Positions 1-64,000 of a DNA stretch of 64,000 nt are shown here, one piece after another. The DNA is from a virus. The stretch lies in the IMG/VR virus record IMGVR_UViG_3300022204_000005. One strand, given 5' to 3'. Under the pieces are notes generated by a model, which had not been told where the DNA came from, searched no databases, and worked only from the letters and a program-made list of their open reading frames with translations. How positions within the stretch are numbered: position 1 is the first letter of the stretch; each line of letters starts with the position of its first letter. The position numbers and the translations under genes are program-made.

Positions 1-112
1 CACACTAACTAACCTTAGTGCGTTCAAGAGAGGATTATTCCTATCCTCTGCTTAACCCAAAGCGGCCCCTCTCCCCCATCGGGGGAAGGGTGCCAAACCA
101 CGGAGCTAAACC

Positions 113-523
113 ATGACTACCCGCATTCAACTCACAAACGCCGCCCTTCAAAACATCTTCGGGGATCACTTCGCCGCCGTCCGCGAGGCGGGCCGCTGGG
201 AATCCCACGGAACCGTCGCCCTTCAACGGGTGAGGGGGGCCACCTGGGAGGTCGTGGGGGCGACGGCGGCGGTGGAGGCGGCGGTGGTGGCCGACCTCCG
301 CGAGGGGGTCATCAAACTCGGTCACCTCGCCCTCAAGGGCGTCCACGGTGACTACAAAATCACCGTCTCGCCCCGGTCCCTCGACGGTAGCGGGTGGCTC
401 GCCGTCGCGAAGGGGGAGGGGCGTCCCCTCTGCCGGACGGGGCAGACGGCCTCGATGGCGGTCGCCGCCGTCCAGGGGGAGATTCGGAGGGCGGAACACC
501 ACCGCGAACGCAAAGCCTCCTAG
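113..523 (+). CDS. hypothetical protein
   Basis: ORF track; GGAG SD upstream; first of a co-oriented gene run; no family recognised. Confidence 0.65.
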   Translation: MTTRIQLTNAALQNIFGDHFAAVREAGRWESHGTVALQRVRGATWEVVGATAAVEAAVVADLREGVIKLGHLALKGVHGDYKITVSPRSLDGSGWLAVAKGEGRPLCRTGQTASMAVAAVQGEIRRAEHHRERKAS

Positions 524-528
524 CCTAG

Positions 529-587
529 CCTCTAAGGTCGCCCCCCTGGGAGGGAGGGGGGCGGGTCGGTTCGATTCCGGCCAGAGG
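529..587 (+). ncRNA. tRNA-like element (acceptor-like stem + one GC arm + T-arm)
   Basis: CCTCT/AGAGG closing stem; CGCCCCC/GGGGGCG arm; GGTCGG-TTCGATT-CCGGCC T-arm. Confidence 0.5.
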
Positions 588-674
588 TTTTAAGGTCACG
601 ACGGTCATTGTGATTGTCGGGCCACAACCGCCCCACTGCTTTAGCGGGGGCACCATCACAACGGAGCTTTACCG

Positions 675-1109
675 ATGTCTGACAACAACACCATTCATGG
701 CTTTCCCTGCACCGACACCGACACCGACGGCGTTGTGTTCGTGAACACGACGCCTCACGAAGTGAAGATCTACGGGGAGGGGGGAGAGCTTCTCTTCTCC
801 ATCCCCGCCCCCGGCAAGGGCGGTCCCTCGGTGAGGGTTCGGGAGAGGTGTGAACGGGTGGGAACCGTGGGGGGCGTCCCCACGGTGATTCTCACCCCCG
901 CTGGGGTGGAGGGGCTCCCCGCCCCGGGGGAGAATGTGTTTTATGTCATCTCGGGGATGGCCCTCGACAACCTCCGACAGGGGGGGGACGAGCGGGGGGA
1001 CGTGATCGCCCCTGTCACCTCCCCCGACGAAAACGTCCCGGAGGAGTTCCGGCCCCTCCGGGACCCCGTAAAGGGGTGGATTCTCGGGGCGAGGGCTTGG
1101 CGCTGCTAA
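675..1109 (+). CDS. conserved phage hypothetical protein (N-T/L-TPH motif type)
   Basis: VFVNTTPHEVKI...GLPAP...YVIS pattern recalls a widespread phage family; GGAG SD. Confidence 0.65.
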   Translation: MSDNNTIHGFPCTDTDTDGVVFVNTTPHEVKIYGEGGELLFSIPAPGKGGPSVRVRERCERVGTVGGVPTVILTPAGVEGLPAPGENVFYVISGMALDNLRQGGDERGDVIAPVTSPDENVPEEFRPLRDPVKGWILGARAWRC

Positions 1110-1162
1110 GCCCTTCCTGACCCCCGCTTCTGCGCCCCCCTCCCCCCCGTGGGGGGTTTCTC

Positions 1163-1196
1163 TTGAGGGCATTAGCTTCGCTGCTAGTGCCTTCAA
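1163..1196 (+). repeat. conserved intergenic hairpin copy 1 (RNase III-like site)
   Basis: GAGGGCATTAGC-loop-GCTAGTGCCTTC; same stem at 3150 and 4508. Confidence 0.8.
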
Positions 1197-1231
1197 AAGA
1201 AGCCCTAACCATCAACTAGAGGAGTCTTACC

Positions 1232-1567
1232 ATGCCGACCCCTATTCACCTCCCAAAGTGCTGCCCCTCTTGTGGGGAGCCTTTTAACGGCACCCCACCT
1301 GGGGAGGTCATGGAGTTCTATATCGAAGACCTCGCTTTCGACGAGGGTAACGGCGGGGCAGTAACGCTTTGGGGGTGGAGTTGCCCTCGAAGCTCCCAGA
1401 AAGGCGACCATCTCATTTATGGGACGGTCGTTAAAGCCAGGGATGGGGAGGGTAACATCACTGAGATGTTATCCACTGACCATTCTTACCTGACGGACCT
1501 TCCGGGTCGGGAGTGGTCAGTGTACCCCCTGACCGACCCGACGACCTTTGTCATCAAAACCAACTAG
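1232..1567 (+). CDS. hypothetical protein (CxxC near N-terminus)
   Basis: ORF track; TAGAGGAGTCTTACCATG start context, identical to that at 1580. Confidence 0.7.
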   Translation: MPTPIHLPKCCPSCGEPFNGTPPGEVMEFYIEDLAFDEGNGGAVTLWGWSCPRSSQKGDHLIYGTVVKARDGEGNITEMLSTDHSYLTDLPGREWSVYPLTDPTTFVIKTN

Positions 1568-1579
1568 AGGAGTCTTACC

Positions 1580-2167
1580 ATGCTCACCACCGACAAGCTC
1601 CCCCTCCCCGATTTCTTCGCGGTCGAAAACATCCATCGCGGGGCTCGCAACCTCGCCAAAATCCACGCCAACATGGGTACCCCGTGGGGAACCTTCGTCG
1701 CCGTGGCGTTGCATATGCGGCACCACGCCCCGGTCAGGCCGAAAACCATGACCTTGGAGTCGCTTTTCGAGGCGGCGCTGGAGAAGCGCCCCGAGCCCGT
1801 GTGGTTCGTGGAGGCCGTTTCGCCCCACCTTCGGGAGCGGCTGTTGGGGATGGTGGAAGCCTCCCTCCACTGCATCCTGGCAGACTGTGAGGAGCTTCGA
1901 GGCTATCAGGAGTGGGCGGAAATGTTCGATAGCCTCTGCGAGCGCAGAGAGATGATGCAGGCGTGCATCCAATTAATGCAGGACACCCCCGAATACGCCA
2001 TTGCGAGGGAAACGGCGCGGGAAATCGATGGGGTTATTGAGATGTCCTTCGGGATGTCTCGACCCTACCCCTCCGCTACCGATTTCATGATTTCCGCCGC
2101 CTCGCTCGGTGACGGCTGGTGGATTCCCGAGTTTCCGGGCGGGGAGGTGATTCCTTTCGATTTCTGA
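1580..2167 (+). CDS. hypothetical protein
   Basis: ORF track; TAGAGGAGTCTTACCATG start context. Confidence 0.7.
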   Translation: MLTTDKLPLPDFFAVENIHRGARNLAKIHANMGTPWGTFVAVALHMRHHAPVRPKTMTLESLFEAALEKRPEPVWFVEAVSPHLRERLLGMVEASLHCILADCEELRGYQEWAEMFDSLCERREMMQACIQLMQDTPEYAIARETAREIDGVIEMSFGMSRPYPSATDFMISAASLGDGWWIPEFPGGEVIPFDF

Positions 2168-2180
2168 AGTATTTTCGCTC

Positions 2181-2225
2181 GAAAGTGATCAAATAGGGTA
2201 CGAGACGGTCTATCAAATAGAGGAG
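2181..2225 (+). promoter_or_regulatory. putative phage promoter module X, copy 1
   Basis: GAAAGTGATCAAATAGGGTACGAGACGGTCTAT matches 28877-28909 at 32/33 nt; intergenic. Confidence 0.55.
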
Positions 2226-2300
2226 GTTAAACCCACACAACGAAACCAGTTCCTAACACAACGAAACAAACACAACCACACAACCACAGGAGAAAACACA

Positions 2301-2798
2301 ATGACTACCTTTACCCTCGAAACGAACGGGCTCGTTACGCTCACCTCCCCCAAGACGGGACACCACCGGACCTTCCTTATCCGCACCGAGAAGTGGAAGG
2401 GAAACGGCAAGTGGGCTCCCCGCAAGGTGCGGGTCGTGTCCCTCTTCGTGGGGGACAAGAATACGAATAACAACCATTTCCTCCGCTTCGGGGAGGTGCG
2501 GGAGCAGGGGGGGGAGTATCGTATCCACCTCTTCAAAGAGGTGTATACGAAGGGCGTCCCCAAGAAATTCTGGGGAAAGAAACCCGAGCGAAAGACATTC
2601 GCGGCCTTCGCAAAGCTCCTCGAAGAGCCCGCAAAGGCTGAGGGAGCGGGGGTCAAATTCCTGGCCTCGGTGAAGTGTTGCAGGTGCAACCTGACCTTGA
2701 CGGACCCCGAATCCATCGAAAATGGCTTTGGCGACGAGTGCGCCAAGTACATCCGGCGGGGTGAGGGGCGCACCGAACGCCCGGTCATGGTCGCCTAA
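2301..2798 (+). CDS. DUF6011-like Zn-finger protein
   Basis: C-terminal CCRCNLTLTDPESIENGFGDEC motif; AGGAG SD. Confidence 0.7.
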   Translation: MTTFTLETNGLVTLTSPKTGHHRTFLIRTEKWKGNGKWAPRKVRVVSLFVGDKNTNNNHFLRFGEVREQGGEYRIHLFKEVYTKGVPKKFWGKKPERKTFAAFAKLLEEPAKAEGAGVKFLASVKCCRCNLTLTDPESIENGFGDECAKYIRRGEGRTERPVMVA

Positions 2799-2908
2799 CA
2801 GGACTCGCCCCCCCTGGGAGGGAGGGGGCAGTTCTATTGAGCTTACAAGGCTAACGCTTTGTGGGTTCACTAGAGCTAACACCACACAACCACACCACAG
2901 GAGCCCTT

Positions 2909-3133
2909 ATGTACACATCACTCATCAAACAACTCAAGAAGCACGCTCTCGCCCACTACGAGGAGGGGGGGTGGGATTTCCTCGTCGAGTGCTGGGATGA
3001 CTGGGAAATCGAGGAGGAACTTTCCTCGAAGGAACTCGAACCCGATGACTTCGAGGGGGCTAAGGCTCACTTCTGCCGCGTTCTCGGCATCGTCGACGAG
3101 CGGAGGACGGAGGTACAGTCCTTTATCTTCTGA
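2909..3133 (+). CDS. hypothetical protein, paralog of 11599..11841
   Basis: KHALAHYEEG...RRxEVQSFIF shared with 11599; start moved to ATG after AGGAG SD. Confidence 0.75.
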   Translation: MYTSLIKQLKKHALAHYEEGGWDFLVECWDDWEIEEELSSKELEPDDFEGAKAHFCRVLGIVDERRTEVQSFIF

Positions 3134-3148
3134 GTGTGAGGCGTAACC

Positions 3149-3179
3149 CGAGGGCATTAGCTCCGCGCTAGTGCCTTCG
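3149..3179 (+). repeat. conserved intergenic hairpin copy 2
   Basis: GAGGGCATTAGC-TCCGC-GCTAGTGCCTTC. Confidence 0.8.
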
Positions 3180-3220
3180 ATAGACCTTCTCACAACCACC
3201 CCAACCTAGAGGAAACTACC

Positions 3221-3817
3221 ATGACCATCATCATCTACAACCGAAACACAAAGCGAATTGAGAAGGCGTCCGTAACGGAATACGACCTCAGAATGGGGAA
3301 GCTGGCGGGGTATGATATGCCCCGTGTGGCCTCCTCTCTGAGAGACGGCGACGTTCGCAGGTGTCGGGGTCGGCACATCTGGAAGATGCACCAGAACCCC
3401 AACGTGGACTATCTCCTCGTGGGGAGTTTGTTCTGGGGAACGCACTTCGGTTCTGCGCCGGGAGATATCGATTTTCTGGCCCTTCCGGTGGCCTATCGCC
3501 CTTCGGGGCAGACCTCCCCGAACTACACCGACCGGGAAGGGGTCATGTACCGTCAGGTCATGCCCGAAGAGTATCGGTCAGACTCGATGTTCGTCATCGG
3601 GTGGCATATCAACCGCTCGGGGTGGCACCGAACGGAGGCCCTGGGGATTCATGAAATGGTCCCCTATGACAAAGCTATCGCGGAGGACTATAGAAAAGTC
3701 TTCCTGAAGTTCGCCAAGAGTGGACTCTTGTCCATCACGCCTCGTGAGAGGCACCACGGGCTCTGGACTCTGTTTCTGGAGCAAGCGAGGAAAGAACGAT
3801 GCAACAAATCCGAGTAA
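3221..3817 (+). CDS. hypothetical protein
   Basis: ORF track; TAGAGGAAACTACCATG start context. Confidence 0.7.
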   Translation: MTIIIYNRNTKRIEKASVTEYDLRMGKLAGYDMPRVASSLRDGDVRRCRGRHIWKMHQNPNVDYLLVGSLFWGTHFGSAPGDIDFLALPVAYRPSGQTSPNYTDREGVMYRQVMPEEYRSDSMFVIGWHINRSGWHRTEALGIHEMVPYDKAIAEDYRKVFLKFAKSGLLSITPRERHHGLWTLFLEQARKERCNKSE

Positions 3818-4497
3818 CCCAAGACTACGACGCCCCCAACCCCCTGAGCCTGAGCGACTTCGAGTTCATCGAGTTCTCTTCTAGAGAGCAGCGGGAGAAC
3901 TACGAAGAAATGCGCGAAGAGGACCTTGAAGGGCGCGAGGAAATCCGCCCTTCCTGGCAGTGCGACCGCTACAAACACGGGGACGTTATCTGGTCCCTTT
4001 CCGGGGAGGGTTCGCAGTGCCGTTGGGATACGGCTCTGGGTGCCGGTATCCTTCTCTTCAACGGCACCGAGGAGATTGACCCCGACGACCTCGACGACCA
4101 CGCCAGGGAGTTTCTGAAACTTTACACGGAGTGGTGTAACGGGTATGTTTACTATGTGGAGGTCGAGATGGATGGAGAGGTGCAGGGGGACGGTCGGCAG
4201 TATGCCGATATGATTTCCCAAAACCTCGAAGAGAGGGGGGTCAAGGGCGACCTCGAAGCCCTTACCTATTCCGCCCTGAGGAACTTCGGGGAGTGGACTC
4301 CTATCCCTAACCAAGAGGAAACTACCACCACCGACGACCCTAACATCTGTCATGGGGTCCATACTTACTACAACGAAGCGGGAGAAAAGATCGTCGAGAG
4401 CGCCCCCGTGTTTATCTGCCCCGTGTGCGGCCATTGGCAGGACCCTGGGGGGCCGTGCCTCGGATGTGAAGCCATCGCCTCCCATAAATCCCGGTAA
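3799..4497 (+). CDS. hypothetical protein (C-terminal CxxC...CxxC)
   Basis: ORF track; overlaps upstream stop; acidic phage-type composition. Confidence 0.7.
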   Translation: MQQIRVTQDYDAPNPLSLSDFEFIEFSSREQRENYEEMREEDLEGREEIRPSWQCDRYKHGDVIWSLSGEGSQCRWDTALGAGILLFNGTEEIDPDDLDDHAREFLKLYTEWCNGYVYYVEVEMDGEVQGDGRQYADMISQNLEERGVKGDLEALTYSALRNFGEWTPIPNQEETTTTDDPNICHGVHTYYNEAGEKIVESAPVFICPVCGHWQDPGGPCLGCEAIASHKSR

Positions 4498-4506
4498 GGA
4501 GTAAAC

Positions 4507-4538
4507 CGAGGGCATTAGCTTCATTGCTAGTGCCTTCG
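4507..4538 (+). repeat. conserved intergenic hairpin copy 3
   Basis: GAGGGCATTAGC-TTCATT-GCTAGTGCCTTC. Confidence 0.8.
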
Positions 4539-4607
4539 ATTGATTCACTTACCACAACCGCCCCACCCCCCGAAGGGAGGGGGCACCTTAACCAAGAGGA
4601 AACTACC

Positions 4608-5366
4608 ATGACCACCGACAACAACACCGCCACCGCCAAGACCGAAGTCGTCCTCACCGCCACGCAGGCGGCGTTGATTGAGATGCTCACCGAAAACACG
4701 GGGGTTCACTTCCTCGACTCGGGGGGTGTCTACGGTCGCGGATGGCAGCGGGCACAGGGGAGGGATTTCCTCTCGGAGCCCGACGCTACCCTCGACAAAT
4801 GGGGCACCCTTTCGGTGTCTTTGTTCCACTTCCTCGACCGTGTTTTGGAGTTCGACGAGGAGGTTAACCAAGTCTTCGAGGACTGGTGTGACCTCAACGA
4901 AGAGGGTGGACTCGGGGCGATGAAACCTTATCTCGACTATCTGGTCGAGTGTGGGTATGAGGGGATCTTCGGGGACGACCCGGAAATCTATAACATCTAC
5001 AACGGCGAGCACGCCGTCGACCAGATTTTCCAATACTTCTGTTGGGTGGGGGACGACGGCGACACCTATGTCTGTCTCAGCATTCACGGGGGGTGTGATG
5101 CTCGGGGAGGGTATACCGACTGTAAGATTTTCCGAGAAATCGAAGAGCACGGAATCCACGATGTGGCCAGGGGTGGCCTTTACTGCGAGGCCGACGGCTG
5201 CGACGCCGGATGGTACACCGACAGCGGTGGATACAACTGGTACGGCAACAACCAAGAGAGGGACTTCAAGGACCCGACCCCCGAACGGGACGAGGACGGC
5301 GAGGAGACGGGGAAATTCCTCTGCCCCTGTTGCGGTAAAGCGACGTTGAAGGCGTCGATGTACTGA
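4608..5366 (+). CDS. conserved phage hypothetical protein (LDSGG..YGR..Q; HGGCDARGGYT motifs)
   Basis: ORF 4524..5366 with start moved to ATG after AAGAGG SD; C-terminal CPCC. Confidence 0.7.
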   Translation: MTTDNNTATAKTEVVLTATQAALIEMLTENTGVHFLDSGGVYGRGWQRAQGRDFLSEPDATLDKWGTLSVSLFHFLDRVLEFDEEVNQVFEDWCDLNEEGGLGAMKPYLDYLVECGYEGIFGDDPEIYNIYNGEHAVDQIFQYFCWVGDDGDTYVCLSIHGGCDARGGYTDCKIFREIEEHGIHDVARGGLYCEADGCDAGWYTDSGGYNWYGNNQERDFKDPTPERDEDGEETGKFLCPCCGKATLKASMY

Positions 5367-5438
5367 GCCCGACTCTTCACAGCACAAACACACCGCCCCT
5401 CTAGAGTATAGGGGGGTTACAACCACTAGGAGAAACTG

Positions 5439-5729
5439 ATGGTAACTTTGGAAGCATTGCGAGTAGTGATCTTCGAGGTCTTCGAGGACCATATCGCCCC
5501 CTCCAACCCTAAATGGGCGTTGGAGAGAATCAAGGAAGGCACCTTTACCGGGGAGACGGACCCTGGGGAATGGTGCCCCGAGGCGGCATTCATCGTCCAC
5601 ACCGAAAATGGTATTCCGTCGGGGTACTACTACCCTGGCCTTCATACCCTTTGGGAGGAGGTGTGCGAAAGGTGCGACCTGCACCTCGAATATGTCAACG
5701 CGGCGGTAATCGCCCTCTGTGAACCTTAA
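5439..5729 (+). CDS. hypothetical protein
   Basis: ORF track; AGGAG SD. Confidence 0.65.
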   Translation: MVTLEALRVVIFEVFEDHIAPSNPKWALERIKEGTFTGETDPGEWCPEAAFIVHTENGIPSGYYYPGLHTLWEEVCERCDLHLEYVNAAVIALCEP

Positions 5730-5739
5730 AGGAGTAGAT

Positions 5740-6240
5740 ATGAAAGATTCAACCAAGCTCTTCCTTCGGGAAGATGATAGATTCTCTCTCAAATATGGGG
5801 TGGACTACACCTCCATGACCAAATACGGGGAAGTCCACCTCTTCACCTGCGAGATGTTCAAGGAGTCCCTTGAAGAGGGGATGAAAGCCTGTGGGGAGCA
5901 TTACGACTCCATCACGGTACTTCGGTACTACGGTGGAGTAAAGAACTACCCCCGACCGCACTACAAAGCCTTCCCCGTCACCGACTCCGCAGACTACCCC
6001 TGTGGGACCCTGGAGGGGTTTGACAAAGCCTACTCCTACGGACCCGACTCGGGGCTCTATGCTCTGGCTCAACCGCGAGAGAAGGCCAAACGCTTCGCTC
6101 ACGGAGGTATCCATCTCCACCCCACCCTTGGTGAGGTTATGGTGGCCAACATTCACCCTTGCGGTGGTGTCCGTTGGTTTCTGTATCTCTCCGAGTTGGA
6201 GGACCACCCGGAAATCCTGAAGTGGTTCGGGTTCCTCTAG
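5740..6240 (+). CDS. hypothetical protein
   Basis: ORF 5719..6240, start moved to ATG after AAGGAG SD. Confidence 0.7.
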   Translation: MKDSTKLFLREDDRFSLKYGVDYTSMTKYGEVHLFTCEMFKESLEEGMKACGEHYDSITVLRYYGGVKNYPRPHYKAFPVTDSADYPCGTLEGFDKAYSYGPDSGLYALAQPREKAKRFAHGGIHLHPTLGEVMVANIHPCGGVRWFLYLSELEDHPEILKWFGFL

Positions 6241-6280
6241 AGGTCTATTGGCTAACGGGGGTTCGATTCCCCCAAGACCT
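6241..6280 (+). ncRNA. tRNA minihelix-like element (closing stem + T-arm)
   Basis: AGGTCT/AGACCT closing stem; GGGGG-TTCGATT-CCCCC T-arm; intergenic. Confidence 0.45.
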
Positions 6281-6310
6281 TCTAACCTTTAAGCAAAAGG
6301 AGCCTAAGCG

Positions 6311-6952
6311 ATGTATACCGTACAAGAATGTAAAGACTTCATTGTCCTTATCGAGAAGTACGCCCAAAGGTCTGAAGACCTCGCCAACAATCTGGAGATG
6401 CTGGAGAAATGCAAAGAAGTTTTGCTTTCGCTCCCCGTCTCTATTGGCATGGCTCTGGGGTTCATGAGGAACAGCCCCAACAAAGAGCTAAGGGCTTTCT
6501 GCGAAGAGCGACGGCTCCCTATGGGTGCCTTTCTGCTTGAATGCGCGGATAGGGAGAAGTGGGTGAACTATGATGAACCTCTGTTCCAACCAAGGCAATG
6601 GTTTCACATTCGCAACGGGTACCTGAGTGTTGGGATGGGCGTGGTCCCATACAACTTCGGAGACACCTATTCCAAACGGGGACAAGACAAAGTCTTGGAT
6701 TATGTCTGGGCTAACTGCCCCGCGTCGATGTCCAATGCGCAAGATTTCTTGCAAGAGGGCGTCGAGTATCATATGCTCACCAGGGAGCCCGACAGTTACC
6801 TTCGGGACCATGCCTGGAATGATGAGGATGTTGCAGTGACCCGCCGTAACATCCGAATAAACGAGTGCTTGCCGTATTCCCTGGCCCCCGCCCAGGTCTA
6901 TCGGCAGGATAACGGCCTGGACCTTTGGATTTACAGCAAAGACCGCTACTAG
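6311..6952 (+). CDS. hypothetical protein
   Basis: ORF track; AAGGAG SD. Confidence 0.7.
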   Translation: MYTVQECKDFIVLIEKYAQRSEDLANNLEMLEKCKEVLLSLPVSIGMALGFMRNSPNKELRAFCEERRLPMGAFLLECADREKWVNYDEPLFQPRQWFHIRNGYLSVGMGVVPYNFGDTYSKRGQDKVLDYVWANCPASMSNAQDFLQEGVEYHMLTREPDSYLRDHAWNDEDVAVTRRNIRINECLPYSLAPAQVYRQDNGLDLWIYSKDRY

Positions 6953-6960
6953 GAGCCTAT

Positions 6961-7281
6961 ATGTACCACGTTCGTGTACTTCTAAGAATTCTGGAGTCGA
7001 GAGGCTTCCCCACTCCCCACCATAACCCTTACGAGGAGATTCCCTACATCAAAGAGTTCTGGTCCGAAGAGGTTTCGGGTCGGGAGGGGGACCGTATCGC
7101 TTGTATCTATGCCCTTACCCTTTTCTTCTTGGATAGGGTAGAGTTGACACCGCAAGAGCGAGAGGCTATCCTCTACATCCGAGACATGGCCGAGGCTAGG
7201 CCCGAAGCCATGCACTATCGAGATATGCAGCTGGGCGCAGCTTTGTTTATGCTGAAAACTTTCATGATCCCCAACCACTAG
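6961..7281 (+). CDS. hypothetical protein
   Basis: ORF 6925..7281, start moved to ATG after AGGAG SD. Confidence 0.65.
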   Translation: MYHVRVLLRILESRGFPTPHHNPYEEIPYIKEFWSEEVSGREGDRIACIYALTLFFLDRVELTPQEREAILYIRDMAEARPEAMHYRDMQLGAALFMLKTFMIPNH

Positions 7282-7292
7282 GAGAAACTACC

Positions 7293-7691
7293 ATGACCGA
7301 CAATAACACCCTTTTCATCATCCGTGGACTCCCCGGAAGTGCCAAAACCACCTTGGGTAAGATGCTCTCCGAGCAGACTTTCGCTGCCGATGATTTCTTC
7401 GAGGAGGAGGACGGGTCATACAACTTCGACCCCGCCAAACTCGGGGAGGCGCACGGGTTTTGGAAAATCCGAGTCGAGCAGGCTCTTGCCCACAAATGCC
7501 CGGTGGTGAGTGTGTGTAACACGTTTACCCAAGCCTGGGAGGCGGCTCCTTACTTCGAGTTGGCAAAGAAGTACGGCTACCGCGTAAGCGTTATCCACTG
7601 TCAAAACGACTTTGGAAACGTCCACGGGGTGCCCGTCGAGGCTATCGAGCGCATGAAAGAGCGCTGGGAGGAAAACATTTGGCCGGTATGA
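7293..7691 (+). CDS. AAA_33-family P-loop kinase (polynucleotide kinase-like)
   Basis: IIRGLPGSAKTT Walker A, AADDFF, VCNTFTQAWE, NVHGVPVEAIERM motifs. Confidence 0.8.
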   Translation: MTDNNTLFIIRGLPGSAKTTLGKMLSEQTFAADDFFEEEDGSYNFDPAKLGEAHGFWKIRVEQALAHKCPVVSVCNTFTQAWEAAPYFELAKKYGYRVSVIHCQNDFGNVHGVPVEAIERMKERWEENIWPV

Positions 7692-7957
7692 AACTCAAAC
7701 AATACCATCTTCTGAAAACCTATTTGGAGTCTTCCATACTAAGCCTGAGCGCACACATAGCGCTCATCAACTATCAAATGGAGAACACCCCGCAACAAAC
7801 GCGCCTGCTGAAAAAGGTCAGGAAGAAGCTCAAGAAAGAGAGGAAAATTCTACGAGAGCAACTCTCGGCTCTTGTGGATTCTCAACGACTCCAAGTCATC
7901 ACCCAGGGGCTTCAATCATACGAAGCCTATAGAAACCTGAAACGTAAGGAGCAATAA
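7688..7957 (+). CDS. hypothetical basic protein
   Basis: ORF track; ATGA overlap with upstream stop. Confidence 0.6.
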   Translation: MKLKQYHLLKTYLESSILSLSAHIALINYQMENTPQQTRLLKKVRKKLKKERKILREQLSALVDSQRLQVITQGLQSYEAYRNLKRKEQ

Positions 7958-7959
7958 CT

Positions 7960-8340
7960 ATGTACGGATGGAATAAAAAAGGCAGCAAGTGGGACTCTAA
8001 CGAGGACGACTGGTGGGAGGGCTCGGAGCCCGAATACAACACCCCCGAAGAGGCTAAAACAGCCCTGATGGAAGCGGCCAAGCGCGAAATCCTCACGGGG
8101 AATAGCGGCTACCCCCTCTGGGGCTCTATCTTCCAAGGGGAAATCAACCACAAGGCGGAAGTCTCCGGGGATATCATCGCTATCGAGGAGTTCTGCCTTG
8201 TCGAGGGTAACGAAGCCCTTAGAGAGGCTGACCGTCGGGCTGACCGCCAGGAATACGCCATGCAGGCAGGCATGGCTTTTGGCTGCGACGGCTACAACGA
8301 TGCTATGGGGTATGGCAGCGACGACCGGGGGGACTGGTGA
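7960..8340 (+). CDS. hypothetical protein
   Basis: ORF track; AAGGAG SD. Confidence 0.7.
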   Translation: MYGWNKKGSKWDSNEDDWWEGSEPEYNTPEEAKTALMEAAKREILTGNSGYPLWGSIFQGEINHKAEVSGDIIAIEEFCLVEGNEALREADRRADRQEYAMQAGMAFGCDGYNDAMGYGSDDRGDW

Positions 8341-8573
8341 CGAGAAACCCCCCTCTCCAACCCTTTCGTAGCGGCACCTTTACCTACAAGGGGTGCCGCT
8401 ACACCGAGGTAGAGGCAGCGTTCTTTTTCCGAAAAGGGCGCTTGACAGTCACCCTATTGGGCGGCTATAAAGAACACCTCCACGATGGAGAGTCAATCTG
8501 GCTCTTCGTCAACACACTGCCGGATATCCCGGCGAAAAGACTACTCAAACACAGAGTGAGGACTAACCCATGA
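8337..8573 (+). CDS. hypothetical protein
   Basis: ORF track; GTGA overlap with upstream gene. Confidence 0.55.
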   Translation: MTRNPPLQPFRSGTFTYKGCRYTEVEAAFFFRKGRLTVTLLGGYKEHLHDGESIWLFVNTLPDIPAKRLLKHRVRTNP

Positions 8574-9214
8574 GCGACAACCTTTCCTACGCCTTTATCA
8601 ACGGCCAGCCCCGGAACTACGATTTCTCATCGGAGGCTTACGACGCTGACCAGATGGGCAGGGGATGGTCCTCTCCCCAACCGGACTTCACCGGTTGGGA
8701 TATCGAAGACCTGTACAACCTCATCTCCGACAATAATATCGAAGGGACTTTCGAGGAGGAGACGGGAGAGGCATTCCCCGATACGGTCGCCGCCCTCGAA
8801 GACCTCGACATTGACTAGGAGGCGCTTATCGACCTTCTCGACGAATACTATTCCGAAAATCAGGACGAACTCTATCCCCTCATGGGCTATCTCCTCCCCG
8901 CCAGAGGGGACGGCGGTGGTTTGCAAGCGGCCCTCTTGGGGACCTGCCTTGTGGCGGTAGAGGTGTGGGGAGAGACTTACATGGCCCTCGCTGCGGGGGG
9001 GATGGACCTCTCGTGGGATATTTGCGAAGCCTACATCTCCCTTGGCTACTACCCCCCCGCTCATTACTGCGACCTCCCCCGTATGGCTGGGAGGGGGCTT
9101 TCGCCCAAGGACAAAGCCACCATCAAAACCTGTAAAGAGTCTATCAAGGTTGTCATGGAGCAGTTCCAGGCGCGTATCGACCACCTGACCGAAATGGAGA
9201 ACCGGGAAAAATGA
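8570..9214 (+). pseudogene. single reading frame split by one in-frame TAG (8816-8818): nonsense allele or readthrough
   Basis: ORFs 8570..8818 and 8882..9214 are in frame and joined by 21 sense codons (EALIDLLDEYYSENQDELYPL); no SD before ATG 8882. Confidence 0.55.
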
Positions 9215-9699
9215 ATAAATTCCGTTGGCTTATCCAACGAGTAAATCTACGGGCCAAGGGGGGAGCCCCCCGAGAGGGGGTGGACAATAAATTCAGCATG
9301 GATTATATGGGCGCTTCCGAATTTGAATTTGGAACGCTCCCCAAGGTGTTGGCCCGGATGCGGGAACACCTCGAAGCCTTCGAGATCAAACGAATTAAAC
9401 TCCCGACCGGGGAGGTTGCCTGGGCACTTTCGGTGCCCGAAGATTACGAGGAGGTAAAGGCATTCTTTCAACAGGAGTTAGAGGAGCCTAACCGGCTCCT
9501 GAAAATGCCCTCACTGCTAAGGCTTTCCTACGAGGAGGTGAAACCCTATTCAGAAATCATTGGGTGGTGGGCTATCGACGAATCTGTTGGAGCCTATCCT
9601 GACCGGGAGTACGTCACTCCCTGGGTAATGTTCAAGAAAAAATCAATGGCCAAAGATTTCCTCAAAGGACTTAAGGCCAAACCCACAGAGAACAACTAA
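9211..9699 (+). CDS. conserved phage hypothetical protein (DYMGASEFEFG motif)
   Basis: ORF track; ATGA overlap. Confidence 0.7.
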   Translation: MNKFRWLIQRVNLRAKGGAPREGVDNKFSMDYMGASEFEFGTLPKVLARMREHLEAFEIKRIKLPTGEVAWALSVPEDYEEVKAFFQQELEEPNRLLKMPSLLRLSYEEVKPYSEIIGWWAIDESVGAYPDREYVTPWVMFKKKSMAKDFLKGLKAKPTENN

Positions 9700-9956
9700 T
9701 GACATACTTCATCGTAGACAAAGACCTCATCGACGACGGACTCCTCAACGGAAGGACCTACGGGGGGGAACAGGCACCCGAAGGGGTGGAGCCCACCCGA
9801 TTCCGTCTCTACGACGACGACAATATCCTCTATTTCGAGGGGAGGGCTTGGCTCCGTCCCGACGATAGCGGATTCGAGATGCAGGATAGCCTTGGTTACA
9901 GCTACGGCTGTACCTCCACGAAGCTCCTCGAAAAGGGCAAGTGGAACATCCTCTAG
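9699..9956 (+). CDS. conserved phage hypothetical protein (FRLYDDDNILYFEG motif)
   Basis: ORF track; TAATG overlap. Confidence 0.7.
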   Translation: MTYFIVDKDLIDDGLLNGRTYGGEQAPEGVEPTRFRLYDDDNILYFEGRAWLRPDDSGFEMQDSLGYSYGCTSTKLLEKGKWNIL

Positions 9957-10046
9957 AGTTTCTTTAGGGGGAGCCTCTTAGTTATGAGGGGCTTCCCATC
10001 CTTTTCACACCACAAACACACTATCTATTCCAAGGAACACACGACT

Positions 10047-10916
10047 ATGACTACTCCTACACTCAACGACTTCGCAAAGTTCATCAAAAGCCAAATGGGG
10101 AAACCCGGTATCCGTGACCTCCAACGGACTGCCGCCTACCACGCCCGAGACATTTTCGGGGAGGACACTTCCATGCTGGAAGTGAACCCCTATCATTTCG
10201 GCCCGAAACTCTCGGGTGCCAATGGCCATCTGTCCCCGAAGAGCAAGGAGATGTATTGCAGGGCCTTCATGCAGGCTTGGATTATCTTCCACAAAGAGGG
10301 TCTGAAAGACGTTACCTCTTTGAAAGAGGGTAAAGATATCTTCACCCCTGGCCAATACGAAGCCCTGAAACAGGGTTGGTGGGGCGAGGTGGGGGTTGGG
10401 GAGTTGTTCGAGGAGCTTATGCACCCGTCGGGCAAGGTCCGCATCGAAGAGTTTTTCGAGAAAGACCTGGGAATGGCTCCGTCCACTGCCCAAAAGCAGA
10501 GACGGGATATCACCAAGGCCCTCCGAGAGGACGCCTGTCGAGGGTTTGACCGCACCAAAGCCGAACGACGGCGTGCCTTGGCGGTAGAGAGAGCCGTGGA
10601 CGCCAAACGGGAGAAGGAGGAGGCAGAGCTAAAGGCTCGTATTGCCGAGGAGGCGAAGGCTTCTTTCGAGGCCCGCGCCGAGGAGAAGGCGGCAGTGGAG
10701 GAAGTCTACACCCCTCCTACCCCTCCGAAAACACAACCCGAAAACCCCCACACCTTTACTTTCCCTCTCCAGGGTGGTAGGGTGTTGACCTTCTCTCTCC
10801 CCGAAGACGGGTTGAGTGTTGCAGAGGCTCGGAGGTTTGCTTTGCATATCCTGAGCTATTGCCCCGATATGACCATTGAGGACCTTCAAGCGCTCTCCCC
10901 TGCCCAGAGAGTCTAA
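10047..10916 (+). CDS. hypothetical protein; C-terminal domain shared with 49825..51507
   Basis: start moved after CA-rich leader and AAGGA SD; FPLQGGRVLTFSLPEDGLSVAEARR matches LQLKGDRVFKYEVPETGLTSNEAMR. Confidence 0.7.
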   Translation: MTTPTLNDFAKFIKSQMGKPGIRDLQRTAAYHARDIFGEDTSMLEVNPYHFGPKLSGANGHLSPKSKEMYCRAFMQAWIIFHKEGLKDVTSLKEGKDIFTPGQYEALKQGWWGEVGVGELFEELMHPSGKVRIEEFFEKDLGMAPSTAQKQRRDITKALREDACRGFDRTKAERRRALAVERAVDAKREKEEAELKARIAEEAKASFEARAEEKAAVEEVYTPPTPPKTQPENPHTFTFPLQGGRVLTFSLPEDGLSVAEARRFALHILSYCPDMTIEDLQALSPAQRV

Positions 10917-11034
10917 ATGCTCTTCGGAATCATCGCGGTTATCACCCTGGCTATCGGGGTGATAACAGGTTGGGTACTCGTAATCCTTTGCGGGTACATC
11001 ATCTGGAAATTCGATCTTTGGTATTGAGGTAAAG

Positions 11035-11319
11035 ATGGACGACGGCTCCATGTTCAAAGCTGCAATTATCGTGGTCATAGTATGCATCGTTGCATACATT
11101 GGCTATTCCTATTACGATAACTCCGCTCGGGAGATTATCATGGACTGCTCTCCCACAAAGAGTCTCTACTCTCCGGGGAGAGTGAACAAAGAGTATTGCA
11201 TCAAAAGGGATGCTCTTTGTTCTGATACAGATGGGGGCACTTACAGTTGCAAGAAGACTGTAAAGTGCTACGAGGACGAACAACAAGCCATTGAGGCTTG
11301 CGAGGAAGGGAGATACTGA
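11035..11319 (+). CDS. small membrane-anchored Cys-rich protein
   Basis: N-terminal hydrophobic helix followed by six Cys. Confidence 0.65.
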   Translation: MDDGSMFKAAIIVVIVCIVAYIGYSYYDNSAREIIMDCSPTKSLYSPGRVNKEYCIKRDALCSDTDGGTYSCKKTVKCYEDEQQAIEACEEGRY

Positions 11320-11553
11320 ATGGATAGCCATATGGACGACACCTATCACTTCATGGATGTACCTATCGACGACTATACCGTCACCGGGTACATCGAGGTT
11401 GGGTTGACTTCAGGTCCCGAACCTGTCATCGTCTTTGAGGAGATTTTGCACGAAGACCTCCTCATTGAGGATGAAAACCGTCTGGAGGAAATCGAAACAA
11501 TCCTCCGAGCAGACAAAGGTCTGTTTGACACACTGTTTCAAACCATTTCATAA
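11320..11553 (+). CDS. hypothetical acidic protein
   Basis: ORF track; abuts upstream stop; GGAG SD. Confidence 0.6.
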   Translation: MDSHMDDTYHFMDVPIDDYTVTGYIEVGLTSGPEPVIVFEEILHEDLLIEDENRLEEIETILRADKGLFDTLFQTIS

Positions 11554-11598
11554 CCCACCCGCTACACACGAACACACCACACAAGAGAGACACGAGCT

Positions 11599-11841
11599 AT
11601 GACTACCAAAAAGAAACCGACCCCCGAGCAGAAAGAAATCATCAACGGGCTCCAAAAGCACGCTCTCGCCCACTACGAGGAGGGTTGGGATATGCTTTAT
11701 GAGGCTTGGGAGGATTACGAAATCGTGGAAGTCCTCGAAGAAAAGGATATCATGACCTTTGAGGAAGCTCTTGAAGAGTTCACAAAGATCATGGGTATCT
11801 GCGGAGAGCGGAGAGCGGAGGTACAGTCCTTTATCTTCTGA
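11599..11841 (+). CDS. hypothetical protein, paralog of 2909..3133
   Basis: shared KHALAHYEEG and EVQSFIF; CA-rich leader. Confidence 0.75.
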   Translation: MTTKKKPTPEQKEIINGLQKHALAHYEEGWDMLYEAWEDYEIVEVLEEKDIMTFEEALEEFTKIMGICGERRAEVQSFIF

Positions 11842-11952
11842 AACACTTTCCAACCACTTTTGAAACAAAATGAAACATCCCCTGGTATTAGACTAGGGGA
11901 TATTTCTACTAAAATGAAACACTTTCACTGAGGGGTGAAACAAAATGAAACA
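11839..11952. promoter_or_regulatory. six phased TGAAACA direct repeats flanking a hairpin (putative operator array)
   Basis: TGAAACA at 11839, 11861, 11871, 11915, 11936, 11946; ATCCCCT/AGGGGAT hairpin between the two triplets. Confidence 0.55.
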
Positions 11953-12343
11953 ACATACCACTAAAGAATTCTCTGGGGCTTCTCAGGGAGTCCAATGGGT
12001 GGCAAAGGAAACGTGGACCTATGAGCCTACAAACTTTTGGATTGATATTTCCTTGACGCTCCCCGGAGGTGTTTGTTTCATACTTACCTTACCTAACACC
12101 GGACTACACACATTCACCGTTATGACAGGAGTGACTAGGAAACAAAACTATATTCCTGTGGCAAACGGGGTGGCTTTGGAGTTCACTCCAAAAACAAATT
12201 CCAGTATCATATACCTTTCCTATCCTCAGGTAGGGCAGATAACAATCCCCGAGTTCAACATCTTTGACCTCATGGTCGAGATTAACGAACTCAGTAACAA
12301 ACAACTCGAAGAAACATTCAGAAACGTAGGTAAAACAAAATGA
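11945..12343 (+). CDS. hypothetical protein
   Basis: ORF track; GAGGGG SD. Confidence 0.6.
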   Translation: MKQHTTKEFSGASQGVQWVAKETWTYEPTNFWIDISLTLPGGVCFILTLPNTGLHTFTVMTGVTRKQNYIPVANGVALEFTPKTNSSIIYLSYPQVGQITIPEFNIFDLMVEINELSNKQLEETFRNVGKTK

Positions 12344-12636
12344 AACAACCCGTCCCTGCGGAAACAGCCTTACAGTTTCAAATGGACAACGTAAGAGCTT
12401 CCTTTACCTTTACTTTCCCCGTCTGGACAAGCAAACATGCCGACGAAATCATAGAGGGTCTAAAAGCCCAAAGAAATATCATAAACGTGTCCTATGATTA
12501 TCCTGGCTTTGAGGTAGAGTGGGAGCCCGAGTGCACCCCCACCGTTCTCGCACTTCGAGAAAAGCACACTCAACTTCGAGAGGTCTTCAGACCCTTTCTC
12601 GACAGTCTCGTCACAGAGGATGAGGATATGGAATGA
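12340..12636 (+). CDS. hypothetical protein
   Basis: ORF track; ATGA overlap. Confidence 0.65.
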   Translation: MKQPVPAETALQFQMDNVRASFTFTFPVWTSKHADEIIEGLKAQRNIINVSYDYPGFEVEWEPECTPTVLALREKHTQLREVFRPFLDSLVTEDEDME

Positions 12637-13070
12637 AACAACCTATCATCTTTCTAGACATCGATGGGGTCATGAATGGCTCCGAGGTCCCTTACGAGGA
12701 ATCTTGGGGCATTGATATCTGCCCCGCTGCAAAAGAGAGACTAAACCGACTAGTGGAGGAAACAGGGGCTACGGTCATTATCTCTTCCTCCTATAGGTTC
12801 AAATATGCCTACCCCAAACTCGGTGGGATTTTGGGCCTGAAACGTAGAGTGGTTTCGGGTGCTACGGGGAGAGACATCGGGGAGAGGTGGAGACAAATCC
12901 AAGCCTACCTCTCGGAGAACCCAACCGAGGCTCCGTTCATTATCCTTGACGATACCTGGGGGTTTGGCCCTCTGGAGGATAGGCATGTTTGGGTTGACCC
13001 CGAGGTGGGGCTGCAAGACGCCGATGTAGACATAGCTATTACTTTGCTTACGGTTTCTGACCCCGAGTAA
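12633..13070 (+). CDS. HAD-superfamily phosphatase (Swiss Army Knife RNA-repair-like HAD domain)
   Basis: IIFLDIDGVMN motif I, IISSSYR motif II, IILDD motif IV, VDPEVGL. Confidence 0.8.
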   Translation: MKQPIIFLDIDGVMNGSEVPYEESWGIDICPAAKERLNRLVEETGATVIISSSYRFKYAYPKLGGILGLKRRVVSGATGRDIGERWRQIQAYLSENPTEAPFIILDDTWGFGPLEDRHVWVDPEVGLQDADVDIAITLLTVSDPE

Positions 13071-13140
13071 GGGTTCAGCGAGTTTATCGGTAAAATTGTC
13101 CCACCTTTAGCCTAAAAGGAACCGATAAACTCACTAAACC
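13071..13140 (+). other. long intergenic inverted repeat
   Basis: GAGTTTATCGGT (13080-13091) / ACCGATAAACTC (13121-13132), perfect 12 bp with inner hairpin. Confidence 0.6.
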
Positions 13141-13168
13141 TTTACTCAATCCATCAGGAGGTTTACGG

Positions 13169-13705
13169 ATGAACAAAGAAGAGATTTGTAAAGATATAGC
13201 CAACCGCTTCTACTTGAAACAAGTATCTGGTTATGCCGAGTACGGACGTCTGCCGGAAATCAAACTCTGGATTGCTAAAGGAGTAAAACCTCATCGAAAC
13301 ATCTACAGGCTAATCCGAAAGGAAGCAACGAGGGCTTTTGATGAGGGTAAACGTTCGAGAAATTACTATTACATGAGACCCCCTGAACACAACCCAAAGT
13401 TTTGTGAGCACGACGCTTGCCAAACGGCGATGGATATCTGGAGAGGTCTAGATGGGAAGGCGATTGCACAGAATTGCTTTGACCATATAGGCAACAAATC
13501 CGAAGCCATTGAACAAGCCTACGAGGCTATTTCTAGTCTTTATGATTGGATGCAGGAAACCGCACCGGAAAAGAGGCTTGAATTGCTCCGGCATGACAGA
13601 ACCAGGGCTCAGGCTTGGTTCTTTGTCAAACTTTGGCAAGCCTTTGAGTGGCCTAACCAAGAAATCATGACCGGAACCTTGGAGGCATACAGATGCATAA
13701 TCTAG
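13169..13705 (+). CDS. hypothetical protein
   Basis: ORF track; AGGAGG SD. Confidence 0.7.
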   Translation: MNKEEICKDIANRFYLKQVSGYAEYGRLPEIKLWIAKGVKPHRNIYRLIRKEATRAFDEGKRSRNYYYMRPPEHNPKFCEHDACQTAMDIWRGLDGKAIAQNCFDHIGNKSEAIEQAYEAISSLYDWMQETAPEKRLELLRHDRTRAQAWFFVKLWQAFEWPNQEIMTGTLEAYRCII

Positions 13706-14814
13706 CACAAAAACTTTATAGCAATAACATTGACCTTTGGACCGCTTCTCGACAAAGGGTCTTCGTCAACGAGACGGGATGTTTTTTTGATTCGGGAGAG
13801 GGTTCTGATGTGACCTATATTCTCCCAGAGGACATCTTTTGGGTAGGGCAGCACTCCCCTTGGTTTAAGTTTGAAGAGGTGAATACTCTTGAGAAAGTTG
13901 TAAACCTTTTTCAAAAAACAGAAATAGACCTCAAAGAAGCTCACAAATGGATGGAGCCTAAGAATATCCTTAGGCTTATGCGAAATGGGCCGGGGATATT
14001 CCTCTTCCCTCCAGAAGGGGTCAGCGGGCTTGCCCCAGGTACAAACACCTATTACACACAGAGACTTACCCCCGAGGCCGAAGCCCTATCAGAGGATGAG
14101 CGTCAAGAGGCTCTTCAGTTGGGAGGTATCTATAGGAAAATCAAATGTATAGACATGCCTCTTCTAATGAAAAAACAAAATGTCCTCCAAGAGCTAATCA
14201 GGGTCTTCCATGAGGATTTTCTTAATGGGGATGATAAAGGACCTCGTTATCAAATTATTCATCAGGGAGAACACTCCTTTCTATATAAAAACACACAAGC
14301 CAGTTTTCGCCCTGAGCTGATAGGGGCGGATTTCATGCCGGAAGGAGGCGTAACCTTCAAAACGGTAGGTTCTTCTGCCCCAACCATTAACACTGCCCTA
14401 TCCCAGGCTCGGGACTTGATGTTTACTATAAGTGAACTCCCCGAAAACATAGACCTAACCGAACTAAGGGCTTACCTCGGGGACTTTCTGAAGCCAAAGG
14501 TTAAAGAGCCCAAGACTGTTCTTCACCTAGAGGATTGGTGTATTTGCCCAAGTGGACCCCGAAGACAAGATGGGGACTATTCAGGGGAAGCCTATAGAGA
14601 GGATGTCCTTCTCCCTGCCCTGAGAGACTTTCAAAAAGTCTATGTGGATATGAATCGCATTATCCCTCCGGGGTGTTCTTGGTTGGAAAGCTGTTTTGGT
14701 CCTTTGACGAATACCTATTCCGTCGAGGACTTAGAAGAGAGACTGTTCATATTGGTGGACCAAAAATCCCAAGTCAGACTGGCTTGGTGCTATATTCGGG
14801 GAGAAAAACCGTGA
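13693..14814 (+). CDS. protein with C-terminal DUF4325 (STAS-like) domain
   Basis: SGEAYREDVLLPAL...VYVDM...GCSWLESCFGPL motif. Confidence 0.7.
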   Translation: MHNLAQKLYSNNIDLWTASRQRVFVNETGCFFDSGEGSDVTYILPEDIFWVGQHSPWFKFEEVNTLEKVVNLFQKTEIDLKEAHKWMEPKNILRLMRNGPGIFLFPPEGVSGLAPGTNTYYTQRLTPEAEALSEDERQEALQLGGIYRKIKCIDMPLLMKKQNVLQELIRVFHEDFLNGDDKGPRYQIIHQGEHSFLYKNTQASFRPELIGADFMPEGGVTFKTVGSSAPTINTALSQARDLMFTISELPENIDLTELRAYLGDFLKPKVKEPKTVLHLEDWCICPSGPRRQDGDYSGEAYREDVLLPALRDFQKVYVDMNRIIPPGCSWLESCFGPLTNTYSVEDLEERLFILVDQKSQVRLAWCYIRGEKP

Positions 14815-15161
14815 GAAAGTGGATTTTCTCCCTTTTCACTCGAAAAAAGGGGAAACCTTTGACAACAACGACACTAAAGCTCTCTGAATGGAATATCTTT
14901 CCTTTCGGGGAGCTAAGAGCCCACTACCCCCTAACATCGGGAGAAACCTATAGGGAAGACTTCCTACTGCCTGCCTTGAAAACCTTTGATACGGTCTATG
15001 TGGATTTTGGAGAGATAATCTCTCCAGGGTCCTCTTGGTTGGTAGGGTGCTTTGGTCCTTTGACGGACACCTATTCCGTCGAGGAATTGAAACAGAAACT
15101 AAAATTCAAAAATACCTCTCAGGTGGACAAAGGTCTTATCTGGAGATACATTAGGGAGTAA
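14811..15161 (+). CDS. DUF4325 (STAS-like) protein
   Basis: SGETYREDFLLPAL...VYVDF...GSSWLVGCFGPL; GTG start overlapping upstream stop, GGGGAG SD. Confidence 0.7.
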   Translation: MRKWIFSLFTRKKGKPLTTTTLKLSEWNIFPFGELRAHYPLTSGETYREDFLLPALKTFDTVYVDFGEIISPGSSWLVGCFGPLTDTYSVEELKQKLKFKNTSQVDKGLIWRYIRE

Positions 15162-15164
15162 CCC

Positions 15165-15608
15165 ATGATTAGAATGCCGTGGTGGGAGAAGTCTCCCAGA
15201 AAACATTTGCTGAAACTCCTCCAGGGTGACCTGACCCCGAAAGAGGTCGAAGAGATGACCTCGATTCTTAGGGGGGTCGCTACTCTTGACCATTGGGATA
15301 TTACCCTTAAACTGTCCGAGTGGGGGTCTGACTTTCGGGCCATTACCCGAGACGAACACCCCACCGTATCAGCGGAATCCTATAGGGACGAGGTGTTTCT
15401 CCCGGCTGTTCAAGACTACTCGAACGTCACTCTAGACATTAGAGGGGTTGATGTCCGGCAGGCGTGGCTCCGGGTCCTTTTGGTAGGGCTCAGAGAAGAG
15501 GTTTCTTTCGCCAAAGGGCTAAGGAGTTTCAATCTCGATACGGACTCCGTTACCACAGAAATGTGGGCGTGGGAAGTTATCGCAAACACCGAACAAAAAG
15601 GAGAGTAA
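15165..15608 (+). CDS. divergent DUF4325-like protein
   Basis: SAESYRDEVFLPAV...VTLDI motif aligns with the two upstream paralogs. Confidence 0.55.
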   Translation: MIRMPWWEKSPRKHLLKLLQGDLTPKEVEEMTSILRGVATLDHWDITLKLSEWGSDFRAITRDEHPTVSAESYRDEVFLPAVQDYSNVTLDIRGVDVRQAWLRVLLVGLREEVSFAKGLRSFNLDTDSVTTEMWAWEVIANTEQKGE

Positions 15609-15611
15609 TCA

Positions 15612-15911
15612 ATGATCGATATCTATGAACTAACCGTCAATATCACCCCTTCACAAATCGAGGAGTACCTTGGGGAACAGACCCGAGTCGCTCTGCTTCT
15701 CACCAACGCAAAGGTAAAATGGAAAATCTGGACAGAAACCCGCACCCAGACGTCCTTTTTCGTCGCTTTGGAAAGAGGCTCGGAGCCTGACTTCTCGGAA
15801 CTTTTGGGGGTTGACACAAAGCCCTCACTTTACCAACTGAAATGGGACCAACCTGTCGGACACGGAGATGTTCGAGGGTTTATGGCCCTAAAATACCCGG
15901 AGCTAATGTGA
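15612..15911 (+). CDS. hypothetical protein
   Basis: ORF track; AGGAG SD. Confidence 0.65.
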   Translation: MIDIYELTVNITPSQIEEYLGEQTRVALLLTNAKVKWKIWTETRTQTSFFVALERGSEPDFSELLGVDTKPSLYQLKWDQPVGHGDVRGFMALKYPELM

Positions 15912-16165
15912 AAATAAAACTCACCATTGAACTTGACCTCTCCCCCCTGAACCTTTCGGGGGAGGAGGCAGACGACGCCCATATCAATGCGTATCTAGAG
16001 GGTCATCTAAGGGCTATCAAACTCGAAACCTTGAACGCAAGGACTATAATCCTGTCCTCCAAACACTTTCAACCTGAAGTAAAAACAGCAATGCTCAAGT
16101 CTGTTGAGAAGGACCTGGCGATTGCCAAACAATTCTTGGAGTTTAGTTTTGAACGCACCGATTAA
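15908..16165 (+). CDS. hypothetical protein
   Basis: ORF 15842..16165, start moved to GTG overlapping upstream TGA. Confidence 0.6.
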   Translation: MKIKLTIELDLSPLNLSGEEADDAHINAYLEGHLRAIKLETLNARTIILSSKHFQPEVKTAMLKSVEKDLAIAKQFLEFSFERTD

Positions 16166-16181
16166 CCTCAGTTGGGGTTCT

Positions 16182-16301
16182 ATGTGGAAGATTGCCGGTG
16201 GCGTCTTCCTTGGCTTGACTTTTTTCACCATAGGCTCTACCATCTTGTCTCTCATCACCTTCCTCTGCTTGGTGGTGCTAGGCGTCATGGGCCTATCTTA
16301 G
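16182..16301 (+). CDS. small membrane protein
   Basis: MWKIAGGVFLGLTFF... fully hydrophobic 39 aa. Confidence 0.55.
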   Translation: MWKIAGGVFLGLTFFTIGSTILSLITFLCLVVLGVMGLS

Positions 16302-16561
16302 GAGATTCACAATGGAATACGGAAAACTGCTACTCGAAACCAAGTACCGAAAGAAATGGAGAAACACCGAGGGCATTGTCACCATAGCCCTCTTCTATCA
16401 AGGTCGGTGGAATATCACTGACCAATACGATGAGAGTGATTATCCCGACCTTTAAGGTTGGTTCCCTGGCAAAAGGTATCCAGGCCAAGAGGAGGGTATC
16501 AAAACCCTCTCCAGGGATTATTTCTGCACACACACTACGACACCACACAGGGGGTAAAGAA

Positions 16562-17320
16562 ATGTCTAATACCCAACTACTAAATAAACTAAAGGAGATT
16601 AAACGATACCAATACTGGTGTCTGGGGGGTCAAGTTGTTTTCATTCAGGACATATCCCCCAAACGAATCAAAATTAAAGAGTATACCTTTCAGAAAGTGA
16701 AAAAATCGTGGAGTCTAAATACTTCCCGATACTTTTACACAATGTTAGGTAAAGGGTATGACGAGCCCCATTTCAGGATAGAGGAGAAGGCTGCGTGGCC
16801 TTTGACCTATTTCCTTCATGCTTGGACATCCCTTTACCCCGAAGCCTCTATTGAAGAGAGGGCAGAAACAGCCCGGAAGTTTGTAGAGGGTGAACTGAAT
16901 AACATTTTGGAGGTGGCTAGGACCTGTCTGTATGAGGAAGAGAAACCCTATCTCCTCTCTAGCCTAAAAGAGGCAATACTACCCCACAAAAAGAAGACTA
17001 CATGGGATGGGTATCCCATTGTCATAGAGTACCTTCGTCAAAACGGCGTCTGGCTTCTGACAGAGGAAGATGAAAGAGCCCTATCCAGAGTGTTTTATGA
17101 AACCTTCCACGCTCAAAGTAGATTCACCCGAGAGTACAGATATCTTGAAAGAGTCATAGTGATTCATGGCTTTAGGGCGTTTCCCGAAAGAGAAATCGGG
17201 AGAGTCTGTGCTGAGATACTTTCCCTACACGGTATGGACCTTGACTACTTGGCTTCCGAAGCCTTTTCACCCACTCAGAAGGACAGCGAAAGATGGCAGA
17301 CCATTTTGGGAAATCCCTAA
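16562..17320 (+). CDS. hypothetical protein
   Basis: ORF 16430..17320, start moved after CA-rich leader. Confidence 0.65.
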   Translation: MSNTQLLNKLKEIKRYQYWCLGGQVVFIQDISPKRIKIKEYTFQKVKKSWSLNTSRYFYTMLGKGYDEPHFRIEEKAAWPLTYFLHAWTSLYPEASIEERAETARKFVEGELNNILEVARTCLYEEEKPYLLSSLKEAILPHKKKTTWDGYPIVIEYLRQNGVWLLTEEDERALSRVFYETFHAQSRFTREYRYLERVIVIHGFRAFPEREIGRVCAEILSLHGMDLDYLASEAFSPTQKDSERWQTILGNP

Positions 17321-17793
17321 GCGGAGAGGACTTCTCTAACCAAGACCTTCAAGACGACAACTTTGATGAGTGTCGTCTTGAAAAAACAAACTTTGAGAGC
17401 GCAAATCTTTATGGAGTGGGACTCTCTTGGAGTGTGCTTACAGAAGCGAACTTTAAGGGGGCTACACTGAAGTGGGCTGATGTACACTCCTCTTACGGTA
17501 TTGGAGCCTCCTTTGAAGATGCCGATTGTGAGTCGGCTAACTTCACAGACTGTAAACTGAGAGGAGCCTCTTTTAAAGGGGCAAATCTTTCTCACGCAGA
17601 ACTCTATAACGCCTCTCTTCAGAAAGTCGATTTTCGGGGAGCCGATCTTTCTGGTGCAAACCTTTCTCACGCAGACCTGACAGGAGCGGACCTTAGAGGA
17701 GCTATCCTTGACGGAGCGCTTATCTATGATGTAGACTTGACGGACGCGAACCTTGAGGGGGTTGACCTCTCTAAAGCCGTGGAAAAGCGATGA
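17293..17793 (+). CDS. pentapeptide repeat protein
   Basis: serial A(N/D)L/F-x-G-A repeats (ANLSHAELYNASLQKVDFRGADLSGANLSHADLTGADLRGA). Confidence 0.9.
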   Translation: MADHFGKSLSGEDFSNQDLQDDNFDECRLEKTNFESANLYGVGLSWSVLTEANFKGATLKWADVHSSYGIGASFEDADCESANFTDCKLRGASFKGANLSHAELYNASLQKVDFRGADLSGANLSHADLTGADLRGAILDGALIYDVDLTDANLEGVDLSKAVEKR

Positions 17794-18203
17794 AAATCAC
17801 TGACATAACCGAGCGGACCTTCGATGAGGCTTTTGATCTCTATATGGACGGGCTACCTTCCTACGGGAAGCACTCATTGCCGTCTTTCAAGAGTAGGTTG
17901 GAAGATACGATACATTTGCAGCCCGTTCATATCCAAAAAGCAATCGCAAAAGGTTTTGCTTCAGGTGAAATAAAAGGAGCTATCCCGTATCCTAGAACCC
18001 GAGAGTTCTTTTTTAGAAAGGCCGGTGTAGACTACACCGAAAAATTCTTTTCTGAGGTTCACAAAGAGGAGGGGTTCGAGGGGTTCGAGAATCGAGAACC
18101 TGTACTCATGACTAAGGATGAAAAACTATTCATGCCCTTTGTGGAGGGTTTAGGTGTAGCGAGTTTAGCCAAACTGATAAGGTGGGCATATGAAAATCAC
18201 TGA
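17790..18203 (+). CDS. hypothetical protein, family A copy 1
   Basis: MKITDITERTF...EPVLMTKDEKLFMPF shared with 18190 and 26270. Confidence 0.75.
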   Translation: MKITDITERTFDEAFDLYMDGLPSYGKHSLPSFKSRLEDTIHLQPVHIQKAIAKGFASGEIKGAIPYPRTREFFFRKAGVDYTEKFFSEVHKEEGFEGFENREPVLMTKDEKLFMPFVEGLGVASLAKLIRWAYENH

Positions 18204-18843
18204 CATAACCGAGCGGACCTTTGAGGATGCTTGGGGGCTTTATACCGAAGAAATCACTTGGGGTCATTTTGTCGAGGGTGTCGTTGATGAAGTGGGTGGG
18301 GTCACTCGGGAAGGGAATTGGGTCACTCGTTCGGAGGTCTTAAAAAATCTTTCGAGATTTAAGAAAACCCTTCGTGACACTATCCACTGCCAACCCCTAT
18401 CTATTCAAGAGGGTATTGCTCAAGGGTTTGCTGATGAGCTGATTATATCGGCCATCTCTCTTGGCAAAACTAGAAAGTATTTCTTTCGCACGGAGTACAT
18501 ACAGATGGGTTACGTCGAACCCTCTTGGTATCACCTCTATGGGGTTGTTAAAGGAGAGGGGTTCGTGGGCTACAGTTGTATGGAACCTGTACTCATGACC
18601 GCCGATAACAAACTTTTCATGCCCTTTGCCTTTGGTATGGGGGTGAAGAGCATGGAGAAACTTATCCAATGGGTTGTGGCTCAGGCTGGCATTAACGCCC
18701 CTGGCCAAGTCCTTGGGCAACACGGAGTTAACAAAGAACTGGAGAACCTTAGAGGTCTTCTTTACCAAGCCAAGAGTATCGCAGAGACGAGCACTAACCC
18801 CCTGGTGAACGATTACATCCGGGGATTCCTTCAAAACCTTTAG
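18190..18843 (+). CDS. hypothetical protein, family A copy 2
   Basis: first 32 nt identical to 17790. Confidence 0.75.
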   Translation: MKITDITERTFEDAWGLYTEEITWGHFVEGVVDEVGGVTREGNWVTRSEVLKNLSRFKKTLRDTIHCQPLSIQEGIAQGFADELIISAISLGKTRKYFFRTEYIQMGYVEPSWYHLYGVVKGEGFVGYSCMEPVLMTADNKLFMPFAFGMGVKSMEKLIQWVVAQAGINAPGQVLGQHGVNKELENLRGLLYQAKSIAETSTNPLVNDYIRGFLQNL

Positions 18844-18852
18844 AGGTGACAT

Positions 18853-19098
18853 ATGAGCAGAGAACACAGTTGGGATATCCTTTGGGAAGAGCAGAAACAT
18901 GGGCTGAAGGTCGAAGCGACCTCACCTACAGCCGCAAAGCGAGCCGCAAAGGCTCGTCTCCCCCGAACCGGGACGAAAATCAAGTTCTACCCCCACCTCG
19001 AAGGCTGTAACTGCCCTAAGTGGAAACAACCTTGCTGGGCCTGGGAGTTGAACAAAAGACTCGGCGGTACCCCCCTGGCCCGTCTAGCAAATCTTTGA
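18853..19098 (+). CDS. hypothetical basic protein
   Basis: ORF track; GAGG SD. Confidence 0.6.
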   Translation: MSREHSWDILWEEQKHGLKVEATSPTAAKRAAKARLPRTGTKIKFYPHLEGCNCPKWKQPCWAWELNKRLGGTPLARLANL

Positions 19099-19156
19099 AC
19101 TTTTTTTCTAAAATTTCGTCCCTACAGACAATGAGACACCCTATAGGATGAGAGGG
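19095..19156 (+). promoter_or_regulatory. putative phage promoter module Y, copy 1
   Basis: TTGAACTTTTTTT..TTTCGTCCC.ACAGACAATGAGACACCCTATAG..TGAGAGGG near-identical to 21544-21604. Confidence 0.55.
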
Positions 19157-19211
19157 GGGGCAAGGCACCCCCCCTCACCCACACAAACGCACCACACACA
19201 AGAGAGACACA

Positions 19212-19487
19212 ATGGACCAAAACAAATATGGCTACCCTATCGAATGGACCAAAGAGGAGTGCGAGGTTTTGGAGGGGCTTGTTCTCAACGCCCTTCAGAT
19301 TGCAAATGGTCCTGTAGACACACGATGGGTCTGGAGGTTGATCTCCGATAAGAGAGAACTCCCAACTCACCTCAAAAGGTCTTCCCTATGGGATTACATT
19401 GACTTCTGTGTCGAAAGAGCACTCAAACAGGTTGCCAGTCAGAAATGGTGCCTGGGCGGGGAAACCTATAAGAGGACCAATGACTAA
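19212..19487 (+). CDS. hypothetical protein
   Basis: ORF track; CA-rich leader. Confidence 0.7.
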   Translation: MDQNKYGYPIEWTKEECEVLEGLVLNALQIANGPVDTRWVWRLISDKRELPTHLKRSSLWDYIDFCVERALKQVASQKWCLGGETYKRTND

Positions 19488-19695
19488 GCAAAACGAAGAA
19501 GAAAAAACCCCTTCACACTGGGATACGTGCCCGAAAGAGCATTGTATCGAATGTGGGGGGTGTCTCGAAGAAGGTGACAAAGATAGCATCCACCGGGAGT
19601 GTCTTAACATGCTATTGGGGGATAGGGAGCCGGACTGCCGGTCTTGTCATGACCAGGGCTTTTGGTCCTTTGACTGCCCCGATTGTGGGAGGTGA
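19480..19695 (+). CDS. Cys-rich Zn-binding hypothetical protein
   Basis: CIECGGC, CRSC, CPDC motifs; start moved after GAGG SD. Confidence 0.6.
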   Translation: MTKQNEEEKTPSHWDTCPKEHCIECGGCLEEGDKDSIHRECLNMLLGDREPDCRSCHDQGFWSFDCPDCGR

Positions 19696-19699
19696 AAAC

Positions 19700-20110
19700 G
19701 TGGACGCTATCAAAACCTACTTGGAAAGACTAAAGATTGACACCGAGTGGCTGAAGTTCTTTGGGGCTTTGGGTCCCTATAACTACAGCTATAACATCCA
19801 CAAGAATTCTATCTATTTCTTTCTGGGAACAGGGGTCACCCTGGGTTTTGAGGCTTGCTATCGAAAGCACCCTACCGGAGAGTTTGAGTTCTCTCACTGG
19901 TCTGTCTCAATGGGTTTCCCCGATTGGGAAAATGATAACCTCGACCTCCCCGATAAGTATTGGGACATCTACCGGGACTTCGACCTCTCGGAGAAATCCA
20001 TAGAGAGGCAAATCAAGACCTTCTTTAGAGAGTTCTACGAACATCTCGAAGATATCACAATTGAGGTCAATGACAAATTCGAGTGCATCAGGGGGTATTC
20101 AGAGCTATGA
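19700..20110 (+). CDS. hypothetical protein
   Basis: ORF 19553..20110, start moved to GTG after GGAGG SD. Confidence 0.65.
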   Translation: MDAIKTYLERLKIDTEWLKFFGALGPYNYSYNIHKNSIYFFLGTGVTLGFEACYRKHPTGEFEFSHWSVSMGFPDWENDNLDLPDKYWDIYRDFDLSEKSIERQIKTFFREFYEHLEDITIEVNDKFECIRGYSEL

Positions 20111-20385
20111 TTACCGAGGAAATACTTTTTCATGTAATGAAAGAGATGTTGGGCCAGCCTGACTTCGCTTTCACTTTTAACCGAGGACCCTTTGTATTCA
20201 AAATCTCTTTTGAAACTCCCTACATCCACTTAGATATGACCTGGGAGAACGAAGAAGAGGAGAAATATCGGGGGTCCTATAGGAAAGTAACCTCTTCCGA
20301 ATATCTACTAATCCCCGCCATCCTCGACGAGATGGAGGAAAACATGAGGACAGACATTGGCTTGGATAGCGTTCCTCTCCTATAA
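20107..20385 (+). CDS. hypothetical protein
   Basis: ATGA overlap with upstream stop. Confidence 0.6.
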   Translation: MITEEILFHVMKEMLGQPDFAFTFNRGPFVFKISFETPYIHLDMTWENEEEEKYRGSYRKVTSSEYLLIPAILDEMEENMRTDIGLDSVPLL

Positions 20386-20734
20386 CGATCCTGACACGGG
20401 GCTCCAAAAAGAATTGGAAGTCCCCGCCACCTTAACCGTCTGCCCCAAATGTAAGGGCGAGGGTGTTTCCGACCCCGCCGCTTTTGACGGTGGTTTTACC
20501 CAAAGCGAATTCTTCGAGTGCTTCGAGGAGCCCGAAGACCGGATGGATTACTTTAACGGGGTTTATCAAGTCACCTGCACTGACTGTGACGGTGAGAATG
20601 TAGTCCCTTGCATAGACGAAAGAGTTTTTCTACAACAAGACCCTAATGGGAAGTGTCTAGACCCTAGAGGTTCGATACTACTCTCCCTTTGGGAAAAACA
20701 CATTCACTACACCACCACCTACGAGAGAGTATAG
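20357..20734 (+). CDS. DnaJ-type Zn-finger-like protein
   Basis: CPKCKGEG ... CTDCDGEN repeats. Confidence 0.6.
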   Translation: MAWIAFLSYNDPDTGLQKELEVPATLTVCPKCKGEGVSDPAAFDGGFTQSEFFECFEEPEDRMDYFNGVYQVTCTDCDGENVVPCIDERVFLQQDPNGKCLDPRGSILLSLWEKHIHYTTTYERV

Positions 20735-20736
20735 AC

Positions 20737-21195
20737 ATGGGCTGCAATGTAGATGTAAAAGTGGTCATTGGGGTAGTTCTCCCCAGAAGTCTCTTCTTCA
20801 AAGAGATCACCCCCGCCACTAAAAGTTGCCCCCATTACCCCTGGTATCATGGGGGTAACTTTTGTTCAACTTGTGGCTCCCCGAAGGGAACCTTTCCTGA
20901 GTTGGAGGCTCTCCCGCCAGAAGCCTTTGAACTCGGGGATTGGGCGGACCCTTACGGGGAGAGGTGGCTTCATCGATATGGTGAAGACCCCAAAGGAGAT
21001 TATGCCCACGCGCGTCTAATCGGGTTGGCTCTCTTTGACGGAGAGGTGTTCCCCAAATACAGACCGCCACAAGAAGTCCATTGGGAGGAGATTGACCTCC
21101 TAAAGTTAGAAGTAGAGAATTACTTAGCCTCTTTGGGGCTATTTTCTCACGTTGGAGATATATGTCTCCATGTCGTGTCAAACATCTCCTGTTAA
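20737..21195 (+). CDS. hypothetical protein (Zn-ribbon)
   Basis: CPH...FCSTCG; start moved 2 nt after upstream stop. Confidence 0.6.
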   Translation: MGCNVDVKVVIGVVLPRSLFFKEITPATKSCPHYPWYHGGNFCSTCGSPKGTFPELEALPPEAFELGDWADPYGERWLHRYGEDPKGDYAHARLIGLALFDGEVFPKYRPPQEVHWEEIDLLKLEVENYLASLGLFSHVGDICLHVVSNISC

Positions 21196-21223
21196 AGCAC
21201 CTAAAACCTATAAGGTATAAACA

Positions 21224-21547
21224 ATGTCTAAACCTATGATCTATACATGTTCACAATGCGCGGGCTCGGGTGATAACTACATCACCGGGGAACGTTGCCG
21301 AAACTGTGATGGAAAGGGTGAGTATACCGTAGGGGCGGAACTTTACCACGACGACGAAGAGGAGATTGGCCCCCACGAAACCTTCCCCTATAACCTCCAC
21401 TCAGGCGATGAGGTGACGTGGACGGACCCCGACGGCGGGGATAGTCAAGTCCTGAAGATCGTCGCTATCGAATGGCACGACTATAGTATGGCCAAGATCA
21501 CCCACGAGGACGGGTACATCGAAGTGCTGGAAAACGAACTTTCTTGA
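21224..21547 (+). CDS. DnaJ-type Zn-finger-like protein
   Basis: CSQCAGSG...CRNCDGKG. Confidence 0.6.
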   Translation: MSKPMIYTCSQCAGSGDNYITGERCRNCDGKGEYTVGAELYHDDEEEIGPHETFPYNLHSGDEVTWTDPDGGDSQVLKIVAIEWHDYSMAKITHEDGYIEVLENELS

Positions 21548-21604
21548 ACTTTTTTTGAAAGTTTCGTCCCAACAGACAATGAGACACCCTATAGAGTGAG
21601 AGGG
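21544..21604 (+). promoter_or_regulatory. putative phage promoter module Y, copy 2
   Basis: near-identical to 19095-19156; followed by hairpin, CACAAACACAC and ATG. Confidence 0.55.
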
Positions 21605-21663
21605 AGGAGCAAGGCTCTCCCTCTCACTCACACAAACACACCACAACACACGGAGACTACGAT

Positions 21664-22134
21664 ATGTTTGGACTTTGGAACGATTGCCCCGAAAATGCCA
21701 AAGTTGCTTGGGGAGCCCGAGCCATTCTCAATAATGGCTCAATTGATATCCTTTGGGATAGGCAATCCGCCCGTACACCCAACAAAGAAACCGCTGAGGC
21801 TTTTAACCGAGTCCTTAACAAAGAGGTGCTCCCCGTTGTCCGTAAACGGGTTAAAGAGCTTTGTAACTCTTGTGAGATGAGTGGGAGCGAAAATAAGCTC
21901 TTCACCCTCTACCACAAGCACGGTATCACCGTATACGGTAACACAAACGGAAGCCACGGGTATCTCTACTTGATTGGCTTCGTGGACCATGATATCATGG
22001 ACGGAGCCGAGGTGCCCCCGCTGGGTTCTATCGTCGGTGTAACCAGTCAAGTGATTGGTTACACTACCTATATGGGTCGACAACTGCTTTGCCTGAGCCA
22101 AGGTTCTGGTAAATCTAAAATCAAGGAGCTGTAA
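21664..22134 (+). CDS. hypothetical protein
   Basis: ORF track; CA-rich leader and GGAG SD. Confidence 0.7.
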   Translation: MFGLWNDCPENAKVAWGARAILNNGSIDILWDRQSARTPNKETAEAFNRVLNKEVLPVVRKRVKELCNSCEMSGSENKLFTLYHKHGITVYGNTNGSHGYLYLIGFVDHDIMDGAEVPPLGSIVGVTSQVIGYTTYMGRQLLCLSQGSGKSKIKEL

Positions 22135-22135
22135 G

Positions 22136-22630
22136 ATGAAAAAAGAAGAACTTGACGAAGCCCGCCAGCAGCACAGCAAAAAGTTCTCCGAGTTTTTGGA
22201 CTTGGTTGGTGAAAGGGATTTCAAAGCACTTTGTACCTTCACCAGACAACTCTTGTATAAGGAGTCTGAGCTTATTGGTAATTTGTCCCTGAATCAGGTA
22301 CAAATCGAACGGCTCAAAAAGAGTATTGAACTTTACTACGCTTTAGAAAAGGACCTCAATCGTATCCTTGATGAAGATGAGGGGGAGCCTGAGCCCGTCT
22401 ACGTCTCCTATTGGTTTCGGGACTGTGACCTCTGCGAGAGTTCTGGAGCCTATAAATTCAATTCCTTCATCGAATACAAACAGTGGGAGAGAGATTTTCT
22501 TTCTGATGCAGAAGGGCCGCAATCCTACAGCATCATTACTGAAGAGGACTTCAAGGAAATCGTACCTTTCACGCGAGATCGCGTCCTAGAGGCGTTCGAG
22601 AACGGACACGGGACCAAGGTCATCCTCTAA
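22136..22630 (+). CDS. hypothetical protein
   Basis: ORF track; AAGGAG SD. Confidence 0.7.
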   Translation: MKKEELDEARQQHSKKFSEFLDLVGERDFKALCTFTRQLLYKESELIGNLSLNQVQIERLKKSIELYYALEKDLNRILDEDEGEPEPVYVSYWFRDCDLCESSGAYKFNSFIEYKQWERDFLSDAEGPQSYSIITEEDFKEIVPFTRDRVLEAFENGHGTKVIL

Positions 22631-22707
22631 CCTTACTCGCAGCCTGAGCCACCATATGGACGCTCAGGCAGTGAGTCACCACACCCTTCTATAGAGAGAC
22701 ATACGCT

Positions 22708-23028
22708 ATGGACGCTTCAGTCATTCAATTCCTAAAGAGAGCTTACCTCGACTATCTGGATCTCGAAAGGCACCCCAAGGGTGGCTGGATGATTTGCGGA
22801 GCTTTTGCCGAGGATTTCTCGAATCCTTGGACGAATCTCTCCAAAAACCACCCTGAGATTCAGGGTCTTACAATCGAGAAATACATTCTTGATTATGTGC
22901 TGGAGAAGGAAGCGGCTTTGGAGGGTATCCGAGTGGAAACCATCCAAGTCAATTTTCGAGAAAACAGCCTAATTTTCTTCGAGGCCGACGAAACTGAGCA
23001 CTCTTACACCTTGTGTGAGGACATTTGA
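22708..23028 (+). CDS. hypothetical protein
   Basis: ORF track. Confidence 0.6.
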   Translation: MDASVIQFLKRAYLDYLDLERHPKGGWMICGAFAEDFSNPWTNLSKNHPEIQGLTIEKYILDYVLEKEAALEGIRVETIQVNFRENSLIFFEADETEHSYTLCEDI

Positions 23029-23398
23029 AATGTTTTTCATATCTCAGGTCACCCCAACGGACCAACCTTTCATCGCTTCCGTACCCATTGACCGTCTGTT
23101 TTTGAAAAAGATTCAAAAGCTGGTAGAGAGTGTGGATTACGAGGAACACTTTAGCATCAAAGTGTTTTATCCTTATCCGGTGAGGGTAAAGGATGTGGCC
23201 TGGCCTTCTCGTTGGTGGGAAAAGGTCTTCGGAAATGAGGACCTTTCTATATGCCAAAAAAAGGATATAGGTGGTGCGGGGCTCGTTAAAAACTTTGGCT
23301 GTTGGGTCGAAGTTAGTAAGGACGGTGCGTTAGCCTTCCATATCCATCTGGATAAGGACTCCCCAAACATCACTACTGACCATTTCATCTACTTCTAA
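23015..23398 (+). CDS. hypothetical protein
   Basis: ORF track; start uncertain (ATG 23030 possible). Confidence 0.6.
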   Translation: MRTFEMFFISQVTPTDQPFIASVPIDRLFLKKIQKLVESVDYEEHFSIKVFYPYPVRVKDVAWPSRWWEKVFGNEDLSICQKKDIGGAGLVKNFGCWVEVSKDGALAFHIHLDKDSPNITTDHFIYF

Positions 23399-23401
23399 AG
23401 T

Positions 23402-23863
23402 ATGAAATACCCTATACTTGTTCAACTAGGAAATTTCTCCGGGTATGTAATCACATACCCGGATTTCCCCGAACTGAAGTCTTACACGAAAAACATTGGC
23501 GAGGTCACAAAGGTAGCCGAAGAAGACCTTTGCGCTTGGGCAAAAAAGATGGTGGACCGAGGCAAGACTCTACCGGAACCTACCGATTACAAAATCGTCG
23601 ATAAGCAGAAACCCAGAGGAAATACAGTTCTCTTCGTCTCTATACCGGATACGCCAAAAACAAAAGCCACTAAGAAAACCATTGCGGTGGTATTCAAAGT
23701 CACACTCCATTCTTCTGGGTCAGAGGAATTGTCCCCCGAAAGGATTGAGGATTTGGTATCGGACCTTGACTACACCATCCGAGAGAGTGTAGACTCGGAC
23801 GGTAAGGTCATGGTTTGGGACACAGAACTATGTCGCTGGACTGAAGACCTCTCTATACTATAA
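23402..23863 (+). CDS. HicB-like antitoxin-domain protein (orphan)
   Basis: MKYPILV...GYVITYPDFPEL...AEEDL....GKTLPEPT matches the HicB N-terminal pattern; no adjacent HicA. Confidence 0.7.
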   Translation: MKYPILVQLGNFSGYVITYPDFPELKSYTKNIGEVTKVAEEDLCAWAKKMVDRGKTLPEPTDYKIVDKQKPRGNTVLFVSIPDTPKTKATKKTIAVVFKVTLHSSGSEELSPERIEDLVSDLDYTIRESVDSDGKVMVWDTELCRWTEDLSIL

Positions 23864-23893
23864 ACCACAACTATAAACCACGGAGACACCACC

Positions 23894-24202
23894 ATGAGAA
23901 AGATTACCGCCAAGATGTACAAAGCCTTTTGTGAAGGCAAAGAAGCCTCTCTGGGGAACACGGTAGTAACCAAAGACGAAGTTATCCTCTTTGGTCACCC
24001 CATCGTCAAACGGCACCCGAAGCACCCGAAGACGAAAATCTTGGTTCGTACCTGGGGGTATGAAACCACTACCACAAAGGATCGTCTCGGTGCGTTTGTC
24101 CCCGTGTACCAAAAAAACCATGTCTGGTATGTAGGCGATGACGCCTGGGAAGACAATTACGACTGGACCTCATTCGATTGGGACTACAATGTCAAAAATT
24201 GA
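23894..24202 (+). CDS. conserved phage hypothetical protein (GYETTTTKDRL motif)
   Basis: ORF track; GGAG SD. Confidence 0.7.
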   Translation: MRKITAKMYKAFCEGKEASLGNTVVTKDEVILFGHPIVKRHPKHPKTKILVRTWGYETTTTKDRLGAFVPVYQKNHVWYVGDDAWEDNYDWTSFDWDYNVKN

Positions 24203-24824
24203 AATCTATTTCAAAGACGAGAAAGTGAGTGAAATGGTCACTCACTTTCTCAAATTGCCAAAACCCTATACCCCTGGACAAACCCTTATAAACCATGTTG
24301 GGGCAGAACTGCTAATAAAATTGGCAGACGCCAACCTTTGTTACTACGCCCATTGGGAAACCTATGGTCCATGCAGAACTTTTGCCTGGAAAGGGATTTG
24401 GGAACTCATCCGAGATACTCCCCAAAAGAGCAATCTTTATCAAAATCTTTACGAGAAAGGCTCAGGGGTAGAAGACCTCTTCTATTCCTATAGACAAAAC
24501 CTCCTCTTTGATAAAGTCCAAGCCTTCATCAACGGAGATATCCCTGAAGAGGAAGTGGACGAGAGTGTGAAGGCACTCTATTCAGAAGCAGATGTGACCC
24601 TAAAGGAGGCTGTTGATTTTTGGGATGGTATTCCCCGGACGGTGTACAATCTGCTTAGAGTAGCAGTACACCTTCAGAACCTTTGGATAAAGGACCCCGG
24701 TCTTGGTGAAGAGTTTTTCAAAATCCTGATGGAAGACTCTTTTAAGAAGGATATGCTTTTTGAGCTAAGTGTTCTCACGAACACCTACTACAATCTAGTG
24801 CATAGGCACAAGGAAAAGAAATGA
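24189..24824 (+). CDS. hypothetical protein
   Basis: ORF 24138..24824, start moved to MSKIEIY. Confidence 0.65.
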   Translation: MSKIEIYFKDEKVSEMVTHFLKLPKPYTPGQTLINHVGAELLIKLADANLCYYAHWETYGPCRTFAWKGIWELIRDTPQKSNLYQNLYEKGSGVEDLFYSYRQNLLFDKVQAFINGDIPEEEVDESVKALYSEADVTLKEAVDFWDGIPRTVYNLLRVAVHLQNLWIKDPGLGEEFFKILMEDSFKKDMLFELSVLTNTYYNLVHRHKEKK

Positions 24825-25096
24825 CCAAGATGGGTTGGTATGCCGAAATGAATTCTTGCCGGAAGGGTGAGGATTATGTGTTGAGTAATACCCCCTGTGA
24901 TACAAAGCAAGAGGCCACTGCAAAGGCTCTGGAGATGTACCGAAAAGTACAGCAGGATTACACTGTGGCCTATTATGTCATCGGAGTAGCATTGTATTCT
25001 GGCCAAGAGGACCCGCACCCGGTATGGGAGTATGAAACCCTATACTGCTCAGACAAAACTCGGGTCGGGGACGGTTGGTCTTACCCCCGACATTAA
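24821..25096 (+). CDS. hypothetical protein, paralog of 25110..25343
   Basis: WYAE...PC...A..KA.EMY...DY.V..Y.IG shared. Confidence 0.7.
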   Translation: MTKMGWYAEMNSCRKGEDYVLSNTPCDTKQEATAKALEMYRKVQQDYTVAYYVIGVALYSGQEDPHPVWEYETLYCSDKTRVGDGWSYPRH

Positions 25097-25109
25097 GAGG
25101 TTATTAACA

Positions 25110-25343
25110 ATGTGGTATGCAGAAGCTAACATTGACTACCAAGACACCCGCATTCCCTGTTCCTCAAGAGAAGATGCTGTAACGAAGGCCAGGGAGATGT
25201 ATGAAACTAAGGTAAGGCATGATTATAGTGTAAAACACTATATGATTGGCATTTGCGAATATGAGGGCGATTCCGTATTGAGAGTCCAGACCCTCTATTC
25301 GGAGTCGAGAGAGAATGTGCACTCTCAGGAAATGACAAAGTAG
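25110..25343 (+). CDS. hypothetical protein, paralog of 24821..25096
   Basis: shared motif; GAGG SD. Confidence 0.7.
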   Translation: MWYAEANIDYQDTRIPCSSREDAVTKAREMYETKVRHDYSVKHYMIGICEYEGDSVLRVQTLYSESRENVHSQEMTK

Positions 25344-25372
25344 TTGACAACGCCGGGGGGAGGCTATACTAT
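25344..25372 (+). promoter_or_regulatory. sigma70-type promoter
   Basis: TTGACA-17-TACTAT directly after a stop codon; spacer CCGGGG..AG as in promoters at 36447, 37052, 45746. Confidence 0.6.
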
Positions 25373-25431
25373 CGAGACACTGCCCTGTAGAAGGGGGCTC
25401 CACTACAACACACACGACTACAACACACACC

Positions 25432-25641
25432 ATGACCTTTATAGCAGACTCGGGCGTCGAATACTCCGAAGAGGAAGTATTCGATATGCTCTCAGGACAC
25501 ACCCCTTGTACAGTGTTCTGCCCCAATTGTGGGGAACAGGTAGAGATTTCAGTCTCTACCTGTAACGAAGAGTGCCCGTACTGCTATGAGGACGGGATGC
25601 TCACTTCCATACCTTTGCAATACGAGAGAGACCATGACTAA
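25432..25641 (+). CDS. small Zn-ribbon protein
   Basis: CPNC...CPYC; CA-rich leader. Confidence 0.65.
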   Translation: MTFIADSGVEYSEEEVFDMLSGHTPCTVFCPNCGEQVEISVSTCNEECPYCYEDGMLTSIPLQYERDHD

Positions 25642-26263
25642 AATCAAAAGTCGAGAAGAGCTGCTGCGTGAAAGCCGTTTGTTTACCGAGTTGACCGACT
25701 CGGTGAAGAAGTTTTACTACACAAACGGGCATGGGGGATTGACACCGGTGTATTACCACCGTAAAAACACACAGACCTCTGAGATTTTGGACCTCTTTCG
25801 TAAAGATTTGGACGAGTCTGGGCTTACGGAGGTTACCTTCGAGGTTATTGAGGTGCAAGTCGTTGCAGGGAGCCCTGGGTTCAAAGTTATCTTTACCCAG
25901 GAAGAGCCTGTGGAGGAAGAAGAACCTGTAGACCCGGCACCTTTTGACCTTATCAAGATACTGGACATTTCAAACCACCATATTACCTCGTCGGACCATG
26001 ATAAGTTGCTGGACATAAAGGCTATGGGGCTTAATGCCTCAAATTTCTTTGCGGTCCATAGTAGGACGGGCTGGTGGACACTTTATACTCTCCATGAGGA
26101 CCCGGAGTGGCAAGTCGTTTGTGAGTTTTGGGAGAAGAGGGGTATGTCGACCGGCTTCTTTCAAGTCCTGAAGCTGGCTCGACAGCTCGAAGTGGATGAG
26201 GTTTGGATACATCCCTACGGACCCGAATACTGCGTCCCCGAATTGTCGCTCTTTGAATGGTAA
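25634..26263 (+). CDS. protein with C-terminal DUF5983-like domain
   Basis: ILDISNHHIT...F.QVLKLARQLEVDEVWIHPYGP; paralog 27798. Confidence 0.55.
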   Translation: MTKIKSREELLRESRLFTELTDSVKKFYYTNGHGGLTPVYYHRKNTQTSEILDLFRKDLDESGLTEVTFEVIEVQVVAGSPGFKVIFTQEEPVEEEEPVDPAPFDLIKILDISNHHITSSDHDKLLDIKAMGLNASNFFAVHSRTGWWTLYTLHEDPEWQVVCEFWEKRGMSTGFFQVLKLARQLEVDEVWIHPYGPEYCVPELSLFEW

Positions 26264-26269
26264 AGAATT

Positions 26270-26917
26270 ATGACCCCCGAAGAAATAGAACAACACACCT
26301 TTGAAGAGGTTTGGGATGCGTACCTCACTCTAGTAAAGGAAAGACTAGAGGATCGTTTTACCTATCATACAGGTACTGCTTCTTCGAGGGTCTCTCAACT
26401 TAGGTCCTTTAAGAAAAGGACGATGGTTGTTTTCCACGGACAATCTATACAAGCACAGGAATACATTGTTCAGGGGTTTCATTCGGGGAGTATCGCCTCT
26501 CGGATAAGAAATTCCGAGGCATTATGGTTTTACTTTGCGGAGGCGAATTATCATAGGGGGATATACTCCCCTGCGGAAGATTGGGGTCCTCAGTCCAATT
26601 ATGTGAGGATGACTAAAGATAAAAAACTATTTATGCCCTTCTCCTTTGGTATGGGGAAGGCTAGCCAGAAGAAACTCCTCATCACTAGCCTAGCTGCCCC
26701 AACAGCAGACCTATCGAAAACCTTAGAGCAATTGCGAGGTATCTTCTATCAACTTGACCAAGTGCTGGATAACTCTTGGGACCCTTTAGTCAAAGACTAT
26801 TTGGGTCAGTATGTAAAGGGACGCTTTTCTGACCTCTATTGGAAGAGAGTCATTGAGAAAAAAGAACTCGACAAATTGGAGAAAGCGAACGATGACAATC
26901 AACAAAACGATTCTTGA
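26270..26917 (+). CDS. hypothetical protein, family A copy 3
   Basis: TFEEVWDAY...MTKDKKLFMPFSFGMGK...LEQLRGIFYQ aligns with 18190. Confidence 0.7.
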   Translation: MTPEEIEQHTFEEVWDAYLTLVKERLEDRFTYHTGTASSRVSQLRSFKKRTMVVFHGQSIQAQEYIVQGFHSGSIASRIRNSEALWFYFAEANYHRGIYSPAEDWGPQSNYVRMTKDKKLFMPFSFGMGKASQKKLLITSLAAPTADLSKTLEQLRGIFYQLDQVLDNSWDPLVKDYLGQYVKGRFSDLYWKRVIEKKELDKLEKANDDNQQNDS

Positions 26918-27155
26918 AGACATCCTTGAAGATAACGGCTGCTCGGAGGAACAAATCACAAACATCCTCACGAATCTCGAAAGGGAAGAAGAGGAATACG
27001 AGGAGGCCCGTATTGAAGCAATGGCTGCTCAAGAGGATGAATGGCGTATCCACGGGTGCGATGATTACTACGACCCCATTCTTGGGGTTTCCGACGATGA
27101 CTTCGGTCTCAACTACCCCGTGAATGATGCCGGGGAGCCTATTGGTTACTGCTAA
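26892..27155 (+). CDS. hypothetical acidic protein
   Basis: ORF 26853..27155, start moved after GGAG SD. Confidence 0.65.
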   Translation: MTINKTILEDILEDNGCSEEQITNILTNLEREEEEYEEARIEAMAAQEDEWRIHGCDDYYDPILGVSDDDFGLNYPVNDAGEPIGYC

Positions 27156-27781
27156 TGTCTCACGTCGAACTTAGCTTCCGGGGAAACCCTTGGGAATCCC
27201 CGATAAAAGACCTCTTAGAGGAATACTCTTTCCAAAGAAATCGCTCTGACTCCAGTAAACACATCTATTCTGAACTGATGTACCCCGACATGATGGACGT
27301 CTTTCTTTCTGAAGTACAAGAGGCAGGTCAGTGTCTTGTGGGACACGCCGCTTTGTTTGAAGAAGAAAGAGTAGAGATGTTCTTTTGTTGGAAGGACCTC
27401 TGTTTAGACTATAGTGTAGACCCACATACCCACCACCTACTTGGTCTAGAGTACCGGAGCATTGCCTTTTTGAGAAGGGAGGTATCACATTGGGTCTATC
27501 ACACCGACATAGAGAGTCTGACGATTGACAATCTCTTTGAGAGGGTGTTCTTTCAAGACTCTTATGACCATAGTCTAAACAAGGGTATAGAACTGGTAAG
27601 GGGTTGGCCTGACAAAGTTGACAAAGAGACCTTCTATGAGATAGACACCTATCTCAGGAAAGTGAAAGACAGGAGTGACCGTACACTCCTATACCAATAC
27701 ACACACGACACCTTGATTCAGAAAGAAGAATGGGAGTATACGCCTGTACTGGCAAATACTCTCTATCTAGCCAACAAGTAA
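27155..27781 (+). CDS. hypothetical protein
   Basis: ORF track; TAATG overlap. Confidence 0.65.
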   Translation: MSHVELSFRGNPWESPIKDLLEEYSFQRNRSDSSKHIYSELMYPDMMDVFLSEVQEAGQCLVGHAALFEEERVEMFFCWKDLCLDYSVDPHTHHLLGLEYRSIAFLRREVSHWVYHTDIESLTIDNLFERVFFQDSYDHSLNKGIELVRGWPDKVDKETFYEIDTYLRKVKDRSDRTLLYQYTHDTLIQKEEWEYTPVLANTLYLANK

Positions 27782-27797
27782 ACTTGGAGAAAGACCT

Positions 27798-28109
27798 ATG
27801 TTCCACCTCACTAAAGTCTTGAACGTATCCACTGCGCATATCACGTATGTGGATAACGCTATCCTCTCTATGAGCAAAATGGAGTTGCACCCCAGCCTTT
27901 ACGAAGTGAAGGACGGGGGATACCGCATCTATATCACTAAAGATGCCCATGACTGGCTAGACACTTGCGCAACATGGACGGACCATGATATGACAGATTC
28001 GTTCATGAAGCTCCTCACCTTGGCCAAAGTGCTTGATGTAGATGAAATCAACATTGACAAAGATGGTTGTATCTATGATACTATACATCTAAACCTTCAC
28101 GAGTGGTGA
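27798..28109 (+). CDS. DUF5983-like protein
   Basis: VLNVSTAHIT...LLTLAKVLDVDEINIDKDG. Confidence 0.6.
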   Translation: MFHLTKVLNVSTAHITYVDNAILSMSKMELHPSLYEVKDGGYRIYITKDAHDWLDTCATWTDHDMTDSFMKLLTLAKVLDVDEINIDKDGCIYDTIHLNLHEW

Positions 28110-28115
28110 ACCACC

Positions 28116-28646
28116 ATGACCCTACAACACTCCTCAAACCTTGAAAAATTACGAGATCATGTCTTCAGAATGGAGATAGAGGATGTAGGGGCATGGGCTA
28201 TTCTTTGGTGTAAGCAATATAAAGCGGTGGAGAAGGACTATGTTTTGGAACACAGTCCTTTTCAGACCGTTGAGGAAATTGAAAAGGCAGCAATAAAAGC
28301 CCGATTGGCGCAGAAAATTGTATTTGAACAGCATATAGAACTGTTCTTGAAATATGCTGAAGAGCTTGGCTACACCTCTCCGGTCTATACCGCAAGGAGC
28401 GTTGGTCAACAGAAAGCCTTTGCCCAATACTATAAACCGCTATACTCCCCGGCCCTCTATGCCGGGAAAAAAAGAAAGGCTGGCCATATCAGCCTTGAAT
28501 TAATCCTTACCTACTCACCCACAACTTGGTCCTTTAATAAGGCCAAGAAAGAAGCCTTAGAGCTTGCGAAGACCTACAATCTGCCCTTTGCATCCAATGC
28601 ACGAGCCTACGCTAGGCTAGAGGAGCTGACCTATGACGACGAATGA
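28116..28646 (+). CDS. hypothetical protein
   Basis: ORF track. Confidence 0.65.
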   Translation: MTLQHSSNLEKLRDHVFRMEIEDVGAWAILWCKQYKAVEKDYVLEHSPFQTVEEIEKAAIKARLAQKIVFEQHIELFLKYAEELGYTSPVYTARSVGQQKAFAQYYKPLYSPALYAGKKRKAGHISLELILTYSPTTWSFNKAKKEALELAKTYNLPFASNARAYARLEELTYDDE

Positions 28647-28854
28647 AAAGACCATTGTGGTCGAAGTCAAGGAAATCTATACCAAGACCATTGAGTTGGT
28701 CGTAACCTCTTATTCCGATAAGGAAATCCAAGAGGCTCTTGACCGGGCTCAGGTACAGGCTGAGAACGGATATGGACGGTTGGACTTTCATTCCGAGATG
28801 TCTCAGGATGAGTGGAATGTCTATGATGCAGACGGCAATGTCCTGCACCCGTAA
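28633..28854 (+). CDS. hypothetical protein
   Basis: ORF track; GAGGAG SD. Confidence 0.65.
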   Translation: MTTNEKTIVVEVKEIYTKTIELVVTSYSDKEIQEALDRAQVQAENGYGRLDFHSEMSQDEWNVYDADGNVLHP

Positions 28855-28876
28855 ACTTTTTGAAGTTTCTTTACCG

Positions 28877-28920
28877 GAAAGTGATCAAATAGGGTACGGG
28901 ACGGTCTATAGGATGAGAGG
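28877..28920 (+). promoter_or_regulatory. putative phage promoter module X, copy 2
   Basis: 32/33 nt identical to 2181-2213; 3' end CTATAGGATGAGAGG identical to module Y1. Confidence 0.55.
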
Positions 28921-28929
28921 ATATACAAA

Positions 28930-29538
28930 GTGGACCTTGTTTTAACCATCAAACCCGAAGATATTGAGGCTGCACGTCTAGTCGGAATGAACCCGATAGA
29001 TTCCTATAGGGATATACCTTATCCTTCCAACCCGAGATTGGTATCCTTTCATTTCGCAGACCTTGACTATGGTTGGGTGGGGGAGGTAAAAATACTAAAG
29101 GATTCAGGTCTCTCTTTTCATTTGGAATACGAGGCTGGGGAAAGCTGTAGTGCGGGGGCCTACGTTTCAGTGGATGGGGAGGGGATGAGGGTGGTGACTG
29201 TAGAATATTCCCCTGAGAAGTATACCCCGACCTCCATTTGGCCTATTACTGTAGAGAGCCTAATTGAGGAATACAATTTTGAAAACCTAAAGACAGCTTT
29301 CTTTGCGGGTGACAACCACCCAGGTATGCTTACAACCCAAACGACGCTCAGTTGTTCTGAGGTCTTAGAGAGGCTTAGGTCCTGGGAAGACCTAACAAAA
29401 ATAGATTGCATAGACACTATATCTGGAGTCCTCGCCTACATTGTAGACGACGCGATTCCAGACTATGCTCTTCACGTATTGAGGCAATATGAGCAATTCC
29501 ATTTCCTTCGGATAATTGCTATGTTGCTCTACACCTAA
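28930..29538 (+). CDS. hypothetical protein, family B copy 1
   Basis: L.IKPED...PITVESLIEEYNF..L..AFF shared with 29574 and 30663. Confidence 0.7.
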   Translation: MDLVLTIKPEDIEAARLVGMNPIDSYRDIPYPSNPRLVSFHFADLDYGWVGEVKILKDSGLSFHLEYEAGESCSAGAYVSVDGEGMRVVTVEYSPEKYTPTSIWPITVESLIEEYNFENLKTAFFAGDNHPGMLTTQTTLSCSEVLERLRSWEDLTKIDCIDTISGVLAYIVDDAIPDYALHVLRQYEQFHFLRIIAMLLYT

Positions 29539-29573
29539 TACAAACACACCACACACAAGAGAGAGACCTTATT

Positions 29574-30212
29574 ATGGGCGATGGAACTTGGGCTACCCTT
29601 ATTATCAGACCTGAAGACCTTGAAAGAGTGGGAGGGGGCTTCAACGGATTGCACCCCTCTAATACAGAGGACCCCGAGCCCTGGTCAGACTATACGGGTG
29701 AAGGTTTGGGGTTGGGCTTGTTCATCTACGAATTTGATGAAGTCTCCTATGGGGGGTTAGACGATTACGAAGTCTTGGCAAAGGAGAAGGTTTCCTTTTC
29801 TCTCGACCACGGGGCTGCGGGAGAGTTTTGTGCTGAGGAAGTGGTTTGTGTCGGGGAACATTGTATCACCCGACCTCTTCTTAACACGGCAGACTCCGCC
29901 GCTTACCTACCTATCAACGTCGCAACCCTTGTCGAGAACTACAATTTCGATAGGCTCTATAAAGCTTTCTTTGCAGGGAAAGAGAAAGCAATCCAAATCT
30001 TTCTTGGTGCTACCGAAACCCAGAGATATGTTCTGGAAGGTCTCCGAAGTTGGGAAGATTTGAATGAGCTTGCAAAACACGACGTTATCAGTGTGGTCCT
30101 TACCTTGGGCAATACTGATAAAGTCGTGCAAGACTATGCTCTATCAGCCCTCGATAGTTTTGAGGATGCCAAGCCTTTCCTCCAGATGGTCTCTTTCCAG
30201 AAATATAGCTAA
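29574..30212 (+). CDS. hypothetical protein, family B copy 2
   Basis: PINVATLVENYNFDRLYKAFF; CA-rich leader. Confidence 0.7.
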   Translation: MGDGTWATLIIRPEDLERVGGGFNGLHPSNTEDPEPWSDYTGEGLGLGLFIYEFDEVSYGGLDDYEVLAKEKVSFSLDHGAAGEFCAEEVVCVGEHCITRPLLNTADSAAYLPINVATLVENYNFDRLYKAFFAGKEKAIQIFLGATETQRYVLEGLRSWEDLNELAKHDVISVVLTLGNTDKVVQDYALSALDSFEDAKPFLQMVSFQKYS

Positions 30213-30227
30213 AAGGAGCTAAACGTC

Positions 30228-30656
30228 ATGAGCTATTCCTTACGAATGGTGAAGAAAGGGTGGGAGCACCCCACCGAATACAGATACGTTTTGAAGGAAA
30301 GAGCCTATAAGGAGAAATACATCCCCTTATGTGGCAGGTCCTATACACAAGACCTCCAAGAGTGGATGGATGAAAGAGCCGCATGGAAGGGCGAAGGTCC
30401 TTACGAGGAATATGCGGAAGATGCACCGCAATACAGCCTCTACATGCCGGAATGGAGTGAGGAAGAGAAAACCCACTATCAAATCTACGAAACAATCTCC
30501 GAAGGTACTCCCCTATGCCCCCCTTGTGAAACACCCGAGGAGGCTGCGAGATATGTCAGTGAAAACTTTGAGGGGAGTGTTGACTATTGGCTTTTTGTTA
30601 TTGAGCAAAAGTGGGTCCCTTCCCTCGTATATATAAAACCCCCTTCAAAGAGCTAA
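30228..30656 (+). CDS. conserved phage hypothetical protein (YETISEGTP motif)
   Basis: ORF track; AAGGAG SD. Confidence 0.7.
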   Translation: MSYSLRMVKKGWEHPTEYRYVLKERAYKEKYIPLCGRSYTQDLQEWMDERAAWKGEGPYEEYAEDAPQYSLYMPEWSEEEKTHYQIYETISEGTPLCPPCETPEEAARYVSENFEGSVDYWLFVIEQKWVPSLVYIKPPSKS

Positions 30657-30662
30657 AAGACA

Positions 30663-31289
30663 ATGGGCTACGTACAACTTGAAATTCAAAAAGAGGATTA
30701 CCTTCGGGTAAAAGACAAACTCAATGGGCTTCGACAAAAAGAAGCCTATCACACTGCAGAAAGAGGGGAAATTCTGTTCTTTCAATTTGGCTCTACGCCT
30801 GTAGACTTTGACTCAGATATCAGAGTTCTTGAAAAGGAGAAAGCCAATTTCCGTTTGGTCTACTCCATCTCGGAGGACTTTGACGAAGAGGTGTTGTGGC
30901 TTGGGGGACAAGAATTCCTCCAAAACATCACGACCGGGGACGGAGTTGGTTGGACTACCCAACCCATCCGGTTGGATGCTCTTGTTACCGAATACAACTA
31001 CAGTCTAGTACGGCCAGCGTTCTATGATGGTAAAAAAGAGTGCCCGATACTTCTGAGGGATACCGATACTCCCTACCCCAAAAACCCCGGCAGTATAAAA
31101 GAGAAAATCTGGGCTTGGGGGTCTCTTTCCAGAGATGAAAAAACCGCTACGGTAACTGGTTTCATGGAGCTTAAACCCTCCAATGAAAAGCAAGCGGTGT
31201 TTATAGAGTTGAAAGCTGTGCTCGTGCAGAACAAAGAAAAAGACCTGCTGAAGATTCTCTATTTTCAGCAAGTCAATGAAATAGGATAA
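30663..31289 (+). CDS. hypothetical protein, family B copy 3
   Basis: PIRLDALVTEYNYSLVRPAF. Confidence 0.65.
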   Translation: MGYVQLEIQKEDYLRVKDKLNGLRQKEAYHTAERGEILFFQFGSTPVDFDSDIRVLEKEKANFRLVYSISEDFDEEVLWLGGQEFLQNITTGDGVGWTTQPIRLDALVTEYNYSLVRPAFYDGKKECPILLRDTDTPYPKNPGSIKEKIWAWGSLSRDEKTATVTGFMELKPSNEKQAVFIELKAVLVQNKEKDLLKILYFQQVNEIG

Positions 31290-31293
31290 AGTC

Positions 31294-31812
31294 ATGTCAA
31301 AACCAGTTACCACTTCTGCTGATCTTTTGCTCCATCTTCGGGAAGCCTCTAATTGTCTTCAGGAAGAACTGAAGATTGTTGAGGGGGATGAAATTCTCAG
31401 GGAGATTGGGATGCAGCTCCAATCTTTTCTTGAATACATCCAAACCAATTACAGTAGGGAGGCTACCCTGAACCAAGCTATCTTCGTCTGGGAAGACCAA
31501 GAAGATGGTTTTGCCCTTCTCCTTTTCCCGGCAAGACCGGGGGATTCTCCGGGGACGATTATGGGCATGCCTATGGCTTTTGATCACGCCCATTGTGCTT
31601 GGGGAATGCTTTGGGGAGACAAAGACCGGATTTGGTATTCCTATCCACTGAACTTTGTGGATAAACCCAAGGTCACGGAAGTCAAACTCACTAATCTGGA
31701 CAGCTATGAGCCCCCCGAGGATGTTGTTGAGAATTCTGTGGATTTGGCTTGTACTATCGTTGAAGAGCTGACCGTCGAGATGTGGCGAGTTCACTTCAAC
31801 CAGTTCCACTGA
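31294..31812 (+). CDS. hypothetical protein, paralog of 32503..33081
   Basis: FPARPGDSPG...W.ML.G vs FPTRMGEAPG...WEMLEG. Confidence 0.7.
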   Translation: MSKPVTTSADLLLHLREASNCLQEELKIVEGDEILREIGMQLQSFLEYIQTNYSREATLNQAIFVWEDQEDGFALLLFPARPGDSPGTIMGMPMAFDHAHCAWGMLWGDKDRIWYSYPLNFVDKPKVTEVKLTNLDSYEPPEDVVENSVDLACTIVEELTVEMWRVHFNQFH

Positions 31813-31819
31813 AAAACCC

Positions 31820-31848
31820 TTGACAGGGCTCTGAAGAAGAGCTACTGT
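31820..31848 (+). promoter_or_regulatory. sigma70-type promoter
   Basis: TTGACA-17-TACTGT. Confidence 0.65.
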
Positions 31849-31850
31849 TG

Positions 31851-32010
31851 CTCTCACGGTTGGGACGTGACTGTCGAGGTTAAAACCCGACCGTGTGTAA
31901 GAGAGAGGTTCACGGTGGTATCGACTCCCTCTTATGTGGTAAACGGACCCACTATGTCTGTTGCCCAAAAGTACCCCACCCCCCCTATGAACTTGGAGGG
32001 GGTGGGGTGC
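31851..32010 (+). ncRNA. structured leader / small ncRNA candidate
   Basis: ACGGTTGGG/CCCGACCGT 9-bp stem, second stem TAAGAG/CTCTTA, loop-loop complementarity, terminal 13-bp GC hairpin. Confidence 0.45.
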
Positions 32011-32051
32011 CTCACTTCACCACACACAAACACACCACAGAGACATACACT

Positions 32052-32456
32052 ATGGACTACTTTGGTATTGGACGAAGCAACTACTTCAAAGTCAAGGACC
32101 CTATCAGCTTCAGTAATGAAGCTATTGATGTGGGTCTACAATTTATCAAAAAGACTTTTGCAGATGACATCACTCGTTACGGGTGTATTGCTGAAGAGGA
32201 TTGGCCTTCCTCTTATATTGACAAAGATGACTGTGAGCAAGACTTTGACATTGTGGAGTTTATCAAAAAGCATCTTGCTGACGGAGAGGTTGCTGTCCTT
32301 ATGACTACAGGGTACGAGGGCACCCGTATTCTTGTTGGGCAAGCACTCGCTATTGCTTGGGATGGTCGGGTTGAGGATATTGATCTTGAGCAAATCTATG
32401 ACATTGCTGCCAAGATGAAAGGCCCGGACAAGATTGTAACCAGAGCCGCTTACTAA
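32052..32456 (+). CDS. conserved phage hypothetical protein (RSNYFKVKD motif)
   Basis: ORF 31893..32456, start moved after CA-rich leader. Confidence 0.7.
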   Translation: MDYFGIGRSNYFKVKDPISFSNEAIDVGLQFIKKTFADDITRYGCIAEEDWPSSYIDKDDCEQDFDIVEFIKKHLADGEVAVLMTTGYEGTRILVGQALAIAWDGRVEDIDLEQIYDIAAKMKGPDKIVTRAAY

Positions 32457-32502
32457 AGGGATTACAACCCCGATAACTTCATCTTACTGTAAAGAGGCAG
32501 AA

Positions 32503-33081
32503 ATGATAAAATCAAAACCGTCAACAAGCCCAAGAATGTACCTAGACCTAGCGGTCAAGAATCTCAAAGAAGTACAAAGACTGGCATCCCCGGAGGATAA
32601 AGACCTTTGGGAAGGGGTGGATATCCCCAACCTTGAACCTATCCTTGAGACTCTTAAGGAGTTTGCAGAGGATTTGGAATGGTTTTCGTCGAGTGCGAAC
32701 TATCGCAATCATTGTGTAGCACAATGGGTTAACGAAGAAGAAAACCATCTCCGAGTCATTTTCCCCACTCGTATGGGTGAAGCACCTGGGATGGTACTCT
32801 CTTTGAATATGGTTTACAGGCACATGGTTGGGGAGTGGGAAATGCTTGAAGGCCCCAACGAGAGCTTGTGGAAAGAGGTTCCTCTAATGGAGGTCGGAAA
32901 CCCCTTTATCCCCACAAAGCTTGAAGATGTCCAGAACCATCTTTGTGGGCTTTTGGAGGTGGCGGTAACCCTTCGTACCGATATGGATACCCAACTTTGG
33001 CTAGAGGTCGTGCTGGCGACGGATGGGGCCGCTACAGAAAGAGAAAAAAAGTTCTTGACAAGACCACCCTTCAAGAAGTAG
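32503..33081 (+). CDS. hypothetical protein, paralog of 31294..31812
   Basis: shared motif; GAGG SD. Confidence 0.7.
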   Translation: MIKSKPSTSPRMYLDLAVKNLKEVQRLASPEDKDLWEGVDIPNLEPILETLKEFAEDLEWFSSSANYRNHCVAQWVNEEENHLRVIFPTRMGEAPGMVLSLNMVYRHMVGEWEMLEGPNESLWKEVPLMEVGNPFIPTKLEDVQNHLCGLLEVAVTLRTDMDTQLWLEVVLATDGAATEREKKFLTRPPFKK

Positions 33082-33084
33082 AGT
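33055..33084 (+). promoter_or_regulatory. sigma70-type promoter (-10 box contains upstream stop codon)
   Basis: TTGACA-18-TAGAGT. Confidence 0.55.
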
Positions 33085-33140
33085 CAGTCTCGTTGAGAGG
33101 TCCTCAAGGTTGTCTAGCCCTGGGGACCCCAACAAAACTC

Positions 33141-33169
33141 TTGACAAGCCAAGAGAGAGTCGTTAGACT
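33141..33169 (+). promoter_or_regulatory. sigma70-type promoter for tRNA-Leu
   Basis: TTGACA-17-TAGACT. Confidence 0.65.
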
Positions 33170-33225
33170 CTGGGGCAGGTCGAGAGAGTCTTTGACAAGT
33201 CAATAGCAATCAAGACTGTTTTTTT

Positions 33226-33298
33226 GGGAGTGTAGCCCAACGGCAGAGGCACGGGACTTAAAATCCCGCCAGTGTGGGTTCGACTCCCACCACTCCTA
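33226..33298 (+). tRNA. trnL: tRNA-Leu(TAA), short variable loop, 73 nt, CCA not encoded
   Basis: acceptor GGGAGTG/CACTCCT; anticodon arm CGGGA-CTTAAAA-TCCCG; T-arm GTGGG-TTCGACT-CCCAC. Confidence 0.9.
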
Positions 33299-33423
33299 TT
33301 GAATCATAAGGGCTGAAGGTCATTGGTTATCTTTTGATTAAAACTTACCAACGACCACAAATTTACCCTATAGATTCAAATTCATACACACACAAACACA
33401 CCACACACAAGAGAGGAAACGTA

Positions 33424-33918
33424 ATGGGTTCCAAAGACCTGAAATACTTTCTAAAAACGAAACAAAATGAGCCTCACCCTCAGTTTGAGGAGCACCCATT
33501 TTATTGGGCAAACACCAATTGGTCCGGTGGGTTTAAACTTAGCGTAAACAAAAATTTCGACTTTGTTACGGTTTGTTTGAAACAAAGAGGTCGGGACGGG
33601 CAAAGGGTCCCTGGGCTTATCGTAGAGAGTAAAGACGCCCTCTTTGAAGGAGAGCGTATCTGGGAAACGTTTTGGCGTAAGCTCAGGCATATTCGTGACC
33701 TGCCCGAAGTCCTACCAGAACCTATCCAAGGTGCGAAGGTTCGTATCGATGACCAATGGTATTTCACCAGTGATTACCTGGGCTGGTGCCTGATTAAATC
33801 CTATGAAACCGGGGAGACCCTCCTTAGAGGAACCTCGGATGATTTCACTGAAAGTAAAAGACACCTCTTCCAATCCGTGAAAGAGCTAAGAGCAGTTTGC
33901 TATAAGCGAATTGAGTAA
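33424..33918 (+). CDS. hypothetical protein
   Basis: ORF 33334..33918, start moved after CA-rich leader and GAGG SD. Confidence 0.7.
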   Translation: MGSKDLKYFLKTKQNEPHPQFEEHPFYWANTNWSGGFKLSVNKNFDFVTVCLKQRGRDGQRVPGLIVESKDALFEGERIWETFWRKLRHIRDLPEVLPEPIQGAKVRIDDQWYFTSDYLGWCLIKSYETGETLLRGTSDDFTESKRHLFQSVKELRAVCYKRIE

Positions 33919-34107
33919 AACCTTTCACCCCCGAGTCAGGGACTGTGTTGCACAGTGGATACGTAAGGACTTCTGTTCCAGGGAATCCTTACGTAAGCCT
34001 CACGCCAATGCTTATTAGAGCTGGAACCTCTAAAGGGATTGGTTTGCGACTTATTGAGGTTCGATACCTCAGTCGGGGAACTTTTTTCCTACAGGAGCAC
34101 ACGAACA

Positions 34108-34599
34108 ATGATTTACGAACTACACAAACAAAACTTTGAGATTGACAAATGCGCTGTCTTTCGTAGAACACGAGATGAGTTTGGTGCTCTGTCCAATATG
34201 GCCAAAGGATTCCCCATCTCCTTTATGGGGGAAACCTGGGATTCATCGGAAGCCCTATACCAGTCCTTTAGATTCCCCGATAAACCGGGGATTAAAGAAG
34301 AGATCCGTCTTGCGGAGTCTCCGATGGAATCCAAAAGGGTTTCGAGGTCCTTTGACTCTTTGACTCGACCGGATTGGGAAGTGATAAGAGGCAAAGCGAT
34401 GCGGCTTTCGCTTATCTCAAAGTTCTCTCAAAACCCACAAGCCCTAGAGGTGTTGAAAAGCACCGGACATAAAATGATTGTGGAATATTCGGTCCACGAT
34501 GATTTTTGGGGAGCCCACCCTACGGAAGATGAAAATATCTTGCATGGGTTCAATATGTTAGGCCGACTTCTGGTAGAAGTACGAAACAATTGGCCATGA
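34108..34599 (+). CDS. NADAR family protein (YbiA-like)
   Basis: FGALSNM...SSEALYQS.RF...K.SQNP.....L..TG...IVE.S..DDFWG...G.NMLGRLL.EVR. Confidence 0.85.
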   Translation: MIYELHKQNFEIDKCAVFRRTRDEFGALSNMAKGFPISFMGETWDSSEALYQSFRFPDKPGIKEEIRLAESPMESKRVSRSFDSLTRPDWEVIRGKAMRLSLISKFSQNPQALEVLKSTGHKMIVEYSVHDDFWGAHPTEDENILHGFNMLGRLLVEVRNNWP

Positions 34600-35159
34600 A
34601 AACTTGGAAGATTGAAGCTTTTATTGCTGCAATTATCCTCTTCACCCCCCTACTCTTTTTGCCTTCTGGCTATGTAGGGTGGATAGGGACTGTTGCAGTC
34701 TTTGTATCCTTCCTTCATGGTCAGGTCGCTGAGAGGCTTTCTGCTAAGCAGGTGTCTGTACCCTCTAAGGGTTATGTCCCCTGTCACAAATGGGAGCGTA
34801 TTTACTTCCTGGCTAAAGAGGTGTTGTGGTTAGGATACTTTATAGTGCTGCAAGCGTGGCCTGCTCTTATAGGTGTAGGGCTCTTTATCCTTTACAGGAT
34901 TTGGAGGATGCAGTACACAGCATGGAGAGATAAGAGGCGTACGGTGAAACCTGAGCCCCAAATACAATTCAAATACAAAGAGATTCCTTCAGAGATGAGG
35001 ATTCTCAGAAAATACACAATCACATCGAAACGAAAAATCTTGGAAGAGAAAACCAAATTTGAGAATGGACACCTTCTATGGAAACATCTAGGCCGACCCG
35101 TAGAGTCTTGGCATTTGGATGTTGCTCTGGTAGAAGGTTTCTATGTGCAATATAGCTGA
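34596..35159 (+). CDS. membrane protein
   Basis: four hydrophobic segments; ATGA overlap. Confidence 0.7.
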   Translation: MKTWKIEAFIAAIILFTPLLFLPSGYVGWIGTVAVFVSFLHGQVAERLSAKQVSVPSKGYVPCHKWERIYFLAKEVLWLGYFIVLQAWPALIGVGLFILYRIWRMQYTAWRDKRRTVKPEPQIQFKYKEIPSEMRILRKYTITSKRKILEEKTKFENGHLLWKHLGRPVESWHLDVALVEGFYVQYS

Positions 35160-35170
35160 GGGAAACAGTC

Positions 35171-35668
35171 ATGGACCTAACCCCCCCTAAGTCTCCGATA
35201 GACATACAGATAAGGAATCTATTTGACGTTACCAAAAGGGAGGAAAGAACCTCTGATGGGTTCCGTATCTATCGATACACTCTAAGTAATGATATGGTCA
35301 TTGTTCATAACTTTAACACATGGGGGCTGACGATACAATTTAACCCCCCATGTGGAGAGTTCTATGAAGCGATGACATTGGGGCAGATTCAGACGGCTAT
35401 CAAGACTTATGAACATGCCTATAACTCAGCAAAACCCTATTGGAGGAATTTTGAGATTATTTGGGGGAATAAGGAATACTTCACTGAAGCTACCGTGGTT
35501 ATAGATGATGGCTTCAAAGTAGAGCTGTATGATTTTGAAGGGAAAGTTACCACACCTTTTTTTGATACAATCCACTTTGAATACGAGTCTATGGCGACCT
35601 CGCGCCAAGACCTTAAAAAGGCCCTGGTAGATCATCTCCATAAAGTTAGAGGGAACAGTCATGGATAA
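35171..35668 (+). CDS. hypothetical protein
   Basis: ORF track; GAGGG SD. Confidence 0.65.
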   Translation: MDLTPPKSPIDIQIRNLFDVTKREERTSDGFRIYRYTLSNDMVIVHNFNTWGLTIQFNPPCGEFYEAMTLGQIQTAIKTYEHAYNSAKPYWRNFEIIWGNKEYFTEATVVIDDGFKVELYDFEGKVTTPFFDTIHFEYESMATSRQDLKKALVDHLHKVRGNSHG

Positions 35669-36188
35669 GTTGATTATGTCAACCTTTGAGCCTGTCAAAA
35701 GACAGGAATTTCAAGATCACCTTAGGAAAAAGCTCAAGAGTATCCGTTACCGTTTGGAAAATGGAATTGAAATATCTTGGAGCCCTGATGACCTAGGCTT
35801 GGAGATACTGATTCCTAAAGGAAATGTTCCCTTTTTGAATATGGGCTCGCCCGTCCGAGCGGAATCCTTTGAACAAATGGAAAGGGCTGTAAAGAGAATC
35901 AGCAATCTCATGGAGAGAGCTGATACAATCTGGAAGGACCCTCTCCCTGTATGGATACACCACGATATAAAGAAACCTGCTGTGCATGTAAAGTTGGGTG
36001 ATTTTAATCTCACCCTTCAAAACACAAAGGGCGAGATTAGTTGTATGCTCGGTGGGATTCGCTTTACCTATGATTGCCTCGAAGAATCTCCCGCCCAAGT
36101 AAGGGTAGCCTGGGGTAAACTGCTGGATGAAAAAATCGAAGAATTGAAAGATATGAAAAACGTTCATTGGGAGCTTTATCATGTTTAA
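35661..36188 (+). CDS. hypothetical protein
   Basis: same GAGGGAA(A)CAGTCATGGA start context as 35171. Confidence 0.65.
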   Translation: MDKLIMSTFEPVKRQEFQDHLRKKLKSIRYRLENGIEISWSPDDLGLEILIPKGNVPFLNMGSPVRAESFEQMERAVKRISNLMERADTIWKDPLPVWIHHDIKKPAVHVKLGDFNLTLQNTKGEISCMLGGIRFTYDCLEESPAQVRVAWGKLLDEKIEELKDMKNVHWELYHV

Positions 36189-36450
36189 AGACAAGATAGA
36201 CCTATTGGTTCATGTTGCTACGGAACTAGGTTCAACTAGCCTCTATGGGCAACATGGACTGTCCAACCCGTTTCAATTCCCCGACTACTGCTGTAAGATT
36301 GCAGGAGTCGATATCACTGCGTCTCTCAATGATATATCTTTGAGGGCACAAAGAGACGGGGGGCCTGTAGAAGAACTATTCTTCCCCTTTGACCAAGATG
36401 CCTTTGAAGGCTTTCTCAAAGAAGTGGGTGGTCTGGAAGAGACCTCTTGA
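36181..36450 (+). CDS. hypothetical protein
   Basis: ORF track; GGGAG SD; stop TGA lies in a -35 box. Confidence 0.6.
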   Translation: MFKDKIDLLVHVATELGSTSLYGQHGLSNPFQFPDYCCKIAGVDITASLNDISLRAQRDGGPVEELFFPFDQDAFEGFLKEVGGLEETS

Positions 36451-36475
36451 CAGCCTCTCCGGGGAGTGTTACACT
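36447..36475 (+). promoter_or_regulatory. sigma70-type promoter for tRNA-Trp
   Basis: TTGACA-17-TACACT; near-duplicate of 37052. Confidence 0.7.
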
Positions 36476-36477
36476 CT

Positions 36478-36549
36478 AGGTCCGTGGTGTAATTGGCAGC
36501 ATGAAAGATTCCAAACCTTTTGGCGGGGGTTCGAGTCCCTCCGGGCCTG
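36478..36549 (+). tRNA. trnW: tRNA-Trp(CCA)
   Basis: acceptor AGGTCCG/CGGGCCT; anticodon loop TTCCAAA; T-arm GGGGG-TTCGAGT-CCCTC. Confidence 0.9.
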
Positions 36550-36770
36550 TAAAGTATGAGCGTTTAGCAAATGCTCTTGTAATACTTCAGTTTCTAGTGT
36601 TCGGTCTTATAGGAGCATTCCTTTTCATCTTTTGGTTTTACGTTACCCTTTTTCAGGAACTGTAACATGAAATACGAAGTAGAATTTGTCTTCACTATGA
36701 AGACTATAAGGAACTTTCTTATAGGAGTAGGTCTTGGGCTCCTAATATATACACTTTTTGAGCTGATTGC

Positions 36771-37055
36771 ATGAGCTATACTCCCTTACAACTAAAGACA
36801 TTCCATAAAGCCTCTATCTATAATAAAGGCGACATTGAAATCTCCGAACAGTGTGGGTGTTTTTATTGTGAGAAAACCTTCCCCGCAAAGGATGTTGTTA
36901 AATACATTGACAAAGGAAGAACAGGTGTTTGTCCCCTTTGTGATATAGATGCTGTTCTACCGGATGCTACCGTTACGGTAACCCCCGAACTTCTGTCTGC
37001 GATGTATTGGAAATGGTTTGTGTTGAGATCTTCGGACGGTCAAGAAACCTCTTGA
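36771..37055 (+). CDS. conserved Cys-rich cytoplasmic protein
   Basis: CGCFYC...YID...T.VCPLC.IDAV pattern. Confidence 0.7.
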   Translation: MSYTPLQLKTFHKASIYNKGDIEISEQCGCFYCEKTFPAKDVVKYIDKGRTGVCPLCDIDAVLPDATVTVTPELLSAMYWKWFVLRSSDGQETS

Positions 37056-43103: not shown

Positions 43104-45251
43104 ATGAGTAACGACACAAACCTTATCCCTATTACCGAACTCCCCAAAGAACTATCTACCGATGCTACCGTAGAGCTTACCTATCGAGAAGACCTCGATT
43201 GGATTGAAGCTAAGCTCAGGTTGGGACTCAGTGTCCTCGTAGAGTGTGATAAACAACTTACGCTACAAGTTTATCGAGCACTCAGAACTCGACTCAAAGG
43301 TAAGACCCCAAGTATCGGCTGTACGCTCTGTAGTGGCCACTCTGCCCTTCAAGCAGAAGGCCCGACCAGTTTGATGCAGGGGATTCTCAACGAGCTTAGA
43401 GAGCAAATCTATGGCGGTCAGAGCGAAAAGGTTGTGGTCATCCCACACCTTGATGTTTTGACGACCACAACCCAAAGTGGTTTGAATCTCGAAGCCCGGG
43501 AATCTATCGCTATGGTTTTCGAGAATCCCAATATTGTACTGTTGGGTTTCAAAGACCCTCAGTTTGAGATTCCCAAAGTATTGGTGAATGTCTTTGCAGT
43601 ACAAAGAAAGATCATGGGTATCCCCCGAGATACCCTGTCCCGAGTTATCCTACAAAAAGAAGCTCGGAAACTTGGGGTTGAGACTTTCAACCCTTTCAAT
43701 CTTTACAAGTATGTTTCTGGTCTGAATGTTATCAGATTCAGACAAATCATGAGCCACTTGCATTCCAAAGTGGATTTTGATACTTGTAACGAAGGGTCGG
43801 CTGAGGCTATCTATAAAGAGATTCGACAAATGACTCTCGTTGCAGATATGGAATTGCCTTCTGTTAACCTCGATACTGAAATCGGTGGTTATAAGAAAGT
43901 AAAGAAACAGCTCAAAGAAGAAGTCCTCGAACTGCTTGCCATGAAGCAAAAGATGACGGATGCTGCTGAGATTAAAAGGATTGAAGAGATTGTGCCTAAA
44001 GGCATGATCTTTCTAGGTCCTCCCGGTACTGGTAAAACATTCTTTGCAAAAGCTATGGCTACTGCATTGAATGCTACTGTCATTATCGTCTCTGGTCCTG
44101 AGCTGAAAAGTAAATGGGTCGGGGAGTCGGAACAAAAGATTCGCCAAGTCTTTGCTAAGGCGAGGCAGAGTGCTCCATCAATTATTGTCTTTGATGAGAT
44201 TGATTCCTTTGCCACAGCCCGAGGTACTTACGCAGGCTCAGGCGTCGAACACTCTATGGTCAATCAGCTTCTAACCGAGATGGACGGTTTCCGAAAGGAT
44301 GAGTTGGTCTTTGTTGTTGGAACTACCAACTTCTCCGAATCTTTGGACCCTGCCCTTTTGAGACCGGGACGGTTTGAGCTTCTGATTGAAATCCCTTATC
44401 CTAACAAAGAGGATAGGGAAGAGATTTGTGAGATCTATCAAAAGAAATTCAAACTTGATATCCCTGAAGAGGTTATGGAGTTTATCGTAGAGAAGACTGG
44501 TGCGTTTGTAGACCAGTCTAAAGGCACTCGCTTTTCGGGTGACCATATCTACGCTATCTTTAGAGGCTTGCTTAGAGAGCAGCTTCGGGAGGGTCGTAAG
44601 GCTGTAAGTAAAGATGCAGTCATGCGTACACTCAAAACCAAACAGAAAGGGAAGATTGTTCTATCCAAAGAAGAAGAGAGGCGTGTTGCTATCCATGAAT
44701 CTGGACATGCAATGTGTGCTTACTTTCTCCCTAATATCTCTAGGATTGAGAAGATCACTATTGCATCCGACCATGAAGATGCACTAGGGTATGTCCTTAG
44801 AGAGGCTGAGGAGAATAAGTATATCACTACCAAAGAGGAGCTTGAGGAGAATATCTGTATGCTCCTTGCCGGTAGGGTTGCAGAACAAATGATTCTTGGC
44901 TCTATCTCCGTAGGTGCTCATGATGACCTTCAAAAGGCGTCTAAGATAGCCCGAGCTATGCTTGAAGAGCTTGGTATGGGTATGACTCTTGGACTCCGGT
45001 CTCTTGGGAATAGGGAAGGGTTTGGCCATACATCTATCCGAGAGAATATTTCTCCGGGGATGGAGGAAGCTCTTGACACTGAGATTCGTCGTCTGCTACA
45101 AAAGCAAGAGGCGAAAGCTACGGAGCTTCTGACCGACAACCGAGAGAAGTTTGAACTTTTGATTCAGACTCTTCTCGAAAAGAAAACCCTTGTCAAAGGA
45201 GAGCTTGAAGAGCTTTTCAAAGATACGGAAGATGATAGTTTGGAGTTGTAA
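43104..45251 (+). CDS. soluble FtsH-like AAA+ ATPase / M41 zinc metalloprotease
   Basis: GPPGTGKT, IIVFDEID, TTN..ESLDPALLRPGRF, HESGH, LAGRVAE, GAHDDL; no TM helices; extra N-terminal domain. Confidence 0.88.
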   Translation: MSNDTNLIPITELPKELSTDATVELTYREDLDWIEAKLRLGLSVLVECDKQLTLQVYRALRTRLKGKTPSIGCTLCSGHSALQAEGPTSLMQGILNELREQIYGGQSEKVVVIPHLDVLTTTTQSGLNLEARESIAMVFENPNIVLLGFKDPQFEIPKVLVNVFAVQRKIMGIPRDTLSRVILQKEARKLGVETFNPFNLYKYVSGLNVIRFRQIMSHLHSKVDFDTCNEGSAEAIYKEIRQMTLVADMELPSVNLDTEIGGYKKVKKQLKEEVLELLAMKQKMTDAAEIKRIEEIVPKGMIFLGPPGTGKTFFAKAMATALNATVIIVSGPELKSKWVGESEQKIRQVFAKARQSAPSIIVFDEIDSFATARGTYAGSGVEHSMVNQLLTEMDGFRKDELVFVVGTTNFSESLDPALLRPGRFELLIEIPYPNKEDREEICEIYQKKFKLDIPEEVMEFIVEKTGAFVDQSKGTRFSGDHIYAIFRGLLREQLREGRKAVSKDAVMRTLKTKQKGKIVLSKEEERRVAIHESGHAMCAYFLPNISRIEKITIASDHEDALGYVLREAEENKYITTKEELEENICMLLAGRVAEQMILGSISVGAHDDLQKASKIARAMLEELGMGMTLGLRSLGNREGFGHTSIRENISPGMEEALDTEIRRLLQKQEAKATELLTDNREKFELLIQTLLEKKTLVKGELEELFKDTEDDSLEL

Positions 45252-45254
45252 ACC

Positions 45255-45491
45255 ATGACTGAAAAAGAAACCCACGATTATACTGAAGACGTTGAAGAAA
45301 TCCTCAACGCCCACCCTTCCCAGGTCACTGGTTACCTTGGGGGGCATAGAGCCCTCCTCGGGTTCTTTACGGGACATGCTATGCATGCTCTGGTCCCTAA
45401 GTATGGTCTGAGGGAGTTGAACATGGACCTACTCCAAGAGACCCTCACGCAGGCTCTTGAGAGCAGGCGTGAGGAAGTGGAGATAATCTAA
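45255..45491 (+). CDS. hypothetical protein
   Basis: ORF track; GGAG SD. Confidence 0.65.
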   Translation: MTEKETHDYTEDVEEILNAHPSQVTGYLGGHRALLGFFTGHAMHALVPKYGLRELNMDLLQETLTQALESRREEVEII

Positions 45492-45494
45492 GAC

Positions 45495-45722
45495 ATGGAA
45501 CCCACTGAAGAGGAAGCTAAATGGATTCGTGCTTTTAAGCGTCTGGCAAAAAAATGCCCAGATTCACTTTGGCTTTTCAGTGGGTCCGGCACACTGTATG
45601 TGATGCGTAAGAACGAGTCTGGTCACCACGCCATAGACGGACCAGCATCCTCGCGTGGCGGGGTAGACCAAGACTACATTCTAGACCACGTCGACATAGA
45701 GAATGACGGGGGCGACTGGTGA
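45495..45722 (+). CDS. hypothetical protein
   Basis: ORF track. Confidence 0.65.
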   Translation: MEPTEEEAKWIRAFKRLAKKCPDSLWLFSGSGTLYVMRKNESGHHAIDGPASSRGGVDQDYILDHVDIENDGGDW

Positions 45723-45745
45723 GACCAGCCCTTAAAAGTTTCCTC

Positions 45746-45774
45746 TTGACAATCTGCCGGGGAGGGGTTATTCT
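45746..45774 (+). promoter_or_regulatory. sigma70-type promoter for tRNA-Lys
   Basis: TTGACA-17-TATTCT. Confidence 0.7.
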
Positions 45775-45822
45775 TCTCCTCGGTAAGCGCCCTTAGCTCA
45801 GCTAGGTACGAGCAACGGACTT

Positions 45823-46440
45823 TGAGAATAGGAGCCTTCTGTGTGGAATATCGAGAAGCTTGTCAAGCACAAGGAGTATGTTTGGGCTAAACTAAAGGAA
45901 ACGCATCCTAAAGTTACCAAACTCGGTTATGTCCTTCACCATAGAGTGGTGATGGAAAACTGCCTTGGGCGACTTCTTGATAATGATGAGATTGTCCACC
46001 ATAAAAATGGTGACAAAAGGGATAACAGTATTGAAAATTTGGAAGTCATGACACGTTCAAAACATGCTAGACAGCATGGCTTTGAGCAAGGCGTTCAAAT
46101 GGTTAGACTGCAATGTCCTTTTTGTTCAAAAGTCTTTGAAAAAGTGAAAAGGAATTCCTTTTTACAGAAAGGTTCAATGACTACTTCATGTAGTAGAAGT
46201 TGTTCCGGTAAATTCTCTTCAAAGATGAGACTTCTCGGAAGAACGCCAGAAGTGGAAGCAGCTATATCGGGGAACCTCCTATCGGAATATATTAAATATC
46301 CCGAGGACAATCCCGAGGAAACCGATTGACAACGGGATCCGTAGAGGCCATACGCTGCTCACCTGAAATGGTGAAGAGATGGTCCAGCCAGCAAGCCTCT
46401 TGTTTTTCAAGAGGTGGTTATGGTAACATGATGCTGGAAG
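45823..46440 (+). mobile_element. group I intron (618 nt) carrying an HNH ORF
   Basis: exon ends in U, intron ends in G; P3 AGCAGC/GCTGCT, P4 TCGGGG/TCCCGA, P6 GGA/TCC, P7 GGCCA/TGGTC, P8 TCACC/GGTGA, P9 CCTCTTG/CAAGAGG. Confidence 0.88.
45841..46329 (+). CDS. HNH homing endonuclease (intron-encoded)
   Basis: [14 protein letters not shown]...[21 protein letters not shown]; C-terminal CPFC/CSRSC; GTG start with AGGAG SD; 3' end runs into intron core. Confidence 0.88.
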
Positions 46441-46589
46441 TTAATCCGTGGGTCCCCGGTTCGATCCCGGGAGGGCGTACTCCTACTCAAAGCCTTTTAG
46501 GGTAGGGTCTTATAAAAACGAAGGTGAATAGAGTGTTGGGCTTTCACTCTTAGTAACCACCCCCACACAAACACACACGGTTAAAGATA

Positions 46590-46844
46590 ATGCAACGACT
46601 TACTTTTCAAGTACATAATAGACCTAAAGGGTTTACAGATACCTACTCTCCCGTAAAAGGTGGTTGGGTTGCTTGCCCTGCGTTTATCCCCGATAAATGT
46701 ATCCTTCGAAACCCAGAAACCCAAGAGGTTGCACTTATTACCATGAGTGGCCTTAAGATACTCAAAGACATCAATGCTGATTCCAAGGCTTTGCACTTGG
46801 CAGTTATGATAAGAATGAGTGAAGACCCTGAGTTGGGTTTGTAA
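46590..46844 (+). CDS. hypothetical protein
   Basis: ORF track; CA-rich leader. Confidence 0.65.
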   Translation: MQRLTFQVHNRPKGFTDTYSPVKGGWVACPAFIPDKCILRNPETQEVALITMSGLKILKDINADSKALHLAVMIRMSEDPELGL

Positions 46845-46853
46845 AAAAAAGAC

Positions 46854-46882
46854 TTGACACCCTGAGTAGGTTGTCTTAATAT
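46854..46882 (+). promoter_or_regulatory. sigma70-type promoter for tRNA-Val
   Basis: A-tract, then TTGACA-17-TAATAT. Confidence 0.72.
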
Positions 46883-46894
46883 AAAGCATGCTTT

Positions 46895-46969
46895 GGCGGC
46901 ATAACTCAGTTGGCCTAGAGTGTCGGTTTTACAAGCCGAAAGTCCTTGGTTCGAATCCAAGTGCCGCTA
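46895..46969 (+). tRNA. trnV: tRNA-Val(TAC)
   Basis: acceptor GGCGGCA/TGCCGCT; TCGGT-TTTACAA-GCCGA; T-arm CTTGG-TTCGAAT-CCAAG. Confidence 0.92.
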
Positions 46970-47071
46970 CTGAGAGGTCTGTCTCGAATTGGTTATCATA
47001 TACTTTTAAATATAAACGACCCGATTCAAACTCCCTTAACCTCTCAAACCTTTACACCACACAAACACACC

Positions 47072-47797
47072 ATGAAGAGAACAAAGCGTACTCAAAAAAT
47101 ACTGGATAGCTTCAAACACCCTACCTTTTCGGAGAGTTACCTTAAAGGTCCTCTTGGTATTGACTACCGAACCAAAGAAGGGAAAAGGAAATTTCGCAAA
47201 GTCAAAAGACTCGCTGAGAAATGTGGTATCACCATTGAACAATGGTGTAAAAGACACGCTAAAGAGAATTGGCCCTGGCCAAGATATAAACTTCAGGATA
47301 TTGAAGCTAGCATTCATACTGACCAGTATGTATATCTAGCCAATATACGTGAACAAGACCTATGGACGAATATAGAGCCTTTTGATAAAGCTGTTGTGAA
47401 AGTCCTTTACAAAAAGGGTAAGTATAAATTTGGGGTCCGGGTTATGGGTTATAGTAACCTAGGCTTTTTCGGTAGAGAGCTTGAGCCTGCCGATTACCAT
47501 CCAAATGCCTTTAACCCCAAAATACAAATAGGTAAAGACTTTGTTCTAGACTTTAGACAAATTCACTGTGTCTTTGTCGACCAATTTGAAACCCTAGAAG
47601 AACTTAGGGTTCGATATACTACAGAATTGGCTGATCTCTTTGAAAAAGGAAACCCCAAAGGCCAGCACTCTTGGATTCGAGATAACCTTCGATTCTGGGA
47701 AAGTATTCGACTAGGTGTCCCTAGTTGGAAGGTACCTAAAGAGTACCCTCGACCAGACTGCACGATTTTGATTGACAAGCCGACCGAAGAGGAGTAA
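47072..47797 (+). CDS. hypothetical protein
   Basis: ORF 46946..47797, start moved directly after CACAAACACAC. Confidence 0.7.
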   Translation: MKRTKRTQKILDSFKHPTFSESYLKGPLGIDYRTKEGKRKFRKVKRLAEKCGITIEQWCKRHAKENWPWPRYKLQDIEASIHTDQYVYLANIREQDLWTNIEPFDKAVVKVLYKKGKYKFGVRVMGYSNLGFFGRELEPADYHPNAFNPKIQIGKDFVLDFRQIHCVFVDQFETLEELRVRYTTELADLFEKGNPKGQHSWIRDNLRFWESIRLGVPSWKVPKEYPRPDCTILIDKPTEEE

Positions 47798-47853
47798 GCT
47801 TCTCCTCAATGACGGACAAGCCGTCAGTCCACACCACACACACACAGTGCAAC

Positions 47854-48639
47854 ATGACACACACCACACACACACTTCTCCCCGCCCTTGTTGAGAGACT
47901 CAAAGCTTCCAAATCTGAGCGCCCTCAGTCATGGTTGTCTATGGGGAAAACATTCTTTAAAAAGAATGGTATCGACCCCAACCCTGTCGGACCCAATAAT
48001 CGAAAAACGGGTGTTGCAGGGACCTATGCCAAAGTAGGTGAGACCTGCCCCTCTACTTGTCCTTATCTGGATAACGGATGCTATGCTCAACATGGGCAAG
48101 TCAATATGCATCAAAATCGTGCAGTCACTGAGCTTGAGCCCAGCTTGAGTGCTGCGGCATTGGCGATGTATGCGTCCATTAGAGGGAAGAGTATCACCCG
48201 TTTGCATGTAAGCGGAGATTTTGGTAATAACAACACTATTTGGGTTGACTATATCCTTGGCCTTTGTGAGCTTGCCTCTAGCCTTAAAGAGCTTATGGGT
48301 ATTGACTCTAAAGAGGTTGTAGCCTTTACATACACTCATTTCCCTAAAGAGACCTTTGAGCCCTATAGACTCCTTTTGAAAGCTCATGGTATCTCGGTTG
48401 TCTATTCAGACATTATAGAGGTAGGTGGGGCTATCGTAGCCAATAGCTCTGATATCCCCCGACTTCGGGGAGAGTCCGGGCTTTTGATTAAGCAATGCCT
48501 TAATCAGACTGCAGACGTCTTGTGTAAAGATTGCACTTGGTGTTGGACCTTTGAGAGGCGTAAACTTATTGTCGCTTTTGACCCTCATGGGTCTAAAGGT
48601 AAAACCGTACAAAAGACGGTGGCTGAGCTATGGAAGTGA
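47854..48639 (+). CDS. Gp88/DUF7227-like Cys-rich phage protein (possible metal/Fe-S cluster)
   Basis: NRKTG...TCP..CPY..NGCYA, RLHVSGDF, FTYTH, C...C..C..CW motifs; start uncertain (47809 possible). Confidence 0.55.
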   Translation: MTHTTHTLLPALVERLKASKSERPQSWLSMGKTFFKKNGIDPNPVGPNNRKTGVAGTYAKVGETCPSTCPYLDNGCYAQHGQVNMHQNRAVTELEPSLSAAALAMYASIRGKSITRLHVSGDFGNNNTIWVDYILGLCELASSLKELMGIDSKEVVAFTYTHFPKETFEPYRLLLKAHGISVVYSDIIEVGGAIVANSSDIPRLRGESGLLIKQCLNQTADVLCKDCTWCWTFERRKLIVAFDPHGSKGKTVQKTVAELWK

Positions 48640-49145
48640 GGGAGCCAACCTACCTCTTCTCGAAAGAGGTAGATGACTTAATTCAGGAGACCATAGAGTG
48701 TGTTAGACAAAAGCACACTCTAGATAAAAACCTACATATCGTTTGGACTTGGTCTAATAAGATGACTCGTACAGCGGGTTATGCTTGGAAAAACAAACGT
48801 AAGGTTCGTTTCTCTGCAGACCTCTTTAAAAGAGATAAAGTTTCGGGCAGACGTAATACCATTGTTCATGAGATTTGTCATATACTATCTTGGGAAGTTT
48901 ATGGTAATAAAATAAAACCTCATGGTAATGAGTGGAAGTATTTAATGCGGCTTTGCGGGGAGGAGCCGCTTAGGACTCACAATATAAAAGTGAAACCTAA
49001 GCATCCTCGCTACCCAACCTATTGTATGTGCCCTAAACCCCATATGCTGGTTAAGCAAATGATTAACCGTATGAAGAGGGGTACGGCATATACCTGTACA
49101 ACCTGTAAAGAGGTTTTGACTCTTCACAAGGACTTTTACATATGA
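48630..49145 (+). CDS. SprT-like zinc metalloprotease
   Basis: WSNKMTRTAG.A, TIVHEICH, PHGNEWK..M, C-terminal C.C...C..C. Confidence 0.85.
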   Translation: MEVREPTYLFSKEVDDLIQETIECVRQKHTLDKNLHIVWTWSNKMTRTAGYAWKNKRKVRFSADLFKRDKVSGRRNTIVHEICHILSWEVYGNKIKPHGNEWKYLMRLCGEEPLRTHNIKVKPKHPRYPTYCMCPKPHMLVKQMINRMKRGTAYTCTTCKEVLTLHKDFYI

Positions 49146-49399
49146 GAAAAAAGATTCAATTCTTTCAAATAGAAATTCTTTTTGAACCTAAAGAGGTTCG
49201 AGCCCGAGCAGGTAAAAAAGGTACAGGGAAGATACTACGCCCTTGTACCTTTGAAGATAATCTTGGTTTAAATTTCGCAGTACAAAAAACCAAGAAATAT
49301 ATGTCTCTTCAGTACCCAGAAGCTAAAGAGACATATGAGGATGAAAACGGAGTCCTTTGGGTAAGAGGCCCAGAGGATTGGATGAAACTACCAGATTAG
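49142..49399 (+). CDS. hypothetical protein
   Basis: ATGA overlap. Confidence 0.6.
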   Translation: MRKKIQFFQIEILFEPKEVRARAGKKGTGKILRPCTFEDNLGLNFAVQKTKKYMSLQYPEAKETYEDENGVLWVRGPEDWMKLPD

Positions 49400-49408
49400 G
49401 ATATAGAA

Positions 49409-49753
49409 ATGTTTAAAGGCGAAAAAAGAGCGGTGCTGTCTTCGGATGGAGAATCTATTACCTTTGAGGTGGAAGAGCCTCTAGGGTTTGCATATGATTT
49501 GAAAAGCCCTATTGAGTCTAGACTTGAGGAGGGATATATCACTGAGAAGGAAATCGTCAAAACCACTAAGGGAAATTACATTCTCCGTATTGGTCATTAC
49601 CTTGAAGGTGAAGACCGTAAAACAATTGAGAATGTTTATCATGTATGTTTTGATATGGAGGATTTGATAGAGGAACTAGATGATACTTGTCCTCTAGAGA
49701 GAATTCTTCTAGTAAAACTAGATGCACTTGAAAGTAAGAGTCAAGAAGTATAA
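49409..49753 (+). CDS. hypothetical protein
   Basis: ORF track. Confidence 0.65.
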   Translation: MFKGEKRAVLSSDGESITFEVEEPLGFAYDLKSPIESRLEEGYITEKEIVKTTKGNYILRIGHYLEGEDRKTIENVYHVCFDMEDLIEELDDTCPLERILLVKLDALESKSQEV

Positions 49754-49824
49754 CTCTAGTGCATCTTCTTAGTTTCTAATCTTATAACACTCTAAACACC
49801 ACTATACAAACACAGGACACTACC

Positions 49825-51507
49825 ATGACTATTCAAGGCGAATGCACCACAACCCTTCAGCAGTTCCGAACCTTTATCACTCAGAGCCCCATAAGTCTGA
49901 ATGACAAAGAAAAAGAAGTGTTGTTTAGTATCATTGACCTCTCTTTCGAGCCAACGGATACCATCGAGGTCTTTAGACAACGTCGGGATATCTTGACAAA
50001 TATCTTTCGGAAAACCCAACCTACATATTGTCGAGCCAACGACGATTTGTTTTTTGACAGTATGAGTAAAGGGCTTTATACTTTTGTGAAAGAGCATACC
50101 CAATTCCGCTTTCTTGGGGAGATGGAAACCTTTTACTCTACTTTCAGTGAAGATAACTACCCTACCATCTTCGCGGATATCCATTCCTTCGTAAGGTCTA
50201 GCCGATTGGCTTCGGCCCGACTCATCAAGCACTATTCTACAGGGACCTCAGTTCATATTCCCTTCAAGGATTACTGTGACGGGAACTTGATTAGCAAGTA
50301 CCTGAGTGATGGGCTGAGAGAGAAAACGGCTCAAAACTACCAGATTAATGCCGCAAAGGCTATTCTGTTTTTCATGGAGAACTTCAAAGAGTACGAAAAG
50401 CTTCAGAAAGCTTTTGAAGCTTCGGAGCTTGAGGCTAAGGCTAAAGCTAAAGAGGAGACTGAAATGCTTCAGGAAGCTTTTGAGGCATCTGAACCCCAAA
50501 GCTGGGAAGACTTTGTTTATGAGCCCAAGACTCTTGACAGAAGTTCAAGCCCTATGAAGACTGTTGCTGATTTGTATCAGCATACCAAAGAGAACACCAA
50601 AATGAGCGCCTATAAGCAAAAGATTGCGCTCGATGGTTTGGAGACTGCTTGCAACATGGCAGACCCCATCTCTTTGATTGACAAAAAGACTTACATCAAA
50701 ACTCTTAGAGAAAAAGGTAAAAACCTCTCTAAGATAAAAGCCAGAAACTATCTGTTGGCTTTGGAGGAGTCTATCGAATGTTTTACAAAGGACTTCTATA
50801 GAACAGAAGGTCAAGAGTTTACCTTGGGGGACCTTCTTACCTTTATGGATTTCTATACCCACCACATTCCCCACGAGTATCACCCCCGGTCGACGGCGAC
50901 CCGCAAGCAAGACCTCTATACGGTAAGGAAAGCCATTCAATACTTCCGTACCGACAGACCACTGCTTTCCGCGTTCAATCTCTCTCAATCCAAGTTCAAG
51001 CAGCACTTGGATGACGACGGGGAGATGACCAAGTCAACCATTGCAACCTATGTACGGGGGTTTAAAGGGACCTTCCTTACCTTTATGGTCTTCTACAAGT
51101 TTTGGGAGAAACCCCAACTCTTGCAACCCGAGGTCGAGGTCGCTGAGGTTGAGGTCACTGAGGAGGCTGAGGTTGGGGTCACTGAGGAAGCTGAGGTCGC
51201 TGGGGAGGCTCTTATCGAAAGTGTGAAAGCTGCCATTGTTGAGCAACTGCAACAAGTCGCTTTCACTGCCCCTGAGCCCCCTACTACTATAGAGGTGGAG
51301 GAGGTTGTGCTCCCTGAGCCCTCAAAGCTCTCTCAGAAGCTCCAGCTCAAAGGAGACCGTGTCTTTAAGTATGAAGTGCCTGAGACGGGTTTGACCTCCA
51401 ACGAGGCTATGCGTATTGCCCTCCGTATCCTTACGGAGGTCGTCGACTTCGATGAGAAGGACCTCGACCGACTGCAAACCGTCGCAGGTACCGTAAAGAC
51501 CATTTGA
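49825..51507 (+). CDS. large hypothetical protein; integrase core-binding-like helical repeats, no catalytic domain seen
   Basis: LREKTAQNY and MTKSTIATYVRG segments; C-terminal domain shared with 10047..10916. Confidence 0.65.
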   Translation: MTIQGECTTTLQQFRTFITQSPISLNDKEKEVLFSIIDLSFEPTDTIEVFRQRRDILTNIFRKTQPTYCRANDDLFFDSMSKGLYTFVKEHTQFRFLGEMETFYSTFSEDNYPTIFADIHSFVRSSRLASARLIKHYSTGTSVHIPFKDYCDGNLISKYLSDGLREKTAQNYQINAAKAILFFMENFKEYEKLQKAFEASELEAKAKAKEETEMLQEAFEASEPQSWEDFVYEPKTLDRSSSPMKTVADLYQHTKENTKMSAYKQKIALDGLETACNMADPISLIDKKTYIKTLREKGKNLSKIKARNYLLALEESIECFTKDFYRTEGQEFTLGDLLTFMDFYTHHIPHEYHPRSTATRKQDLYTVRKAIQYFRTDRPLLSAFNLSQSKFKQHLDDDGEMTKSTIATYVRGFKGTFLTFMVFYKFWEKPQLLQPEVEVAEVEVTEEAEVGVTEEAEVAGEALIESVKAAIVEQLQQVAFTAPEPPTTIEVEEVVLPEPSKLSQKLQLKGDRVFKYEVPETGLTSNEAMRIALRILTEVVDFDEKDLDRLQTVAGTVKTI

Positions 51508-51515
51508 GTCTTGTA

Positions 51516-51544
51516 CAAAAAATGATCCCAGGGATCGTTTTTTG
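51516..51544 (+). terminator. probable intrinsic terminator
   Basis: CAAAAAATGATCCC-AG-GGATCGTTTTTTG hairpin directly after stop. Confidence 0.55.
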
Positions 51545-51545
51545 T

Positions 51546-51574
51546 TTGACTTCCCTTCTGAGAAGACCTAATCT
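51546..51574 (+). promoter_or_regulatory. sigma70-type promoter
   Basis: TTGACT-17-TAATCT; inverted copy GGAAGTCAA downstream. Confidence 0.6.
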
Positions 51575-51640
51575 CTCTCTTGTCAGGGGGGAAGTCAAAC
51601 ACTCCCACACACAAACACCCCACACACAGGAGGCTTCACT

Positions 51641-51649
51641 ATGAAGTAG
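51641..51649 (+). other. minigene ATG-AAG-TAG behind a perfect SD
   Basis: CA-rich leader, AGGAGG, 7 nt, ATG AAG TAG. Confidence 0.45.
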
Positions 51650-51786
51650 CCAACTTACAAGTTCTTCAAGACCGCTTCACCCCGTTTTAAGTCAAGTTCC
51701 TAAAGTTCTGTCCCTCTCCCTAGGGGGCGCTGTTGCTCCCCGGGGAACACGCAACTACAGTGTCTAACAACAATAAGGTTCCTACC

Positions 51787-53040
51787 ATGACTACCGAAAA
51801 TACCGTTATCGACCTCGCCACCAACCCCAACTCTGCTCCCGAGACGGATACCATGAATACCGAGACTGCCCCCACCCCTGAGGTGGTTCCCGAAGCCCCC
51901 AAAACCCGAAGCCCCCACATTGAAGCCATCTTCGACGTGGTGAAGTCGGGACTCGCCTACACCCAGCAGACCCTCCAGGGTCAGGGTGCCAAGACCCCCC
52001 TCGCGGAGGCCAAGGTCAGGGCCTATCAGTCCGACGACAAGATCAAGCTCTACTTTGATGTCCCGGCTGAGGAAGAGGGTGAGGAAGGGACCGTCGACGA
52101 GGTCGTGATCTTTGTCGGTAGTGACTCCCCTACCGCCGCTCAGGTCGACCCCTCGGAGATCATCGCTGAGAAAGAGGAGGCGTTCAAGCGTGGTATCGGC
52201 CACGGGCTCCTCATCTGCGCCTTTGGGATGATGCAGTGCTTCGGTAGCGCCTCGGCGTCCGACCTCCGCATGAACCTCGGACTCGATTCCAAGGTCGCCC
52301 GGGCGGTTATCGACGCCCTGTTGGAGGCCAAGGTTGTCACCAAACAGGGTACTGGACCTTCGGTCAGGTACTTCCCGGTTGAGGGCTCCTCGCTGGATAT
52401 GCCCGACTTCTCGCTCTCCTCGAAGACGAGACGGCGGAAGTCCAGCAAGCGTAGCTCCAAGAGCGGGGCGAAAGCTGCCGACCTGAACGCTGGTGTCCTC
52501 ACCCGTATCCTCCGATACGCCAAGGTCATGGGCTCCAAAGAGGGTGGTTTTGCCCCCAAGGACGTTCGTGAGAAATTCACGCTCAACACCGCCACCGCCA
52601 AGGTCTATCTCGACCTCCTCCTTGACGAGAAGATCGTTGACCGCGTGGGTCACGGTCGAGGGGTGAAGTACACTTGGCTTGCCCCCGAGACCTTTGAGGA
52701 GCAGGCTTTCGTTCAGAAGCACGCCCCCAAGGCTGAGGCTACTGAGCCCGCGAAGGTTGAGGAGGTCAAGGCTCCTAAGGCTGAGAAGCCTGTCAAGCTT
52801 GCGCCTGTGCTCGATGATGAGGACGACGACGAGGACGATGATTTCTGGACGGACGAGCGCATGGAGGTGTCGACGGCGATTGAGGAGTTCCTCACCGCTT
52901 CCGACGAGGCCGACTTTGACGAGATCGTCGCCTTTGCTGAGGAGGACGAGGAGGAGGTTTCCGCGCTCCTTGAGCGAATGGTCGAGGATGGTATTGTCAC
53001 CGTGGACGGCGATGTCTACGCGATGAACGACAACATCTGA
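51787..53040 (+). CDS. multi-winged-helix DNA-binding-like protein with acidic C-terminus
   Basis: three wHTH-like segments (LLEAKVVTKQGTGPSVRY; LLDEKIVDRVGHGRGVKY; MVEDGIVTVDGDVY); strong C/G-ending codon bias. Confidence 0.6.
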   Translation: MTTENTVIDLATNPNSAPETDTMNTETAPTPEVVPEAPKTRSPHIEAIFDVVKSGLAYTQQTLQGQGAKTPLAEAKVRAYQSDDKIKLYFDVPAEEEGEEGTVDEVVIFVGSDSPTAAQVDPSEIIAEKEEAFKRGIGHGLLICAFGMMQCFGSASASDLRMNLGLDSKVARAVIDALLEAKVVTKQGTGPSVRYFPVEGSSLDMPDFSLSSKTRRRKSSKRSSKSGAKAADLNAGVLTRILRYAKVMGSKEGGFAPKDVREKFTLNTATAKVYLDLLLDEKIVDRVGHGRGVKYTWLAPETFEEQAFVQKHAPKAEATEPAKVEEVKAPKAEKPVKLAPVLDDEDDDEDDDFWTDERMEVSTAIEEFLTASDEADFDEIVAFAEEDEEEVSALLERMVEDGIVTVDGDVYAMNDNI

Positions 53041-53054
53041 GTTCGATGAGAAGG

Positions 53055-53092
53055 GGCCGAGGGGGGTTGAGTTTCCCTCTCGGCCTTTTTTT
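53055..53092 (+). terminator. intrinsic terminator
   Basis: GGCCGAGGGGG / CCCTCTCGGCC hairpin followed by T7. Confidence 0.8.
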
Positions 53093-53114
53093 CATTTTAA
53101 CTCAGGAGTTGTTT

Positions 53115-53525
53115 ATGAAATATCTAAATCTGGAGTGTTTTGATTTCTGGGAAAAAGAAAACAAAACGACTTTAGATCGTTTGTTTCTTTTGGTGAAATC
53201 GGATGGGTCTATTTGGGAGACGCCCCTAAAGATTGATGGTCGAAGACACCATATCTTGGAGCTTTATCCCTCTGAGGAAGCTGCCCTTAACTTTCTCGTT
53301 GAAACCCACCGAGAGTCTGCAGGGCTCGATGTACGGAGCTACTCCCGTACAGTTGTTGAGAGATACCTCTTGACACGGCAGCAACAGCCCGATAGGCTGG
53401 CTGGAGTGACCTTTGTCCCTGGTGGTGACGGGACCCCCTTCGTGGAGCCCTTCACCCGGGCACTGGCACAGACAACCAAGGCATTCGCACAGGAGACTCC
53501 ATGCAGCCCGAAAGCCCTAAACTAA
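53115..53525 (+). CDS. hypothetical protein
   Basis: ORF 53046..53525, start moved after AGGAG SD. Confidence 0.65.
   Translation: MKYLNLECFDFWEKENKTTLDRLFLLVKSDGSIWETPLKIDGRRHHILELYPSEEAALNFLVETHRESAGLDVRSYSRTVVERYLLTRQQQPDRLAGVTFVPGGDGTPFVEPFTRALAQTTKAFAQETPCSPKALN
53370..53398 (+). promoter_or_regulatory. possible internal sigma70-type promoter
   Basis: CCTC-TTGACA-17-TAGGCT inside a CDS. Confidence 0.35.
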
Positions 53526-53773
53526 ACGATGCGCAAAAGGGAGGACTCATTGCTCATTATGTAAAAACCTTGTTCTCTGCCAAAAGCCCTTTGTGGATTC
53601 AAATCCTTCTTGTTTTTGCCCTTGTCTATCTGGTCTGCCCCATTGACATCATCCCTGATTTCATTGTAGGTATTGGCTGGCTAGATGACCTCTTCATGAT
53701 TCTGACCGCTATAGGTCTTATACCTGTAGCCATCCCGAAACCCAATACATATACCGTCGAGCTTGTAGATTAA
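53501..53773 (+). CDS. DUF1232 (YkvA-like) membrane protein
   Basis: LVYLVCPIDIIPDFIVGIGWLDDL. Confidence 0.85.
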   Translation: MQPESPKLNDAQKGGLIAHYVKTLFSAKSPLWIQILLVFALVYLVCPIDIIPDFIVGIGWLDDLFMILTAIGLIPVAIPKPNTYTVELVD

Positions 53774-53775
53774 GC

Positions 53776-53804
53776 TTGACAACCCCCACCCCCTCTACTA
53801 CACT
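53776..53804 (+). promoter_or_regulatory. sigma70-type promoter with 13-bp inverted repeat
   Basis: TTGACA-17-TACACT; CACCCCCTCTACT/AGTAGAGGGGGTG. Confidence 0.7.
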
Positions 53805-53862
53805 TCAAAAAGTAGAGGGGGTGCTGCTCTACTTACACAAACACACTACAGGACATCAAACC

Positions 53863-54975
53863 ATGTTTGGACAAAACGAAGAAACACTTGCCGCCTTGAA
53901 TAAACTTTCAGAATCCTTGGGTGGAGACATCATTACCCACACACACGGAGGTGGGGAGTTCTCCACAGGTACGGACGGGGAGACTTTGGCTGACTACCAT
54001 ATGTTCTCGGTCGGTCGTAGACCCCTTCATGGTATTCACGTACCCGCTGAGATGAAACTCTCGGCTGAGGAGGCTATGGCGGTGGCCGGTCTCGATTGGG
54101 AAGTGGAGCGTAAACCGCTTTACTTCTACATGGACGAGGACACCCTGCGACAAGCCAAACAAGGCTTTGCAATTGTCCGTAAAAATGACCAGAAGACCCT
54201 TGGGGTTGTTGGTCCTCGATATACCCCTATCCAAAACTCTGAAGCCTTTGGGGCTTTCCAAGAGTGGACCGGGGATAGAGGGCTGGAGTTCGTTGCCGGT
54301 GGGGCAATGAGTGGAGGTAAAAAAGTCTGGCTTCAGGCTAAAATGCCGGATACCTTTGAAGCCGTTAAAGGAGATGCTGTTCAAAAGTATCTCTTCTTGA
54401 TGAATAGCTTTGATGGCTCTTCCTCCCTCACCATTCGTATCACCCCCACCAGGGTGGTTTGCTGTAACATGGTAGCCTCTATCATCTCCCGCAAGGGGAA
54501 GAGAGTGAAGAGGTTTATCTCGGTCAAGCATACCAAAAACTTCCGAAAGACTCTTGAGGCTTCTCTCGAAAACATCTTTGGGATTTCAAATCAGTCCTGG
54601 CAACAGTTTGAGGCTATGGCGAAAGCTATGGTTCATGTGCAACTCAATGTGACTCAATTCAATGAGTATGCACATGCTCTCTTCCCCGACCCCCAACCTA
54701 AAGAGGGGGAGGTCGAGGTCTCCGAGACGCGCCTTGTCAACGCTCAGGGCAAACGCGACCAACTCACCGAACTCTTTGAGAACGGGTTGGGTCAGGATAT
54801 CCCCGGGGTGCAAGGGACTGCGTGGGCGGCGTATAACGCCCTCACGGAGTACAACAACTACTACATCGGTGGGGAGACCTCTCAGGACCGTAGGTTCCAG
54901 TCTGCGATTCTCGCGGGTCAAGGTATCTCCCTTCAGAACAAAGCCGAAGACTTCCTGATGGCTTACGCTGCTTAA
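53863..54975 (+). CDS. DUF932 family protein (phage/plasmid-like, TIGR03299 type)
   Basis: AGLDWEV, LGVVGPRY.PIQN.EAF, GGKKVW, LMNSFDGSSS, RVVCCN, GTAWAAYNALTEY. Confidence 0.85.
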   Translation: MFGQNEETLAALNKLSESLGGDIITHTHGGGEFSTGTDGETLADYHMFSVGRRPLHGIHVPAEMKLSAEEAMAVAGLDWEVERKPLYFYMDEDTLRQAKQGFAIVRKNDQKTLGVVGPRYTPIQNSEAFGAFQEWTGDRGLEFVAGGAMSGGKKVWLQAKMPDTFEAVKGDAVQKYLFLMNSFDGSSSLTIRITPTRVVCCNMVASIISRKGKRVKRFISVKHTKNFRKTLEASLENIFGISNQSWQQFEAMAKAMVHVQLNVTQFNEYAHALFPDPQPKEGEVEVSETRLVNAQGKRDQLTELFENGLGQDIPGVQGTAWAAYNALTEYNNYYIGGETSQDRRFQSAILAGQGISLQNKAEDFLMAYAA

Positions 54976-54985
54976 TCAACTTTAA

Positions 54986-55014
54986 GGGGTGGGTCTTAAT
55001 AGATGACCCACCCC
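54986..55014 (+). terminator. GC-rich hairpin after DUF932 gene (terminator/stabiliser)
   Basis: GGGGTGGGTC/GACCCACCCC; weak U-tract. Confidence 0.45.
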
Positions 55015-55036
55015 AAACTTTCTAAAGGATTTAGAG

Positions 55037-55630
55037 ATGTATCAGACTACTCGCGAAGAGATGATTGTTGAGCTTCAGAAACAGAAAGAGTTTCTCATTA
55101 AACTTAATGAGATTATGCCTCTACAAAGCGAAACCGATTGGATGTACTTTCGGGAATTCGGGGCTAAAAACGTCCACCCTCTCTTTGTCAATAGACTCGA
55201 CGGTGCTACAAAGGTGGTTATAGACGCTTTAAAAGAAGTGTCCAATAGATTGGATGTAACCCACCCGAGCAATGCGGTTTACAATACAAAAGACAGATTC
55301 GTCTTCCCCTCTTTGTTTACCCAAAATTATAATGGAGAATGGGATTGTGTCTCTTTCTGGAAAAGAGACCTCCTTTTTCTTAAAGAAGACTACCAACAAA
55401 ACTATGATGAGAAGACGGACGAGTGGGATTGCCTTTGTACTTTTGAAGCGGGGACCGTTCCTTTTAGGGACCTTTTAAAGGCCCCCACCACACAACCCAC
55501 AAAAGAAGATGCAGAGCTTCTAGACACTCTCTCTTGCCTTGTAGGAAGAAACCTTCGTCTAGTGACGGCTGTCACTACGGAAATGAAAGATATCTTTCTA
55601 GAAGGTGACTTCCATCTATACATGTTCTAA
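55037..55630 (+). CDS. hypothetical protein
   Basis: ORF track. Confidence 0.65.
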   Translation: MYQTTREEMIVELQKQKEFLIKLNEIMPLQSETDWMYFREFGAKNVHPLFVNRLDGATKVVIDALKEVSNRLDVTHPSNAVYNTKDRFVFPSLFTQNYNGEWDCVSFWKRDLLFLKEDYQQNYDEKTDEWDCLCTFEAGTVPFRDLLKAPTTQPTKEDAELLDTLSCLVGRNLRLVTAVTTEMKDIFLEGDFHLYMF

Positions 55631-55669
55631 TTAGTGTCTCCCCACACAAACACACCACGAGTTTTAGAT

Positions 55670-56320
55670 ATGTCAGCTAAACAAACTCTTTTAACTTCTA
55701 TTATTGAAGAAGAAACTAAACGCCTTGAGGATGCTGTTAGAGACGTCAAAGCACTGCTTCAGTACCAGAATGAATATTTCACCTCCGAGTATGTGGGCCG
55801 TATTCGAACCCTTACCTATAGACTTCTAACCTGCCGTCAGGATGTTCTGTACGATGCTTTAGGGTATAGTTCACGGAATGACTATTGTTATTTTAGAATG
55901 TGGGGTTCGGATGTAGTGACCAAACCTGTAGCCCGTATGGAGTTTGTAAGATTCTTTGTCTCCCATGAGATTTTGGATGACGGCGAGCCTGGAGTAGCCT
56001 ACTATACGTTGAGACCCAAGGACCCGACCCGCCCTCTCTGGGAGGGTATAGAGAACCCCCGGTCTTGTGGGCCAGAAGAGCCAGGAGCAACGCCCTATTT
56101 CCATAGCCACATTGATACTCTACGGGAGGACTTCCCAGAGGCTAAATGGCTGGATTCTGAACGGGCCTTGGAAGTCTTGGACTCTCTTGAAGAGAAACAT
56201 CAACAAACTCTTAAGAACATTGAATACCTGCACCCCAACGACAAAACAAGACACAACCTTAACAAGACTGAGCAATTAATGCTAGATCTTGCCAATGAAA
56301 TCCAAAAGGAGACTAACTGA
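55670..56320 (+). CDS. hypothetical protein
   Basis: ORF 55634..56320, start moved after CA-rich leader. Confidence 0.65.
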   Translation: MSAKQTLLTSIIEEETKRLEDAVRDVKALLQYQNEYFTSEYVGRIRTLTYRLLTCRQDVLYDALGYSSRNDYCYFRMWGSDVVTKPVARMEFVRFFVSHEILDDGEPGVAYYTLRPKDPTRPLWEGIENPRSCGPEEPGATPYFHSHIDTLREDFPEAKWLDSERALEVLDSLEEKHQQTLKNIEYLHPNDKTRHNLNKTEQLMLDLANEIQKETN

Positions 56321-56829
56321 TGTTAGACTATCAAGACATCGCCAAAGACCTAATCGGGCGAGGCTTTCTTCCGGTTGACAAAAGCCCGGAAGGAAAGGCT
56401 ACAAAAGGAAAGAATGCCAACACTGTTCTTTTAGAATACAGTCTGGCTGATCTTCTGTATATGTGTCAATCCGAGATTGGATATAGTTTCTTCAAACTAT
56501 ATCCCGGGGATGAGTTTATGTTCTTTATGCGTATCGACTACTCTCTCCTTAGAGAAGATGATGACGGTACTCAGGAATATAAGGTATCCGCTCAGGTCTC
56601 CCCGGTAAGGGAGCCTGAAATCTTCCATGCGAACGGTTTGGGTACCGGAGCTTATCTAGGGAAAGCTTTTGACCGAGGTATTCACCTAGACATTGAGCCC
56701 ATCACAGAACTACCTACAGACGTTGATATCGAGACCCGGCTTCTCAGATTCTTGATGGGTCAGGTTTTGACTATTCAAGATGAGATGTCCTCTATGTGGG
56801 ATATCCTCAACAAAAAAGAACTAATCTAA
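56320..56829 (+). CDS. hypothetical protein
   Basis: TGATG overlap; AAGGAG SD. Confidence 0.7.
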   Translation: MLDYQDIAKDLIGRGFLPVDKSPEGKATKGKNANTVLLEYSLADLLYMCQSEIGYSFFKLYPGDEFMFFMRIDYSLLREDDDGTQEYKVSAQVSPVREPEIFHANGLGTGAYLGKAFDRGIHLDIEPITELPTDVDIETRLLRFLMGQVLTIQDEMSSMWDILNKKELI

Positions 56830-56911
56830 TCGGTGTCTAAAGTTTTCTTCTAATGCCGTTAATCAAAATGGCTTCCTTTTCCCCTATAAACAACAAAAAA
56901 GGTGTCTTAAA

Positions 56912-57550
56912 ATGAAAGATGATATCCGCATCGTCGTCCTCGACAAAGGTTTTATTTTCTGTGGTGAGTATGAGCAGCGTGGGGACCGTATTCTGGTCCG
57001 ACGTGCCGTCAACATCAAAAAATACGGTACGGAAAAAGGTCTTGGCTCTCTAAGGGCTGACCCCGAGTCCCCCACACTCAATGCCTGGGGTATCATTGAT
57101 GCCCCTAAGAAGTCGGAAATCCTTACCATCTATTGCAACAAAGAGAAGTGGGAGCCCCATCTTATCCCTGTTGTGCAGGATGACAAAGAGTTTCGTTATA
57201 TTGACGAACAGACGGACGACCCCTCCAAAGAACGACAGGATATGCGTATCGTAATCCTCGACAAAGGTTTTGTTGTCGCAGGAGACTACGAGCATATCGG
57301 GGACCGTATCGTTGTTGACAATTGCGTCAACCTTCGTCGATATGGTACGGAAGAGGGTATCGGGTACCTCCGTAATGACCCGAGTCCGGCTGACCTCGAT
57401 AATTGGGGTCTCGTGGACGCTCCACATGATGCAGAGATCTTTACCATCTATATGGACCCTGTTGCTTGGAGGCCCATCATGAATGGTGTGGCTGAGGAGC
57501 AAGAGACCGTTATGGCTGAGAGTGGGTCGGAGGAGGACGTCGACCTCTAA
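56912..57550 (+). CDS. protein with two tandem DUF6948-like domains
   Basis: RIVVLDKGF...G.YE..GDRI.V...VN...YGTE.G.G.L..DP....L..WG..DAP...EI.TIY repeated twice. Confidence 0.65.
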   Translation: MKDDIRIVVLDKGFIFCGEYEQRGDRILVRRAVNIKKYGTEKGLGSLRADPESPTLNAWGIIDAPKKSEILTIYCNKEKWEPHLIPVVQDDKEFRYIDEQTDDPSKERQDMRIVILDKGFVVAGDYEHIGDRIVVDNCVNLRRYGTEEGIGYLRNDPSPADLDNWGLVDAPHDAEIFTIYMDPVAWRPIMNGVAEEQETVMAESGSEEDVDL

Positions 57551-57618
57551 AACTCCCCGGGGCGGGTGAGGACGAGGGGAGGGGGGTGTTCTTAAACCTC
57601 CCTCCCCTGAGGTCTATT

Positions 57619-57972
57619 ATGCTTTTAGAACAACTTAGAGACCTTGTATATCAACAAAGATTCACAGAGTCCTTTAGGCTCATACAATACACACAGGACC
57701 TGCCCGTAAAAAAACACTACCTACACACACACTCACAACACTACACACACACTTTTAAAACAATGACCCTACAAGATGGTAATGGAGATGGTGTAAATCT
57801 AGAATTTGACTATCGCCATCTCCATACTTGTCTTTATGCTAATCGTGGCTCCTCTCTAGCATATCTGTATAGGGGAGATGGTGTTGATTGTGGTTTTAGT
57901 TGGGCCTACCCCTATATAGGTCGTGAGGACCATGAATATCAACCGCCCTGTCCTTGGAAAGTTAGAAAATGA
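57619..57972 (+). CDS. Gly-rich family C protein, copy 1
   Basis: LRDLVYQQRFTESFRL N-terminus; CPWKVRK C-terminus. Confidence 0.7.
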   Translation: MLLEQLRDLVYQQRFTESFRLIQYTQDLPVKKHYLHTHSQHYTHTFKTMTLQDGNGDGVNLEFDYRHLHTCLYANRGSSLAYLYRGDGVDCGFSWAYPYIGREDHEYQPPCPWKVRK

Positions 57973-58337
57973 ACACTTTAACCCTAATCAGAGATCTTGT
58001 ATATCAAAAACGATTTACTGAATCCTTTAGACTTGTCTGCAATCCAGCCAGGGAGTCTATTGGGTTATCTTATATCAAAACTCACTCCGAGAATTTGAAA
58101 CCCAATCGAGACTCTCTTTGGTTTGATAATAGTTGGGGTGCCGGTTACGGTTGCGACAGCCGTTATAGTTATCATTCAGGTAAGGGTTTTGAGTGGGGTG
58201 ACGGCTGGGGTTACGATTGGGTGAAGAAGGGTGACGGTTGGAGTTGTGGTGACGGTTGTGGTGACGGTTGTGGTGCCGGTTACTGGAGCCGTAACGGTTC
58301 GAGTTCTCATGAGTGTAAATGGAAAAAATGTAAATGA
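57969..58337 (+). CDS. Gly-rich family C protein, copy 2
   Basis: MNTLTLIRDLVYQKRFTES; GxG repeats; ATGA overlap. Confidence 0.75.
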   Translation: MNTLTLIRDLVYQKRFTESFRLVCNPARESIGLSYIKTHSENLKPNRDSLWFDNSWGAGYGCDSRYSYHSGKGFEWGDGWGYDWVKKGDGWSCGDGCGDGCGAGYWSRNGSSSHECKWKKCK

Positions 58338-58645
58338 ACCCTTTAACCCTAATCAGAGATCTTGTTTACCAAAGGAGGTTTACTGAATCTTTGAGGCTCA
58401 CCCTCTTCTGTAGGCATATTGGGTTACCTTATATTAAAACCCACTCGGGGAAACTGAACCCTAGCCGTAAATCTATTTGGTTAGGTAACGGCTCTGGTGA
58501 CAATTACGGTTGGAGTTTAGGTGACGGTTACGGTTGGGGTAACGGTAACGGTTGGGGTATGGGTTGTGGTTATGGTCACGGTTCTGGTAATGGTTATCAT
58601 AGCAGTTCGAGCCATCGAACGTGTAAATGGAAAAAATGTAAATGA
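58334..58645 (+). CDS. Gly-rich family C protein, copy 3
   Basis: MNPLTLIRDLVYQRRFTES; GxG repeats. Confidence 0.75.
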   Translation: MNPLTLIRDLVYQRRFTESLRLTLFCRHIGLPYIKTHSGKLNPSRKSIWLGNGSGDNYGWSLGDGYGWGNGNGWGMGCGYGHGSGNGYHSSSSHRTCKWKKCK

Positions 58646-58986
58646 ACCCTTTAACCCTAATCAGAGATCTTGTTTACCAAAGGAGGTTTACTGAATCGCT
58701 TAAACTTTCCCTAACCTGTAAGGACATTGGGTTACCTTACATTAAAACTCACTCGGGGGAACTGAACCCTAGCCGTAAATCTATTTGGTTAGGTAATGGT
58801 GACGGTCGGGGTTCCGGTTGGGGGTTCGGTGACGGTGGCGGTTGGGGGTTCGGTGACGGTTACGGTTCCGGTTGGGGTTACAGCGACAGTCCCGTAGGGG
58901 GTTACAGTTGGCGTAGGGGTCACGGTGAGGGTTACGGTTACCTGAACCCTACCCGTAAAAGTTGCCCTTGGAGAGTTCGAAAATGA
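58642..58986 (+). CDS. Gly-rich family C protein, copy 4
   Basis: near-identical 5' half to copy 3. Confidence 0.75.
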   Translation: MNPLTLIRDLVYQRRFTESLKLSLTCKDIGLPYIKTHSGELNPSRKSIWLGNGDGRGSGWGFGDGGGWGFGDGYGSGWGYSDSPVGGYSWRRGHGEGYGYLNPTRKSCPWRVRK

Positions 58987-59357
58987 ATCCTTTAACCCTA
59001 ATCAGAGATCTTGTTTACCAAAGGAGGTTTACTGAATCTCTGAGACTCCTTTACCTGCACCCAGATAAAAAGATCGGCCTATCCTATCTATTAAATCATA
59101 GTACTGAACCCTCTGCTATAAGAAAACATACCCCGATATATGCCATCGATCCTGTCGAACGCTTCCTCCCTATGCGGCAATTTAATATGCATTCAATGCT
59201 GAATTTTTGGCCTAGTGATCATGATGGTAGCACTAACCTTAGTCTTTCAGGACCCGCTTACGGATTTGGTTCTGGCTATGGTAATGGTAAGGGTGGGGGG
59301 ATTGGAGATGGTGCAGATTCTTTTATCAGACATGGTTCCCGTATACCTAACATCTAA
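58983..59357 (+). CDS. Gly-rich family C protein, copy 5
   Basis: same N-terminus, divergent middle, short GxG tract. Confidence 0.7.
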   Translation: MNPLTLIRDLVYQRRFTESLRLLYLHPDKKIGLSYLLNHSTEPSAIRKHTPIYAIDPVERFLPMRQFNMHSMLNFWPSDHDGSTNLSLSGPAYGFGSGYGNGKGGGIGDGADSFIRHGSRIPNI

Positions 59358-59369
59358 AGGAGATGTACT

Positions 59370-59627
59370 ATGAATAAAAAACAATTCCCTAAAGATTACT
59401 ATAAGCCCTTCAAGCCCAATAGAGGTTATTACACTTACCATTGGGAAGTTTATGATGTACCCCCTAATGGTATTTGTAATAGCTGTTATAACACTTTTGG
59501 CTCCGGGGACTATCACTACCCTCAACAAGAGCCAAAATACGCGAGTGGCTACGGGTCTGGCTACGGATGGGCCACGGGGGGCAGAAATGCCAACTCAGAC
59601 TGCCTATATGACCTACATCCCTCTTGA
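59370..59627 (+). CDS. hypothetical protein with short GYG tail
   Basis: AAGGAG SD; CNSC; stop TGA in a -35 box. Confidence 0.6.
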   Translation: MNKKQFPKDYYKPFKPNRGYYTYHWEVYDVPPNGICNSCYNTFGSGDYHYPQQEPKYASGYGSGYGWATGGRNANSDCLYDLHPS

Positions 59628-59652
59628 CAGGGGCTCAGAGACCCTCTATAGT
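59624..59652 (+). promoter_or_regulatory. sigma70-type promoter upstream of ssb
   Basis: TTGACA-17-TATAGT. Confidence 0.72.
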
Positions 59653-59806
59653 AGGTCTTGCTGAGACGGAGACCCCTCAGGGGGGCTCTGTACGTTGTTG
59701 AGTTTTTGTTAAAGGTAAAAAGACCTTTAACATAGTTTCTTTTTCTTACCTAAGTAATGGACGCTTGGGTAAGCCTTACTAACACTCTTTTAAATGAGGT
59801 GTAAAA

Positions 59807-60256
59807 ATGTCCAATCTTAATACAGTTCTCCTGATGGGTAACATTGGGCAGGATTTTGAACTTCGTCAAACCCGTAATGGGAATGACATGTGTCTGTTCA
59901 ATATTGCAGTGAATGAAACCTGGGTTGATACCAATGGCCAAAAGCACCAGAAGGTGTATTGGCACAAAATCCGTTGCTATGGTCGGACTGCTGCCAATGC
60001 ATTTGAGTATTTGGGCAAAGGTTGTCAAATCATTGTCAACGGTGCCCTCAAAACCGAAGAGTGGGAAGACCGAGAGGGACGGCCCAATACGGTTACGGTC
60101 GTGACCGCTAATGAGCTTACCTATATGACAACGAAAGCCTCCCTCCAAAAACGACGAGAAAAGAACCTCGTCTATGGGAAATTCCAAGAGGGCGACGAGG
60201 AATACTTCGATGAGCATATGCCTATGGCTGATGACGACGAAGATATCCCCCTGTAA
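59807..60256 (+). CDS. ssb: single-stranded DNA-binding protein
   Basis: LNTVLLMGNIGQDFELR, FNIAVNE, WHKIRCYG, YLGKG.QIIV.G.L.TEEWED; acidic tail DDEDIPL. Confidence 0.92.
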   Translation: MSNLNTVLLMGNIGQDFELRQTRNGNDMCLFNIAVNETWVDTNGQKHQKVYWHKIRCYGRTAANAFEYLGKGCQIIVNGALKTEEWEDREGRPNTVTVVTANELTYMTTKASLQKRREKNLVYGKFQEGDEEYFDEHMPMADDDEDIPL

Positions 60257-60269
60257 AGAACTACCCTAA

Positions 60270-60308
60270 GAGAGAGCCCTTCTCTTTAAAGAGAGGGGCT
60301 CTCTTTTG
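60270..60308 (+). terminator. intrinsic terminator after ssb
   Basis: AGAGAGCCCTTCTCT/AGAGAGGGGCTCTCT hairpin followed by T-tract. Confidence 0.75.
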
Positions 60309-60332
60309 TAAAAAGAAATTGGAGTTGTAAAG

Positions 60333-60719
60333 ATGACCTGCCGACATTCCGCTGGGGACCCAAACTGTTCTAAAAGCTCCTCTTACAGAGCCCCTTATCA
60401 GGAGCCTAAGACACCTGATAAAGAGAACTATGAAATCCTAGAGGTTGCAGATGTGGGGGGCAACCTTGTATTAAAAGTTCTGTATCCTAATTGTAGTAAA
60501 TGTGCCTATGAAGGTACAAAAATAATGGTCTTTCTTGGAGTGACCACTCTTCAAGCATTGAAATGGCGGATTATTGACCCCCATTTCGGAGACCCAAGTA
60601 CAAAACTCACACCCAAACACGCCCCCTTCCCCTCTGCTAGGTTCCCAGCTACCCAAGAGGGGTGGGCTGACGCCTTAGCTTATGCCAGGACAAAAAGTTC
60701 CGGGGTTAAGAGAGGTTGA
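60333..60719 (+). CDS. conserved phage hypothetical protein (YPNC...YEG.KI.VF; IDPHF)
   Basis: ORF track; GGAG SD. Confidence 0.7.
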   Translation: MTCRHSAGDPNCSKSSSYRAPYQEPKTPDKENYEILEVADVGGNLVLKVLYPNCSKCAYEGTKIMVFLGVTTLQALKWRIIDPHFGDPSTKLTPKHAPFPSARFPATQEGWADALAYARTKSSGVKRG

Positions 60720-60746
60720 AAACAAGTCCGGCAGAAGGATAGGGTC

Positions 60747-61493
60747 ATGACACCCAAAGAAAGATTACTCGCTCTAAAAAAATTGCTTTCAAGAGAGCCT
60801 TCTGAATTGCTCAGAAGGAAGGTTGACTATCTACTCAATAATTGGCCTGATGACCCTAGTAAAAAGCTTGCACATAAAACTGCCGATAAAACTTTAGATA
60901 CTTGGCCACCCTTTAGATGGACTCGGTTCCAAGGGGTTCAAGGGGAAACAGCACTCCTCTCTCCTGTTTACTTTGAAGGTCTGGTATCGGGGAAAGGGTT
61001 TTTAACCGGACTCCCTCAGATTGTAAAATGTAAACGAATCTTCATCCCTGAATTAGTTTCTGATTGGAATCTGGGGTATGTACCATACCCAGGGGATGAA
61101 GTCTTTAAATGGGCTAAGGGTAAACCTAAAATTGCTTACGCCACCATTGTGGTGAATTGGCCTGTAAATACCAAAGGAGAGTTGGATGACTCTAATATCC
61201 TGAACTTTAAAGTTCAACCTTTGGTTTTAAATGTAAAACAGTTTCTTGCCTTTAAGGAGATCTACACCCTTTTTGGGTTTGAGGACTCCTCTATTGAGGT
61301 CGAGTGTCTTGATACTACATATCAAGATTTGACCTTTGGAAGAATCCCAGAGTCTATACTTAAACATCCCGCTATTCAAACTCCTGAAGTGTTGGATAGA
61401 CTTGAGGAAGAGATCCGTTTCGTTTTAAAAGATTTAAAGACACTCTTGGCATACCCTTATGGGTTAAAACAACTTAAGGAGATTTTACCATGA
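60747..61493 (+). CDS. hypothetical protein, possibly degenerate gp32-type ssDNA-binding fold
   Basis: YATIVV...F.VQP...C.D..YQ.LTF pattern; fold call is weak (~0.3). Confidence 0.65.
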   Translation: MTPKERLLALKKLLSREPSELLRRKVDYLLNNWPDDPSKKLAHKTADKTLDTWPPFRWTRFQGVQGETALLSPVYFEGLVSGKGFLTGLPQIVKCKRIFIPELVSDWNLGYVPYPGDEVFKWAKGKPKIAYATIVVNWPVNTKGELDDSNILNFKVQPLVLNVKQFLAFKEIYTLFGFEDSSIEVECLDTTYQDLTFGRIPESILKHPAIQTPEVLDRLEEEIRFVLKDLKTLLAYPYGLKQLKEILP

Positions 61494-61840
61494 CCGCTTT
61501 GAAGATGGACTCCCGCTCTATTCAGAATGCTATCTGGGTTCGCCTGGACGATACCAAAACAGCATTAGAATATGAGGGGAAGAGAAAGATTGCCTATATC
61601 GTCAACTCTGAACATGGGTTGATTGAATGGACGGTTATCATCCCTTCCCGATATGTTGTAGATAAAGGTAATAGAATTCGAGGTCGAGCTGAAACTTTAG
61701 CCTCGGCCTTTCTTGTTGTAGACTCTATACTCCTCTCTGTTGGATTCCCCCCTAAAACCATACCTAAACCCACCACACAAACACCCGCAGACGACCCTAA
61801 CATCGATACACGTTTCGCTCATCTTGAATTGGATACCTGA
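61490..61840 (+). CDS. hypothetical protein
   Basis: ATGA overlap; AAGGAG SD. Confidence 0.65.
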   Translation: MTALKMDSRSIQNAIWVRLDDTKTALEYEGKRKIAYIVNSEHGLIEWTVIIPSRYVVDKGNRIRGRAETLASAFLVVDSILLSVGFPPKTIPKPTTQTPADDPNIDTRFAHLELDT

Positions 61841-61843
61841 ACT

Positions 61844-62305
61844 ATGGCTATCAATCTTGCTACCAGCTCCTGTTGTAATCATACTGTTCGTCTATCGGAT
61901 ATCCAGGGGAAACCTCTGGAGATTCGACAGCATGGACAAGAAGCGCCTCACTTTGGAACCCGATGGGATTGCCCTTCCTGTGGAGTTGCTTACTTTGTAA
62001 TCATCTCTAGAGAGCATACCTTTTGGTCAAACCCAGAAGATGCACTCAAAGAGTATATCCAGCTCCCTCAAGGCTCTTATATACCAAATAAGAACAAAGG
62101 AAGGTATATCCTTCAGGCATCCGATGACCCGGATGGGAAACCCAGGTATTATAACTCTGGAGTATTTACTCTAGACCTGTCTTACTACGAGTCCTTTAGG
62201 GATGAGCCGGGAAGTCCTGAATTTACACGAGCCGTCCTTAGCGGTAAAACCAAACCCAGCAAACTCCTTGAAGGAGATGCTGAAGATAAACAACTCATTT
62301 ATTAA
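61844..62305 (+). CDS. hypothetical protein (CC...CPSC)
   Basis: ORF track. Confidence 0.65.
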   Translation: MAINLATSSCCNHTVRLSDIQGKPLEIRQHGQEAPHFGTRWDCPSCGVAYFVIISREHTFWSNPEDALKEYIQLPQGSYIPNKNKGRYILQASDDPDGKPRYYNSGVFTLDLSYYESFRDEPGSPEFTRAVLSGKTKPSKLLEGDAEDKQLIY

Positions 62306-62385
62306 GGAGATCCCCGCATGAAACTTATGAAAAGAAATTCGCTTCCCTTCCTGATCATCAAACTACTCAAAGTCCTCTATGAACT

Positions 62386-62637
62386 TTGGAAACGTTGGAG
62401 AAAGAAATGACCTCCTTTGAAAGCCATATCTTTACTTTTGAAACCTGTACACCCATAGGAACCCGAAAGGTAGTTTACAACAACTGCACACTCACTACTG
62501 ACTTCGGGGAATTTAAAGAAGGGGAAAAGGTTGACCTCATTGTAATCAGCCTGAGGAAAAGTCAAATGGAGGTTGTACGCACTCCTGGCGGTCCACGGAT
62601 ACTTTTCCACCTCCGACCTCTCATCTTCGACGCCTGA
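62386..62637 (+). CDS. hypothetical protein
   Basis: ORF track; start uncertain. Confidence 0.55.
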   Translation: METLEKEMTSFESHIFTFETCTPIGTRKVVYNNCTLTTDFGEFKEGEKVDLIVISLRKSQMEVVRTPGGPRILFHLRPLIFDA

Positions 62638-62641
62638 GCCC

Positions 62642-62670
62642 TAGACAAGCCCCTCAGCTTGTTCTATACT
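62642..62670 (+). promoter_or_regulatory. sigma70-type promoter
   Basis: TAGACA-17-TATACT; downstream inverted copy of spacer. Confidence 0.6.
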
Positions 62671-62673
62671 CTT

Positions 62674-62744
62674 AGACCTCCTGACCCCTGGACACAGCCA
62701 CACGACGGCTGCTGAGGGCTTGTCAGGGGGTCTTTTGTATTTTT
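62674..62744 (+). terminator. attenuator-like long hairpin with U-tract in leader of zinc-knuckle gene
   Basis: AGACCTCCTGAC/GTCAGGGGGTCT closing stem, inner CAGCC/GGCTG, then TTTTGTATTTTT. Confidence 0.5.
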
Positions 62745-62776
62745 TACACACACTACAAAACAACAAGGACAATATC

Positions 62777-63688
62777 ATGGCACGTCAATGCGGTAACTGC
62801 GGTCAAACCGGACATAACTCTCGTACTTGTACCTATGACCCCCAAACGGGTACCCATGAAGAAAGAGCAACACAACCCTCCTCTAAAGGGAAAAGGCAAT
62901 GTGGTAACTGTGGAGAGTATGGGCACAATGCCCGCACCTGTACTGGACCCTCAGCTACAAAACACTCTGAAGTAAGAGAGGCTAAACCTACCTCTAAAGG
63001 AACTAGGCGCTGTGGTAAGTGTGGTAAAGTAGGCCACAATGCCCGCACCTGTACAGGGCTTAACACACAGTCCCCCACCACAAACGCACCACAAACAAGG
63101 GAGCCTGAGACCCTTGCGGAGACCTTGGCTACACTGAGCCCTGGTGAGCGACGTAAGGCCAAGATCGCTATCCTGAAGGGGATGAGTAAGGGCGAGCGAC
63201 GTAAAGCCAAGCTGGAGCTTATGAGGGCTAAGAAAGAGGGGTTGTTTGATGAGAAACCTGCACCGGTCAAGCACCGACCCCCTACGGAACCGGACGCTTT
63301 CAATCTAGAAGATGGTGAAGCTACTTTCGCTAGTGCCCTAGCCCCGACACCTAGAACTTGGCCTAAATCTGCCAAAGGGGTATGCCCTGTCTGTTTGGAA
63401 AAAGGACATACAGCAAAAACCTGTCCTAAAACCGAAGTGCCTAAACTTTCCAAACAGGAACTTGAACTTATCGGACATGAAGAGTCTTTGAAGAGGTTTG
63501 GCTCTTATCCTAAAGTGGATAATAGACGGTTCTTTATTTATCACCCCCATAAGAACTTCTGTTACCGTATGTGGCAAACAGCTACCTCCGATGAGCTGAC
63601 CTCTCGTCTGTCAAAAGAAGAGATTGACCGTCTTCAAATCCGTAAACCTGTTTTTAGAGAGGGTGTCCGTATCGTTCGATTAGGATAA
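62777..63688 (+). CDS. multi-CCHC zinc-knuckle nucleic-acid-binding protein
   Basis: CGNCGQTGHNSRTC, CGNCGEYGHNARTC, CGKCGKVGHNARTC, CPVCLEKGHTAKTC. Confidence 0.8.
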   Translation: MARQCGNCGQTGHNSRTCTYDPQTGTHEERATQPSSKGKRQCGNCGEYGHNARTCTGPSATKHSEVREAKPTSKGTRRCGKCGKVGHNARTCTGLNTQSPTTNAPQTREPETLAETLATLSPGERRKAKIAILKGMSKGERRKAKLELMRAKKEGLFDEKPAPVKHRPPTEPDAFNLEDGEATFASALAPTPRTWPKSAKGVCPVCLEKGHTAKTCPKTEVPKLSKQELELIGHEESLKRFGSYPKVDNRRFFIYHPHKNFCYRMWQTATSDELTSRLSKEEIDRLQIRKPVFREGVRIVRLG

Positions 63689-63694
63689 ACCACT

Positions 63695-63982
63695 ATGAAT
63701 ACCCTTACCGTAACCAGAGATCTTGTATATCAAAAACGATTTACAGAATCCTTTAGGTTAATCCTTTTTTGTAAATCCATTGGATTACCTTATATTAAAG
63801 GTCACTCGGGGAATCTGAACCCCATCCGTAAATTGATTTGGTTGGATTACGGTTACGGTTACGGTTACGGTAGGGGTGACGGTGACGGTTACGGTTACAG
63901 TTGGGGTTCCGGTTCCGGTTACGGTTCCGGTGACGGTTACGGTTGGGGTTATGGTAGGGATTGCCCTTGGAAACGGATATGA
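63695..63982 (+). CDS. Gly-rich family C protein, copy 6
   Basis: MNTLTVTRDLVYQKRFTESF; GYGYG/GDG repeats; CPWKRI. Confidence 0.75.
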   Translation: MNTLTVTRDLVYQKRFTESFRLILFCKSIGLPYIKGHSGNLNPIRKLIWLDYGYGYGYGRGDGDGYGYSWGSGSGYGSGDGYGWGYGRDCPWKRI

Positions 63983-64000
63983 ACCCCTTAACTGAAATCA
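63979..64000 (+). CDS. Gly-rich family C protein, copy 7 (partial, runs off window)
   Basis: ATGA overlap; MNPLTEI... Confidence 0.55.

Follow-up and report, generated by a model that had tools for sequence, protein, structure and literature searches.

Early mRNA of phage T7 is cut by RNase III, the double-strand-specific endonuclease of its host, at repeated hairpins that lie between genes. Panganiban and Whiteley are said to have described, in 1983, comparable sites in the early mRNA of the Bacillus phage SP82, which are cut by Bs-RNase III. The ideal substrate for RNase III is a helix of 22 bp (PMC3867540), and the enzyme requires the loop, whatever its sequence, to lie at least 11 bp from the cut (PMC1540722). 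Hairpins before early phage genes can also be promoters: in the N4 type, a hairpin on the template strand stands at a fixed distance from +1 and has a stem of 4-7 bp and a 3-nt loop that is conserved, with a purine at its centre (PMC4496689, PMC9163698), and nine such early hairpin promoters have been described in LUZ7 (PMC9163698). Here we describe nine copies of a ~22-bp RNA hairpin between the first ~14 genes of an uncultured sediment phage, a family that is new in sequence and familiar in design.

The window, by which we mean the whole stretch of 64,000 nucleotides that was analysed, had been described in a first-pass annotation as carrying three copies of an intergenic hairpin with a 12-14-bp stem, at 1165, 3150 and 4508. 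These copies exist exactly as claimed, all on the + strand and all matching GAGGGCATTAGC-N5/6-GCTAGTGCCTTC, a pattern that 0 of 100 dinucleotide shuffles match (0 expected by chance); however, the family has nine members and its helix, through pairing of the flanks, generally reaches 18-23 pairs. The motif search that the same annotation had proposed gave no further near-copy in the 64-kb window with up to 3 mismatches allowed, but diverged and upstream copies were found, namely one diverged copy at 2839-2868, another at the very start of the window and four copies upstream on the same contig, at most 2 kb before the window (Table 1). All nine have the same orientation. Each is flanked by a stop codon and the next SD/ATG, as had been noted for the first three, and the start codon follows 37-90 nt later. 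Together they fill nine of the first 13 intergenic gaps with which a ~72-kb array of genes, all on one strand, begins. A 24-nt core is identical in six copies, and the loops vary in sequence and length (TTCGCT, TTCGTT, TCCGC, TTCATT and TAAC; 4-6 nt). The earlier description of an invariant stem with a variable loop holds for the three identical copies, but the diverged c5 and c9, in which 7-11 of the 24 core positions differ from the canonical sequence, keep only the fold; pairs 14 and 21 of c5 are compensatory, and the core of c9 has 13 pairs, four of them G.U.

Table 1. Members of the hairpin family and neighbouring elements; positions are those of the window unless L032 is given.
Feature	Position	Strand	Sequence	Flanking stop; next ATG	Remarks
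Four upstream copies	L032 4253, 4590, 4874, 5235	+
c5, diverged	core -2..25; extended helix -11..34 (1..34 inside window); L032 5945-5990	+	core GAGCACACTAAC-TAAC-CTTAGTGCGTTC		18 pairs; 51.2 bits on L032; 5' end just outside window
tRNA-like element	514..590	+			ARAGORN: tRNA-Pro GGG; gap between genes F and G
GC-rich hairpin before c6	1137..1164 (L032 7093-7112)	+	CCCCC-CGTG-GGGGG, then T-tract TTTCTCTT		intrinsic-terminator-like
c6, type A	1153..1206; core 1165-1194	+		1107-1109; 1232	23 pairs, one C x A mismatch; -33.1 kcal/mol, z -8.8; 71.5 bits
GC-rich hairpin before c9	2808..2828	+	CCCCCCTGGGAGGGAGGGGG, then T-rich tail		directly upstream of c9
c9, diverged	2830..2877; core 2839-2868	+	core GAG-CTTACAAGGC-TAAC-GCTTTGTGGG-TTC	2798; 2909	21 pairs in total; 51.6 bits (+), 12.8 (-)
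c7, type B	3149..3179; core 3150-3178	+		3133; 3221	5-nt loop; only ~13 pairs; no GC hairpin upstream
c8, type B	4499..4546; core 4508-4537	+		4495-4497; 4608	19 pairs; 65.5 bits; extended helix reaches the stop codon
GC-rich 5'-leader hairpin	4560..4585	+	GCCCC...GGGGC		between c8 and SD; 36-nt blocks common to the c2 and pre-A cassettes

The upper half of the helix is the core of 12-13 bp and the lower half is built by the flanks (c7, with ~13 pairs, excepted), and a conserved G-C/A-U/G.U box (GAG...UUC) lies at the base of the core, near mid-helix. In a 22-pair model, 86.9% of cells are paired and 11 pairs have compensatory double changes; none of 500 shuffles attained the observed pairing and covariation, and slid controls reached 37-48%. 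The only interruptions are 1x1 mismatches, at columns 8/43 (c3, c6), 5/46 (c1, c5) and 13/38 (c2, c4). Covariation of the basal pair of the core, an earlier claim, was borne out, pair 10 being U-A in four and C-G in four distinct rows, and the lower stem covaries even among copies of type A, at columns 2-4 and column 8. This lower-stem covariation requires core and 5' flank to share a strand, and so indicates that the RNA would begin upstream of the hairpin. All of this covariation comes from within the family, no relatives offering independent covariation having been found.

The structure is that of the sense strand. Pairing falls from 86.9% on this strand to 77.1% on the - strand, and core mismatches rise from ~4 to ~19. 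Of the individual pairs, number 13 is absent from the - strand altogether and number 18 is lost in 6 of 8 rows. The model scores the + strand at 51-71 bits and the - strand at 13-44, and the + strand also folds more strongly, with energies from -23 to -33 kcal/mol and z from -4 to -9. The better pairing of the + strand argues that the structure is real and belongs to the sense strand, most likely as RNA. The first-pass annotation had reasoned similarly from two conserved G-U pairs, which do become A x C on the - strand; from three identical stems that argument is weak, and only the diverged members strengthen it, with ~six independent G.U events among the sense-strand asymmetries against one A x C.

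Searches beyond the contig gave no second occurrence of the family. The hairpin pattern had 0 matches in a scan of viral contigs, 31 matches in ~10 unrelated sequence groups among metagenome contigs, which lack the outer GA...TTC and are consistent with chance, and 10 single-copy chance matches in unrelated genomes among genome contigs; the single-copy genome matches and the unrelated metagenome groups rule out a host repeat of the REP/BIME type. Half-element scans of viral contigs returned 1 and 24 matches, none fitting our hairpin model (R1), and Rfam gave no match at gathering score, only generic miRNA-precursor models appearing, far below threshold, at E up to 5. Of the 1525 homologues of gene N, the nearest is 40% identical; no related loci of this gene were found among viral contigs, and the R1 hairpin was absent from five homologue contexts (L034-L036, L049-L052), where sigma-70 promoter cassettes are found.

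Further elements accompany the hairpins. Copies c1, c3, c6 and c9 stand directly after terminator-like GC hairpins, the T-tract of which, such as TTTCTCTT before c6, doubles as the 5' strand of the lower stem; no motif was found to be shared after terminators elsewhere in the contig. GC-rich leader hairpins of the type at 4560..4585, which are candidate 5'-end protective structures, also occur after c1, c2 and c5 and before genes A and G. The gap between genes F and G, the one early gap that has no hairpin, holds a tRNA-like element that matches no Rfam family, E values up to 1 included, and that may be an alternative punctuation signal; its central arm (541-560) repeats a 20-mer of the GC hairpin before c9.

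By analogy with T7, the family may well be an RNase III-type processing and stability signal, which is the best of the readings considered and one that we hold tentatively and at a little below even confidence. The RNase III of the host would cut the hairpins as it does at the T7 early sites, so that early transcripts, if long or produced by read-through, would be divided gene by gene. The message on the upstream side would have its 3' end at the adjoining GC-rich hairpin and be protected by it, and the downstream message would begin just before its own leader, with a second GC hairpin guarding the 5' end in four cases. Following the minimal T7 R1.1 substrate, cuts are predicted ~11 bp below the loop-proximal U-A/U.G step, between columns 9 and 10 and between columns 43 and 44, which in c6 would fall between window positions 1163 and 1164 and between 1197 and 1198. 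Since no + strand promoter was found upstream of the array, a polycistronic transcript, with the early array as one transcription unit, is assumed here.

The geometry fits RNase III, with ~22 bp, at least 11 bp from predicted cut to loop and freely varying loops. The core also contains the block C-G, A-U, U.G, U-A of T7 R1.1, the canonical distal box included; the U19-A32/U18.G33 step is present in seven of the nine copies, as is A-U at position 2 of the proximal box, these boxes being determinants for the E. coli enzyme, which disfavours G-C at proximal-box positions 2 and 4, and perhaps not for that of the present host. However, 14.5% and 15.8% of pair permutations attain the resemblance to the distal box and R1.1, the U-A/U.G step itself arising in 15.8%, and after this permutation test the similarity was dropped as statistical evidence. 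The bare CATT...AGTG pattern occurs in the window at chance frequency only. The earlier proposal of T7-style RNase III punctuation keeps its footing in anatomy and family design, but the distal-box match is within chance. Several features count against the RNase III reading. The type B copies have C-G at proximal-box position 4, the pair beside the predicted scissile bond, where C-G suppresses cleavage by the E. coli enzyme (PMC1540722), and c7 has only ~13 pairs; the terminator-like hairpins before c1, c3, c6 and c9 would stop part of transcription; the corresponding slot in the distant relatives L034 and L049 is taken by a terminator and a sigma-70 promoter; and the 24-nt identity of six cores is not needed by RNase III, and suggests a sequence-specific partner or recent recombination.

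The overlap of terminator T-tract and lower stem could also be a design in itself, in which the U-tract of the terminator serves as the 5' strand of an RNase III-type lower stem and the GC hairpin and long hairpin act as a unit. We consider such a coupled module unlikely. Terminated transcripts would end at the GC hairpin, and read-through transcripts would fold the long helix, be cut and be trimmed back to the same GC hairpin. If this is true, every early message would acquire the same protected 3' end with or without termination, and the next message would be freed with its own leader. We know of no description of a terminator fused to a processing site as a repeated design.

It is equally unlikely that each early gene is a promoter cassette of terminator, promoter, leader and gene, as in the PeSLs of T4 or in the distant relatives L034 and L049, with a hairpin that is or overlaps the promoter, either of N4/LUZ7 type and extruded from supercoiled DNA or for another phage RNA polymerase. 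The hairpin does occupy the slot between terminator-like hairpins and start codons that, between the small early genes of L034 and L049, is filled by a terminator and then a sigma-70 promoter (TTGAC-N17/18-CATAGT), and the early region has no canonical + strand promoter, its four canonical promoters facing leftward. As in N4 (P1-P3) and among the early and middle promoters of LUZ7, several hairpins lie at the leading end of the genome before early genes, and non-conserved stem bases can change while pairing holds. In contrast to those promoters, it is the sense strand and not the template strand that forms the better hairpin here, with stems of 12-23 bp and variable loops of 4-6 nt rather than 4-7 bp and a conserved loop of 3 nt (PMC4496689, PMC9163698). 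A polymerase that reads sequence would not tolerate the 7-11 core changes of c5 and c9, the covarying lower stem puts the 5' flank on the folded strand, and there is no conserved sequence upstream of the hairpin. No gene for an RNA polymerase or sigma factor, nor for RNase III or a double-stranded RNA-binding protein, was recognised among the ~50 larger ORFs scanned, and no giant virion polymerase gene is present on the 77.5-kb contig, whose ends do not overlap and which need not be the whole genome; the largest ORF in the window (715 aa) encodes an FtsH-like protein. A scan of the hairpin gaps, supplemented by eye, found no sigma-70-like -35/-10 match; sigma-54-like GG/GC spacing on the - strand was a poor fit, and an N4-type reading of the GC hairpins was rejected as the distance from loop centre to first core G varies from 14 to 20 nt and gives no fixed ruler. 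The PeSL cassettes of T4-type phages (PMC2839356, PMC4122927) share with this locus the composite of stem-loop, conserved element, SD and start, and they too flank small, mostly ORFan early genes, but their conserved element is a sigma-70 promoter and here it is a 22-bp hairpin.

Wobble pairs are common protein-recognition features, and the conserved G.U and GAG/UUC box at mid-helix, together with a stem that is invariant across six or seven copies and a loop that is their sole variable part, might mark an RNA site for a sequence-specific phage protein. Such a protein could be a regulator of translation or stability, or an N-like antiterminator acting past the next GC-hairpin terminator, terminator-like hairpins recurring downstream of each copy. 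We regard this as quite unlikely, because c5 and c9 retain the fold and not the sequence, the terminator of the first gene lies before the first hairpin, so that polymerase already reads through unaided, and a persistent antitermination complex would not need nine sites at which to reload; none of the early ORFs was recognised as encoding an RNA-binding protein. The antitermination-protein site suggested in the first-pass annotation was not supported in its boxA form, the rrn/lambda-type signal of a boxB hairpin next to a boxA: CTTTAAC lies beside c1 only, no boxA-like partner motif is common to the copies, and the motif shows no enrichment, with 5 occurrences against 4.8 expected. What is shared downstream of the hairpins is a CA-rich leader.

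The palindrome might instead act at the level of DNA, as an operator for a dimeric regulator or as a mere recombination joint of the kind seen at PeSL boundaries, the RNA fold having no role. Inverted half-sites of 12 bp with a nearly constant spacer of 4-6 bp would suit the former, and mosaic exact blocks of 36-65 nt with a junction inside the 3' arm the latter, c2 consisting of the left part of c4 and the right part of c8. Against this, nearly all asymmetries are of G.U type on the sense strand (the ~six events against one), the orientation is single in nine of nine copies, the half-sites of c5 and c9 change together, and covariation continues through ten further pairs in the flanks, far past an operator footprint, which makes a purely DNA-level role very unlikely. 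The copies are nonetheless also recombination joints between gene cassettes, and recombination at them helps to account for the six identical cores. That the hairpin is a back-up terminator lacking a U-tract, or a 3'-end stabiliser or exonuclease block behind the GC hairpin, is highly improbable in spite of its stability and its position directly behind gene ends, where a terminator-like hairpin often stands in tandem with it, since none of the copies is followed by a T-run (AAAAGA or GATTGA comes next), a terminator would need neither conserved sequence nor a mid-helix box, and c7 and c8 have no first (GC) hairpin.

If the hairpins are processing sites, a very long one-strand gene array would be handled largely after transcription, by RNase III-type hairpins in its first 6 kb and by tRNA-like elements elsewhere, and the T7 strategy would extend to a large phage that is unrelated. 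The family, with nine natural variants of which two have diverged strongly yet are isostructural, would offer a compact set of substrates for the study of recognition by an RNase III other than that of E. coli, and the fusion of its members with terminator-like hairpins could reveal how termination and processing combine. The hairpins also mark the exchange points of early, probably anti-defence, gene cassettes.

For comparison, five T7 early sites (R0.3, R0.5, R1, R1.1 and R1.3) were folded. There is no demonstrable homology, the 13 of 20 identities with R1.1 being within chance. The upper stem is a nearly perfect 12-13 bp here, in contrast to 9-10 bp in T7 followed by an asymmetric internal loop at the cut; that loop leads to single-strand cuts in T7, whereas no asymmetric loop is present here. 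A terminator-like hairpin with its T-tract inside the helix occurs at four copies here and never at the T7 sites, and sites are more closely spaced, with nine in 6.3 kb compared with five in 7 kb. Both sets are nevertheless repeated sense-strand families in the gaps between co-directional early genes, and both combine a sequence-conserved upper stem bearing two wobbles with variable loops and a short lower stem built by the flanks, for a total of about two helical turns. In SP82, likewise a large phage, the early transcripts reportedly also contain several mutually homologous hairpins.

The first-pass annotation described three copies of an intergenic hairpin, and the pattern GAGGGCATTAGC-N5/6-GCTAGTGCCTTC does match the window exactly three times (c6, c7 and c8 in the table), always on the + strand, and in 0 of 100 dinucleotide shuffles. 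Each copy was also correctly placed after a stop codon and ahead of the next gene's Shine-Dalgarno sequence and start codon. The count of three falls short, as the family has nine members (c1 to c9) when upstream and diverged copies are included. A motif search of the 64-kb window gave no further near-copy at up to 3 mismatches. Upstream of the window, on the longer contig locus L032 (L032 coordinate = window + 5956), lie two more exact copies and two variants, GGCGGCATTAGC-TTCGTT-GCTAGTGCC(C/T)TC; a diverged copy, c5 (GAGCACACTAAC-TAAC-CTTAGTGCGTTC), crosses the window start, and a structural scan for GAG...TTC-framed hairpins gave c9 (GAG-CTTACAAGGC-TAAC-GCTTTGTGGG-TTC), with 13 pairs, four of them G.U. 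The covariance model R1, built from all nine members, found no tenth in the window, the remaining contig or seven loci from distant relatives, and there was no match for the family in Rfam. Between the first fourteen of the successive + strand early genes (A to O), 9 of 13 gaps are occupied, over a span of 6.3 kb. Four gaps have no member: F|G is taken up by a tRNA-like element, at H|I the Shine-Dalgarno sequence overlaps the preceding stop codon, at L|M the genes themselves overlap, and the fourth is I|J; N|O, the gap that follows the last member, is also without a hairpin. We consider this very probably a newly delimited and genuine family: nine hairpins on the sense strand, each of about 22 bp, punctuating the early genes.

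The F|G element lies directly after the stop of ORF 113-523 and is called tRNA-Pro(GGG) by ARAGORN, with no tRNA match in Rfam even at E up to 1. Upstream of gene A, the sequence CTCTAGG-TTCGTTG...GCCCTTAGATT shares the TTCGTT loop with c2 and c4 and carries a 3' part of the form GCC..T..GATT; it may be a decayed family copy, does not fold into the long helix and is not matched by R1.

The stem had been given as 12-14 bp. A 12-bp stem is indeed present (columns 11-22 with 29-40 of A1, our 50-column alignment), but it is only the upper half of a helix to which the flanks add a lower stem, column i pairing with column 51-i to give 22 pairs in total. Apart from c7, with about 13 pairs, single members have 18-23 pairs with at most 2 mismatches, and are the longest + strand hairpins of the early region. 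On the + strand 86.9% of A1 cells are paired, compared with 72.9% in shuffles; in 11 pairs both partners are changed, none of 500 shuffles attains any of the five measures used, and shifting the partner by 1-3 columns brings pairing down to 37-48%. The lower stem covaries even within type A, the core class with a U-A rather than C-G (type B) basal pair: column pair 8/43 is U-A, C-G or A-U, and columns 2-4 have three or four pair types each, which places the 5' flank on the folded strand. The proposal that the G-U pairs are valid only as + strand RNA is borne out by the reverse strand of the three window copies, which folds more weakly and has two A x C mismatches per stem. In the reverse complement of A1, 77.1% of cells are paired, with pair 13 absent from every row and pair 18 lost in 6 of 8. 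Taken as independent events, the core asymmetries come to about six G.U and one A x C on the sense strand. With R1 the members score 51-71 bits on the + strand and 13-44 bits on the - strand. We conclude that the hairpin structure is real, is on the sense strand and is most simply RNA, the strand call resting mainly on the core, since in the lower stem neither strand pairs better than the other.

The window belongs to a 77.5-kb metagenomic contig (ENA ERZ27296367); L033, assembled independently in Logan, has the identical sequence over window 1188-4565. No overlap between the contig ends was found, and no capsid, terminase or polymerase genes were seen on it; the contig therefore represents only part of a larger phage genome. 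Every credible gene in the window is on the + strand, about ten tRNA genes are present, and GC declines rightward from 0.63 to about 0.45. The + strand array starts with gene A (L032 3924), some 2 kb before the window, and is about 72 kb long; to its left are about 1.9 kb without ORFs, four tandem opposite-facing sigma-70 promoters and a short AT-rich - strand gene block. For one phage contig the GC mosaic is striking, at 0.56-0.69 in the early region (window 1-10000), about 0.45 in the rest and 0.33-0.40 in the leftward block. All four leftward promoters, which lie within 28-nt and 44-nt direct repeats, point to the AT-rich - strand genes, which include that of a 435-aa protein weakly matched to WGR, and none points to the GC-rich + strand array. 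Along the ORF-free stretch, which could be a long structured leader, an ncRNA or an origin region, GC goes from 0.45 to 0.58 and a 59-nt unit occurs twice with CCCTATAGGG palindromes. Database - strand gene calls at L032 4328-4597, 4757-4921 and 5254-5961 look wrong, as opposed to the Shine-Dalgarno-led + strand ORFs found there. The accessory gene set is typical of anti-defence or mobile-element arms.

Coordinates of the hairpin family and of other features of the contig
Feature	Location	Strand	Remark
c6 (type A)	window 1165-1194	+	-33.1 kcal/mol (z -8.8)
c7 (type B)	window 3150-3178	+	-23.5 kcal/mol (z -4.1)
c8 (type B)	window 4508-4537	+	-25.4 kcal/mol (z -6.6)
c9	window 2839-2868	+	
Two exact upstream copies	L032 4253 and 4874	+	
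Two upstream variants	L032 4590 and 5235	+	
Possible decayed copy	L032 3815-3870		
tRNA-like element	window 514-590		fills F|G
Four tandem sigma-70 promoters, near-consensus	L032 1688-1939 (window about -4268 to -4017)	-	TTGTCT-N17-TATAAT twice, TTATCA-N17-TACAAT, TTGGTA-N17-TATATT
Stretch without credible ORF	L032 2000-3900 (window about -3956 to -2056)		
59-nt unit	L032 2366-2424 and 2475-2533		92% identical
Shine-Dalgarno-led ORFs	L032 4346-4549, 4686-4823, 4948-5208, 5302-5919	+	last: 205-aa pentapeptide-repeat protein, strong PHROG matches
Second pentapeptide-repeat gene	window 17293-17793		
Small-gene paralogues	window 2909-3133 and 11599-11841		46-48-nt blocks 85-87% identical; last codons and stop the same
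CbeA-like antitoxin, HicB-like antitoxin, NADAR, SprT-like metalloprotease, DUF932	window 21664-22134, 23402-23863, 34039-34599, 48630-49145, 53776-54975		accessory genes
FtsH-like protease	window 43104-45251		
SSB	window about 59807-60256		

A GC-rich hairpin, in several cases with a UUCG-type loop, stands 0-2 nt upstream of six members and is absent upstream of c7 and c8. At c1, c3, c6 and c9 a consensus scan finds that this hairpin and a T-tract form an intrinsic-terminator-like site, and the T-tract (e.g. TTTCTCTT) doubles as the 5' arm of the lower stem, its partner being AAAAGAAG, downstream of the core. Fusion with terminator-like hairpins is the one unusual feature of the family. A second GC hairpin occurs in the leader after c1, c2, c5 and c8. 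The 20-mer CCCCCCTGGGAGGGAGGGGG is both the central arm of the tRNA-like element and the GC hairpin at 2809-2828. Mosaicism is evident among the cassettes: 65 nt are exactly the same in c3 and c6, and in c2 the left 38 nt recur in c4 and the right 36 nt in c8, the junction lying within the 3' arm. Genes A and N have an identical 36-nt block (L032 3897-3932 and window 4581-4616; ATGACCACC) covering the leader-hairpin end, Shine-Dalgarno sequence, ATG and first three codons, which shows that unrelated genes have exchanged a whole 5' cassette. Such mosaicism makes the hairpin elements also recombination joints, and recombination can explain much of why six cores are exactly identical.

The function that we tentatively favour, by analogy, is RNase III-type cleavage: cutting within the hairpins would split early messages apart, and the adjoining GC hairpins would shield the ends of the released messages, so that these are both separated and stabilised. 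It is unlikely that the hairpin slot, which follows a terminator and precedes a leader, instead carries a promoter, even though T4 PeSLs have an early promoter in this same slot (PMC4122927), distant relatives carry TTGAC-N17/18-CATAGT promoters there (L034 and L049), and no other + strand promoter is visible. The hairpin is on the sense strand, with long stems and variable loops unlike those of N4 and LUZ7 promoters (PMC4496689, PMC9163698); its fold but not its sequence is kept in c5 and c9, its lower stem covaries, and no conserved sequence lies upstream of it. A scan found no sigma-70-like promoter in any of the hairpin gaps. In the relatives, both carriers of a gene N homologue, the promoter TTGAC-N17/18-CATAGT(A) is highly conserved (L034, whole; L049, 200-2320): almost all small early genes have it 8-12 nt ahead of the start codon, often directly behind a terminator hairpin, with 11 copies in L034; early transcripts there would be leaderless or nearly so. 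Doubtful to a greater degree is a binding site for an RNA-binding regulator or antiterminator, which the invariant stem sequence would suit but for which no boxA partner was found and nine reload sites make weak logic. The G.U bias, uniform orientation and 22-pair covariation render a DNA operator or pure recombination joint improbable. A back-up terminator is very improbable, with a T-run after 0 of 9 copies, and a host REP-like repeat is excluded within the collections searched.

RNase III-type processing has a close precedent in design. Folding the five T7 early gaps (NC_001604) gives a repeated hairpin family with an upper stem conserved in sequence (AAGGUC..UC/GAGUGGCCUU) and bearing two wobbles, free loops and a short lower stem, and the design of these RNase III sites and of the nine hairpins is the same. 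The idealised E. coli RNase III substrate is 22 bp, cut at its centre (Nicholson review, PMC3867540). In minimal T7 R1.1 at least 11 bp are required from cut to loop, loop sequence is without effect, and recognition is set by two boxes, a distal one of 2 bp (U-A followed by U.G, the latter a strict requirement) and a proximal one of 4 bp (Pertzev and Nicholson, PMC1540722). Anchored on the distal box, R1.1 and the family core have four consecutive pairs (C-G, A-U, U.G, U-A) and 13 of 20 bases in common, but as, when the core's own pairs are permuted, 14.5% of permutations match some T7 site over four consecutive pairs and 15.8% include the step from U.G to U-A, this resemblance is not beyond chance and indicates compatibility only. 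Mapping by analogy with R1.1 predicts cuts at columns 9|10 and 43|44, which would be window 1163|1164 and 1197|1198 in c6 and 4506|4507 and 4540|4541 in c8, and would make the conserved GAG/UUC box positions 1-3 of the proximal box; on this mapping position 2 is A-U, which is permissive, and position 4 is U-A in type A and C-G in type B, the latter a pair that suppresses E. coli RNase III cleavage (PMC1540722). The hairpins are a sequence family without relatives, of a kind of element that is already known.

Follow-up and report, generated by a model that had tools for sequence, protein, structure and literature searches.

An uncultivated phage carries in front of many of its genes the 11-base word CACAAACACAC, free of G and U in the RNA sense, and the locus raises the question of what this word does there. 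It was analysed in a window of 64,000 nt, the whole stretch of DNA under study, with reference to the full contig of 77.5 kb (the window and 13 kb outside). Relatives of the phage were sought and none were found. The best explanation, held with somewhat better than even confidence, sees in the CACAAACACAC tract a translation enhancer of the CA/ACA type, or a landing pad for ribosomes. CA enhancers are a known device, which most likely appears here in an unusually exact and repeated form.

Copies and strand

Exact CACAAACACAC occurs 12 times, on the + strand only, at the positions reported by an earlier sequence-only reading of this DNA. Zero matches were obtained in 100 dinucleotide-preserving shuffles, and composition yields a chance expectation of ~0.016, where ~0.02 copies had been claimed. 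All 12 copies are intergenic, as that reading had stated; its range of 1-50 nt upstream of starts narrows to 1-45 nt before an ATG. The placement often after a promoter, a hairpin or a tRNA was likewise recovered.

Exact copies of CACAAACACAC
5383..5393, + strand: 45 nt before ATG 5439, separated from it by a C5/G6 hairpin and an AGGAG Shine-Dalgarno sequence (SD)
10011..10021, + strand: 25 nt before ATG 10047; a 13-bp hairpin with a short T run stands 13 nt upstream
21631..21641, + strand: 22 nt before ATG 21664; directly after a GACACCCTATAG module and a 16-bp hairpin
32025..32035, + strand: 16 nt before ATG 32052; TTGACA-N17-TACTGT promoter 177 nt upstream; C/G-run hairpin ends 14 nt upstream
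33391..33401, + strand: 22 nt before ATG 33424; downstream of two TTGACA promoters and tRNA-Leu; full extended leader with a 25-nt C/A run
37377..37387, + strand: 20 nt before ATG 37408; downstream of a promoter, tRNA-Met and tRNA-Leu
38951..38961, + strand: 15 nt before ATG 38977; weak SD; downstream of a promoter, tRNA-Thr and tRNA-Ile
41581..41591, + strand: 1 nt before ATG 41593; SD at proper spacing absent; after a tRNA-like element
46566..46576, + strand: 13 nt before ATG 46590; weak SD
47060..47070, + strand: 1 nt before ATG 47072; SD absent; downstream of a TTGACA-N17-TAATAT promoter and tRNA-Val
53836..53846, + strand: 16 nt before ATG 53863 (DUF932 gene); -10 box of promoter 53776-53804 lies 32 nt upstream
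55645..55655, + strand: 14 nt before ATG 55670; 39-nt intercistronic gap; weak SD

Seven start-associated copies with one mismatch are placed like the exact ones, all on the + strand, and bring the set to ~19. Five of them (11567, 19182, 29539, 43073 and 51610) had been listed before, and every one is present.

One-mismatch variants
2271..2281, + strand: CACAACCACAC, 19 nt before ATG 2301; within a 25-nt C/A run
2885..2895, + strand: CACAACCACAC, 13 nt before ATG 2909; long hairpin immediately upstream
11567..11577, + strand: CACGAACACAC, 21 nt before ATG 11599
19182..19192, + strand: CACAAACGCAC, 19 nt before ATG 19212; promoter-like module and hairpin laid out as at 21631
29539..29549, + strand: TACAAACACAC, 24 nt before ATG 29574; overlaps the upstream stop codon by one base
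43073..43083, + strand: CACAAACACCC, 20 nt before ATG 43104 (FtsH-like protease); 17 nt after a tandem tRNA-like pair
51610..51620, + strand: CACAAACACCC, after a terminator and a TTGACT-N17-TAATCT promoter; followed by AGGAGG and a 2-codon mini-ORF (ATG AAG TAG, 51641-51649)

Two further one-mismatch matches, at 61776 and 63079, fall within ORFs and show no start association. No copy with up to one mismatch was found on the - strand or in the 13 kb of contig beyond the window, and the motif is absent from the gene blocks that the - strand carries at the ends of the contig.

Anchoring to start codons

The distance from motif to ATG is 1-45 nt over all copies and 1-25 nt in 17 of 18 (median ~19), while the distance to the preceding stop codon varies from 0 to 532 nt; the motif is thus tied to the start codon. 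ATG is the start codon of all 18 motif genes, and the 12 starts after exact copies agree with the gene calls of the source assembly. Many early-type gene blocks have a copy ahead of their first gene, and three copies lie within operons, in intercistronic gaps of 35-45 nt.

An alignment anchored on the motif revealed a conserved core of ~19 nt (17-19 bp) between unrelated flanking sequences, and no conserved element at a fixed distance on either side. Since the downstream proteins are unrelated orphans, not paralogues, and the flanks are unrelated, the motif was not spread by gene duplication. Recombination junctions would be another origin: leader cassettes would let small early genes shuffle, with gene conversion, not selection on expression, preserving the cassettes' identity. 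The promoter-stem-loop (PeSL) repeats of T4-type phages offer a comparison. The orphan genes fit such shuffling, as do longer cassettes shared by some copies (up to ~40 nt including the SD) and a module of ~90 nt common to two. Most flanks, however, share nothing outside the core, unlike recent conversion tracts, and the C/A-only composition, the accessibility and the relationship to the SD would be left unexplained. Recombination is accordingly a very doubtful account.

A start-tied position also bears on a DNA-level reading, in which CACAAACACAC would be an asymmetric operator like the L5 stoperators and a phage repressor bound to it would stop RNA polymerase during elongation and so keep the early region silent. 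[quoted passage not shown] They act on DNA via a repressor and lie near starts and stops in both genome arms. CACAAACACAC, in contrast, is anchored to starts within one early-type block instead of being spread over gaps, is missing from those terminal - strand blocks, and has no fixed promoter geometry. The source's Pfam hits, on a contig that may be incomplete, include no repressor; an integrase was not recognised either, and there is no sign of a temperate phage. An operator function is quite improbable.

Promoters and transcription

Strong host-type promoters of the TTGACA-N17-TAnnnT class were predicted 16 times on the + strand and 0 times on the - strand. The class lies upstream of motif copies, as in the following example.

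53776..53804, + strand: host-type promoter of the TTGACA-N17-TAnnnT class

In seven cases a TTGACA/TTGACT-N17-TAnnnT promoter shares the gap with the motif and precedes it by 32-403 nt, with tRNAs in between at several of them; three further copies follow GAC-N3-CTATAG modules. The geometry between motif and promoter is not fixed. From the seven copies it follows that the motif would be a transcribed leader and not that promoter; judged from the predicted upstream promoters, it is most likely part of the transcribed 5' leader.

Alternatively, a phage-specific RNA polymerase or a sigma-like factor, its gene lying elsewhere, might use the motif as a compact promoter or promoter-proximal element, giving short-leader or leaderless middle or late transcripts. 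Consistent with this, it is strand-specific, ~17-19 bp long and placed before the first gene of blocks, often after hairpins; two copies abut the ATG, as leaderless promoters do; and the 77.5-kb contig, on which no structural genes were recognised, may be part of a larger genome. Such a promoter is nevertheless improbable. A strong host-type promoter already occupies the same gap for seven copies, three copies sit inside operons, and the alignment yielded no conserved element at a fixed distance. The word is accompanied by no AT-rich melting element, and neither an RNA polymerase nor a sigma gene was found on the contig. Promoters of the T7/SP6-type single-subunit RNA polymerases, ~20-bp words that span a G start and go with a polymerase gene, were considered and rejected: the motif holds no G for initiation, no such polymerase was detected on the contig, and other promoters lie upstream.

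Accessibility and Shine-Dalgarno strength

The motif is embedded in C/A-only tracts with a median length of 21 nt (range 12-26 nt). Of the C/A-only tracts that reach 15 nt, all 22 are on the + strand and none on the - strand; the majority are leaders. Each motif run holds 3-9 ACA, at a density of 0.157 per nt within the tracts versus 0.017 genome-wide. The predicted probability of being unpaired is 0.90 for the motif and 0.54 for the surrounding RNA. Predicted openness is higher in motif leaders than before other first genes, both for the leader (0.74 vs 0.50, p=1e-4) and for the ribosome binding site (RBS; 0.62 vs 0.52, p=0.012). Stable hairpins stand upstream of about half the copies; they pair as RNA and are heterogeneous in sequence.

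For the 48 genes preceded by a gap of at least 35 nt, the number of ACA correlates with a weaker SD (rho 0.42, p=0.003), a correlation partly coupled by composition that becomes rho 0.31 (p=0.03) with the regions separated. The mean SD duplex is -4.0 kcal/mol in leaders with at least four ACA, versus -6.5 kcal/mol in leaders with at most one (p=4e-4). Taken as a class, the motif genes fall short of other genes in SD strength by a marginal amount only (p about 0.09-0.10). A CA tract, in two cases a degenerate one, accompanies each of the starts that lack an SD altogether (47072, 25432 and 47854).

25420..25431, + strand: degenerate CA leader running up to ATG 25432, which has no SD
47829..47875, + strand: degenerate CA leader with 18- and 19-nt C/A runs on either side of the SD-less ATG 47854

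Starts 47072 and 41593 had been singled out earlier as lacking a clear SD, and neither has a usable one: the best anti-SD duplex amounts to 0 kcal/mol at the former, and the best match at the latter is an AAGGA beginning 20 nt upstream.

These properties are the ones that a translation enhancer would display. CACAAACACAC would form the conserved core of a transcribed C/A-only leader of ~20 nt, which would introduce the opening gene of many early-type blocks. Within the transcript, a C/A tract should be unable to pair with itself and should remain single-stranded, often after a stable hairpin or tRNA and before a weak, distant or missing SD. The open tract may then anchor the 30S subunit as a landing or standby site, probably via ribosomal protein S1, and the anchoring would allow more initiation at the adjacent AUG. 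Increased translation and an involvement of S1 are what we infer as most likely, by extrapolating S1 and SD behaviour from enterobacteria to this phage. The predicted folds suggest that the RBSs of motif leaders are open and not sequestered, which argues against standby in the strict sense, the rescue of a closed RBS.

Function had previously been proposed in two parts. A structure-free standby or enhancer element fits a leader that is probably transcribed, start-anchored, predicted to be single-stranded, set in C/A tracts and most abundant where the SD is poor or missing. The other part, a site for a translational activator or antiterminator, is possible in view of a word conserved beyond composition but has no direct support.

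A possible dedicated reader of the exact word

The exact word is conserved far beyond what an open tract requires, which counts against a plain enhancer. Inside C/A-only tracts, 12 exact copies were observed and 0.73 expected under an order-2 Markov model, a 16-fold excess. This excess and the invariant core between unrelated flanks speak for a trans-acting factor that would bind the word in mRNA, either an RNA-binding protein of phage or host or a GcvB-like GU-rich sRNA; its probability is low without being negligible. Through it, and with no greater probability, ~19 early genes might be switched together by translational activation or repression, or by RegB or ACA-cutting MazF-like cleavage. 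GcvB-type sRNAs target exactly such CA-rich enhancers (PMC3879156). However, the 77-kb contig contains no complementary GU-rich RNA; 7-8-mer complements are about as frequent as chance predicts, and the single intergenic complement is buried in a stem. The Pfam hits of the source include no recognised RNA-binding regulator, and a repressor, which has to cover the RBS, would call for tighter spacing to the AUG than the 1-45 nt seen.

The protein encoded nearby, at 62777, does carry four CX2CX4HX4C knuckles, a point in favour of a protein reader. CCHC knuckles usually favour G-containing single strands. Its suggested role as reader of the motif is unsupported, since the motif holds no G and no CA-tract leaders were present in the 10-20 kb examined of phage contigs with homologous knuckle proteins. 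It is also an unlikely proposition that CACAAACACAC serves as the address label of a phage translational regulon of ~19 early mRNAs, including those with abutting SD-less starts. Equally unlikely is the associated reader, which might be a phage single-strand RNA binder (the four-knuckle protein being one candidate) or a sequence-specific RNase, acting as a joint switch of translation or stability during infection.

Comparison with known elements

Start-associated sequences (SAS) and their upstream companion, ESAS, were described in Cluster K mycobacteriophages (Pope et al. 2011, PMC3203893). The SAS consensus, GGGATAGGAGCCC, has an AGGAG SD core and lies 3-7 bp from the start, and about half of the copies have the ESAS, a conserved 17-bp imperfect inverted repeat, upstream (PMC3203893). 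SAS and CACAAACACAC are both short, asymmetric, phage-private words, with 11-19 copies in nearly one orientation immediately upstream of the ATG starts of unrelated non-structural genes. Both have an upstream inverted repeat at about half the copies and a suspected role in translation initiation. Unlike SAS, CACAAACACAC contains no G and does not include the SD, which either follows separately downstream or is replaced by the motif. Its spacing (1-45 nt, median ~19) places it further from the ATG, and its hairpins, unlike ESAS, pair as RNA with no conserved upstream sequence. CACAAACACAC adds to this still unexplained phage class.

In enterobacterial mRNAs such as gltI, yifK and dppA, experiments showed translation to be enhanced by ACA motifs and CA-rich elements that lie upstream of the SD and whose position is flexible (PMC3879156). 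Single-stranded CA-repeat tails strongly raise translation, with a maximum at 16-18 nt, an effect of CA-rich sequence called 'puzzling' by the authors (PMC5934652). Like these elements, the CACAAACACAC tracts are G-poor, contain several ACA upstream of the SD, are single-stranded (by prediction here), flexible in position and near the 16-18-nt optimum in length; initiation can be supported where the SD is poor. The known CA enhancers are single non-identical cellular tracts or engineered repeats, whereas here one exact 11-mer recurs ~19 times in one phage. No sequence similarity was detected between the window and other phage genomes with different CA-rich start words (e.g. CACACAAATATT).

Natural CA enhancers have so far been scattered over single genes. 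One CA word before ~19 unrelated genes, some of them SD-less, constitutes a compact natural test set for recognition by the ribosome or S1, and one could try out the ~20-nt leader as a portable element for expression. For annotation, the SD alone is insufficient for choosing start codons in such phages.

Occurrence and composition of the motif

The C/A-only 11-mer CACAAACACAC occurs in 12 exact copies in the window, all on the + strand. The sequence-only reading had given exactly these coordinates and this strand, 100 dinucleotide-preserving shuffles gave no match, and the observation is fully borne out. A search allowing one mismatch yielded 13 further matches on the + strand and none on the - strand:

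One-mismatch matches to the motif
2271, 2885, 11567, 19182, 29539, 43073, 51610; + strand; start-linked variants, used like exact copies
~40152, 47835-47865; + strand; four (CA)n-type words adjoining starts
61776, 63079; + strand; two matches within ORFs

The 13 kb of the contig beyond the window, including - strand genes at both ends, contain no copy on either strand. In a motif-anchored alignment the conserved core grows to about 17-19 nt (c-a-CACAAACACAC-c-a-c-a), and a subset of copies shares a cassette of about 40 nt, from the core through an AGAGAG/AGGAG element up to the ATG. No conserved element was found at a fixed distance farther up- or downstream. Each copy lies within an uninterrupted C/A run, 12-26 nt long (median 21) and containing 3-9 ACA triplets. 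There are 22 C/A runs of at least 15 nt, all of them on the + strand and most of them leaders.

On balance, the motif appears to be a transcribed, unstructured CA/ACA leader that aids 30S loading at the first gene of a block. Its help would be greatest where the Shine-Dalgarno (SD) sequence is weak or absent. The enhancer role proposed in the sequence-only reading is thereby the best supported of its suggestions, through the predicted position within the RNA, the predicted openness and the relation between ACA triplets and SD strength. An order-2 Markov model trained on the same C/A-only tracts predicts 0.73 copies of the exact word in them, compared with 12 observed. This is a misfit to a purely compositional function and leaves room for four alternatives; that a more specific regulatory system lies behind the motif has a modest probability. 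One of the four, a stoperator-like DNA site, is very unlikely.

Placement at start codons

Placement was assessed on 138 genes, comprising the source gene calls and own calls for two short stretches. An ATG follows every exact copy and each of the seven variants, at distances (n=18) of 1, 1, 13, 13, 14, 15, 16, 16, 19, 19, 20, 20, 21, 22, 22, 24, 25 and 45 nt. The preceding stop codon lies 0-532 nt from the motif, which in long gaps is always found at the start-codon end. The 16 downstream proteins compared have no mutual similarity and the flanks beyond the motif core are unrelated between copies; gene duplication thus does not explain the spread of the word. Of the four alternatives, recombination junctions homogenised by gene conversion are the least likely.

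For variant 51610, the next start is that of a two-codon mini-ORF within a compact unit, which lies 84 nt before a GC-rich ORF of 435 aa that has winged-helix matches. The unit may be a start-stop or leader-peptide control element:

51519-51649; bidirectional-looking terminator (GATCCC-AGG-GATC, A6/T6 flanks), TTGACT-N17-TAATCT promoter, CA variant, strong AGGAGG, ATG AAG TAG, in this order

Predicted promoters and hairpins upstream of the motif

A strict search of the window for TTGACA-N17-TAnnnT gave 16 sites, every one of them on the + strand, while about two are expected by a rough estimate from the 43 + strand TTGACA copies and base composition:

7144, 25344, 31820, 33055, 33141, 36447, 37052, 38520, 40710, 45746, 46854, 47772, 50054, 53370, 53776, 59624; + strand; TTGACA-N17(18)-TAnnnT promoter-like sites

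Many share the upstream context (a)cctcTTGACA and have a -10 box of the TAGACT/TACACT type. They often precede tRNAs, several standing directly in front of tRNA genes, and look like a uniform early-promoter class for a host sigma-70-type RNA polymerase. A generic sigma-70 scan gave no overall enrichment, strand specificity being confined to the strict class.

Seven motif copies share their intergenic gap with a promoter of this kind, which lies 32-403 nt ahead of the motif, and in four of the seven one or two tRNAs lie between promoter and motif. At copies 53836 and 51610 the motif starts about 25-30 nt into the predicted transcript. Copies 19182, 21631 and 2271 are located downstream of a GAC-N3-CTATAG module, with a long hairpin between them at 19182 and 21631. 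Since the motif lies downstream of the predicted promoter in each such arrangement, it is placed within the predicted RNA. A compact phage-specific promoter formed by the motif, giving short or leaderless transcripts, is the second of the alternatives left by the excess of the exact word and is rather improbable.

The GAC-N3-CTATAG modules occur in near-identical pairs:

19125-19180 and 21573-21628; first module pair
2180-2215 and 28875-28915; second module pair

A stop codon and ACTTTTT stand ahead of three modules (19099, 21548, 28855), and AGTATTTT ahead of the one at 2168-2300; a CA leader comes after three of the four. Their geometry resembles the SP6/T7 promoter (GACAC..TATAG), but as general promoter words CTATAG and TAGAG are neither enriched nor strand-biased overall in the window. 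The word TGGTTAYC is found at 33324, 41550 and 46990, 2-25 nt past the 3' end of three tRNA or tRNA-like genes. It is not enriched in the window (5 observed, 4.1 expected), so this position may be due to chance.

Stable hairpins, mostly with C-run/G-run arms, end 1-28 nt upstream of about half the motif copies. They were rejected as intrinsic terminators, as a T run is present only at the 9968-9997 hairpin. Intergenic C5-7...G5-7 hairpins recur in the window, usually without a T tail and often just upstream of a CA leader, and may be mRNA end-protecting or processing hairpins:

1137-1156, 2803-2828, 5396-5416, 19150-19175, 31990-32010, 53782-53815 and others; C-run/G-run hairpins

RNA properties and Shine-Dalgarno strength

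The mean predicted unpaired probability is 0.90 for the motif and 0.54 for the 145 nt around it. Leaders of motif genes are predicted to be more open than those of 30 other first-in-block genes (0.74 versus 0.50, p=1e-4), and so are their initiation regions (0.62 versus 0.52, p=0.012). The SD of motif genes as a class is marginally weaker (-4.6 versus -5.6/-5.75 kcal/mol, p ~0.09-0.10). Among 48 genes with an upstream gap of at least 35 nt, more leader ACA triplets go along with a weaker SD (Spearman 0.42, p=0.003; 0.31, p=0.03, with non-overlapping regions). The mean SD duplex is -4.0 kcal/mol at four or more ACA versus -6.5 kcal/mol at one or none (p=4e-4), and all three starts without any SD (ATG at 47072, 25432 and 47854) lie in CA tracts. 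CA-richness is therefore a graded property of the leaders, of which the exact 11-mer is the most conserved form in this phage.

The SD-less ATG 47854 is flanked on both sides by C/A runs, of 18 and 19 nt (47829-47875). Due to the run beyond the ATG, the first codons encode Thr-His repeats, and the arrangement is reminiscent of CA repeats placed after a start codon, for which an effect has been published.

Comparison with known elements

The kind of element is already known. Salmonella mRNAs have translation enhancers in the form of ACA triplets, located at flexible positions within CA-rich tracts on the 5' side of the SD; removal of four ACAs from dppA lowered expression more than 100-fold, S1 was proposed as their reader, and in earlier work cited there ACAA repeats allowed initiation in the absence of an SD (PMC3879156). 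5' tails made of single-stranded CA repeats 'dramatically increase translation rates', most strongly at a length of 16-18 nt, and the gain is lost when an antisense oligo is directed at the tail (PMC5934652). The Start-Associated Sequences (SAS) of Cluster K mycobacteriophages are dispersed, one-orientation, start-associated and phage-private words, which are suspected but not proven to take part in translation initiation (PMC3203893). The present motif shares its dispersal with SAS and its composition with CA/ACA enhancers. It does not belong to the SAS family because it lacks the SD core and the SAS consensus and lies farther from the start. A literature search found the exact word in no phage context.

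A sequence-specific reader acting on the RNA, which would explain the constancy of the word, is unlikely. The contig encodes no GU-rich complementary RNA, and 7-8-nt complements occur at chance level. The sequence-only reading had nominated the protein at 62777-63688 (303 aa), which carries four canonical retroviral-type CCHC knuckles (CX2CX4HX4C). Its knuckle-repeat homologues are located directly upstream of ClpP, amidase and GroEL genes in L219 and L220, two jumbo-phage-like contigs of about 200 kb. The 10-20 kb examined of these contigs are devoid of CA-tract leaders and the motif contains no G, both of which speak against this candidate.

Genomic setting and relatives

About 125-138 small genes, all on the + strand, make up the window, together with nine tRNAs (ARAGORN) and two tandem tRNA-like elements detected by Rfam only. 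The Rfam search recovered tRNAs only, and no family for the motif leaders. The window is part of a 77.5-kb metagenomic contig (ENA ERZ27296367), and the same DNA is present as fragments in Logan SRR7132271. No paper was found to mention the run accession. Recognizable genes encode an FtsH-like protease, DUF932, SSB, SprT-like, HNH, NADAR and antitoxin-like proteins; no family could be assigned to most of the scanned proteins or to most of the source gene calls. As no capsid, terminase, RNA polymerase, sigma factor or repressor family was recognized on the 77.5-kb contig, it looks like the early or accessory part of a novel phage whose genome may be larger.

Megablast against phages gave no relative, and scans of viral contigs guided by DUF932, FtsH and DUF7227 gave none carrying the motif. 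Pattern scans of viral, metagenome and genome contigs returned only single chance matches, microsatellite-like repeats and a conserved Flavobacterium coding segment. Protein searches found only the phage itself or homologues at 40% identity or less. Two further assemblies of the phage show no difference apart from one SNP and thus provide no diversity signal. The nearest relative is L149, a 75.4-kb contig from Logan SRR18164404, with two common proteins, including DUF932, at about 36% identity. The CA motif is absent from the 21 kb seen of L149. This 21-kb locus has a repeated word of its own, GTTGACAAACG, present in 4-5 copies that are all on the gene strand.

Follow-up and report, generated by a model that had tools for sequence, protein, structure and literature searches.

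An HNH endonuclease-carrying group I intron within the anticodon of a phage tRNA-Lys(UUU) gene

In a 64,000-nt stretch of viral DNA (IMG/VR record IMGVR_UViG_3300022204_000005; hereafter, the window), the two halves of a tRNA-Lys(UUU) gene are held apart by an insert that also contains an endonuclease reading frame. This arrangement raises the question of whether the insert is a working intron or the remains of one and, if it works, whether it serves the phage or its own propagation. Based on the gene structure, the ribozyme fold and the distribution of related elements, we consider it highly probable that the insert is a self-splicing, IC3-like group I intron of the Lys.3Ug type, which resides in a phage tRNA-Lys gene and belongs to a selfish, HNH-carrying branch of the Arg.3Ug introns.

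The contig that contains the window is 77.5 kb in length and originates from a sediment metagenome. The window is read as the DNA of an uncultured phage: nearly all of its genes lie on the same strand and a tRNA island is present. Its proteins include an FtsH-like AAA protease, a DUF7227/GP88-like protein and a match to one PHROG family, and the rest are mostly without a family. No close relative of the window was found among the GenBank phages searched.

A tRNA-Lys(UUU) gene split between positions 34 and 35

With long introns allowed, ARAGORN calls a tRNA-Lys(ttt) gene at 45787-46480 with an intron of 618 nt. The joined exons form a canonical tRNA-Lys(ttt) cloverleaf, in which G1-U72 is the single wobble pair, the discriminator is A73 and CCA is not encoded (Table 1). 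An earlier first-pass annotation, made from the DNA letters and their open reading frames, had proposed that two tRNA halves 618 nt apart rejoin to a canonical tRNA-Lys(UUU) and had named the long-intron ARAGORN search as a check; both the call and the cloverleaf agree with this proposal. The same annotation anticipated that standard tRNA finders would miss the gene, and indeed neither ARAGORN with default settings nor the Rfam tRNA model reports it. The predicted anticodon loop of the spliced tRNA, CUUUUAA, is ordinary, and the 25-nt anticodon arm is found, identical and uninterrupted, in the tRNA-Lys genes of 34 viral contigs.

A chimera of two neighboring tRNAs, joined by the program, was also considered and rejected. 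Because neither half of the gene belongs to a complete tRNA, the split tRNA-Lys call is not a joining artefact of ARAGORN. The long-intron mode does produce two false calls elsewhere in the window (36478-37171 and 37097-38841), in each of which neighboring complete tRNAs have been joined. Several odd, truncated tRNA-like genes are additionally detected in the window with the Rfam tRNA model (for example, at 42924-43057). Based on ARAGORN and the Rfam tRNA model, the intron-split gene is the sole tRNA-Lys gene found in the 64-kb window.

Table 1 Features of the split tRNA-Lys(UUU) gene, its group I intron and the intron-borne reading frame. In the last row, a slash marks the exon junction; elsewhere, it separates the two strands of a helix.
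Feature	Position	Strand	Description
tRNA-Lys(UUU) 5' exon	45787..45822	+	Acceptor 5' strand, D arm, anticodon-stem 5' strand (45815-45819), C32 U33 U34
P1	45820..45834	+	Exon C32 U33 U34 (45820-45822) with internal guide GGAG (45831-45834); pairing predicted
Group I intron, 618 nt	45823..46440	+	Begins after U34; terminal omega G is G46440
P2 5' strand, CTTCTG	45836..45841	+	Pairs with 46247-46252; contains the G of the GTG start
HNH homing-endonuclease ORF, 162 codons	45841..46329	+	GTG start; TGA stop in the P6a loop; fills the P2 loop
P2 3' strand, CAGAAG	46247..46252	+	Within the ORF; covariation in relatives and fold of the ORF-deleted intron
P3	46257-62 / 46354-59	+	Compensatory changes at 5 of 6 pairs; encloses P4, P5, P6 and P6a
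P4	46268-72 / 46311-15	+	Covaries
P5	46277-79 / 46305-07	+	Covaries
P6	46317-19 / 46338-40	+	Enclosed by P3
P6a	46322-24 / 46333-35	+	Covaries
P7, GGCCAT / ATGGTC	46346-51 / 46379-84	+	Pseudoknot with P3; 100% of cells paired, two covarying pairs
P8	46360-63 / 46370-73	+	Enclosed by P7; 100% of cells paired, three covarying pairs
P9	46388-93 / 46432-37	+	Three covarying pairs
P9a hairpin	46395-46415	+	In the P9 region
P9b hairpin, GUAA tetraloop	46418-22 / 46427-31	+	5 of 5 pairs covary; also in the computed fold
tRNA-Lys(UUU) 3' exon	46441..46479	+	U35 U36 A37 A38, anticodon-stem 3' strand (46445-46449), variable loop, T arm, acceptor 3' strand, A73
Predicted exon junction, tRNA-Lys		+	...GGACUU/UUAAUCC...; ...ACGGACUU/UUAAUCCGU...

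A group I core overlapped by an endonuclease gene

To describe the core of the insert, 12 distinct cores were aligned with the standard group I structure, including the P3/P7 pseudoknot, written out. In this alignment, 95.7% of the cells are paired and compensatory changes are observed in 24 of the 42 pairs. None of 500 shuffles equaled the observed values, and when the pairing partners were slid, only 33-41% paired. The window preserves each helix, the pairing is mostly perfect and the invariant core positions are kept. The final nucleotide of the insert, G46440, directly precedes TTAATCC, and a terminal G is likewise present in 12 of the 12 aligned relatives. A family covariance model was also prepared from 12 relatives, a set that excluded both the window and the Lys-hosted relative closest to it. 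Across the 64 kb, this model has a single match, which runs end to end over 46256-46440 (156 bits, E 4.5e-41). In agreement with these comparisons, the minimum-energy fold of the intron, computed after deletion of the ORF, recovers the anticodon stem, P2, P4-P6, P7, P8 and P9 (z -3.6), and only 0.01 chance matches to the 20-nt J6/7-P7 motif are expected in the window. The intact helices, their covariation and the family model thus uphold the initial description of an insert that follows U34, ends in G and contains P3 through P9.

A search with group I models, which had been suggested at the outset, gave a divided result. The insert is found by the family model, but the Rfam Intron_gpI model (RF00028) does not match the window at the gathering threshold, at E values of up to 10 or with the 3' core alone. 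This miss is probably caused by the roughly 400-nt ORF in P2 combined with the divergence of the core. Because ORF-less relatives do match the Rfam model (those in L001, GenBank LR756508, with E 7e-9 and 40.8 bits, which is below the gathering score of 50), the miss was not taken as evidence against an intron.

The P1 pairing was read by inspection of the sequence. Here, C32 would pair with G45834, U33 with A45833 and U34 with G45832, the last of which would provide the splice-site wobble. The exon part of P1 in the window amounts to only three pairs, and the guide GGAGC is kept across relatives in the subfamily to which the window belongs. P2 covaries: it reads TTCATG/CATGAA in L003 and is a longer stem in the ORF-less L001a/b, L004, L006 and L009. 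Within P7, the invariant G46346-C46384 pair is presumed, by analogy with further group I introns, to be the guanosine-binding pair. No convincing P10 pairing could be drawn for the window intron; in L001a and L001b, P10 is clear and covarying. In tRNA introns, alignment of the exons is ascribed to the anticodon stem (Zaug et al. 1993, as cited in PMC3984707).

The reading frame that fills the P2 loop matches Pfam HNH_3 with an E value of 3.6e-14, as well as PHROG HNH families, and GTG is assigned as its start codon because in-frame stops are located directly upstream. These results, together with the overlap between 45841-46329 and P3-P6, confirm the 162-codon HNH frame running into the catalytic core that had been noticed at first reading. 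The encoded protein consists of the HNH_3 domain followed by a Cys-rich CPxC...C segment, and residues H53, H54, N66, H75, H79, C92 and C95 are invariant in a comparison of 16 relatives. Full-length relatives number 163 after clustering at 90%, share 46-72% identity and are located almost entirely on unannotated metagenome contigs; a sequence comparison with solved structures gave no match for the ORF. The conserved tail of the protein, A-I-S-x-N ... D-N-P-E-E-T, corresponds to the translation of J3/4-P4 and P4'-P6, and therefore the final 24 codons of the ORF are dual-coded with the P3-P6 region of the ribozyme. Some relatives have a frame that continues through P7 and adds G-S-V-E-T-I.

A second overlap is seen at the beginning of the frame. 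The internal guide doubles as the Shine-Dalgarno sequence, AGGAG (45830-45834), which is placed 6 nt upstream of the GTG. Since the ribosome-binding site coincides with the guide and the start codon is located in P2, the folded ribozyme would be expected to block translation of the ORF.

Based on this architecture, the tRNA-Lys precursor is predicted to self-splice. The exon end CUU would pair with the guide GGAG to give the U34-G wobble in P1, and the anticodon stem would keep both exons together. Free guanosine would then attack 3' of U34, the terminal G46440 would subsequently replace this guanosine, and ligation of the exons would produce the normal anticodon loop CUUUUAA.

Relatives, host genes and spread of the intron

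When the intron was compared with GenBank phages by BLAST, the sole match was to the core in the huge-phage record LR756508, which has two ORF-less introns in adjacent tRNA genes. A search with the 20-nt J6/7-P7 motif identified 11 viral contigs, each with a split tRNA gene. The same 20-mer is found in the genomes of more than 120 bacterial species among the matches listed. The bacterial copies among these matches are mostly from Gammaproteobacteria (Arenicellales, Thiodiazotropha, Thiohalophilus, Thiomargarita and Thioploca), and further copies occur in Bacillaceae, Bacteroidota, Acidobacteriota and others. Nearly all of the bacterial copies listed are ORF-less, measure about 200-490 nt and are inserted at 34/35, after CUU, in tRNA-Arg(UCU) genes. 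ARAGORN reports of "Ser gct" on bacterial copies correspond to this same Arg(UCU) site with the terminal G misassigned. Many of the viral and metagenome copies carry an HNH gene. Lys(UUU) genes are the hosts of the window intron, of L001a and of L002 (= L007 = L176), and L133 is probably also Lys-hosted. A Glu(UUC) gene hosts L004, in which the insertion is at 35/36, and a Thr(UGU)-like gene hosts L006 (= L062).

A tree of 51 cores was calculated from 163 columns; it is accordingly rough, and it is poorly resolved within the clade that contains the window. In this tree, a split with support of 95/90 separates the bacterial ORF-less copies from a group of largely viral and metagenome origin. 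Three rows depart from this pattern: the bacterial L046 is placed in the viral group, and the viral L001a and L006 are placed on the bacterial side. With support of 100/99, the window belongs to a clade of 13 rows from viral and metagenome contigs that comprises HNH-carrying copies; an Arg(UCU) host gene is demonstrated for 10 of these rows, and L133 is outside those 10. The core nearest to that of the window, L177, is 89% identical and resides in an Arg gene, and the Lys-hosted introns do not form one group. The window intron has branched off from a very common family of tRNA-Arg(UCU) 34/35 introns, for which Lys is a rare secondary host.

The same anticodon stem is present in the Arg gene of L177, which prompted consideration of the "Lys" gene as a tRNA-Arg(UCU) gene with a C35-to-U change. 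This origin was rejected: the two genes differ in the D loop, T arm and acceptor, and GGATAG is a feature of Arg hosts, not of Lys hosts. A20 is an identity element for ArgRS in bacteria. Because the Lys hosts have Lys-type D loops, in contrast to the GGATAG seen in all of the Arg hosts, it is the intron that moved rather than the anticodon that mutated.

Several observations bear on how the intron spreads. Similarity between the window and other loci ends at the tRNA and the intron, and the flanks are unrelated. The Lys-hosted L007 intron has an endonuclease gene that is fragmented into at least four pieces. Within the window, the tRNA-Arg(UCU) gene at 41005-41081 presents exactly the exon context that is occupied by sister introns, yet it is intron-free. 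Unrelated flanks, decayed endonuclease genes and empty sites fit a mobile, selfish homing element. As to the empty tRNA-Arg(UCU) site of the window itself, ectopic homing may be rare, or the enzyme may be more specific than assumed. In public runs, the sequence was found only in the source DNA run, among whose contigs there is neither a spliced nor an intron-less form; a second contig with the same 54-nt core is present in this run.

By this model, the HNH_3 enzyme would most likely nick or cut the intron-less tRNA genes of co-infecting phages, and repair of the cut gene would copy the intron in. On this reading, the HNH-carrying branch of the Arg(UCU) family has occasionally jumped into Lys(UUU) genes, the target of which differs at position 35 only. 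A broader proposal, plausible but tentative enough that we stop short of calling it probable, is that the HNH-carrying Arg.3Ug branch on viral and metagenome contigs represents an undescribed set of mobile introns of phage tRNA islands, characterized by hopping, gating and dual coding. The range of hopping would comprise tRNA genes with a CUU/NUAA loop, namely those for Arg UCU and Lys UUU, to which related introns add Glu UUC and Thr UGU. In such elements, folding of the ribozyme would gate translation of the endonuclease, the tail of which would be dual-coded with P3-P6.

Alternative readings and comparison with known systems

If the intron no longer spliced, the tRNA-Lys gene would be a pseudogene whose loss the phage could afford, since tRNA-Lys is available from the host. 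A dead relic of this kind could explain the short P1 and the lack of an obvious P10, the failure of the general Rfam model to match the window, the presence nearby in the window of odd, truncated tRNA-like genes such as that at 42924-43057, and the recovery of the sequence from no public run other than the source DNA run. Each helix of the core is nevertheless intact with the invariant positions kept, the exons are likewise undamaged and give a canonical cloverleaf, the ORF is full-length with its catalytic residues, and the match to the family model extends from end to end. Decay to a relic is thus quite improbable. Removal of the insert as an endonuclease-gene cassette by protein enzymes (tRNA-processing nucleases and a ligase) is hardly credible in view of the complete group I core with covariation, the U at position -1 and the terminal G; moreover, no tRNA-like shell was found inside the insert with the Rfam tRNA model or ARAGORN.

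An adaptive role for a functional intron was raised in the first-pass annotation, which suggested that splicing times the supply of tRNA-Lys or shields it from anticodon nucleases. The intron would then gate the phage tRNA-Lys(UUU), or would maintain an anticodon-less precursor that evades PrrC- or PARIS-type anticodon nucleases until the tRNA is needed. It is documented that phage tRNAs, including tRNA-Lys, counter tRNA-cleaving defenses (PMC11464382, PMC11555353), an intact anticodon loop is absent from the unspliced precursor, and a second tRNA-Lys gene was not found in the 64-kb window. However, the family resides overwhelmingly in tRNA-Arg(UCU) genes of bacteria and phages, Lys being only a rare secondary host, and it persists in more than 120 bacterial species, among the matches listed, without need of a shield. 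Furthermore, the spliced loop is the same as that of the 34 intron-less phage tRNA-Lys genes, and because this CUUUUAA loop is ordinary, the spliced tRNA-Lys should be as cleavable as any other. The decay of the L007 endonuclease gene and the unrelated flanks mark a selfish element, and no regulatory input to splicing is visible. The suggestion of a timing or shielding function is therefore unsupported, and we regard such a role as very unlikely; the element is best read as selfish.

Read as a selfish, self-splicing intron in a phage tRNA gene, the insert bears on several generalizations. A 2014 review placed all phage introns then known in protein genes, despite the many tRNA genes of phages (PMC3984707), and the phage tRNA-Lys intron is a documented case against this generalization. 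The literature searched, the coverage of which was incomplete and is weak evidence of absence, contained no description of a group I intron in a phage tRNA gene. If the HNH-carrying phage branch is truly unpublished, the textbook view that phage introns avoid tRNA genes would be overturned. As default finders skip intron-split genes, phage tRNA sets are under-counted, and the window phage would be annotated without a tRNA-Lys; such under-counting bears on codon-usage arguments and on the interest in phage tRNAs as counter-defense. The element also illustrates how a homing intron may move between tRNA genes (loosely, "isoacceptor genes") that differ by one target base. In addition, the use of a single RNA stretch as ribozyme guide, ribosome-binding site and coding sequence offers a model for coordination between an intron and its endonuclease. 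Together, the phage setting and this compact overlap make the locus one of moderate interest, and no new kind of biology is opened by it.

Compared with known systems, the window intron resembles the classical IC3 introns of cyanobacterial and plastid tRNA-Leu(UAA), Azoarcus tRNA-Ile(CAU) and Agrobacterium tRNA-Arg(CCU) in its anticodon-loop insertion, in the 3-bp exon part of P1 and the use of the anticodon stem to hold the exons (as attributed to Zaug et al. 1993 in PMC3984707) and, in its ORF-less relatives, in the GNRA loops on P2 and P9. The tRNA-Leu(UAA) gene, like the tRNA-Lys gene of the window, is split at 34/35 after CUU. The differences from these introns are the host tRNA, the J3/4 and P6 sequences, the Rfam miss and the presence of an ORF. 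In plastid trnK(UUU), the anticodon loop is split by an ORF-bearing group II intron, the ORF of which is the maturase matK; the likeness to the window is one of analogy only, and the mechanism is unrelated. I-SspI, which is encoded by the Synechocystis tRNA-fMet intron, is not known to be an HNH enzyme. This intron, too, is a tRNA group I intron of the bacterial type, and its homing endonuclease is directed at the anticodon region of the tRNA gene (Bonocora and Shub 2001, as cited in PMC3984707). It differs from the window intron in its cyanobacterial host, its tRNA and its insertion site. The introns of I-HmuI (SPO1/SP82), I-TwoI (Twort) and I-PfoP3I (PMC3428280) similarly combine an HNH endonuclease with a phage group I intron and homing during co-infection, but they interrupt protein-coding genes, whereas the window intron interrupts a tRNA gene.

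The Lys 34/35 setting is already described, for bacteria. In Williams 2020 (bioRxiv 10.1101/2020.01.27.920355), the number of bacterial tRNA intron settings was raised from 4 to 21, and the seed alignment includes Lys.3Ug, Lys.4Ug, Arg.3Ug and Thr.3Ug. With Lys.3Ug catalogued, and the window intron an offshoot of the common Arg(UCU) family, the initial characterization of a Lys 34/35 intron as unusual was overstated. Interrupted tRNA-Arg-TCT genes have also been noted in Beggiatoaceae (PMC4853749). The Lys.3Ug and Arg.3Ug introns of Williams share with the window the insertion after the third anticodon-loop base (CUU/), the U at position -1, the terminal G and the IC3-like core, and the Mle24.Lys.3Ug seed has the J3/4 "UAUAU" and "GAGACUA.ACG" motifs in common with the window family, the agreement extending over J3/4 and P7. 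In contrast to that survey, the scope of which was bacterial and archaeal genomes, the copy in the window is located in a phage tRNA island, and whereas the bacterial copies are ORF-less (about 200-490 nt, among the matches listed), the window copy carries an intact HNH gene.

An empty target site in the window and a relative in the same sediment

The window carries an uninterrupted tRNA-Arg(UCU) gene, the anticodon arm of which is identical to the exon context of Arg genes that hold HNH introns, such as those at the relative loci L134 and L173. One genome thus holds both this vacant target site and the occupied tRNA-Lys gene. In run X1, the DNA run of the source sediment metagenome, a 760-nt contig matches window 46334-46387; only the 54-nt P6-P7 core is common, and the flanks differ. 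This contig is a further member of the intron family from the same sediment community.

Features of the window and of loci with intron relatives; a slash within a sequence marks the insertion position
Sequence	Coordinates	Feature	Remarks
Window	41005-41081	tRNA-Arg(UCU), uninterrupted	anticodon arm …AACGGTCTT/CTAAACCGT…
Window	42924-43057	two adjacent tRNA-like genes	Rfam tRNA model, 43 and 35 bits
L001 (LR756508.1, 484-kb uncultured phage)	966-1234 and 1389-1640	split tRNA genes	
L007 (also L002, L176; 262-kb viral contig)	7928-8411	nearest Lys-hosted relative of the window intron	
L004	411-711	family member within tRNA-Glu(UUC)	35/36, UUUU/CAU
L006 (= L062, Bacteroidales MAG)	543-812	interrupted Thr(UGU)-like tRNA	split after CCU
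L006	2450-2610	second, weaker family-model match	56.8 bits

ORF-less introns and a fragmented HNH gene

In the phage sequence L001, the record of which is without annotation, tRNA-Lys(UUU) and tRNA-Arg(UCU) genes adjoin, and each is interrupted at 34/35 by a group I intron. Both introns are short (193 nt and 175 nt) and lack an ORF; in both, the P2 stem is GAAA-capped and P10 is clear and covarying. In L007, the HNH gene is split into at least four overlapping frames, and the exons and ribozyme core are still intact. This HNH gene looks like a homing endonuclease in decay.

Detection of tRNA genes

Default ARAGORN called neither split tRNA gene of L001, and in the window the program gave no call for the two adjacent tRNA-like genes. 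With long introns allowed, it reported intron-containing tRNAs at window 36478-37171 and 37097-38841, both of which are false, as halves of adjacent complete tRNAs had been fused. Given these two calls, the long-intron mode is to be used with caution on tRNA islands.

Other host tRNAs and insertion positions

In L004, the family member lies one base further 3′, and its guide, GGAA, covaries with the UUUU exon end. The Thr(UGU)-like gene of L006, a sequence common to a viral contig and the MAG, is split such that the spliced loop would carry C at position 33. The second match, 1.8 kb downstream of this gene, has non-tRNA-looking surroundings. Finally, in Thiomargarita, Thioploca and relatives (L061, L078 and L093), tRNA-Arg(UCU) carries a family member that appears to be inserted not at 34/35 but at 36/37, past the entire anticodon (…CUUCU/AAGCC…).
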